Source: Octopus bimaculoides (taxonomy: Eukaryota). From it: DNA of 64,000 nt. The stretch covers positions 14,191,589-14,255,588 of the forward strand of contig NC_069004.1 of the NCBI RefSeq assembly GCF_001194135.2, given 5' to 3'. The notes under the pieces are model-generated. The model made no database searches, was not told the DNA's origin, and saw nothing but the letters and a program-made list of their open reading frames with translations. Positions 1 through 64,000 of this stretch are shown here, piece by piece. Both the position numbers and the translations under genes were made by a program. Within the stretch, counting starts at the first letter, position 1; each line of letters begins with the position of its first letter.

Positions 1-342
1 ACAGAAATATCAACGTTGGTCATTTACAGAAGCTGAAATTATTGAGAATATATCAGGTGAACTTATGAAATAAACCAGGAACCAAACTAATCTATAGAAA
101 CGAATTCATTTGGTCAACCATATGAAGAAGTAAAGAAAAGAAATAATAATAATAATCCTTACTGCTAAAGGCTCAAGGCCTTAAACTTTTGGAGAGGGGA
201 TAAATCGATTATATTGATCCCAGTGTGTAACTGGTACGTATTTCATTGACCCCACCCCCCAAAAAAAAGAATGAAAGACAGACAAAATACTGCTAAGCAT
301 TTCACTTGGCGTGCTAACGTTTCTGCCAGCTCGCTGCCTTCT

Positions 343-343
343 C

Positions 344-394
<51 letters not shown>

Positions 395-397
395 AAT
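343..397. repeat. (AAT)n microsatellite, representative of many
   Basis: Other AAT/ATT tracts at about 5443-5480, 6496-6566, 7249-7277, 9078-9115, 29020-29080, 32962-33090 and 47773-47803. CA/TG tracts at about 1195, 8174, 15348, 16912, 27240, 31093, 38882, 43325 and 51462. Confidence 0.95.
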
Positions 398-1192
398 GAG
401 CTGGAAAGGATGGCAAAATAGATCTGCTAAAAAATGAAATTGCATGAATGTGGGTAATGAAGAGAGTAATTGTCATCCCAATAGTTGTAGGGGTAGGTTT
501 AAGAAATATGCTGGAGAAATTGGAATTGACGTGAGGGTAGAACATGCTAAAAAAAAACTCCTCTATTGGGGATAGTGAGGATTTTGAGATTGGTACATGG
601 GTGTTAAGTGTAGTGGACTATGACTTTCATCCACTTTTCCCAGCATGCATGGGTCAGATGGAATTTATTGAGGCAGAATATTTTTCATGTCCAGATGTCA
701 TTTCAGGTGTCAACTCTCAGCTGTTTTCAAGCAAGGTAATAATTCCCCATTACTGGACATGTTTTCAGAGAATATTGGAAATGAACAACACTGCTTGTAT
801 CATGGTGACACCTATTTAACAACTACCACATGACATCCAGACAGACACATATTCACACACAATAACACACATGATGAGATTCTTGCATTTCTGTGGTCTG
901 AGTTCATATTTCACCAAGGTTAACTTTGCCTTTCATCCTTTTAGGGTCAATAAGACAGGTACCAGTTAAACATTGGGGTTGATATAATCAACTTACTCCC
1001 TCTGTTGAAATTCCTGGTCTTCTGCCAAAATGTGGAACCATTATTCCAATCTTTATTACATATTTTGTTATATTCTACATGAAGATATTCAAGTATATCT
1101 ACCAAATTAACTTAAGGTACCATGCAGTGGGACTGAACATGAAACTGTGTGGTTGGAAAGTAAACTTCTTAACCACGCAACCATATCTGTGC

Positions 1193-1228
<36 letters not shown>

Positions 1229-1389
1229 TTCACTACTGTATATGAGTATGACCACCAAAAAAGCCTGTGCAATGTTTGTTCTGTTCAAGTTGTACAGATA
1301 ATTCCTTGTCACTGTAATTGATATAAACACAATTAATCAGTGAGTACGTTGTTAGAAATCAGTAACAACTGACACTATTATATGCAAAT

Positions 1390-1660
1390 AGATAAATAAA
1401 TAATATAGAGGAAGAGGAGAAATTTCTGAAGCATTTGCAGGGCATCTGAGACAGGTGAGACTGTTGTAGGTCAGTATGTGCAGGGGAAGAATTCCAGGTG
1501 GTTGCAGTTCTGGAGAGTAAAGATTTTGTGAAGTGTTTAAAGGGTGATGGACTGATGAAATAGAGGCTAATTAGTTAAAAATTCTGATGATTTTGTAGTA
1601 ATAAAAGAGGAAGAAAGAAGGGCACATCTGAAGAAGTTAATTCAACCATAACAGTCACAG
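1390..1660 (-). mobile_element. Degenerate 3' end of an L2/Crack/Jockey-type LINE (post-RT tail)
   Basis: Minus-strand translation includes HFTKSLLSRTATTWNSSPA, similar to the SFxPRTxxLWNxLP motif at the C-terminus of these LINE ORF2s. Confidence 0.5.
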
Positions 1661-2264
1661 ATATACTTGAATATCTTAATGCAGAATATAACAAAGTTAT
1701 GTAATAAGGATTGAAATAATGGTTTCACATTTTGGCAGAAGATCAGGAATTTTGGTGGAGAGGGCAAGTTGATTACATCAACCCAGTGTTCAACAGATAC
1801 CTATCTTATCAACCTTGAAAGGATGAAAGACAAGTCGACCTTGGTGGAATATGAACTCAGAACATAGAGACAGACAAAATGCCGTTAAGCATTTTGCCTA
1901 GTGTGTTAACAATTCTGCCAAGTCACCTGAAATATTAGTCTCCAATTTAGTTTCAAATTTTGGCACGAGACTAGCAATTTCAGGGGTGGGTCAAGTTGAT
2001 TACATTGACCCCAGTGCTCAATAGGTACTTATTTTATTGACCCAAAAAGGATGAAAGGCGAAGTTGGTCTCAGTGGGATTCGAAGTTAGAATGTAGAGAC
2101 GGATGAAATGCCACTGAGCATTTTGCCCAGCATGCTAACGATATTGCCAGCTTGTCTGCAGTATTAGCACTTTCTACTCAATAAAGCCATCATCACTGAT
2201 GTTTTCTCTTTATAAGAAATTCCCAAACAAGATAAAGGACTATGGAGAAGGAGAAATTAAGACG

Positions 2265-2440
2265 AAAGGAATGAATTTACTTTAGACTGGTCATAAGAAG
2301 GAGGAAAACATCGAGATGGAAGAGAGTTCCAAAACATCGAGGAGGAAAACAACTTCAGGTCATAAGGAGGAGGAAGACATCGAGATGGAAGTGAGTTCCA
2401 AAGTCTGGCAGTTCAAGGAAAAAAAGCTACAACCATAAAA
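2265..2440 (-). mobile_element. L2/Crack-type LINE 3' end with an internal ~45-bp duplication
   Basis: Minus-strand translation SFFP*TARLWNSLPSRCLPPPYDLK. The block gtcataag(a/g)aggagga..acatcgagatggaag.gagttccaaa occurs twice (about 2290 and about 2359). Confidence 0.65.
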
Positions 2441-3559
2441 CACTTCCTTATTCATGTATATGTGTTTGTGTATACTGCTGAATATCTCCTAAACTGAGAG
2501 AACCAAGATTTGTTGTTAAATTAAAATCAAATGACAACGGCAAACAATTTCTGAATTGCAAACTGTTAAAAACACAAATGAAATCAACACTGCAATGTAA
2601 CCATATCCTAGTACATAACAACGCCATATGACATAAAGAAAGAAGGAAAAAAAAAAGAATGTTTCTAGAACATTTAAAATGTCTGTGGAAAATTATTTTC
2701 TAAAATGATTAAAGAGTTTATATATCCACAAAAAACAATAAATGAATAAATAAATGATGGTGAAGTCTAAATCATAAAAGTGTTTGATTACGGCATCTGT
2801 TAGACAGCAACTCATCATTTATTATAAATTATCTTGAGAAGCATTAACTCAAACATATTCTTCAATTTAATCAGCAGTGTATTGATTTTGAACAGATTTC
2901 CTTTCTAGAAGATTGCCAATAAACTTGAACATGATATCTACAGCAATAACAATAACAACAAAACCTCACACTAGTTATTTTTCTTTTTAACCAATGATAA
3001 TCTTTTTTTAATGCTTTTTGAATGGTTTTTTTTTTAAATTTAAATTTACTTAACCAGATATTGACAAAGTCTTTATTTTAAAAAGAACATGGAAAATATA
3101 ATAATGGTTTTAAATTTTGGCACAAAGCCAGTGATTTCGGGGGAAGAGGGGTACGTCAATTACATCGACCACAGTGCTCAATTGAAACTTATTTTATTGA
3201 CCTGGAGAGGAGGAAAGGCAAAGTTGACCTTGATAGAATTTGAACTCAGATTGTAAAGATGGATGAAATGCTGGTAAGCATTTAGTCTGGTGTGTTAATT
3301 ATTCTGCCAGCTCACCAAAAATATAATAATAATGGTTTCAGATTTTAGCAACAGGTCCAGCAATTTTAGGAGTGAGGGCAAGTCAATTACATCAACTAAT
3401 ACTTATTTTTACTGATTCCTAAAAGATGAAAGACAAAGTCAACCTTGACAGAATTTGAACTCAGAATGTAAAGAGCTAGAAGAAATGTTGTTTAGCATTT
3501 TATCCAACATGCTAATGATTCGGCCAGCTTGCCACCATAATCATAATAATAATCCTTTC

Positions 3560-4500
3560 TACCATGTCTAATAAGTGGCCCTTGATAGCACTGCCATCTC
3601 AAAATTAACTGTAATAGTCCCTGATCTGAAAGTCCTCCAGAACAGACTAACCAGTTTGTTTTTGCTGACAGCGTTTCCTTGAGGACATTAACACTCTTCT
3701 CTGCCACTAATCCTCTATAGATTGATGCAGTGGAATATACACAAATTCCATTGTTTGACTGGTGGGTGGTGGGTAGCGAGTGCCTCACAACATTCTAGAT
3801 GCTGTGCATCATATTTTGATCTTTGCTTCACCCAGGACTGCAGATATCAAAAGATATGTCTCATGAATGCTGCCCACATCCTTCCACCATCTAGGAATCC
3901 CTGCAAGTGACACAGCCCCAGCACATCTGTGTATCAGCAGCCAGTGCATGCCCAACCTGCCTTGTAGAAGGTGTTGGTAGCAGATGGACCACCTAACTAG
4001 TAGAACACAGTCCTTCCACAAGAAATTGAGTTTCTTGGAAACATGTACTGGGATACATATAATCATAGGTATGTCTGACACTTTCAGCCTGTGTTTTGGC
4101 TGAATTTTTCAGTTTTAAAAGTATAGCAAATAATGCTATAGTTTTTTATCATTTTCCAATTTAAATAATTTCTTCCAATATATTCTAGAGGGCTTGTTGT
4201 ACCACATGACATGAGAAATTTCATTAGCAGAGACATATAATTTTGCTTTTCACCATCTTCTGGATTATCTCTTGTTACGAAGAAATGTTGTTCAGTCTTA
4301 CAAAATTCTCCCATTTCTAGTAACAGTGATAGAGCCAACATTCCAGTTTGTCCATTTAGCATTCAGGGAAGGTTTGCCTTTACACAGCTGCAGAATAAAG
4401 AAACCACAATACTTGGTATGGTGTAAGAATCCAGGCTACAGAGATGAAATATTTCAAGAAACTTTTGAGAATATCATACAGAGATTGTGTCACAAATGAA
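3560..4500 (-). mobile_element. Highly decayed Gypsy-like LTR-retrotransposon pol fragment (RNase H end to integrase)
   Basis: Frameshifted minus-strand peptides: NGQTGMLALSLLLEMGEF resembles the RNase H C-terminal GRLARWSLLLQEYDF. NNGICVYSTASIYRGLVAEKSVNVLKETL resembles the integrase GIxHxxSSPxxPQSNGxAERxVxTLK. No LTRs seen. Confidence 0.4.
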
Positions 4501-5442
4501 CAAATGAGGAAGTGAAAAGAAAAATAAGGCAACCCCTATGAGAAACTTCTTACACAGTAAAGAAATGCAAGCTCAGGTGGTTTGAGCATATCACCCGCTC
4601 AACAGGGATGGCCAAAACAATCCTTCAGGGAACAATCAAAGGTGGTAAACACAGAGGAAGACAGAGAAAGAGGTGGGAAAACAACATCTGTGAGTGCACA
4701 GACTTAAAGATGAGAGACACAATGTGAGAGGTAGAAGACGGAGATGGGTGGAGGGATCTGGTTGCAAAGTCATCGGTGTTGTCCCAATGGTCAGCCAGAC
4801 TACATGATATGTAATGTAATGTAAGAATTACCACTATTGTTGTTCCTACTGTTATCTTCCAGAGTAATTATTTGAGTATTTGGGACATTTTCTTCACAAT
4901 TTACTATGTTCATTTTCTTCTTTCTCTCATCCATTTAGTCATGTGTTTTAATTCCGTGCTGCTTTTAGCCATTGTGGTGTTTAGTCATGAGACATAATTA
5001 TGGGTGGTAGCCATTTTTAGATGTGAAAATATAACGTGTGCAAATAAAATTTGAAAAGTTTGTGAAACAAACGTTTTTTTTCCTGTTGTCTGCCCTCAGG
5101 TATTAAAAACAGTCCCTCCTAAGGAAATTATAGTTCTTTTTACAAGAACTACAAAGAAAATTTCATATGGCAGTGTTTGAATAAATGTAGTTACAAAGGG
5201 AGAAGCAAAAACAATTTTTCCATACTACAAAAGTAATAATAATAATAGTAATAATAATAATTCTTTCTATTAAAGGCACAAGGCCTGAAATGTGGGGAGA
5301 GAAAGTAAATCGATTACATCAAACCCTTGTGCTTATTTTATTGACTCTGAAAGGATGGAAGAAAAGCTACTAAGCATTTTGTACAATATGCCAATGATTC
5401 GACCAGCTCACTGCTTTGATAATATTTTTTATTTACATAATT

Positions 5443-5480
<38 letters not shown>

Positions 5481-5707
5481 CCTTTCTACTAAAAGTACAA
5501 GGCCTGAAATTTTTGTGGGAAGGGGACCAATCAATTACATCAACCCCAGTGTTTCATCGGTATTTATTTTATTGACCCAGAAAGGATGAAAGGCAAAGTT
5601 GACCTTAGTGGAGTTTGAACTCAGAACATAAAGATAGACAAAATGCTGTTAAACGTTTTGCCAGGTGTGCTAACGATTCTGCTAGCTTGTCAAATAATAA
5701 TAATGCT

Positions 5708-6260
5708 GCTATGATAAAGTCTGTTTGTACCGTCATTAGCTTTTATGTTGCAAATACCAATATGAAATAAGAAAGAATTGGTATGAGCATATGTCTAGTA
5801 TGATGCCAGAGGATGAGAAAGTAACAATATTCTGAGATTATGATTTTCTGAGAGAGTAATTGAGCATCACTGACTGCTCGTGGACATACTAAACATGACA
5901 AATATGGTCAGGTCATTGACATAACCATACCAAATTACTTGAATATTTTGAGTAAAGAGGTTGAAAGAATCACCATGTACTCCAAACTGGGAGTGGAGAT
6001 GGCAAAACTGCTTGGAATGTGAAAGGGCGATGTAAAAGTGATACCAGTTGCAATCAGGGCATTAGGATCAATCCCATTAAAACTTCAAGGCTTCTTAAAG
6101 TTGTTGGGAATATCATGCAAGATTGAGTCATAAAAAAAAATATCAACCTTGCTAGGAACTGTGCACATTTTAAGAAAAATATCTGTCTGAGGCTCTTATT
6201 GTGACTTGACAGATGATTAAAAAGGCCAGTGCATTTTCCATCTAGACTGTGTAACAAAGT
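5708..6260 (+). mobile_element. 5'-truncated R4/Dong-like (REL endonuclease) non-LTR retrotransposon, 3' fragment
   Basis: Degenerate translation HDKVCLY..WYEH..DEKVTIF*DYD..VIEHH..VIDITIPN..VIPVAIRALGSIPLKLQGFLKLLGISCKIES*KKISTLLGTVHILRKISV*. This is the typical C-terminus of REL-endonuclease LINEs. It is flanked by (AAT)n on both sides. Confidence 0.85.
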
Positions 6261-6492
6261 AATAATAGTAATAATCCTTTCTACTAAAGGCACAAAGCCT
6301 AAAATTTTGGGAGAGGGGACTAGTCGATTACATCGACCCCAGGGTTTCCATGGTACTTAATTTATTGACCCCGAAACGATGAAAGGCAAAGTTGACCTTG
6401 GTGGAATTTGAACTCAGAATATAGTGATGGATGAAATGCCACTAAGGATTTCCCTCTGGTGCGCTAACAATTCTGCCAGCTCACTGCTTTAC

Positions 6493-6523
<31 letters not shown>

Positions 6524-6971
6524 TGATAATAATGATAATAATAATAATAATAATGATAATAATAATGAATTCAAATTTTGGCACAAAACCAGCAGTTTTG
6601 GGGAGGAGGTAAGTTGATTACATAAACTCCAGTGCTTGACCGATACCTATTTTATCAACCTCAAAAAGATGAAAGCAAAGATGACTGATGGTATTTGAAC
6701 TCAGAATGTGATGATTCTGCCAGCTTGCTGTCTTAATAAAATCAATAATAATCCTTTCTACTATTGGCTCAAAAGCTGAAAATTTGGGGGGAGGAGCTAG
6801 TCAATTTCATCAACCCTAGTGCTCGACTGGTACTTAGTTTACCGACTCCAAAATGATGAAAGGTAAAGTCAACCATGGCAAAATTTGTACTCAGAACATA
6901 AAAATGGATGAAATGCTACTAAGCATTTTGCCTGGCATATTAACATATCTGCCATCTCACCACCTCAGTGA

Positions 6972-7247
6972 TAAGGAAACCCCAAAATGGCTGAAGTTCA
7001 AAAGATAGTGCTCATGGGAACTGCCCATATCCTACGTAAAATACTGTCTATGTGATCTCAAATTTTAAAGCAAACACATAATTTTCTTATGGTTTCTTAA
7101 ACATTCACTTGAACAAAACTGTACAAATCCAAATATATGGTACCCTATGCATAACACCTACATGAACTTCTAACTTGTTGTCTCTTGAGGTCTCTGGGTG
7201 AGACTTGGATCCAACTTGTACAAATGCAAAACAAAAGTCAAACATAA

Positions 7248-7277
<30 letters not shown>
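6972..7277 (+). mobile_element. Second R4/Dong-like LINE 3' end with a distinct 3' UTR and (TAA)n tail
   Basis: GNPKMAEVQKIVLMGTAHILRKILSM* at 6975-7055, then about 190-bp UTR, then (AAT)n at 7249-7277. Confidence 0.8.
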
Positions 7278-7278
<1 letters not shown>

Positions 7279-8173
7279 TTATATGGTTTATAATTTAGGC
7301 ATAAAGCAAGTAATTTTAAGGGGAAGAGATTAGTCAATGCCATCTGTCCCAGGTACTTTATCTTACCAATGCTGAAAAGTAAAGCTGAAGATATTGATTC
7401 CTAGATATCAATTTCCTAATTAAATCATACATTAATAAATCATTAATACATGATATCTCTGATTCTACCACCATTAGACTCAGAGATCAAATGAAGGGAA
7501 AATAAGTATCACACTTAAAAGAAAATAAGTACTGGGATTGAACAATCTTACATTAATCTGATGGATTACTTTATACTTTTGTAAAGTACAAATTTATTAT
7601 TCTTAAACAAAATGTTATTGATAGTAACTTTGAAGTTTTTGGCCATCAGACTGCTCGACGATGCCTTGGCTGGCTGAAACTTTGAAATTACTGTCAATAA
7701 TATTCTTGCTTAAGAATAATAAATATACTTAGTATTATTTGGGTACACATCGTATACCCAGAGCATTCAGAAAAATCCAAAAGCTATTAATTGTATTTCA
7801 CATTTCACCTGATGAAGCACCTATACAAGGCTATTAACGAAAAATATTCAACTATATAGTAATTATAAAGAATGATTTTCTATAATGGAATATGATTATA
7901 AATTCAGCAACTTAAAGATGGTGTGTGGTGCAGAAACAAATGTTGTGATCTACTATTAAAGCCTGGTATCCTTTGTCCTCACGTTACATGGTCATATTAT
8001 TCTCATATATATATATGTTGTTTTTGTATACATTTCAGATAATTAGTACTATTTCGTTATGTATCTGATGTTGTATGGTAGCTGGAATGGGTAACGACTT
8101 GCAAAACAAGAGGATGTGGAAATGCATGAATATCAATAATCCTCTTTTGTTTTGCTATAAATATCAGAGAACT

Positions 8174-8216
<43 letters not shown>

Positions 8217-9077
8217 AAAGAATTCTTAATATTCTGAATATATTATCAATAAAATTCTCACACAGTTGTTGGTTATTGAATAAAGAGACGAAAGTGACCT
8301 TGGAATTTCAAGTGAAGGACACTGTTGAGAAGTTGAGAGATCTGATATTGAAGATAACAGAATATTATCATAAATATAAATATAATTACAATGACATATA
8401 CATTCAACAGTAGAAATTCTTCTCTTGAGAAAAGATGCTACTGCAAGTATAATTCCTCATTGTTATAACTAATGAATAAGGCAAGGAAATATATTTGAAT
8501 ATCAGAATTTTCCAATGCAAATGCTTTTTGTTTTCTCTTCTAGACATACAGCAAAATCATTCTAAATTTAGCATGTTAGTAATAAACATTATTATTATTA
8601 TTATTATTTAAACGTTGAATCTGTAATTTAATAATGCATATTACATGTTCATTCCAGAATTTTATGTCCTGAAGTCAGGATGAAAAAAAAAAAAAAATTC
8701 AACAAAAAACAATGAAGGCACCCTAATACTGAATATAAATAAAGTTTGTGGCTAACAGAGAATATTTTAATTCCAGTAGTAAGCAGATTTTAGTAGATGT
8801 AAAATAATCTTCCAATATCAAAAGTGTTTTTTTATCCCTTGACCTAGTGAAACAGATGTGCTGAGGCATCAGTTCTGACATGATCATTAGCTATTGATCT
8901 CTCTTTCCCTCTCACACACATATTGCAATGGTTGGATACAGCTACTACTGCTACTAATATAGGCAGCTATTGAAAAACAACTGCAGAAATGAGAATGACA
9001 AAAACAAAAAAATCACTCAATGCAGTGATTACAATTTCTTCTTTCTGTCTTTTTTGGGGAAGGGTTGGAGAGTTGGA

Positions 9078-9113
<36 letters not shown>

Positions 9114-9443
9114 TACTGAGAGTTTGAATAGTTAATTTCTAAATGTCCAAAAGATACATGAAGCTAAACTGGAAAAAAAAAAAATGAGAAGCAAGATTAA
9201 ACCAGGAGAAAAATGGAAGACAACATAAGAAAAAAAAAAAAAAAAAANNNNNNNNNNNNNNNNNNNNNNNNNNNNNNNNNNNNNNNNNNNNNNNNNNNNN
9301 NNNNNNNNNNNNNNNNNNNNNNNNNNNNNNNNNNNNNNNNNNNNNNNNNNNNNNNNNNNNNNNNNNNNNNNNNNNNNNNNNNNNNNNNNNNNNNNNNNNN
9401 NNNNNNNNNNNNNNNNNNNNNNNNNNNNNNNNNNNNNNNNNNN

Positions 9444-9477
<34 letters not shown>

Positions 9478-9760
9478 CTTTGTTTAGTGGAAACAAATAT
9501 AGAGGTGTTGCTATTTAATTGGAGAAAAAGCAATGCTTATTTTACTGAACTACAACATTTTATTTCTAGAATTCTTTTACTAGTTTCAGTCTGTGGCCAT
9601 GCTGGGGCATTATCATCAAAAGTTTAGTTAATTCCACTACCCCCACCCAGCACTTTTTTCAGCTTGGTATGTATTTTGTTGACCCCCATTTACTGGACCA
9701 CCAAACTATGGGAGCATAATCAGACAACATAAACAATACCAGTGTTTAGACTGGTATAGA

Positions 9761-9810
<50 letters not shown>

Positions 9811-10651
9811 GAGGTTTCCACACAGTTTCAGTCTTCCAAATTCCAGTCATAGGGTATTAGTAATTTCAAGGTTATAACAAAGACATTTGTCTAGCGTGCT
9901 ACAGAGTGGAATTGAACACAAAATGTCCATGTTTGCAAATTGAACTTCTTAACCAAACAGCCAGCTATGCACAGTGTTTGGTTTACTGGCAAAATATAAA
10001 ACTAAGCAGGATAAAATAACATTACAAGTAAATGCTGAAAATTTCCCAAATCAAATTAGCTTTCACTCAATATATATCTTTCATGTCGTATTAAAGATAT
10101 GAAACATTTTTATATTTACCCAATCTGATTTGCTTTAATAATTTGACAGAGCAAAATTAATATTATCCCCGCAACCAAAATAACATTATCACAGCAGCTA
10201 TTCCTTTCCTTCTCTACATAGACAAAATAGATTTTGGTATAGCTGTAAAGTTGTAAATATCGATAAAATTTTCCATCCAAGATTAAATCTAATTAGCATA
10301 GGAATGAGACTCCTTGTTTGATAAGATAATTAAGACTATCATTAAGAGGAGGAAAACAGCAATTATATACATTAGTGTTGGAAACTAATAAGGTCAGGAC
10401 TGTTGGAAACAGCAGGCACATTGGCACTGCTTAAGATGATTGTGCATTCCATTTGTTAAAAGGGAACATAGTTCTTGCTACCATTAGCATCTCTTTACAT
10501 TCTGTATTTCTGCATCATTAATTATGATATAAATATTTGATGATGTAATCTAGTTCACTCAAATTTAGATATTTCTAAATCATCATGGCAAATATCACTG
10601 CTGCTGGTCTCCAGTGTCAGGTAGGTCCTAATCCAGCAGATCCACAATTAA

Positions 10652-10866
10652 CTCTTTAACATTTAAACCAGCCATATCTGGTCAAAGATCTTCTATCCGT
10701 TTTATGTTCGAATTAACCAGGTCCTGCCTCTTACACATATCTTACAATGTTGCTCTAAAAATGAAACAATCACATCATCAAAGCTACAAGATAATGCATG
10801 ATTAATTTAAAACGATGTGAATAAACAAGCGTTACATTTGACAGAAAAATCAAAATGTTAAAAAGG
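10652..10866 (+). mobile_element. TTAA-flanked ~215-bp MITE, piggyBac-type ends (family M1)
   Basis: TTAA|ctctttaacatt ... aatgttaaaaagg|TTAA. The body is shared with copies at about 18.6, 46.9, 47.4, 51.8 and 58.5 kb. Confidence 0.75.
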
Positions 10867-10964
10867 TTAAACAATATTACACTAAGCTAAGTAAAAGCAT
10901 GGTTATCCTTGCATACAGGTTTGTCCCCTGCATTCCTCTCCAGCTGAGCATTCTTAATCTTTAT

Positions 10965-11185
10965 GGCCTGTGAGTGCTGGTGCCACATAAAAAGTAGCCA
11001 TGCCAGAGCTGTGTAAAAGCACCCAGTACACTCTGTAAAGTGGTTGGCATTAGGAAGGGCATCCAGCTGTAGAAACCAAGCCTAAACAGACATGGAACCT
11101 GGTGTGGCCCCTGGCCTTGCCAGCTCCTGTCAAACCGTTCAACCCATGCCAGCATGGAAAAGAGATGTTAAATGAAGATGATGTG
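10965..11185 (+). mobile_element. SINE/LINE-tail family C (…aggaagggcatccagctgtagaaacc…aacccatgccagcatggaaa…(GAT)n)
   Basis: The same block recurs at about 14050-14190(-), 27990-28170(+), 29720-29930(-), 32125-32280(-), 35590-35800(+), 38740-38850(+), 40245-40420(-), 40685-40830(-), 44390-44620(-), 52860-53142(+) and 57900-58125(+). Confidence 0.8.
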
Positions 11186-13465
11186 TAATTCTTCTGTCAA
11201 GACAGTTGTGTTTTGTTGGGGGTTTTTTTTTGGCGGGGGGTGGGGTGGGTGTTCCTAGCAGATTAAACACTCTTGTAGAAACTTTCTCATTGGAGCAGCT
11301 AGTGCAACAACAGGACTTTGTCTTTCATCCTTTTGGAATTGATGAAAAAAAAAGACCAGTTGAACATTAGGGTTGATGTAATTGACTTACCCCAACTCCC
11401 ATGAAATTACTGGACTTGTTCCAAAATCTGAAACCATTACTACATGATTATGGATAATCCAGCAAAACAGTTAATGAATTAAGATTTTAGAACTGAGGCC
11501 ACTAGAAAATTAGTTGTGTACTTGTACTCTGGTATACGAGTGGCATCACCAATAAGCGAATAAAAAAAATAAGAGGATATTTTTGAAATGGATAATGAAG
11601 TGCTATCAATCAACCCCTGTGAATTTAATAAAGGGTCCAATCTGAAATTCCGAGGATATTACTGAATACAACAAGCACCTGAAGAAGTCTGCAGAAAAGA
11701 AGATTAGAAAAACACTGTGACCGTTACAATCAAGCTGAGGACACTAGTCTGGATATATTGTGTATAACTTCTTAGCATGTAGGATTCTCAGTTAAAATGT
11801 GGTTTATCATCAAGTATGATAGCAAATAATACAGTTACTCACTACTTTATTTTTAACAATGTTATTTTAGGTGCAGGCATAGATGTGTGGTAAGAAATTT
11901 GCTTCCTGGTCACAGAGTTTGAGGTTCAATCCTACTGTATGGCACTTTGGGCAAATATCTTCTACTATAGCCTGTGGGTGGATTTGGTAGATGGAAAGTG
12001 AAAGAAGCTCGTTGAGTGTATATGTGTGTGTGTGTATGACAAACACAGACATATATACACTCATGTGGATCAGCAAAAAAAACTGAGACTTGCCCAAAGT
12101 GCCACAGTAGGACTGAACCTGGAACCACGTGGCTGGGAATCAAACTTCTTACCACACAGAAATGCTTGCACTTATATACATGATTAATTCAACACAATAA
12201 ATAAACAAACATTCCATTCAACAGAATAATTCTGAATGGTAAGTAGTTAAAGAAGAGCACCTGCTTAAGACTGTCAGAACTCAGTTTCACTGCAACTACA
12301 GGTAATGGACTTATTTTATAAACTTTACAAATTGCTAACTGAACTACTGAAGAAAATGAAGATATCAATCAATAGAGAAATATAGACTACAATCAACGAG
12401 ATTATAGGAGATAAAATTAAACGTGACAGTTGGTGAGTAGCTAGGTGGAGGAAGTGAAGGGACGGTTTCAAGTCTTAAGAACAGAAAAAATAGGTTAAAT
12501 GTTTTTTGATTTGTTACCTTTTCTATTGTTTTTTTAGTTTTTTAACTACTATTAACAAAGGTTAAGAGGCTAACTGAATAATTATCTCTAACAACAGATC
12601 ATGGTGGAGTTGATTTATCTTGAACAATGGAATTGCTATTATCTTCATATATGGGAGGGAAAGAAAAAAACAAGAAACTCCAATTGTTGTACATGCAATT
12701 GCTAATTAATGAGAAAGTAGTTAAAACTCAGCAAATTTGAAACTGGAATATTTCAACAATGTCACTGAAACTTTACTAATTATTCTGAGAGATAAAATTG
12801 AAGTTTTCTCCACCATGGGCATGACTACAAATGCTAACATGGCTGTATAGTAAGAAGTTTGCTTTCCATCTGCATAATTTGGGGGTTTAATCCCACTGCA
12901 AGGCACCTTGGAGAAGTGCCTTCTACTATAACTCCAGGTTGACCAAAGTCTTGTGAGTGGATTTGGTAGATGGAAACTGAAAGAAGCCCATTGGCTATAT
13001 ATGTATATGTGTGTGTGTGTATGTGCCCTTGCGTTTGTCCCCCACTATCACTTGACAACTGGTGGAGGTTTGCTTACATCTTCATATATTAGTGGTTCAG
13101 CAAAAGAGACTGATAAAATAGCTACCAGATTTAAAGATAAATGCTGGGGGAAATTTTTCAACTAAACTCTTCAAGGAGGGGCCCCCAGCATGGCCACAGA
13201 CCAATGAATGAAACAAAGAAAAGATAAGATATATATTCATGTACCCCCTACATTGATTCGCACCCACCACCACCACCACCACACATATCAAACTTTTATC
13301 AATAAGTGGTAAATCTATTAACAAAGTCAACATAGGTGGTTTATGAATTCACTCATTCAATCTCCTGCCTTGAAGCTAGTGAGGGAGCCTCTACATAATC
13401 ATCTGACTTGAAGAAGAAATAGCAACCAGATTTCCCTCAAAGCACATTGGACAATGTAGTAATCA

Positions 13466-13818
13466 ATAAAGGGTAATGGGTAAAGACCCCTTCTGGTCAT
13501 GAATGACCTTGGGATTGCACCTGGAAAGTTCCCCTCTGAGGCACAAGTCTGAGCAAGGTTGTTCATGGAAGGTTGTTCAGCAGTTTCCCATGCATACCAG
13601 CCTCTCCTCTCCATGCCACCAATGTTATCCAAGGGAAAAGCAAAGGCCGATATAGCTTGGCACCAGTGATGTTGCAACTCATTTCTACAGCTGCATGAAC
13701 TGGAGCAATGTGAAATAAAGTGTCTTGCTCAAGAACACAACAAAGCCCAGTCTGAGAATCAAACTCACTACCACATGACTGTGAGCCCAACACTCTAACC
13801 ACTGAGCCATGTGCCTTC
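13466..13818 (-). mobile_element. Near full-length tRNA-derived SINE (family E)
   Basis: Minus-strand head gaaggcacatggctcagtggttagagtgttgggctcacagtcatgtggtagtgagtttgattctc has Pol III A- and B-box-like motifs. The body tgtgttcttgagcaagacactttatttcacattgctccag is shared with family D. Confidence 0.75.
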
Positions 13819-14186
13819 ACACTATGTATTAATGACTACATAGGCACATAGATTAATGGTTAGGAAATTGGGCTCATGATTGTAAGATTGTAGGCTCAAT
13901 TCCTGGACGGGGCTATGTGTAGTGTTCTTGAGCAAAATGCTTCATTTCACATTACTCCTGTACACTCAGCTGGTAAAAATGAGTAATCCTGCAATGAATT
14001 GGCATCCTGTCCAGGGACGAATATATATATATATATATATATATATATCATCATCATCATCATCATCATCGTTTAACGTCCGCTTTCCATGCTAGCATGG
14101 GTTGGACGATTTGACTGAGGACTGGTGCAACCGGATGGCTACACCAGGCTCCAATCTAATTTGGCAGAGTTTCTACAGCTGGATGC

Positions 14187-14234
<48 letters not shown>

Positions 14235-14385
14235 TAGAGAAACCGAAAGACCAGCCCTATGCTCCTTACAGAGTAATGAGGACTAACCAATACACTATGT
14301 ATAAAATAAAAACGAAAATAATAACACAAGATGGTCCTGTCTGATAAGGGCTGACCTGAGACACAACAGACTGTAGTATATTTAA

Positions 14386-14592
14386 CCCCTTGCAGACGGG
14401 AAGTGGTACTGACTGCATCGAAACACTGTGTGTGTGAGTAGTGCAATGTCTCACTCTGTGGGGCATTGTGTCTTCAAATATACCACGCTGAAAACACTGC
14501 AAAATTCCTTGTATGAAAAATTATGTAGTTACTGAATGGCCTAATACCAGTACACAATACAGACTGTCTGTACTAAATCTGTCTGCAAGGGG
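14386..14592. mobile_element. 207-bp piggyBac-type MITE (family M2)
   Basis: TTAA(14382-85)|CCCCTTGCAGAC ... GTCTGCAAGGGG|TTAA(14593-96): a perfect 12-bp TIR plus TTAA duplication. Confidence 0.85.
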
Positions 14593-14794
14593 TTAAGATG
14601 AGATATAAAAATTTTAAGTTCTGAGCTTATGAACAGCATGTCTTACAATAATGATAGAAAGGGCATAAGAAGATCTGAGTTGATGCTTTAGTCCAGTGAT
14701 TACCATCATGATTTTATGTGTACACACACATATATATATTCTTTATTTTCCCTCACCTTACAGTAAGGTGTGCAGCCATGTTAACCACCCAGTC

Positions 14795-15200
14795 AAATGG
14801 TGTGTGTGCACAAGTGTGGTTGTGTAGTAAGAAGTTTGTTTCTTAACCACATGGTTCCAGGTTCAGTCCCACTATGTGGCAACTTGGGCTTCTACTATAT
14901 CCATGGGTCACCTTGGACTTCTACTATAGCCATGGGTTGACTAAAGCCTTGAGTGGATTTGGTAGACAGATACTGAAATGAGCCCATCATGTGTGTGTTT
15001 GTGTGTTCTTGTCCCCCACCACCTGACAATCTGTGTTGGTGTATTCAAGTCCCCATAACTTAACATTTTGGCAAAAGAGACTGACAGAGTATGTACCAGG
15101 CTTTGGAAAAAAAAAAGTACTGGGATTGATTTGTTTGACTAAAATGGCAGTGCCCCAGCATGACTGCAGTCTAATGACTGAATGACTGAAACAAATAAAA
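14795..15200 (+). mobile_element. tRNA-derived SINE family B with internal (TA/TG)n microsatellite
   Basis: Head gtggttgtgtagtaagaagtttg..ggttcagtcccact, body gatttggtagac.gaaactgaaagaagccc, tail gtgccccagcatg.ctgcagtc..atgactgaaacaa. Further copies at about 11868, 12835, 16745, 18085, 20962, 21470, 25584, 31930 and 62190 (+) and 38985-39335, 42930-43320 and 49870-50235 (-). Confidence 0.85.
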
Positions 15201-15345
15201 AATAGAAATATACACATGATATTTTTAATCAACAGGTGGAGAACAAAAACACTGAGGATAGAGACTCTACACTTAAGAGGAGAGAGTACAATTTGTTTAT
15301 TGTTAAGTTAACTTCGTCTTCCAGTTTTGTTTTAGTATCTTGTTC

Positions 15346-15384
<39 letters not shown>

Positions 15385-16908
15385 GCACACACAGTTTTAA
15401 TTAACCTGAACTGGGGTAACTGAGAAAACTTATTTAACAGTCGTATTTTCATCCATTTAAAATACAAGATTTGTTTCTAGTTAGAAATTTCTGATGCAAC
15501 AATTGTATCTGACTTTACCTTTGGTATTTCATTAATTGTAAAAACTAAGAGTAATATTTATGCAATTCAGATTTCCAAAGATACATAACACTGTGTGACA
15601 CGATTTTTGTCCTTAGGTTGTAACTGTTATTTTTTATTTACTTACCTCTAGAAAGTGTGAAAAATGGCTAATATTTCCTTCAAACTTTGCTTTTCTTACA
15701 TTTATTCAACCCCACCAAAGAGTCTCTCTCAACACATGGCTATGGTGCTCCCCCATTACTCCTGCTCATGATGAGGGATGCACATATTGTTACTCACTAA
15801 GGGACATGCTCAAGTGATTATGGTCAAGCAGCTGACAGGCATATCTGTGGTATTGAGCAGAACATTTGCTCTAATGATATTTCAGCTTCAGCAACTCAAC
15901 TCTGAATCTGCCTGAAATGTAATGGAAAGTAGGTCAGTTTCAAAACATGACACCCAGGTCACAAAAGCAAAGTTTAAAGGGAGCAGTAGCCATTTCCTTT
16001 GATTTCTAGATTGAAGCAAATAGGAAGTAACACTTACTGACCAAAGACAAAAAAAAAAAAAAAAATTGTTACACTGTGTAATGAAAATTATTTACCCAAT
16101 CCTTTAACAAACATATTTAAATCTATCAACAATATGGCTGAGGACAGAAAGCTCAGGGAATCATACTAAATATGGTAGGGCCTCACATATATGTAATATA
16201 GTGTGAGTTGATAAATTAATTAAGGGAGGTTTTTACAGGTCATAACCACTTTTAACCTCCTAAAAACAAATTTTGATATTGTTAGCTATTTAAATAGTTT
16301 TGTGTTATCCAGTTCAATTCTGTTAATTGCATTAAATCATTTACTTCTTCATTAAGTTTTAAGACAATGAAAAACGAAAAAAAAAAAAAAATCAATGTTT
16401 AAAATGACTGACAGTATTTGCCAAATAATCTGACCTGAACAGAAAACCTGCTTATTGCTCACTTCTTAAGACTGCTAGACTGACATTAAAGGGTCTCTGT
16501 TCATACATTCAAGACACCTACACAAAAAAGAAACTATTAAACAACCCGAAATAACTCCTATATTAACAAGCCAACAAGAAAACCTCTATAGAGTCATTCT
16601 ACTTATTAGAAATAACAGCTAAATTTCAGTTATGTCACACCCTACTGTTCTGAAAAAGGTAAAGAACATATTAGATATCTTTCTAGAAATAACGTATTAA
16701 TATATGTGTAAAAGACAAAAAAAAAAAAAAGAAAAAAAGATAGGCACAGGTGTGGCTGAGTGGTATGAAGTTTCCTTCCCAAACACATGGTTTTCGGTTC
16801 AGTTTCATTGCATGGCACTTAGGATAAGTGTCTTCTACCGTAGCCTTGACCCAACCAAAGCCTTGTAAGTAGATTTGGTAGACAAACCCTAAAAGAAGCC
16901 TGTTGTAT

Positions 16909-16978
<70 letters not shown>

Positions 16979-18640
16979 TTATGTTTTTGTGTTTGCCCCT
17001 CACCACCAATTGAAAGCCAGTGTTATATCCCCATAACTTAACAGTCTAGCAAAATGATACTGATAGAATAAGTACCAGACTTTATAAAAATTAAGTACAT
17101 GGTAGCAAAGATAAAAGATGATCTAAGCTGGGGTGTCAGCTTGATCAGGGTTGACCAAGGGTTAAACAACAACATCTGGAGGCTGGTGTAGCTCTCTAGC
17201 TTACCAGTCCCAATAAAACCATCTAACCCATGCCAGCATGGAAAATGAACGTTAAATGATGATGATGATTATATAAGAGAGAGGTTTTTTTTTCTAAAAA
17301 GTTGATGACAGTTTATTCGGAGTTTGCTCTATGGCACTTTATTCAATGTACTGAGTTCTACACCAGATAACACTTGCAATATGTAAAATATATTTTAATA
17401 TACTGTACAGCTACTACATTATAGCGTGTGTGTGTGTGTGTGTGCACACATGCGTGCGTGTATGTATAGTGGTAAAGCCATTTATGGTCCATCCAAATTT
17501 TGCACTTGAAACTATGACCTTGCAATCTGAAGGACAACCTCTTTCCTTTGCAGAAAGGTATATATTATGGATTTTTTTTTTTCTTACAATTTCTGAATTC
17601 TGGAATATCTAAATGCATTACTTTTGGTTTTTAGGAGACAGAAACATTAGTGAAGACAAATTTGTATTGAATTTTCCCCCTCAACAACAAATAGATCATT
17701 CCATTTTTATCCACGCTCCAATACTATAATGGTCTTGCTATCATGCAGCATTTTCTTACCAAATACCCACCACTCATACAAATGCTATCTCAGAAAAAAA
17801 ACAAAAAAAAAACAATATCAATTTCCATTTATTCTTCAGATTCTCATTTTACAGGAATCAAATCCTATTTATTTCATTACCTGTTCACCGCTGCAAACCA
17901 TTCTCAACCATTCATGGTTTTTACTCTTAAACTTTGTAATATTTCTCGATACATCAATCATACAGTTCATAGTTTTTAGAAACTAACATTTTTTTCTTAA
18001 GCTTACCATAAGCTATGTATTCCAAGAAGTTCTGATGCCATTCCTGACAGTTTACTGAAGCAAAGGGTATAGAATCAACCATCCTACTGCATGGCACTTT
18101 GGGTAAGTGTCTTCTCCTATAGCCTTGGGCCAACCAAAGTACTGAGTGAATTTAGTAGACAGAAACTGAAAGAAGCCTGCTACATGTGTGTGTGCGCAAG
18201 CACGTGTGTGTATGACAGTTTATATAAACTTAAATTCCAAATGTGTGTCACTGTGTCTGTGTTTGTACCCCACCATTGCTTGACAATTAGTGTTAGTTTG
18301 TTTACATCCCCATAACCTAGTGGTCCAGCAAAAGAAACTGATAGAATAAGTACCATGCGTAAAACGCAAAAAAAGTACTGGGGTTGTTTGTTTAACTAAA
18401 ATTCCTCAAGGCAGTGCCCCAGCATGGCTGCAGTCTAATGAATGAAACAAGTAAAAGATATGACACACACACACAATCTGGTCCAAGCACAACAATCAAG
18501 ATACAGCAGAAGCAGGACAATATCCCAGGTATTGTCATGAGGATAATCTACCAGTTATGGATTTGATAGAAAATTTGGTTCAAAATATCAAAAATGCCAC
18601 CAAAATTAAATGACAAAATAGTAAAAGATTATAACTGAAC

Positions 18641-18854
18641 TTGTTAGCAATCAGATTACACTGTCAAATGTAAGGTGTATTTAATCACATTATCACATTA
18701 ATCATGCATTATCTTACAGCTTTGTGATTTCAATGATGTGATTGTTTACTATTATACTGACATTATAGGGTAGGTGTGAGAGACCAGACCTTGCTGGTTT
18801 GAACATAAAACAGGTAAAATATTTGGGCAAATGACTGGTTTAAGTGCTGAAGGG
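18641..18854 (-). mobile_element. M1 TTAA MITE copy
   Basis: Reverse-complement of the M1 body, ending gtgctgaaggg|TTAA. Confidence 0.7.
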
Positions 18855-19169
18855 TTAAAAGATTTCATTCAATTATCTAATTTATTGTTTAAGTGTCTAC
18901 TTTGATGTGTCCAGTTGCTGAATGCAAATTGCATAGAGGTCAACTTTGCCATCCAGGAGATGTCAAGTACCGGTAAAATATTGGTCATTCTAATCAGCCA
19001 CACTCCCTTCCAGCTCTCACTCAGTGAACTGAAGGAGTTGTTAGAGAATCTGACAAAAAGACTTGTGGCATCTGTCCGCCTTCTATCCTAGAGTCAATAA
19101 ATAAAATACCAATCTAGGTTAGTTGGGTGGCAGAATTGATACAGCATCAGTATATGTTCTAGTTTTTTC

Positions 19170-19600
19170 CCATCCCTCCATCTTCTGTACCCACTATTCC
19201 TAAGAGGCTCATGGGGATAGGGTCTTCAGGCACCGCCGCCTCCAAAGGGCCCTATCAGAAGCAACCATCATTAGACTTTCTGTCTGAATTCCCAAGTGAG
19301 GCCAACTGAGAGTATAGATATTATTCAACTATCTCGTTCTCAATCTACTCCTAGGCCTCCAGCTGGTTGGCTCAGCTTGAAAAATCTGTTTTACTTCCTG
19401 TGACATTCTAATCATGTCCATAGTAACAGAGATGTGACCTCTCAATGCAGAGAAGTAGTGGCTTGACCTGAAGAGACTTCCTGATCTCTCAACTATGCAC
19501 CCTGTCAAGTAACATTACTCCAGAGATCCTTTGGGAGTTACCCATTTTAGCTGCTTGTATTCAGCTATTGGTATACATTTCCAGTCATTACTCAATATTC
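19170..19600 (-). mobile_element. Decayed RTE-type LINE 3' end
   Basis: Minus strand encodes ..RSRLRTR*LNNIYTLSWPHLGIQTESLMMVASDRALWRRRCLKTLSP, resembling the RTE terminal GRPRTRW...A.DR..WR motif. Confidence 0.55.
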
Positions 19601-21136
19601 ATGGAGGAAGAATTAATCAATCATCAGGTTTAACACAACTACATGATACACTGGCTGCTATTAATGGAGATTTCTCGATTGCAAGCCTTTAGGTCATGTT
19701 TCCCCTCCTTATCACTGGTCTCAGAGGCCCTGAAGACAGTCATGCATGCCATACAACAATTACTCCTCTTGTGACTAAGTGATGATAAACAAACAAAATA
19801 AAAATCACTAAATGGTAAAATGTACGATAATTTTTTTTTCTTTTTCTAAATAACTTCACTTTTTCAAATTCTGCCAGTAGGAAGAAAACAAAAAAAAAAA
19901 AAGGAATAAAAAAGTGAATTTGATAATGTTTTATTTTTAACTAAGTAAATTGTAAATAGCTTCAAAGAACACTGGAAAATCTACAGAACAAAAACGAAAA
20001 AAACCCAAAAAAAAAACGATTATGTAAAGTGACATCAATGTTTCATAATCAGGTTGAGAATAAGAATAAATATATATTATCATATAAAGTAAATATTTCC
20101 CTATTGATTGAAGCTGAGTCTATCAATAATGGTCGTCAAGGATAAAGAAGATTGAGAAGCCAGCTGGTGTATTAATAAAGGCCAGAATCCACATAAAATT
20201 ACTATTAATGATGTTTTTACATGTATATGAGAAATGAAACAATACTGAATAAATGTTTGCTTAGATATTTACATCACCAACAGAACCAAAACTACAAAAA
20301 CTACAAAAAAAAAATTATTACTGAGGTTTTAGCCAAGATAAAGATAAAGCAACGTTATGTTTTCATATCATAAAAGTCAACCTGTTTGAGTAATATTTCA
20401 GAATTTTATGAAATATTTTGATGAAAGGGTCTCCTGGCATAAAAGGAAAAAAAATCTAATTATTGCTGATAGGTTTACGAGGAAAAAAAAATCATTAGAG
20501 ACATAAAAATTTTGTTTTTATATAATAACTTATATATAAAAAAAAAAGCTAATAGGTGCAGGCATAGCTATGTGGTAAGAAGCTTGCTTCCCATCCACAT
20601 GGTTCCAGGTTCAGTCCCACTGTGTGGCACCTTGTGTGTGGATTTGGGAGACATGGTTACATACCATCATCACCACCATCATTATCATCATTACTCTAGT
20701 CCACTTAGTTGACAAAGATGAGTAGTATCTGTCTTTCAAAAGGCCAGCCTTATCATATTCTGTGTCACGCTGAATCTCCCTGAGAACTACGTTAAACGTA
20801 CATGTGTCTGTGGAATGCTCAGCCACTTGCATGTTAATTTCATGAGCAGATTGTTCTGTTGATCAGATCAACTAGAACCAGCATCATTATAACCAACAGA
20901 GTGCCAGTTTGCATACAATGATGTAGGCTAGATTTTTTGGGGGAAAAATGCATACCAAATAGGTGCAGGCTTGGCTGTGTGGTAAGAAGCTTGCTTCCCA
21001 ACCACATGGTTCTGGGTTCAGTCCCACTGCGTGGCACCTTGGGCAAGTGTCTTCTACTATAGCCTTGGGCTGACCAAAGCCTTGTGAGTGGATTTGGTAG
21101 ACGGAAACTGAAAGAAGCCCATTGTGNNNNNNNNNN

Positions 21137-21180
<44 letters not shown>

Positions 21181-21221
21181 TATATATACATATATATACA
21201 CATATATATATATACACACAC

Positions 21222-21462
21222 ACTAGTATTATAACCTGATTCCATTCAGGTCTACTCGGGCCACATTTTAAAGATGAGGAATTTTGCCCTAGAGGCCACA
21301 TCTTTCCATTGAGCAAACTCAAAGTTGCCATGCAAACTCCCCACCACTTTTAACATAGGTGTGCAAATTTTCAGGTCAATCCGACCACATTTACTAACAC
21401 TTTGACCTGCACAACTGTTTCTGAGACAATGTCTGCCCTTTTCACAAATATATAGTAGAAAT
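21222..21462 (+). mobile_element. Possible non-autonomous Helitron-like element
   Basis: It starts actagtattataacc, contains gtgcaaattttcaggtcaatccgacc and ends ttcacaaatatatagtaga, an architecture I associate with Lep1/HINE-like elements. Recognition only. Confidence 0.35.
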
Positions 21463-22559
21463 ATGTATATCTCTGTGCATCTGTGTTTGTCTCCCCACCA
21501 TCACTTGACAAATGATGTTGGTATGTTTACATCCGTATAACTAAGTGGTTCGGCAAAAGAGAACGGTAGAACAAGTACTAGGCTTACAAAGAATAAGTCC
21601 TGGGGTCGATTAGTTCAACTAAAGGCGGTGCTCCAGCATGGCTGCAGTCACATTACTGAAACAAGTAAAAGAATAAAAGGATTTAGAGAGTGAGGTTGGC
21701 CTGTGCAAGACCTTTAATCACTTTAAATACTTCAAGGAAAGGCATTACTTGATTTTTAATTTATTATAGGACTGCCCATAGCCCCTGAAAAAGGTAAAAC
21801 ATTAAATGATAAGAAAGCTAAAAATAATTCTATGAACTGGCAGAATCTTCACAGCATTGGTGAAGAAAAAAATAAATATCTTGCAGCATTTAATTTAGAG
21901 TTCAAATCCTGTGGAGGTCAACTTTGCCATTCATCCTACTGGAGCTGATTAAATAAAGAGCTCAAGACACCACCACCACCACCGCCGCACACACACACAC
22001 ACACCAAAATTTTGGCCTTCTGGCAATGTTAGAAATCAATCTTTTTCTACTCATTTTGATTCAACATGTTAAAATAATAAAACCAACAATAACAAAAAAA
22101 AAGACACATTAAACCAATCCTTCTTCCCCACTGNNNNNNNNNNNNNNNNNNNNNNNNNNNNNNNNNNNNNNNNNNNNNNNNNNNNNNNNNNNNNNNNNNN
22201 NNNNNNNNNNNNNNNNNNNNNNNNNNNNNNNNNNNNATATATATATATATATATAATATAATATAATATAGGATAAAATCTTTATAAGAATTTATCAAGT
22301 AGTCAGCGTGAGGCATTACTATATAGTTAATGCCCTTATATAAATTAGTATACAAATTTAATCTGCGGTCCATGGGATGAACCGTTTTAACGATGCATCC
22401 TGCCCGAAGCTCGTCGAAACGCCGGTGTTAAAACGTGGGTAGCTGATGAAGTAGAATGTTCTCTATGTGGCTCGTGTGTTTTCTCGTCTACGTTTGTTTG
22501 CAATGTTCTGTACCCAGATATGCACCTATACATACAGGTGGATGTCGGTATGCACATAC

Positions 22560-22594
22560 CTGTACGTATATATGCATATACACATTTACTAATT

Positions 22595-22630
<36 letters not shown>

Positions 22631-23179
22631 CAAAATTATATATATATATAAATATATTACACACACATATATATATATTAAACATATATATATATATTAA
22701 ACAAAATTTCCTGGTGATAAAGTTTCTAACTAGGGAAAAAGAAAGTTATCAGTTAAACGAAGAATCTTTATTTCAGTTTGAAAAATATTTGAATGCACAG
22801 TTTTTGTTATTTTTTTTACCTCTCCCAATAAATCATTATATGGTATTACAGAAAGAAAGGAAGGAAGGAATGGAAGAGAAAACGAATTCATCTAAGCAAA
22901 TATGAGAAATCATTCCTTCAATCTAATTTGTTGATGAACAGTTGTGGTGAGATGGTGGGTAGGGTATGAGAGAAATTGCAGAAAGCAGAGTTTATGGAGA
23001 GAAAATAAATATTGATAATTAGGTTTTACATATTTTACCAATTTCATTTTATAGATGCTATATATACATGTATTTACGTAGATATGTGTGCATGTATACA
23101 TGGTGTACACACACATGAATATAAATATAGATATATATATAAATACATATATATACATAAATATATATTTATAGATATA

Positions 23180-23215
<36 letters not shown>

Positions 23216-23282
23216 AATATATATAAATATATATATATACATAAATATATATAAATACATATATATACATAAATATATATAA

Positions 23283-23323
<41 letters not shown>

Positions 23324-23560
23324 ATAAAAAAAAAAAAAAAGTACATAAATATATATAAATACATATATACATATACATAAAGAAATATAAATACATATAT
23401 ACATAAATATGAATACATATATATATATATATCTAAACACACACACATATATACACATATATATATACATAAATATATATACTCATATAAATAAATATAT
23501 ATATGCACATATATATATGATATGCACACACATTTTCACATGTAATATATATGTTATTTA
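22560..23560. repeat. Extended degenerate (TA)n/(TACA)n low-complexity tract
   Basis: Direct reading shows repeated aaatatatat/atacat units. It is the source of the spurious YI-repeat ORFs. Confidence 0.9.
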
Positions 23561-24193
23561 ATGGGTTTATAAAAATTCTAGTGACAACTTCAGCTTCTAA
23601 TTTAGTTTATATATAAGAAAAGATAAAAGGAAAAAAAATCATGTGTGTGTGTGTGTATAATATATTTATATAGATGTAAATTAACTTATTGCATGTTATT
23701 TTATTTTCTAAACAGAATTTATTATTATAATTATCATTAATATTTATTTATTTTTTTTGTAGTTTATTTTAACATGAAGTAAATGATATTGTAATAATGA
23801 TAAATGATATTTTGTCAGTTCAGAAAGTAATTGACACAAATATGAGAATATGTGAATGNNNNNNNNNNNNNNNNNNNNNNNNNNNNNNNNNNNNNNNNNN
23901 NNNNNNNNNNNNNNNNNNNNNNNNNNNNNNNNNNNNNNNNNNNNNNNNNNNNNNNNNNNNNNNNNNNNNNNNNNNNNNNNNNNNNNNNNNNNNNNNNNNN
24001 NNNNNNNNNNNNNNNNNNNNNNNNNNNNNNNNNNNNNNNNNNNNNNNNNNNNNNNNNNNNNNNNNNNNNNNNNNNNNNNNNNNNNNNNNNNNNNNNNNNN
24101 NNNNNNNNNNNNNNNNNNNNNNNNNNNNNNNNNNNNNNNNNNNNNNNNNNNNNNNNNNNNNNNNNNNNNNNNNNNNNNNNNNNNNNNNNNNNN

Positions 24194-24722
24194 TATATAT
24201 ACTCTTTTACTTGTTTCAGTCATTTGACTGTGGCCATGCTGGAGCACTGCCTTTAGTTGAACAAATCAACACCAGAACTTATTCTTTGTAAGCCTAGTAC
24301 TTGTTCTATTAGTCTCTTTTGCCGAGCCACTAAGTTACGGGGACATAAACACATCACCATTAGTTGTCAAGCGATTGGGGGGACAAACACAGACACACAC
24401 ATACATATATATACATATATATATACATATATATGACGGGCTTCTTTCAGTTTCCGTCTACCAGAAACTGAAAAAAGCCCGTCACACACACACATAGATA
24501 TCTGTGCATGTGTGTCTGTGTTTCTCCCCTGTCATCACTTGACAACCGGTGTTGGTGTGTTTAAGTCTCCGTAACTTAGCAGTCCGGCAAAAGAAACCGA
24601 AAAAATACCAGGCTTAAAATATGAGTTTGGGGTGAGTGGGTGGGAAGTTCATTCAACTAAAAATTCTTCAAGGGTGGTGCCCCAACATGGCCACAGTCTA
24701 ATGACTGAAACTAGTAAAAGAC
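24194..24722. mobile_element. Two 5'-truncated family B SINEs joined back-to-back (minus then plus)
   Basis: 24194-24454 is a minus-strand 3' half and 24464-24722 a plus-strand 3' half. Junction: gacgggcttctttcagtttc-cgtctacca-gaaactgaaaaaagcccgtc. Confidence 0.85.
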
Positions 24723-25199
24723 AGAAGATAAACACAGACAATTTCCCTTCATTGGTTCAACAATTAAATGAAAGCTACAGTCCTGCCAAGGACATACTTG
24801 TTCAAAACCCAGATTTGAAACCATTAATACTTGAAATGAGATATTGTTGCCAAGAAGGAGGAAACGCACTCGCCCAGCGTGCTAACGTTTCTGCCAGTTC
24901 GCTGCCTTCATCCCAGCTCGCCACCTTCATTTTATTTCTGTGGAGTTCAAGAGGTTTCAAATGCCTTATCAAGTTTGTTATCAAAAGAGAACACCTATTT
25001 GCTGAATATATTTCAATTGATAACACTGATAGCTTGAGTGTTTACATGTAACAACTACAGTAGATATTACTCTGCCATAATTGTTACAGTACATATAGCA
25101 ACTATAATAGCAGTACAGCAAAGACACTACACTGCAGTAAATACAGAGATATAGTCACTAATAGTATCGTCACAGTGGCAAATATGCTTGGTTGCTTCT

Positions 25200-25445
25200 C
25201 GCTTCATGTTCTTGCTTGATAAAGGCCGGGGTCATCTCAGGTTAGTGGTCCCAAAGATGTCATCTTGTGTAGAGTTGACCAAGTCCAGCAGTGCTCTCCA
25301 TCACTGGCAGTCCCATGCCAGCTCCTCTGCATCCTCCAAGGGGACTTTGAGCCACTGGAGATCTTCCCCAGTCACATCCAGTCATATGGTGTGCGGCTTG
25401 CCACAAGGCCTCTTCCAGCCCACAACTGTTGCATTGAATGAGAGT
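25200..25445 (-). mobile_element. RTE-type LINE 3' end
   Basis: Minus translation GWKRPCGKPHTI*LDVTGEDLQWLKVPLEDAEELAWDCQ*WRALLDLVNST matches the RTE ORF terminus pattern. Confidence 0.75.
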
Positions 25446-26524
25446 TAAGCTCTAGTAAGATGATCTAATGAAGTAAATATAGTCATTATAAAAGATATAG
25501 TTTCTATTGATAAATATCCCTTGTTGTAGGCACAGGTGTGACTTTTAGGTGCAGGCGTGACTTTTAGGTGCAAATGTGCCTTTTAGGTGCAGGCGTGGTT
25601 GTGTGGTAAGAAGTTTGCTTCCCAACCACATGTTTCCAAGGTTCAGTCCCATTGCATGGCACCTTGGCCAAGTGTCTTTTACTATAGCCTTTAGCTGACC
25701 AAAGCACTGTGAGTGAATAGACAGAAACTGAAAGAAGCCAATCATGTGTATGTGTGTCCGTCCTTGACCACCACTTGAAAAATGGAGTTGGTGTGCTTAT
25801 GTCCCCATAATTTAGCAGTTCAGCAAAAAAGTACCATGCTTAAAAAAAAAAGGATTGGGATTAATTCATTCAACTAAAATTCTTCAAAATTCTTCAATGC
25901 AGTGCCCCAGCATGGCCGCAGTCAAATGACTGAAATGAGTAAAAGATAAAAGGTAACTATTTTACTCAGTCTAACTATCAAGAAAATAACTATTTACCTA
26001 TTCCATACCATGGCTGACTCATAGAGAATTTGTACAAATATCCAAATTTTCAGACCTAACTACCCAACACCAACCAACCAAACAACACTGACCTTGGGAG
26101 TGTTACAACAATAACAACAACAAAGCCATTAACAATGAAATGCCACACAAGAGATTTAAAATATATTGATTTAATGTTTTTTTTTCTCCCCTGATGAAGA
26201 GACAAATATATGTAGGTGTGATAGCAAAGGTGGTTTAACCTATTTATAAAGCAAATATTTCTCCTAGACTCCCTAATGGGACCACATGAACCTGTTAAAC
26301 AGTTTCTATGGAGTGAAAACAAACTAGAAACTGTCAGAACTCATAGTTGGTATTGATAAAAGAAAAATACTAATAATAGTCTTAAAATAAGTCCCTCTGT
26401 TATTGTCTGTTTAGCTTCCACCCCCATCAGTTCTGAACAAGGAGCCCCATAATCAAAAGACATTCCAGCCATGAGCATCCCATCTTTTTCTAAGCACAGT
26501 GCATTGATGAAAACATTATTCTGT

Positions 26525-26724
26525 GCCAAATATAGCCAGCTTCAGCATGCTAAAATATTTGAGCCAGATACAGCTGGCTTGAGCATAAGACAAGAATTTG
26601 AGCCTGATATAGCCAGTTTCAGCATAAAACAAGTAGAATATTTGAACCAGATATGGAAGGTTTGAACATAAAACAGATAGAATATTTGAGCTGGATACAA
26701 CCAGTTTAAATGCTAAATGGTTAA
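26525..26724 (-). repeat. M1 MITE end with a ~43-bp subterminal unit in 4-5 tandem copies
   Basis: Repeated gagccagata..gcc.gttt.agcataaaaca.gtagaatattt, ending gtttaaatgctaaatgg|TTAA. Confidence 0.7.
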
Positions 26725-40667: not shown

Positions 40668-42229
40668 ATATATAAATATATATATCATCATCATTTAACA
40701 TCCGCCTTCCACGCAGGCATGGGTTGGATGGTTTGACAGGAGCTGGCCAATCAGAAGGCTACCACAGGCTACTGTGTCTGTTTTAGCATGATTTTTATGA
40801 CTGGATGCCCTTCCTAACAACAAACACCCTGCAGAGTATACTCTCTCTCTCTCTCTCTTTTGGAGTCAATAAAATAAGTACCAGTCAAACACTGGAGTCA
40901 ATGATATCAACTTAACCCCTCCCCTGAAATTGCTGGCTTTGTGCCAAAATTTTGAACCAATATATCATTAAAATTTACTATAATTTAGATAAATAGTTTT
41001 AAAAAGATATTGGCAGTCTTCAGTTTATCCAGGATGTCAGAATGATGGTAAAAAATAATCGTAAAAAAGACATTTGCCCAAGGTTCCATGCAGTGGGATT
41101 GAACCAAGCAAAGCAAATTTTTCAGTCATGTTGCTTCCACATTTTACATGCAGTAATATATAACACTGTATGATTAATAAGTATCCTATTTTGAAGAATT
41201 AGTTCTAAGACCCCACCATTAACAACTATACAAGAACATAGTGCCATATTTCTTTCTCAAGAGATGTCTCCCAACAATGTTACTGGTGCCACAACAACAA
41301 GACTAAATGCAAGACAGCACACAATACACAGTACATTCTGATAATGGCAGTAAACAGAAGAAAACAGAACTGCATGCCAGCATGGAACAAAAACAAAAAC
41401 CGCACATAAAATAAGACAAAATTAATAGATATAACTAACTAAAACATCTCCATTATTCTACTATTTTCCTCCAACAAATGCAACTGTCAGTTCCAGACTG
41501 GGCATAAATCTCCATATGTAAGTGAAAGACCTGAGAATCTAAGCAGCAAACACAATGGTAAATATATTGTAAAACACTAGGGTTTTCTTGCCGCTGTTGT
41601 TGTCGTTGGTTTTCTTTATAGCTTGTCATTCTTGTAGAAATGTCCAATATGTTTTATCTCAACACAATCACAGCTTCATTATTTGTAAATGCTCCATCAA
41701 AAACAAATTTAATTCCTGCAGTGTTTCAATTCATTTCAGTTGCTGTGAATGTTCTGATTAGGATGTGGGTTTTCTCCCCACCCTATCTCTTTTTACTATC
41801 TACAGTTTTTTTTTTTTGTTGATTAGTAATTATCAATTACAATTATCTCTATTGTTTTTATTATAAATCTCTAAAATATTTTAGAAAAAAAAAAGGCATC
41901 TAACTTAAATTCTTTTAAAGCTAATACATGAATAAAAACATTGTTTCCTGCAAGCTCTATACAATATTGATATTTATGATTTAAATATTACAAATATTTT
42001 ACAAATTAATATAAAAAAAGAGAGAGATATTTAAGCTAAGTTTTATCTAAAACATGTTCAGCACAAATGCTATAACATTTTGAAATCCTACAGTATTACA
42101 CAAAACCATATAGCCTCTTGCTAAGCACAGTAACTGTGTCCTGTTATCATTCCTGTCCAGACTGACAGCACCCTTGCAATTCCATTAAAAGTTTGTGTCA
42201 AAAGCAAACCAATTATTTATATATATATT

Positions 42230-42613
42230 GCTGTTGTTAACACTCCGTCGCTTGCGACGTCGAGGGTTCCAGTTGATCCGATCAACGGAACAGCCTGCTC
42301 ATGAAATTAACATGCAAGTGGCTGAGCACTCCACAGACACGTGTACCCTTAACGTAGTTCTCGAGGATATTCAGCGTGACACTGTGACAAGGCTGACCCT
42401 TTGAATTACAGGCACAACAGAAACAGGAAGTAAGAGTGAGAGAAAGTTGTGGTGAAAGGGTACAGCAGGGTTCGCCACCATCCCCTGCCGGAGCCGTGTG
42501 AAGCTTTAGGTGTTTTTGCTCAATAAACACTCACAGCACCCGGTCTGGGAATCGAAACCGCAATCCTATGACCGCGAGTCCACTGCCCTAACCACTGGGC
42601 TATTGCGCCTCCA
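42230..42613 (-). mobile_element. Young full-length tRNA-derived SINE (family D variant)
   Basis: Minus head tggaggcgcaatagcccagtggttagggcagtggactcgcggtcataggattgcggtttcgattccc has A and B boxes. CpGs are retained, and the tail ...gaaccctcgacgtcgcaagcgacggagtg is shared with the 59.0-59.6 kb copies. Confidence 0.85.
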
Positions 42614-43320
42614 CTATATATATATATATATACACACACACACGTATATACACACACACACACATAGGTAGGTAGGTAGGTGTATGTTTAGTTTTATAAA
42701 TGGAAGAAAAATGGTCATTTTTTCTTTTTCCTATCTTTCACACTCTTGGGACAGGCAGCAGCCAACAAAATGATGTCTTATTAAAAAGAATACATGAAGG
42801 AATGAAAAGGAAGCAACTTTTGTATTCTTTCAAGAAAATTTCATCACAAACATATGCAGTTATCAAGGAAGTTACATCATCAGAGGTCATTTGTTGATCT
42901 GATGATGCAAAGAATATATACATATATTTATTCTTTTACTTATTTCAGTCATTTGATTGCTGCCATGCTGAAGCATCACCTTAAAGGGGTTTTCAGTTGA
43001 AGAAATTGACTCCAGGACTTATTCTTTGTAAGCCTAGTACTTAATCTATTAGTCTCTCTTGCTGAACTGCGAAGTTATGGGGACGTAAACACATCAACAT
43101 CAGTTGTCAAGCAATGGAGCGGGGACGAAGAGACACCCCACCTCACACACACATATATATATGATGGGTTTCTTTCAGTTTCCATCTACCAATTCACTCA
43201 AGGATTTGGTTGGTACAAGGCTATAGTAGAAGACACTTGCCCAAGTTGCCTTGTAGTGGGACTGAACTGGAATCATGTGGTTGAGAAGTAAGCTTCTTAC
43301 CACACAGCCACACCTGCATC

Positions 43321-43369
<49 letters not shown>

Positions 43370-45473
43370 GCGTGTTAGCTAACAATGCATACCAAGATTG
43401 CAGTTAGAAATCTTGCATTCTGAACAAACTATTTTATGATAGTGAGGTCTGAAATATCTTTACCAGATGCATGAATGGCATCTCAATGCTTACCAGGGTA
43501 AGCTACTCAATGCTTACACAACCCAGGACTGATTTTGAACACTAAGTAGACAAATAAGGTCCTGGCATGCACCCAGATACCCAGCCTCACCTTCATCCTA
43601 CTTCAACAATAATGTCTCTGCTTGCTGGGCCATATACACTGCATGTTAGATGAGAGGATCCTGAAAGACCTTCTGTGTAAGGGAACTGGCCTTCTGCAAG
43701 AGAACAAAAGGCAAACTCCATCTTTGTTTCAAAGATATCTCTGTGTGTGAGAGAGAGAGAGGGGGGGGAGATAGATCGAGAAGCTGTTTCTTTGCATGAG
43801 TGTTGGAAAGTGGGAAGACATTGCTGATCACTCCCCATTGGCAGCTAAAATCAGGCAAGGGTTAAAAAAATATGAAGAGATGCTGAGGCTTGCTGATGAA
43901 GAAAAGCTAACAAAATCAATGAAAAACAACAAAACTGAGCGATAGTACCTTCAAATGTAATCACTGCAATTGGAACTGACTTTCACAGATAGATCTCCAC
44001 ACTCACAGCTGATGTTGCCATGCCAACAAGACTGAAGCAAGTCTTGCTGCAAGGCTAACCAATGCCTCTAATACACACATATATATATAACATCTAACAC
44101 AAACTCTGTCCAGTCTATGAAAGTAAAGGAAAAGTGGATGCAAAAATGGTAATGATCACAATATATACACATATATATATTTTATTATATGTATTTATTT
44201 TCTCCTAATTAATAAATAACTTGGACAAAATAAATTGGCTAATAGATACCAGGGTAGCAAAGATCATAAAATGACTGGTGTAACTATGGAAGGCATAATT
44301 TGTAATCTTCGAAACATATGTTGGAAATAAAAGTATGCAGTTAACATATGCGTTTTACTCCATTCACTAAATTTATACATATATATGATCATCAGTTAAC
44401 ATCCGTTTTCCATGCTGGCATGGGTTGGATGGTTTGACAGGAGCTGGCCAAGCATCATGTCTGTTTTGACATGATTTCTACAGCTGGATGCCCTTCCTAG
44501 TGCCAACCACTTTACAGAGTAAACTGGGTACTTTTACGCAGCAGTGGCATGGGTGCTTTTATGTAGCACTGGCACAGGTGCTTCCTGTGTGGCACCAGCA
44601 CCCACAAGCCTGGAAGATTAGGATCGTTCAGCTGAAGAGTGATGCAGGGGACATGCCTATTTGCAAGGACAACCACAATATATTGTCATTATCTACACAA
44701 TTCCAACGCAATTTAAGAGAAATACTTATGATGAAAATCTAAAGAATTCAGTGACAGAAGAACAAAAGAAAGAACAACATGTAGTACATGCAGAAATATC
44801 TACAGATAAGTGATGAAAGAATTTCTGGCATGTTCCGGAAGTATGTAGGTGTATTCCTAACAGTGTATTGCAATAAATCCACAGACACCTGAAGGACTTT
44901 ACCAGAGACTTAAACGCTTTAAATAAAAACTCTTTAATTAAAACTACTTGTTTTTAATGACACATATATGCTGGTCTTTGACAGTCTCATATCCAACTAC
45001 ACTGAGATATACCATTATCACTTAAATGATCAGTATTAAAACACAAATAATTTTAAAGTTACTAATCGTTATACATGTGGAAAAAAAATAAGAAAACACT
45101 GTCAAATAATGCTATGTTAGCCCTAAGACGGCACTTGTCTTATTCCTCAATCTTTGTAGATAAGAATTGGCTGGCAGCTACTCAACCCATATCTAATGCC
45201 AGATCTAAATGCCAAATTTGTAATTATATTTGCTTCTATCCTTCCTGGCATCTTCATATGAAGTGTTTCTTTGTTTAATCACCACTGCTAATCTTTCAAG
45301 CTTGTCCACATACAATACTTCTAATGTTAATTAATAGCAATAATATTAAAACAATAATAATAATGATGATGATGATAAAAATAGGAATGATGATGATGAT
45401 GATAATTATTTACCACAAGGATGACAAATGGGAAACATTACAAAATAGGATTACAAGTGAGAGTTTCACATAG

Positions 45474-45516
<43 letters not shown>

Positions 45517-46911
45517 CAAAGTGTTAGCGCTAAGCAGTGTTTAGGCATGAAACACAGATTCCTAATAGATGGTGACACTGAATGAACTGGGCGTTTCCAC
45601 AACTTTTTACCATAAGAAAGAAATATTCTCCATGGCAACTGCAGTGTATTTGCCTTTTAGCAGTTGAAATATGTGAAAAACATATTTCAACTTACCTAAC
45701 TCGGCTCATATTTATAAAAGTCAGGAGGTATGAGATGAATAGCCATAAGATTGCCAACATTATGGGAAAATAATTTATTTTAGAGTATAATAGATTATTT
45801 TACATGTCTGTACTAGCGTTATATGTTATAAATTATATAGAAATATTGTACAATGTGCAAGGTTATGCAGGAAATGGAGGCTAGCTCTTCAGATCATAGA
45901 ATATTATGGTTACAGCCATTCATCAGCTCAACACACACACACACAAAAACTATAAAATATATGTCTTAAAAGGAGGACTTTCACACAGGGTGCAATAGGG
46001 GATATCTGAACCCTTGAAAGGCTCCTCAACAGTAACCAATTACCTTCTCTCTGCTAGGCAATTACTAACAAAAATTGACAGTGGGAACATCCAGCTACAC
46101 CAGACATACTACTCTGCTTGTCTGTCTGTCTCTCCTTCTCTCATTTACACATTTCAACAAATTTACTGCAGGACAGCACTTCCTCTCTTATTTTACCATA
46201 CTTTTCAGGTGAGCATTTAAAGAGTAAAAGCTGATAAGTTGTTGTCTACAGACTGCAATCACCTTCCTTATTGAAAAAAACCCAAAAACAAAAGCAATAT
46301 AAAAGCACAGTGATTTTTATGTTGGACTCAGCTAACAACCAAATCTGTCCTAGATAAACTAATACCACCACAACTACTACTACTAATAATAATCCCTTCT
46401 ACTATAGGCACAAAGGTTGAAATATTGGCTGGAGGAAATGTCAGTCAATTACATCAACCCCAGTGCATAACTGGTACTTATTTTATTGACCCTGAAAGGA
46501 TGAAAGGCAAAGTCAACCTGAGTGGAATTTGAACTGAGCTGTTTAAAAACACACAAAAAGTATTCCATTTAATTCTTGCTGTGTTTAAATTATTGTTACT
46601 TATCTATGTCCTGCTCACTGTATGAAGTGCTCATAAATTATCTTTATAACTTGCACAATTTATTGTATTGTATCATCTAGACGTGTTGTGTTACAATCAA
46701 TGGAGCACATATGGAAGTGTTCTGATGTTTATAATAAAACTTTATTCATTTTCCAATAAACTCTACTGAGTTATCCTCATTTTCCCAATTGTAAACATAA
46801 TTTATGAACCTCTGACCAGATATTACTGACCAGGATGCAGCTGTGTACTGAAAACTTCAACACCTCAAGATATAGATGAAAAATGGATTTAACAGTATTT
46901 GTGTGTTTTAA

Positions 46912-47118
46912 CTCTTTAGCATTTAAAGTGGCCATATCAGACCCAAATATTCTACCTGTTTTATATTCAAACTGGTCAGATCCAGCCTATTACATCCACC
47001 CTTTAAAAATAAATAATCACATCATCGAAACCTCAAAGCTACAAGATAATGCATGATTAATTAAGAACAATGTGAATAAATAAGCATCATTTGACAGATT
47101 AATTTGAATGCTAATGGG
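46912..47118 (+). mobile_element. M1 TTAA MITE copy
   Basis: TTAA|ctctttagcatttaaagtggccatatc ... gaatgctaatggg|tcaa. Confidence 0.75.
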
Positions 47119-47354
47119 TCAACTGGCTAAAATTCTTCTTCCATGATGTTTTTTTTTTTTTTTTTTTTAGTTTTAACACACCTTCTCAGAAATAATCAAT
47201 CGCTAGGTGAGTACAATACTTGAAAAAAGGTTTTGTAAGGGATTATAATATTCTAATTAAGAGCATTCTAGACAGAAAGACATAAAATGTCCTGCAAAGC
47301 ATTTTGGATGTTTCATCATCGTTAAAGCTATCCCTATATAAACTTATGACTTAA

Positions 47355-47574
47355 CCATTTAGCATTTAAACTGGCCATGTCCAGCCCAAATCTTCTAGCT
47401 GATTTATGTTCAAACTGGCCAGATTTGACCTCTCTCACCTACCCTACAATGTCATTCTAAAATTATACAAGCACATTATCAAAATCCTGAAGCAACAAGA
47501 CAATGTATGAGTAATTCAAAACAATGAAAATAAATCAGCATTACATTTGAAAGAACGATTTAAATACTAAAGGG
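47355..47574 (+). mobile_element. M1 TTAA MITE copy
   Basis: TTAA|ccatttagcatttaaactggcc ... aaatactaaaggg|TTAA. Confidence 0.8.
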
Positions 47575-47772
47575 TTAAATATTTAGATTCCATTTTAAAG
47601 ATGATAGCGAATTTACTCAGACAAAAGTTTGGCAACAGTATTGAATCAGTCAAGCAGCTACATGAAAGCCGTGTTGCCAGCTATTGTGGTTCCTATTTTA
47701 AAGATGGGTATAAATTTTTAAGAAACATTTGGCTTCAAATTGAACAATTATGTAAAAGTCACCTCTCTGGCA

Positions 47773-47804
<32 letters not shown>

Positions 47805-47805
<1 letters not shown>

Positions 47806-48860
47806 GGTGATGAGCTGGCAGAATCGTTAGCATGCTGGATGAAATGCTTAATGGTATTTCACCTGTCACTACACTCTGAGTCCAAATTCCACCAAGGTCA
47901 ACTTTGCCTTTCATTCTTTCGGGCTTGATAAATTAAGTACCAGTGAAACACTGGGTTGGTGTTATTGACTCATCCCCCTCCCACAAAATGGCTGCCCTTG
48001 TGGCAAAATTTGAAACCATCGCCATCATCATCATAAAAGGTGGCGAGCTAGCAGAATTGTAAGCATGCCTGACAAAATGCTTAGCAGCATTTTGTCTGTC
48101 TTTACATTCTAAATTCAAAATCTGTCAAGGCCGACTTTGCTTTTCATTCTTTCAGGGTTGATAGAATAAGTACCAGCCAAGTATTAGGGTTCATGTAATC
48201 AACTTGCACCCTCCCGCCAAATTGCTGGCCTTGTACCAAAATTTGAAACCATTATTATTAAAGGTGATGAGCTGGCAGAATTATTAGCATGCCAGACAAA
48301 ATGCTTACCAGCATTTCATCCATCTTTATGTTTTGCATTCAAATTCAACCAAGGTCGATAAAATAAGTACCAGTTGAGCACTAGGGTTGAGGTAATTGAC
48401 TAATTCTCTCCCACTAAATATCAGGACTTGTGCCTGCTATAGGAGGAAGGATTATACATCATCATCATTATTATTATTACCGTATTTTAATATGTATAAG
48501 GAGCCCCCTAAATTTTGGGGCTTAAAATTTTGACAAAAAGTTTTGTAATGGATTATAATACTATCCATGTATAAAAAACTCCTATATTTTTTTAACCTAA
48601 TTTTTGAAAAAAAAGGGTTCCTTATACATGTTAAAATACAGTAAATGGTGAGCTGGCAGTATCATTTGAGCATCAGTGCCTAGTGGTATTCCTTCTGCTT
48701 CATTACATTCTGAGTTCATATTTCACTGTGGCTGACTTTGTCTTTCATCCTTTTAGGGTCAATAAGATAAGAACCATTTGAGTACTGGGATTGACGTAAT
48801 TGACTTGTCCCGTTTCTAAAACTACTGGTTTTGGACCAAAGTTTAAAACCATTATTATCA
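47805..48860 (+). mobile_element. Head-to-tail array of four family A SINEs in (TTA)n/(ATC)n spacers
   Basis: Heads (gg)tg(a/g)(t/c)gagct(g/a)gcag at about 47805, 48039, 48262 and 48645, each followed by the ctttgcctttcat…gataa…agtaccag body. Confidence 0.85.
48480..48641. mobile_element. 162-bp Tc1/pogo-type MITE inserted in the SINE array
   Basis: TA|ccgtattttaatatgtataaggagccc ... gggttccttatacatgttaaaatacag|TA: ~27-bp imperfect TIR with TA duplication. Confidence 0.8.
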
Positions 48861-49604
48861 TTATCCTCTTATTTAAATTTTCTTCTCATTTCTTGCCGAG
48901 TGTCTTCCTGACACCCAGGGCAAAGAAATTCACTGTATACACTGATAAGCAATTAAAATAAACACACCAGATTGTTCATTTATAAAGTCATGTGGTAGAG
49001 AAAAAGGGGGAGAAAGAACGAAAAAGGAAAGAAGAGAAAATAAAAAATTAAAAATAAATGAAAAAATTAAACAAAGAAGTTAAAGGGGCCCCTCAAACCC
49101 ACCCTACAATGTCATTCTAAAACTAAACAATCATATCAAGATCTTGAAGTTTCAAGATAATTCATGATTAATTAAAAACAACGCGAATAAATAAGCATTA
49201 CATTTGACAGAGTGAGCTAAATGTTAAAAGGTTCAAAGAGATAAACAGTAAATTATTAAGATATTGGCAAATTTTTTTTCAAGAAAACTCAGGTTTATGA
49301 AATTCTCTTTTTGTCGAAAGAGAATATCCAAAAATCAAAGAAAGATTTTTAAAGATCATATATTGATTGCTAAGAGCATAGATATGGTTGTAAATATATA
49401 TATAAAAAAAAAGTAAGCAGAATGAGAACATAAGAAACAAGAGCACTCAGAGAATGCAAGCCTCTGCCAAGGTAGCATCAACATCATCTCAATGATTAGC
49501 CAGAGATGATTTTTGAAATGAGAATATCTGAAATAAACTCGACTGCTCTCACAAACGAGAATACTAAAAATGAACCTGACTGCTCTCAAAAATTAAGTAA
49601 AAAA

Positions 49605-49790
49605 AAACAGGTAAAATAATCCAGAATCCTTGTCTGGTACCGGACTGATCCCAAAATCTAATCAGTTCATGCCAGTCATGAGGCCAAACATCCTTGAAGT
49701 CTCATCTGAATCCATCCAGCGGTTCTTCAGATATCTTGTCCACAGACAAACAAATACAACTGAAAACGCAGAGGTTATAAAACTTGTCTG
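49605..49790 (+). mobile_element. Possible Helentron/HINE-like non-autonomous element fragment
   Basis: ccggactgatcccaaaatctaatcagttc...tgaatccatccagcggttcttcagatatc..cagacaaacaaa resembles HINE/DINE-like cores. The 3' hairpin is not intact. Confidence 0.35.
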
Positions 49791-50557
49791 TTTAATTCCT
49801 TTGGGGACCTTCTAAAATACAACTATACATTACATGTATGTTCCTAGTCTTTTATAAGTCTTTCATCTTTTAGTTGTTTCAGTCATTTATTTGACTGTGG
49901 CCATGCTGGGGCCATGTCTTGAAAGGTTTTAGTTGAACAAATCAACTTCAGGACTAACTTTTTTTTTTTAAGACTAGTACTTATCCTATCAGTCTCTTCT
50001 GCAGAATGGCTAAGTTACAGGGACATAAACACACCAACACTGGTTAAGTGGTGGTGGGATCAAAGACAGACAGATACACACACACACAGACGATGGGCTG
50101 CTTTCAGTTTCCGTCCACCAAATCCGCTCACAAGGCTTTGGTTGGCCCAAGACTATAGTATAAGACACTTGCCCAAAGTGTCATACAGTGGGATTGAACC
50201 TGGAACTATGTGGTTTGGAAGCAAGCTTCTTACCACACATTCATAAGTTTTCTTGTTAAAACATTTCTTTTTACAGTTGGGTGTCCTTCATACAACCAAA
50301 AACTCAGCAATAAACACGGGTGAAACACAAAAAAAAACAAAACAGAAAGCAACTGAAAGATGAATTGGTAGCTGCTTTTGACTTTTCCCTTCCTACTCCA
50401 CAAAAGATGGAGGCCAAACACATTTACAAAGATTTGGACACTTTTATGGCTACAGTAATCATGTAAAAGCATAGAATTAGCTTTCGTAGAGCAGAAGTTA
50501 TTTAGTGTGAAACAGAGACTGACTTGTAGATGCGACAGAAAAGAAAGCAACAAAGAA

Positions 50558-50780
50558 GGCGGTGAGCTGGCAGAATCGTTAGCACGCTGGGCGAAATGCT
50601 TAGCGGTACTTTGTCTGCCGTTACGTTCTGAGCTCAAATTCTGCTGAGGTCGACTTTGCCTTTCATCCTTTCGGGGTCGATAGATAAAGTACCAGTTATG
50701 CACTGGGGTCGACGTAATCGACTTAATTCCTTTGTCTGTCCTTGTTTGTTCCCTCTATGTGGGTAATAAAGAAATAAGAA
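50558..50780 (+). mobile_element. Best-preserved family A SINE copy
   Basis: ggcggtgagctggcagaatcgttagcacgctgggcgaaatgcttagcgg...gttctgagctcaaatt...gtcgactttgcctttcatcctttcggggtcgata, with CpGs intact. Confidence 0.9.
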
Positions 50781-51459
50781 AAGAAAGCAACATAATGCAG
50801 CACAAAGAGATTAGGATACCAGTCGTGTATTCTCCTTGTCACTGCTCATTGCACAAAATCATTACTTATGTTAATAAAGAACCAGGTTTTGCTATTAAAT
50901 ATAGTAAGACTAGATATCATTGGACATGTTAATCTGGATAAGGATGCTTTTTTGATGAAACACAGTTATAGCCCCATGTCATTTCTGATATAGCAAACCT
51001 TTGATCAAAGATATTCTAATTGTAACTTGTTTTTTTTTTTTATCTTTTACTTGTGTCAGTCATTAGACTGCAGTCATGCAAGGGAACCACCTTGAAGAAT
51101 TTAAGTGAAACTAAAATTAGTTTAGTAAAACTAATTGATCCCAGTATTTTTTAAAGCCTGGTACTTATTCTATTAGTCTCTTTTGCCAAAATGATAAAGA
51201 GAAAAGTTAGACAGTCTTTTTCCCAAGATTCTTCATGGATGCATCACTGTGTTTATCACTTTTCCACTTCTTAAAAAAAAAATAGACGGTTTCCTGTGCA
51301 GAATGGCAAATAAGCTACATTGCTGAATCTTCTCAAACAGGGCAAACATGATAAAAAATGTGCTAAGCATAACCATGTCATATTTTATTCACCAAAAGCT
51401 TGTGAGTAGGTTTAGTTGACAGAAAGTGAAAGAAACCTATCATATTACACATGCATGCA

Positions 51460-51507
<48 letters not shown>

Positions 51508-51842
51508 TTTACATCATGCGATAGTTGTAAATGAACATCTCCATCATACAAGCAGTATCATTTATTTTCCATCTTCTGTGGAAAATTCTAGCTATGGGGA
51601 AACATTAATCTTAATTACTTTACTTGGAAACTGGTTGTAAGCCTTTCCTGTCACCACACCTCACCTTAGAAAAATCTGCTTCACTACTCCTAACCCATGT
51701 AAGCATAGAAAAGTAGATGTTAAAAGGATGTTGATGATTGTGAGTAGTATCCATCTACATTATGAAATATGTCTTCCTTTTTTTTTACTATTTACAGTAA
51801 GTCCTGTCCATTCTTTTTTCAAGACGGTAAGCTAACATTTAA

Positions 51843-52052
51843 TCCTTTAGCATTTAAACTGGCCATATCTGGCCCAAATATGCTGCCTGTTTTATATTCA
51901 AACCAGCCAGATCCAGCCTATCACACCTACCCTTCAATGTCATTCTAAAAATATATAATCACATCGTCAAAATCTTGAAGCTACAAGATTAATTAAAAAC
52001 AATTTGAATGAAAAAGCATTACATTGGAATTCATAATCTGAATGCTAAAGGG
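51843..52052 (+). mobile_element. M1 TTAA MITE copy
   Basis: TTAA|tcctttagcattt ... tgaatgctaaaggg|TTAA. Confidence 0.8.
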
Positions 52053-54522
52053 TTAAATGAATATTTGGATGATATTTCTAGCAAATCTTACATGTAGGCA
52101 CTGATATTACATATTGAAAAAGTTAAGTATCAACTATTTGATAAAATAAATTTACGACATTGAATATGAAGATCGCAAAAGACAAACAAACCAATGGTTG
52201 CTAGTTAGACACTGAAAATGAACAATCTCACAGAATACTAAACAAGTAGATTAATTATGAAGATAAAATAGAAATTCACAGAAAATAATTTTGTTAAAAA
52301 AGGTGCGTAGATTGAAAAGCAATACAATTAAAAACAGTATTATTTAGTTCAATTAATTGTTTTATCTAATGTTTGGTCATTAAATTATATTAGAAAATAA
52401 AAATACTTTCTGTAAAAAGAATCAAGCAAGAAGCCATTTTGAGATGAAAGTCAAGTTTTAAAAAAATAGTGGTACTATAACAGAGATAATAATATTTAAT
52501 ATAAGAGAGCAGGAAGATAAAAGAGAAACCTATCCTTCCTAATCATCTATGATAATATAAAGATTGTAGATTACTTTTAGAAATCTACTAAATGGTAATT
52601 GACTGTTTTTGAATTCTAGAATTGTGATGAAGAGCAGCCACTATAAATATCGAGTGATATCTACCAAATGGAAATGAATATTTCCATTAGACAAATTTTG
52701 CTTTCATACAGGTATGATACAAAATAAAAAGTTCATTGAGAACATTTCAGAGGAGATGACAAAAGACTGATATATCTCGTACCTTGCAGTACTCAATAAA
52801 ACTTGTCCCCTACAGCAGAAGTATTAAATCCACTCCCCACTGATGAAGAGGATTGACCTGTAAGAGTTCTGTGCCAATGCCATGTAAAAAGCACTCATGC
52901 CAGCATTATGTAATAGTGCTTGTACCAGTACCACGTAAAAGTGCTTGTGCTGGTGCCATGCTAAAAACACCCAGCATACACTGTAAGGTCGTTGGTGTTA
53001 GGAAGGGCATCCAGCCATAGAAAACAAACCAAATCAGACTAGATCTTGGTGCAGTTCTCCAGCTTATCAGCTCTGGTCAAACCGTCCAATCCATACCAAG
53101 ATGGAAAACAGACGTTAAAGTACGATGATGATGGTGATGATGCTTACAAGAGTAAAATAATGTATAAATTATCAACCTCCCTCATCAATTATTTAATCTA
53201 AGGCAACAACCTGGCAGAACTTTCAGAATGCTGGACATAATGCTAAGCAACATTTTGTCTATCTATGTTCTGAGCTGAAAATTCTGCAGAGGTTGACTTT
53301 GCTTTTCAGGGTTGATAAAATAAGTACCAGTCATGCATTGGGGGTGCTAATATAATCAACTCCCCCCCCTCCCTTCAAAACCCACTGGCCCTGTGCCTAA
53401 AGTTGAAACCATTAATTACTTGATTTATAAAACATGTAAGAAAAAATACATATAAAAATGTAATAGAAATCCTTTCAAATAAAGTTTAAAATCTTTTAAT
53501 GTCAACCCACCAAAAGCTTTGTGCATTGAAATATTTATAAATGTATGAAGCTCTTGGCTCTTGAGTCACTAACTTCTACTGATTATTAAAAAAGATTGTA
53601 TATATGCTCATGTTTTGAGTTCTATTTTCTTGTTTAGATCACCAAACTTATATTTAATTCTCATGCAACAACAACAATAACATTACTCCATTGAAACTAC
53701 GGGCAAGCAGCAGGCCTTACTTCCATACAGCTCAATTCTACATCACATTATAAGTCAACTGTCCAATGTAACTACCCAGTCTTCTCCCTGAAATCAGCCT
53801 CTGTTTCTTGTAACTATCTGCTCTCCAAATCCATTCTTGGTCTACTTCTGCTTCCAAACAAGATAATTTTACAAAGCTCTCTTGTATTCTATTAGAATCA
53901 AAGTGACCACAAATTGGCTCAATTATATATATAAAAAAAAAAACTGCATCTAAATTTGTTTCAGATTTAAAGTTTGTAGTAAAGCAGTAGATAACAAGAT
54001 CGTCTGATTGTCATCAAAATATCTTGTGGTGTCTTTTTACTTTCCTCTTCAGATTCTAAGCTTAGATATTGCCGGGGTCAGTTTTTCCTTGATCCCTTTA
54101 TAGTTGATAAAATAAGTAATAATCATGTACTGGAGTGTGGATTAAATAAATCTACTACTCTACTAGAAATGAAGCTTAACACCAATATGAGAAACTAATA
54201 TTACTCCTCTTATTTCTTTTTCCTGTTTTGTTTTCCCCTCAGTCTTCTTCAAAACTTCATAAACATTTACAAGTGGGGAGTATAGAGTTACTTCCAGGTC
54301 CATTCTGATCTGGAATGGTAGTACTTGTCAGAGACCCATCTATGAATTAAATAGATTCCTGTAAGGGTAAAGTGAGCTCCTTAGCTGCAGTGAAAGCAAT
54401 AAATCTAGAAAGAAAACTATAAAATTAATACTCTCTTCCAACATGCCCAAAGCGTGCATGGAAGAGTATGGCTGATGAAACTAACATGAGGCATGTCCAA
54501 TAACATAGATTCATAAAACAGA

Positions 54523-54687
54523 GGTGCAGGAGTGGCTGTGTGCTTAGTAGCTTGCTTACCAACCACATGGTTCCAGGTTCAGTCCCACTGCATGGCATCT
54601 TGGGCAAATGTCTTCTACTATAGTCTCGGGCTGACCAAAGCCTTGTGAGTGGATTTGGTAGACAGAAACTGAAAGAAGCCCGTCGTA

Positions 54688-54730
<43 letters not shown>

Positions 54731-54915
54731 TTGTGTGTCTGTGTTTGTCCCCCTAGCATTGCTTGACAACCAATGCTGGTGTGTTTATGTCCCCATCACT
54801 TAGCGGTTTGGCAAAGGAGACCGATAGAATAAGTACTAGGCTTACAAATAATAAGTCCCAGGGTCAATTTGCTCGACTAAAGATGGTGCGCCAGCATGGC
54901 CGCAGTCAAATGAAC
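54523..54915 (+). mobile_element. Best-preserved family B SINE copy
   Basis: ggtgcaggagtggctgtgtg..tagcttgcttaccaaccacatggttccaggttcagtcccactgc...(TA)n(TG)n...ggtgcgccagcatggccgcagtcaaatga. Confidence 0.9.
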
Positions 54916-56234
54916 AAAAAAACTTCATTCCACATTTCTCCAGTTCAGTCAGCTGGCAAAAATGAGTAATCCTCCAACGGACCAGCATCTCATCCATGGG
55001 GAAATAGGGAAATAAATGTATCATGGAAACTGAGAAACCAACCCTATGAGTCTATATAGCTCAGGAAGTATCTCTCTCTCTCTCTCTAGTACTTTATTTC
55101 ACCTTTGTTGGAAGACTGAAAAGCAAAGTTAACCTTCGTGAGATTTGATCTCAGAATGTAAAGAGAATGGAACCAATACTGCAAAGCATTTGTTAGGTGT
55201 TTTTACGATTCTTCAAATCAATCAATACATAATATATAGCAATGAAATATAGCTATAAATAAATATGACATATCCATTTATTATGATTATATAAGTAAAC
55301 TATATCGTACTGGTGTATGTACAAAGTATACACACACACAGACACAGAGACACAGACTCACACAGACACACACACACGTGACATTTAAGTTTTAGATAGC
55401 AGTGTGAAGTGCTGAAAGAACAAAATGACAAAGTTCACGTGTTCCATAGCATTTCAATATATTTACAAGTAGTTCCACTTCAAGAAACTTCAAGAATCAT
55501 TAGACATATTGTTGTCAATAGAAAGATTTTGTAAAGTAAATATTTGGGTTGGTCTTTAGCTCCAGCTAGGCCCTGATCTAGCCAACCTATGATCCAAGGC
55601 ATTCAAGCTCTGACCATTGCTAGGTAGAGTTCACTGAGGACAGTATTGTTTAATGTGTCCTTTTCTAAGCTAGAAGGGTTTGATTTGAATGAGGTTTAGC
55701 TGCTATTTCAAGTACACCAGGCGAACAGGAAAAAACTCTTTCATTGTGGCAGTAATTAAAGCTTTAAAACTTCAATTTCAAGAAGAATCAGATTCTTTAT
55801 ATCCTTCTCCTCTTCATCATCAGTGGTTAATGTCTATTTTTCCATGGTGGCATAGGTTGGACGGATCTATAACAGCACAGCATCTTGCCTCTTAACACAG
55901 TCCTTCATCATCTGATATACACACCAACAGAGAAGACCACCAATCTTTGATGGTGCTGTGTATGCCATGCTTGTTCCTCCACTCCACCCCCAATAAACAC
56001 ACCTAAGACTGTCAACCGTTCAAGATATTTACACTATTGGTGAAGTAAAAAGAGCAACAACTCAAAAACAAAAACCAAACTTCACTCTACACAGATAACC
56101 AAATTTTACAACTTCCTATAAAAACAAAGCAGCAATTTTTGTAAAAGTACATTTTTTTCTTTTAAATATTAATCTTGGTTTGTCAGAAACAGAATGGTTT
56201 GTAATACTAGACCTTGCATGTGTACTAAATACTA

Positions 56235-56396
56235 AGTAAACAGAACAAGATGCATTAACAATCAGTAAACCGTAAAGAGGCATTAACGGACAGTAAACAG
56301 TGCAAGAGGCATTAACACTCAGTAAACAATACAAGAAGCATTAATACTCAGTAAACAATATAAGAGGCATTAACATTCTGTAAACAGTACAAGAGA
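56235..56396. repeat. 29-bp minisatellite, ~5.5 copies (consensus agtaaacagtacaagaggcattaacactc)
   Basis: Direct tandem units are visible at 29-nt spacing. Confidence 0.9.
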
Positions 56397-58464
56397 CTTT
56401 CTTCTTCGTTTTTTAGTCCCTCAAGTCCAAGGAAGATGATTCTGCAATTTCTTGCTAGACAATCTGCACAGATAATTTGTTTATAGTGATCAGATGTTTG
56501 TATTGTACGTTAGCTCATTGCTTCCATCAAATCAACATTGCTTGTACATATGTATAGTGTACCACACATCAGATGTTGAAAAGACTGTAGAGCAATGTGA
56601 AATGAAGTGTTTTGCTCAAGAACACAATGCACCATCCAGTCTGGAAATTGAAAACACAATCTTGCAATTGTGAATGCAACAGCCGAACCACTAGGCCATG
56701 TGGCTTCACTACATTAACATTCAGTAAACAAGACAGATTAACAAGAAAGATTAGCGCTAGCATATGATGGTAGTAAACAGTCAGTGTCACTGTGAAATTG
56801 TAATATATTCAGTAATTTCTTAGTCATGATTAGCAAGAGTGAAACTGGTTGACTATGTAAATATTTTATTTCATAAAAAAATAGATACATTCTGTGCATT
56901 TTCCTTCTTACATTTTTCACTACAACTCACCACATGGAGGCAAAAAATCTTTCCAACGAATCTTTTCCCTATATATGGATGTACGCACACACATGTAACC
57001 TACAATATGGTGAACAGGATGATTGTAGTCTCTTGTAGCCAAGAATGGTGATTTTGCAGTTTCTTGCTGAACAACTGACACAAAGGGTTTATTCATTGTG
57101 ACAATCAAATGTATGTGCTGTTCCTCAGCTCGCTCACTTCATCAAATCGACATTGCCTAAACAGGTGCATGGTGTACCATACATCTGCTGTCACAATGAT
57201 CACAGAGAAATAGGAGATGAAGTGTTTTGTTGAAAAACACAATATACCATCGAGTACAACACCCTAACCATTAGGCCATGTACCCTTGGTGAACAAGATA
57301 TTAACTATTCAACTTACATGAAACCTTCTGATTCCCACACAGGTTGTAAAGGAAATAGTGACTAGTAGATGGTGCTCTGATCTTACCAAATGGTTTTCTA
57401 TTTTTTTTCTCAGACTTTATTTTCTACCTGCCCATTATGCCTACTTATACATCCAATACATAGAACTCTATTCTTTTCACAATAAATCAATAGAAAAATA
57501 AAAGCAAGATAGAGAATATTTAACTGGAGTTTACTAAACTGATGGTAGAGTTGTGAAGATCTTTAAAAAGTTACATGTCAAGCTAGTCTGTAAGCAAAGA
57601 ATTATTAACAATGTATTCACAATATACTATAAAGGTCATAATCTTTACAGAAAATCTTTGTAAGAACCTTAAGATTCCATAGGGGTAGTTCTTAGTCACA
57701 GGTTTTAAATCATAAAGATGAGAGAGAAAACTCTACACAAGCAACTAGATGGACTAAGGCATGTAGAATTTAGTATCCTGTCAATAAAAAAAAAAGCAAT
57801 GAAATTATTGCAGTGAGTTTGGACTCATGTTCCATAGAATAACAGTTCGAAGTCTTGTTCATATAGAGAACATTATATTTAGCATTCAATTTCACCGGTG
57901 TCACATAACTGGCACCTGTGCCAGTGGTACATAAAAGGACCTGTGCTGATGGCACATAAAAAACACCCATTACACTCTTGGAGTGGTTGGCATAAGGAAG
58001 GGCATCCAGGCATAGAAACCAAGCCAAAACAGACTGGAACATGGTACAGCACTCCAGCTTACCAGTTCCAGTTAAACTATCTAACCCACACCAGCATGGA
58101 AAGCAGATGTTAAATGAAAACGATGATTATAATTATATAAAAAAAGAAAAAGGAGAAATTAGAAATTTTGAAGATGACCAAGAGGTCATACTTTCTATAT
58201 AACAAATTACATTATTTTTGGTGGGAAAATATTGGTAGAATAATCATGTCAACTATCTGGATGGAAAATGTATTAGAAATCTGTGTGGGGAGATAGCAAG
58301 GATTAAAAAAAATATTATTTTATTTTTATCTTGGGTAATTGAGAGAACCTTCTACAAACATAAAATTAAGTGTCATTTTGAAAATTATCATTGTTGTTGT
58401 GATTAATGTTACCATTATAACAATGTTCTGTTATTTCAAGGAATTAGTGTTTTGCCTGGTTTAA

Positions 58465-58680
58465 TCCTTCAGCATTCAGATTACTGTGTCAAATGTAATG
58501 TATATTTATTTACATTGTTTTAAATTAATCATGCATTATCGCATAGCTGCAAGATTTAGATGGATGTGATTGTTTATTTTTAGAATGACATTGTCGGATA
58601 GTTGTGAGATGCCAGATGTGATCAGTTTGAAGATAAAACTGAATATTTAGGCCAGATATGGTTGGTTTAAGTGCTAAAGG
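58465..58680 (-). mobile_element. M1 TTAA MITE copy
   Basis: TTAA|tccttcagcattcaga ... gtttaagtgctaaagg|TTAA. Confidence 0.8.
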
Positions 58681-58779
58681 TTAAATATACTTCCAACTGG
58701 AACATAGCTAATGGTTTACGATGAGAAGCATTTTGTAACTTCTGTATAAGAAATATTTTTCTCATCTTCATATCTGTTC

Positions 58780-58895
58780 TTACTCTGTAATGAAAACTTC
58801 CCGGATTATTTTTGCTGAACCTGGTGGGCTTGTTTCCAACATTGCACCTACTCCAAGATGCTCAGGTTTGTGCTCAGATTTTTTGTCACTGTTCC
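58780..58895 (-). mobile_element. R4/Dong-like LINE C-terminal fragment next to (AAT)n
   Basis: Minus translation ALGTVTKNLSTNL...GSAKIIR resembles GALGTVPKNL...LGTARILR. Confidence 0.55.
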
Positions 58896-59004
58896 CAAGG
58901 CGCTTATAATAATAATAATAATTGGCAGCATCATGACTTTGCTAAACTATCCATTACTTGAGGAAGTCATACTTCAAGTTGGAATAATATTCTACTTGTG
59001 AAGG

Positions 59005-59560
59005 TAGTGTGGCTTAGTAGTTAGGATATTCAGCCCACAGTCGTGAGGTTGTGAGTTCAACATCCAACAGGATGTTGTGTCCTTGAGCAAGACACTATTT
59101 CACATTGCTCCAGTTCACTCTGCTGGCAAAAACGAGCAGCACCTGTATTTCAGAGGGTCGGCTTTATCACATTCCGAGTTACACTGAATCACCCTGAAAA
59201 CTATATTAAGGGTATGCGTGTCTACAGAGTGCTCAACCATTTGCACATTAATTTCTCAAGCAGGCTGTTCCATTGATCAGTTGGAACCCTCATTGTCGTA
59301 ACAGATGGAGTGTTATGTCCTTCAGCAAAACACTTTATTTCACATTGTTCCAGTCCACTTTGCTGGCAAAAATGAGTAGTACCTATATTTCAAACGGCCA
59401 GGCTCATCACATTCTATGTCACACTGAATCTCCCTGAGAACTGTGTTGGGGGTACATGAGTCTGTGGAATGCTGAGCTACTAGCATGTTAATTTCACAAG
59501 CAGGCTGTTCTGCAGATCAAATCAACCGGAACACTCATTGTCATAACTGATGGAGTACCA
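59005..59560 (+). mobile_element. Family D SINE plus a headless tandem second copy
   Basis: 59005-59312 has the tRNA-like head (gtggcttagtagttagg...gagttcaa). 59313-59560 repeats from tgtcctt.agcaa.acact to gatggagt. Confidence 0.85.
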
Positions 59561-62423
59561 GTTTATTTTTCTGTTTTCTTTTTGCTCAATGACTACATTA
59601 ACCAGCCTTTTGTGTAGAATTCTTATTTTAGGATCGTGTAACAAAGTCTCGCTTGCAACAATTTCACTTCACTGTTTCCAAGGGCTTGCATTTTTATTTA
59701 TACAAAATGGCTATAGTGTTTTTCTATGGATGCAAAACCAAATCACTTGCAAATATTCTTGTGAATTATTGCATGCTTATAGTATTATTATTCCTATGCT
59801 TTGTATTCATTTTGAGCTAACTGTGGATATTCTAATACAATGTGAGTTAAGGTCTCATCTGAATCATTGTACATTCCACATTTGGGTGAGCAGTTCTGCA
59901 GAACATCATCATCATCATCATCATCCAATAGTCTTTTATTGTATGCTTTCACTGCACAAATGAACACAAACATGCCTTGTGTGTGAGGAGTGTTGTGTTT
60001 TGTATATGTTAATTTTACTGTAATGAAAATACTTTCCGTTATCTCTGTGCAGTACTTTTTCTATATTTTGCACATATTTGTATATCCTGGGGTTTGGGTT
60101 ATGCGATTGTCTGAATGTTTTTATTTTCTTACCCAAGGCACCTATTATTAAAGGAATTGTTCTGCTTTCAGCTTCAAGTTTATTAGTATTTTTAGATACT
60201 TATATTCAAGTAATTTCTCTCTTTTTTTTTTTTTCAAGAAATAAGATCTTTTGTCTCTTGGTAGGCTTAGAAAACAATATCTGGTCAATTTGTCTTGATC
60301 TTCCTATCTGTGTGTATTTACATATTTCAGTGTCTGGTTAGTTAACCATTCTCTGAAACCTTCCCTGCTATATAACTGTACCACTTCTTTTCTATTAGTA
60401 TTTTATCATGCTGGTATAACTTCAAGTATATGTGTATGTACGTATGTATGTATNNNNNNNNNNNNNNNNNNNNNNNNNNNNNNNNNNNNNNNNNNNNNNN
60501 NNNNNNNNNNNNNNNNNNNNNNNNNNNNNNNNNNNNNNNNNNNNNNNNNNNNNNNNNNNNNNNNNNNNNNNNNNNNNNNNNNNNNNNNNNNNNNNNNNNN
60601 NNNNNNNNNNNNNNNNNNNNNNNNNNNNNNNNNNNNNNNNNNNNNNNNNNNNNNNNNNNNNNNNNNNNNNNNNNNNNNNNNNNNNNNNNNNNNNNNNNNN
60701 NNNNNNNNNNNNNNNNNNNNNNNNNNNNNNNNNNNNNNNNNNNNNNNNNNNNNNNNNNNNNNNNNNNNNNNNNNNNNNGAAACATGGTTCTTTTCCCTAA
60801 AACTATATATTTATATATATTCCAGGTTTCATAAAATAGTACAAATGTATGAACTGGATCAATAAATGATACCACTTTCCTGGTGGAGCATAAGGGTAGA
60901 GTTTTTAGGTGACTCCTTCATAGGGTTTTAACAGAAACAAGTGTCATTACTTTCCAGCTGGATTCCTAAGCATGACAAACTAAGACTGAGGATATTATTC
61001 ATCTATCTTGTTCTGGGTCTACCCTTAGGTCTTTTGCCAGTTAGCTTGGCTTGAATCCCTCTTGGAATAATTTTTTTCCTGCTACATTCTAATCACATGT
61101 TCATAGGACTGGGGCTCTGACCCTCAATACAGAGAAGCTATACATCCGGTCAAGTAACAATAGTTCAGAGATTCTTCAGAAGAATCTCATATCAGCTGCT
61201 TCTACTCACAACCACAGTCATTTAGTCATTATCCAACATTCATGACTGTAGATGAGGATAGGCTTTAAAAAAAAAACAAATGGAAAACAGCAAGTTCAGC
61301 ATTTTTTACCAACCTCTCCTCTTTTGAGGATCGAATGTTGGAGCATATGATGCACGATATAAAACTAACAACAAAAAAAAAAAAACACATCCATCTAATT
61401 TATACTAACATGGGAAGAGGGCTCATCACCATCAGGAAAGTGCAAAAAAATTTACCAAAAAAATAAACAATAAAGTGAATACAATGACATTATCAAATTC
61501 TGAACAAAATAAATTATTCAGACATCGTTCATTACTCCAGCACTTGTTTTGTTCCCAATTTTTCAAAATGATTTTATATATTTCCATTTTTATTAATGCA
61601 TCAAATTCAACATGGTTGCATACAATTTATAATTTAGTGAGAAAGCAAACTAAAACATTTATTATTGATATTAATGCTGCTGTTTTGCTTGTTGTTGTTG
61701 TTGCTGCTGTTTCCCTATTAGCTCTAGTCAATATTGATATAAACAAGGAAGCAATGAAAATGAAAAAAAAAAAAAATGTACAGGGGTTCCAGAGCTGGAT
61801 TGACCACTATGAAAATAAATGGCAAATAGCAAAACAATGAGCAAAATGCATTTCCAGATTCAGATAGGGAGAAACAGACAGAAAAAAAAAAAAAGCAGAG
61901 GTAGCAAGCTCATCTAATTAATGCTGCAAACAAATATGCAGGCCCACACATACAACATACACACAGACACACACACATGTGACAAAAGTAACAACAGTAA
62001 AGACATCAGACGTTTCATTTTACCTAATTTTTCACAGAACGGAAATATGAGGGGAAACATAAAGAATTAAAAATCAAAATGGCAAGGGCAATAGCGAAAA
62101 TAAAATAATAAGATATATAACACATGACGAAAATGCATTTACACTTAGATGTATCCATATCTTAAGAAGAGAAAAAGTATATTGGCAGGTTATATGATAA
62201 GAAGTTTGCTTCCCAGCCATGTTGTTCCGGGTGCAGTCCCAAAGTGTCACACCTTAGGCTAGGGAATTCTACTATAGCCTCAGGCCAACCAAAGCTTTAT
62301 GAGTCAGTTTGGTAGACAGAAACTGGAATAAGCATGTCTTTTACAAAATAGATACGTTGATTGATGGAAAAATGGATGGATAGCTACATACAAATGAATA
62401 GACATATATACATGTATGGATAT

Positions 62424-62468
<45 letters not shown>

Positions 62469-62519
62469 TACTCTTTTACTAGTTTCAGCCATGCGGCTGT
62501 GGTCATGCTGGAGCACCAT

Positions 62520-62745
62520 ATGTGTATCCTCGCTTCCTTTTCCCCTGCGGGTTCCAGTCAAGTGCTTGTCATGTCACACTTGAGGGTTCTTAATGCAGTG
62601 TGTGTCCAATCCATCTCCATATCCTTTGTCTAATCTGAACATGTACGGGCTCCTGGTTGGCCCTTTCCCACAGGTCGTTGTTTGGAATTCTGTCCAACCA
62701 CTTCAGATGGAGGATCTGCCGGAGACATTTGTTGATGAAGGTCTG
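62520..62745 (-). mobile_element. RTE (BovB-like clade) LINE ORF fragment running into an assembly gap
   Basis: QTFINKCLRQILHLKWLDRIPNNDLWERANQEPVHVQIRQRIWRWIGHTLH*EPSSVT*QALDWNPQGKRKRG, the classic post-RT RTE region in a single frame with two stops. Confidence 0.9.
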
Positions 62746-62845
62746 NNNNNNNNNNNNNNNNNNNNNNNNNNNNNNNNNNNNNNNNNNNNNNNNNNNNNNN
62801 NNNNNNNNNNNNNNNNNNNNNNNNNNNNNNNNNNNNNNNNNNNNN

Positions 62846-63235
62846 ACATACAATATCACACAGACTCATACATCATACACACTTTTATATATACATACAA
62901 TATGTAATATCATACGTACACACTAAAATATAAACACTCGTTATACAATATCTTCGTCATACATTGTATAACATGATACATACACAAGGATATCCAGTGG
63001 TATAAACCCACACCATGTATAGCATACAGTTATACAACCCCATACATATAGAACACATTAGCATCTCTGTACATGACTATGTAACAGCATACATTACACA
63101 ATCTTCTAAATACGCAAATAGACACACAAGCATACATTATATTTTCACAGAAGCTTACATTATACAACATTATACACACACACTTCATACACACATCACA
63201 CATACATTAAACATACATTATACACAAATACAAAC
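62846..63235. repeat. Strand-biased A/C-rich degenerate (CATA/CACA) low-complexity tract
   Basis: The plus strand has very few G over about 390 bp. Confidence 0.75.
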
Positions 63236-63844
63236 GCGCAATGAAGAAATCGATGTTGGCTGAGGGCAGACGACAGGTGGTTTTAAAGTGAGGGTGCATT
63301 TCTACTCTATTTCCATTGTAATATAAGTCCCCAACTTTCGTGGCCAATTCACAGTTTAGTAGTGGGCGTCAACGTTAGCAATGAAGAGTTGCTAACTAGT
63401 TGTATGCCTTCTCTATAGAGAAGAGAAGAATATAGAAGAAGACTCGACGAAAGTGTGGCACAATAAAATCTCATGAAACAGAATTAGGATTTAGCTATTG
63501 ATATCGAATAATAAAACCTATAAAAAAATTACCATAATATTAATTATTATTATTGTTATGCAGTGACTTCCTTTGGAAACGAAAGCGAAAACTGCAGCAG
63601 CAAAACGGTTTCAGATAAAATTCTTCTAATTAAAATTATGAGTTTATAGAATATGGATGTAAGATTATAACAAATCATTATTATACATACAGGACACACA
63701 CACAGACACACACACAGACACACACAATAGGGCATTGGAAAATGGTGAATTAGAGAAAAATTATAGAAAATTATATATAACCTTTAATTTCTTTTCTGAA
63801 TGTGATAATCCTGGTTTTGGAAGGAAGGAAAAATATCAATATTT

Positions 63845-63853
63845 TAAGGATAC
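63845..63853 (-). promoter_or_regulatory. U12-type (minor spliceosome) 5' splice site GTATCCTTA
   Basis: The minus strand immediately after the exon reads GTATCCTTAAAA. The established U12 donor consensus is RTATCCTT(T), and it does not resemble the U2 donor GTRAGT. Confidence 0.85.
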
Positions 63854-63951
63854 ATCCTAAGAGATCCGCTCTTAGTTCCGATTGCCAAAATGTGTTGTAC
63901 AGGGTCGTAAGCAAGTGCAGTGGGTTGGAATGGAAATCCATGACGCACAGT
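63854..63951 (-). CDS. STXBP5: Internal coding exon (98 bp, phase 0 in, phase 2 out) of tomosyn / syntaxin-binding protein 5, N-terminal WD40/Lgl-family region
   Basis: The minus strand has a pyrimidine-rich acceptor ...gtgtcttccttacag| and an open frame [32 protein letters not shown]+AT, then donor |gtatcctt. The peptide matches tomosyn as I recall it ([33 protein letters not shown]). TVRHGFP and DPVQ favour tomosyn over Lgl (TVEHGFP, DPEL). Confidence 0.93.
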
Positions 63952-64000
63952 CTGTAAGGAAGACACAAAGCAATACAGTTTATTGAAGAAGAATCAGAAA

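Follow-up and report, generated by a model that had tools for sequence, protein, structure and literature searches.

A tomosyn exon of Octopus bimaculoides opens a repeat-rich, probably long and apparently ancient U12-type intron

Introduction

Minor (U12-type) introns have been catalogued, together with their 5′ splice-site and branch-site strings, in the vertebrate tomosyn genes STXBP5 and STXBP5L and in LLGL1 and LLGL2, which encode paralogous WD40 proteins (Olthof et al. 2019, PMC6717393, supplements). In STXBP5L (tomosyn-2) the human intron measures 86,662 nt and the mouse ortholog merely 15,113 nt; the 5′ splice site reads AAT/GTATCCTTA, the slash marking the exon-intron boundary, and GAATCCTTGACT is given as its branch site (PMC6717393). 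The STXBP5 (tomosyn-1) intron, 29,181 nt long in human and slightly longer in mouse (32,462 nt), has GCT/GTATCCTTT as its 5′ splice site and AACTCCTTAATG as its branch site (PMC6717393). LLGL1 and LLGL2 have the donors GAT/GTATCCTTT and GCT/GTATCCTTT, and the short introns of the human and mouse genes span 1-2.5 kb (PMC6717393). These data sat in supplementary tables, and our search for main texts that pair STXBP5 or tomosyn with minor-intron terms returned nothing relevant. Molluscs are comparatively rich in minor introns, and Octopus sinensis is among the surveyed species that have them (Larue & Roy 2023, PMC10639083).

Here we describe the corresponding junction in a 64,000-nt stretch of the Octopus bimaculoides genome, referred to below as the window. 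We read it as one tomosyn exon, on the minus strand, followed by the first ~64 kb of a U12-type intron orthologous to that of vertebrate STXBP5 and STXBP5L, the large size of which is most simply neutral. To this reading as a whole we assign a probability of roughly 0.8. The type and position of the tomosyn minor intron are already known, and the intron in the window is an ordinary ortholog.

Results and Discussion

Direct reading and translation place the tomosyn coding exon at 63951..63854 on the minus strand. Its 98 nt encode 32 residues and end with AT, the opening two bases of the following codon, so that the intron that follows is in phase 2; this is probably coding exon 2. The 3′ end of the preceding intron occupies positions 63952..64000 of the same strand and consists of a pyrimidine-rich tract and a CAG acceptor, which reads ...ttgtgtcttccttacAG with its AG at 63953-63952. 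Judged by these bases, the acceptor looks U2-type. The same exon start, cag/AC, was also found in the loci L001, L002 (Bulinus truncatus) and L004 (Lgl-type).

When the 32-residue exon peptide was used as a phmmer query (E<=1e-3), 315 matches were returned, the best of them 91% identical, and identity to the best tomosyn/STXBP5 matches was 81-91%. Lgl-type proteins, which have TVEHGFP where the window has TVRHGFP, scored below the tomosyn matches, with 62-69% identity. The peptide is nearer to STXBP5 than to Lgl and is homologous to the N-terminal WD40 propeller; its named relatives are annotated as syntaxin-binding protein 5(-like), including 'Syntaxin-binding protein 5-like [Bulinus truncatus]'. 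Tomosyn proteins aligned to the exon in tblastn with E values from 1e-9 to 1e-14. In a protein word-index search, a padded exon query found one match, and a chimeric N-terminal tomosyn query returned no cephalopod protein.

By tblastn this exon was the only tomosyn exon in the 64-kb window, the upstream and downstream exons all being outside view. Such isolation would also suit an orphan, that is, a duplicated or pseudogenised tomosyn fragment outside the functional gene with no exon 3 following it. However, the reading frame and both splice sites are intact, the peptide is as similar to its counterparts in distant species as the identities above show, and a decaying copy amid repeats would not retain a perfect acceptor, an open reading frame and a U12 donor. 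We therefore hold an orphan exon to be highly improbable and treat the exon as part of the tomosyn gene.

The exon adjoins a U12-type 5′ splice site of the GT-AG subtype, in phase 2, at 63845..63853 on the minus strand. The junction reads AT/GTATCCTTA (intronic bases 63853..63845), so that the motif /RTATCCTT directly follows the exon. Taken as GAT/GTATCCTTA, the donor departs from the U12 consensus at none of the intronic positions shown, and it is without the G at -1 and the G at +5 that are both preferred by U1. The occurrence of the 8-mer GTATCCTT is by itself not beyond chance, with 2 occurrences in the window against 2.3 expected. What makes the donor non-random is that the conserved exon ends precisely where it begins and that more than 100 homologs have kept it. 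Of 148 homologous database representatives, 105 read on across the junction as [MLIV]-Y-P, corresponding to NT/GTATCCT, and another 20 are spliced forms that continue as xxG.PGV. Read-through ORFs of both vertebrate tomosyn paralog types show ...LR-[ML]YPF.

The DNA of individual loci bears the same signature. Junctions read GAT/GTATCCTTT in L001, in Bulinus truncatus and in the insect locus L003, and ACT/GTATCCTTT in the Lgl-type locus L004. Across the junction, 22 nt are 100% identical between the window and the insect locus, and past the exon and donor the window showed no sequence similarity to L001, L002 or L003. Intron position and phase 2 agree with the minor introns of STXBP5, STXBP5L and LLGL1/2. 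STXBP5L of human and mouse, although a vertebrate paralog with an intron of very different size in the two species, shares with the window the same exon (…GGVR/), phase and intronic 9-mer; the 3′ end of its intron is known, that of the octopus intron being outside view. STXBP5 has the same junction, but the ninth base of its intron is T, against A in the window, and its intron is below the window's lower bound. In LLGL1 and LLGL2 the intron lies at the homologous codon. A further counterpart is the Bulinus truncatus STXBP5-like gene, a mollusc ortholog whose exon peptide shows 81% identity and which also has a U12-type donor. Its intron spans 10.4 kb, compared with at least 64 kb in the window, has a branch site CTTAAC 10 nt ahead of the AG, ends in aatgCTTAACcttctgcag/T and is followed by an exon 3 reading IGQPGVD...NE.

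To judge from the donor common to gastropod, insect and Lgl paralog, the tomosyn minor intron is ancient. The sequence-only reading had proposed as much; it had also identified the donor as U12 consensus, which direct reading, read-through in homologs and the match to published 5′ splice sites confirm, and had named minor introns at this junction of vertebrate STXBP5 and STXBP5L, which the supplements of PMC6717393 and the read-through ORFs bear out.

Because the acceptor and branch site lie beyond the window, the intron is assigned to the U12 type by its donor and by orthology. Minor introns can convert to the major type during evolution, and this is a known route by which the octopus intron, its 3′ end being outside the window, might have become U2-type at that end in this lineage; alternatively, the donor itself might be used by the major (U2-type) spliceosome. 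Conversion usually entails loss of the ATCCTT core, though, and here the core is perfect and identical to that of catalogued minor introns, in a donor that fits the U12 consensus throughout and has neither of the G residues favoured by U1. Use of the major spliceosome in either form seems to us scarcely credible.

As a U12-type intron, it would be expected to follow the established course of minor splicing. U11 snRNA would pair with the donor GTATCCTT, and U12 snRNA with a TCCTTRAY-like branch site some 10-15 nt before the acceptor, beyond the window. U6atac would then displace U11 at the donor, and catalysis would come next.

The 5′ portion of the intron takes up positions 1..63853 (minus strand), with 61,669 bases read and 2,184 N, and contains no tomosyn exon. 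In the bases that can be read past the donor, tblastn with 15 tomosyn proteins (E<=10) detected no exon 3, which is expected to read xFGRPGVD...NE and to be about 81 nt long, and a 28-column exon-3 profile HMM run against all six-frame segments reached at best 9.4 bits (E=0.19). Neither search revealed a partial exon-3 remnant at the edges of the assembly gaps.

Two short motifs were considered and rejected. FGQPGV at 12947 (minus strand), the sole motif match to the expected continuation, lies within a SINE-like repeat that recurs, for example, at 39026, and its likeness to tomosyn stops after six residues. The sole minus-strand copy of TCCTTGAC, at 20135-20142, was examined as a branch site; an AG comes 17 nt on, followed in phase 2 by I-LSFNQ-stop. 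With that stop in frame, this copy is a chance match. The branch-site motif occurs 2 times in the window against 4.1 expected, a count below chance.

Eight runs of N, 10-633 N in size, interrupt the intron range, and two of them (60454-60778 and 62746-62845) were absent from the list made by the scan program. Simple repeats border seven of the eight on at least one side. Nearest the donor, the gap at 62746..62845 (100 N) has a LINE-tail fragment on its low-coordinate flank, and that at 60454..60778 (325 N) has a (GTAT)n-like simple repeat on its left. Farther from the donor, 34202..34683 (482 N) is within a (TA)n microsatellite that makes up both flanks, 32329..32961 (633 N) separates (TA)n on the left from (TAA)n on the right, and 23859..24193 (335 N) is followed on the right by TATATATA and then by a dispersed repeat. 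The gap at 22134..22236 (103 N) has (AT)n on its right flank, and the one at 9248..9443 (196 N) runs from poly(A) on the left to (AT)n on the right. The smallest, of 10 N at 21127..21136, falls at the very point where a SINE-like body meets its internal (TA)n(CA)n tract. The arrangement is colinear with that of intact copies found near 12990 and 54680; probably little sequence has been lost there.

These gaps allow for a much shorter intron. The 81-nt exon could be hidden in one of them, seven being nominally big enough and all being of estimated size, or non-adjacent pieces could have been scaffolded together, so that a length above 63 kb would be an assembly artefact. The two gaps that begin at 62746 and 60454 are no more than 3.4 kb away from the donor, and the intron of the gastropod ortholog is, after all, merely 10.4 kb. 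We nevertheless consider a short intron unlikely. Seven gaps adjoin microsatellite or poly(A) sequence and the eighth a LINE fragment, as is typical of assembly breaks in repeat DNA; the 10-N gap agrees in layout with intact SINE copies; and no gap edge showed a remnant of exon 3 in either search. Long introns are, moreover, normal at this junction in other species, as illustrated by the 86.7 kb of human STXBP5L and by a scorpion gene whose first 380 codons cover 181 kb.

We thus favour a long intron, with 63,853 nt as a conditional lower bound rather than a measured length, because the gap sizes are estimated and the intron runs on past position 1 to a 3′ splice site outside the window. The claim of the sequence-only reading that no exon 3 follows in the window was upheld by both tblastn and the profile HMM. 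Its figure of more than 63 kb would be a lower bound, conditional on eight gaps of estimated size and on correct scaffolding. A long U12 intron at the tomosyn junction is not new, and the size seen here is unexceptional beside the 86,662 nt of human STXBP5L.

The intron is rich in repeats. Of the window, 26.5% matches other parts of the same window, three to four dispersed families are present in 12-15 copies each, and TRF reported 55 rows of tandem repeats, some of them overlapping. The SINE-like family, of which the copy at 20972..21124 (plus strand) is an example, has a tRNA B-box-like motif, GGTTCAGTCCCAC, and occurs in 12-15 copies in both orientations with 75-94% identity. A second family (example copy at 10980..11183, plus strand) has 12 copies, likewise in both orientations, with 76-89% identity, and a third (1715..2152, plus strand) is found at 12 loci and also in a 233-bp tandem array at 47795-48316. 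At 62527..62745 (minus strand) lies what looks like the degraded C-terminal end of a LINE ORF2, with QTFINKCLRQILHLKWLDRIPNNDLWERANQEP...RWIGHTLH-stop...NPQGKRKRG, two stops in all, and then a (TA)n tail; it has one unnamed 58-residue database match. A second fragment of this kind, KLRWFEHITR...GRQRKRW, is at 4542..4724 (plus strand). Both are presumably of LINE origin, as we recognise them by their motifs. The identity of the repeats as transposable elements was assigned from copy number, orientation and motif recognition, without a repeat library. With that basis, the earlier proposal of a transposon-rich intron stands, as interspersed repeats fill the sequence past the donor. No nested gene or structured RNA was detected in the window: the ten most complex ORFs contained no Pfam domain, and scans for Rfam families and tRNAs found none.

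The simplest account of the size of the intron is that it would be a neutral by-product of the build-up of interspersed repeats and microsatellites in a repeat-rich genome, with no special regulatory device. Minor- and major-intron lengths are closely correlated between species (rho=0.903; Larue & Roy 2023, PMC10639083), which fits neutral expansion.

It could instead be supposed that selection has kept both the U12 type and the great length as a kinetic bottleneck that limits or times neuronal tomosyn expression. U12 introns may splice more slowly and be rate-limiting, and the constraint on the donor is extreme, as the stretch shared by window and insect attests. Olthof et al. (2019, PMC6717393) report, furthermore, that minor introns undergo tissue-dependent retention and alternative splicing. 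Yet such conservation of the donor is expected of any retained U12 intron, and nothing in the window bears on kinetics. At this junction, intron length differs widely between species, with values of 10 kb to 87 kb, and the genome-wide relation of minor- to major-intron length (PMC10639083) also speaks against such selection. The content of the intron is degraded repeats, in which no conserved element was detected. A selected bottleneck is accordingly unlikely, and we prefer neutral growth as the explanation. More specifically, that the intron, at least 64 kb and possibly more than 100 kb long, is among the longest U12-type introns of invertebrates, and that its slow removal by the minor spliceosome gates the timing or dosage of a brake on synaptic vesicle release in a large-brained mollusc, is very unlikely.

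What the locus offers is an ancient U12 intron of tomosyn and Lgl genes that has been retained with a perfect donor in an octopus genome and that would have grown at least into the size range known from human STXBP5L. Its importance beyond annotation is little. For gene models it serves as a marker: a U2-type donor should not be forced at the tomosyn junction, and exon 3 should be expected far off. It is also a candidate locus for measuring minor-intron retention in neural tissue.

A last observation concerns the subtype of this intron in other species. The homolog P0041 reads through the junction as ...LR-IYPI and was considered as an AT-AC variant; this was ruled out, as the DNA reads GAT/GTATCCTTT and the gene model is faulty.

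The tomosyn exon and its donor

Read directly from the minus strand of the window, a pyrimidine-rich tract ends in a CAG acceptor (AG at 63953-63952) and is followed by an exon of 98 nt in open frame (63951..63854), which translates into 32 residues, and by an intron beginning with GTATCCTTAAAA from 63853 running downward. The exon and donor described in the sequence-only reading are exact on this direct reading. The exon ends with AT, the first two bases of a split codon, which makes this a phase 2 intron. Searched with phmmer against the full library, the 32 exon residues returned 315 matches at E<=1e-3, the best of them with 81-91% identity. Relatives that carry a name are syntaxin-binding protein 5 (tomosyn) proteins, such as those of Bulinus truncatus and Argiope bruennichi; Lgl-type proteins (TVEHGFP) match too, albeit less well than tomosyn. 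Because the alignment puts the exon at about residues 47-78 of full-length proteins, it is probably coding exon 2. The preceding exon sits beyond the window.

The donor 8-mer GTATCCTT is not rare per se: counting both strands, the window has two copies where 2.3 are expected, so the weight of evidence lies on its position and conservation. Many of the entries in the database come from ORF calling on raw genomic contigs and read from the exon straight into the intron. Accordingly, [MLIV]-Y-P, the translation of NT/G TAT CCT (slash, splice junction), follows the exon in 105 of the 148 homologous representatives; 20 are spliced forms with xxG.PGV after the exon, and the remaining 23 are too short past the exon or represent odd gene models. 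The read-through entries span both vertebrate tomosyn paralog types (...QTGALR-LYPF and ...SRSGGVR-MYPF) and include arthropod-type and Lgl-type sequences. At the DNA level, a Logan contig (L001) has both splice sites, cag/ACT...GAT/GTATCCTTT, and the donor reads GAT/GTATCCTTT in the gastropod Bulinus truncatus (L002) and in an insect assembly (L003, GCA_011392965.1), and ACT/GTATCCTTT after an Lgl-type exon (L004, Logan SRR31341448). The claim of a U12-type donor is thus borne out by its conservation in homologues and by these four DNA checks.

The window and the insect locus L003 are 100% identical over 22 nt of exon end and donor (GGATCTCTTAGGAT/GTATCCTT; 63846-63867 in the window, 1950-1971 in L003), with no further similarity between the two outside the exon. 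The protein model of this insect locus, P0041 (...LR-IYPI), was considered as an AT-AC intron variant and rejected: the L003 DNA has the normal GAT/GTATCCTTT donor, so the deposited gene model is mis-spliced.

Minor introns of the tomosyn/Lgl family

Four genes of this family, STXBP5, STXBP5L, LLGL1 and LLGL2, are listed with minor introns in the supplementary tables by Olthof et al. 2019 (BMC Genomics, the MIDB paper, PMC6717393), so the statement that vertebrate STXBP5 and STXBP5L are minor-intron genes is correct. The STXBP5 intron has the 5' splice site GCT/GTATCCTTT and the branch site AACTCCTTAATG, and measures 29,181 nt in human and 32,462 nt in mouse; that of STXBP5L has AAT/GTATCCTTA and GAATCCTTGACT, with 86,662 nt in human and 15,113 nt in mouse. 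The same table contains other very long minor introns, among them that of UBE2H with 71,531 nt. The type, the position and even the large size of the intron are therefore already established for the tomosyn/Lgl gene family.

In Bulinus truncatus the intron is fully available. It is 10.4 kb long, ends in ...aatgCTTAACcttctgcag/T with a U12-like branch motif 10 nt 5' of the acceptor, and is immediately followed by exon 3, encoding IGQPGVDCHCSHESEVSIVQILFLINE. The boundaries of the Lgl-type exon in L004 (1563-1668, TVEHGFPSQPSALAYDP...) equal those of window 63845-63953. That Lgl and tomosyn genes share a U12 intron at corresponding positions implies that it is older than their gene duplication.

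Exon 3 and the length of the intron

When 15 tomosyn proteins were searched against the window by tblastn (permissive word size, E<=10), only the single tomosyn exon was found. An HMM built from 20 exon-3 peptides, run unfiltered against all six-frame window segments of at least 12 aa, gave a best score of 9.4 bits (E=0.19), whereas a genuine exon 3 should score several-fold higher. The sole motif match for exon 3, FGQPGV at 12947 (minus), lies within a dispersed repeat and was rejected, as was the sole minus-strand TCCTTGAC (20135-20142) as a 3' end, whose AG is followed by an in-frame stop. With both searches negative and both apparent leads rejected, the 61,669 readable bases contain no exon 3.

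The intron range contains eight N runs, 2,184 N in total, and exon 3 might be concealed in one of them, or the scaffold might be misjoined. Nearest to the donor are the gaps of 325 N (60454-60778) and 100 N (62746-62845), the latter adjoining a LINE-tail fragment. At seven of the eight, a microsatellite or poly(A) stands on at least one side; the run at 34202 is inside a (TA)n tract, and that of 10 N at 21127 falls exactly where a SINE-like body meets its internal (TA)n(CA)n tract, and is colinear with intact SINE-like copies near 12990 and 54680. Since such contexts are typical of assembly breaks in low-complexity DNA, and the edges of all gaps show no partial exon, we consider a hidden exon or a misjoin improbable. 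As to the intron of more than 63 kb proposed from the sequence alone, the absence of exon 3 from the readable window stands, but 63,853 nt is a lower bound on its length, conditional on the gaps and scaffolding.

Repeat content

Self-matching sequence makes up 26.5% of the window. Dispersed repeats of about 100-400 nt fall into at least three families, each with 12-15 copies in both orientations and with 75-94% identity. One family is SINE-like (20972-21124, 12820-13040, 54560-54760, 50090-50233 and some 10 further loci); it carries a tRNA B-box-like GGTTCAGTCCCAC and, internally, a (TA)n(TG)n microsatellite. When translated, it contains FGQP(G/R)V, which can be mistaken for the beginning of tomosyn exon 3. 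TRF reported 55 tandem-repeat rows, chiefly di- and trinucleotide, and a 233-bp unit (47795-48316, 2.3 copies, 73% matches) belongs to a dispersed family for which the window has about 12 loci. Two degraded ORF fragments, ...RWIGHTL...GKRKRG (62527-62745, minus), directly adjoining the 100-N gap, and ...LRWFEH...GRQRKRW (4542-4724, plus), resemble, as judged by their motifs, the C-terminal tail of LINE ORF2 proteins. The ten most complex ORFs of the window yielded no Pfam domain, and scans of the window no Rfam family and no tRNA. Growth of the intron by transposon accumulation is thus supported qualitatively by the dispersed and tandem repeats and the LINE-like fragments.

Function and evolution

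The evidence best supports an ordinary, orthologous minor intron. From established knowledge of minor splicing, U11 would bind the donor GTATCCTT, U12 would recognise a putative branch site close to the distant acceptor, and U6atac would afterwards take the place of U11. Comparison of the window with L001, L002 and L003 revealed no conserved element besides exon and donor. A "regulatory bottleneck", as proposed, would be one case of a general hypothesis on minor introns. Overall, the sequence-only interpretation is supported in part: U12 type, conservation and a repeat-rich content hold, the length is a lower bound, and the function is a proposal.

In the survey by Larue & Roy 2023 (PMC10639083) of more than 3000 genomes, Octopus sinensis among them, molluscs are relatively enriched in minor introns, and across species minor-intron length correlates tightly with major-intron length (rho 0.903); these data favour neutral scaling of intron length. 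At the tomosyn junction, the length varies about nine-fold among species, from 10.4 to 86.7 kb. In the scorpion Centruroides sculpturatus (GCA_000671375.2), the orthologous STXBP5-like gene takes about 181 kb for its first 380 codons; more than one lineage therefore has tomosyn genes with very long introns in their 5' part.
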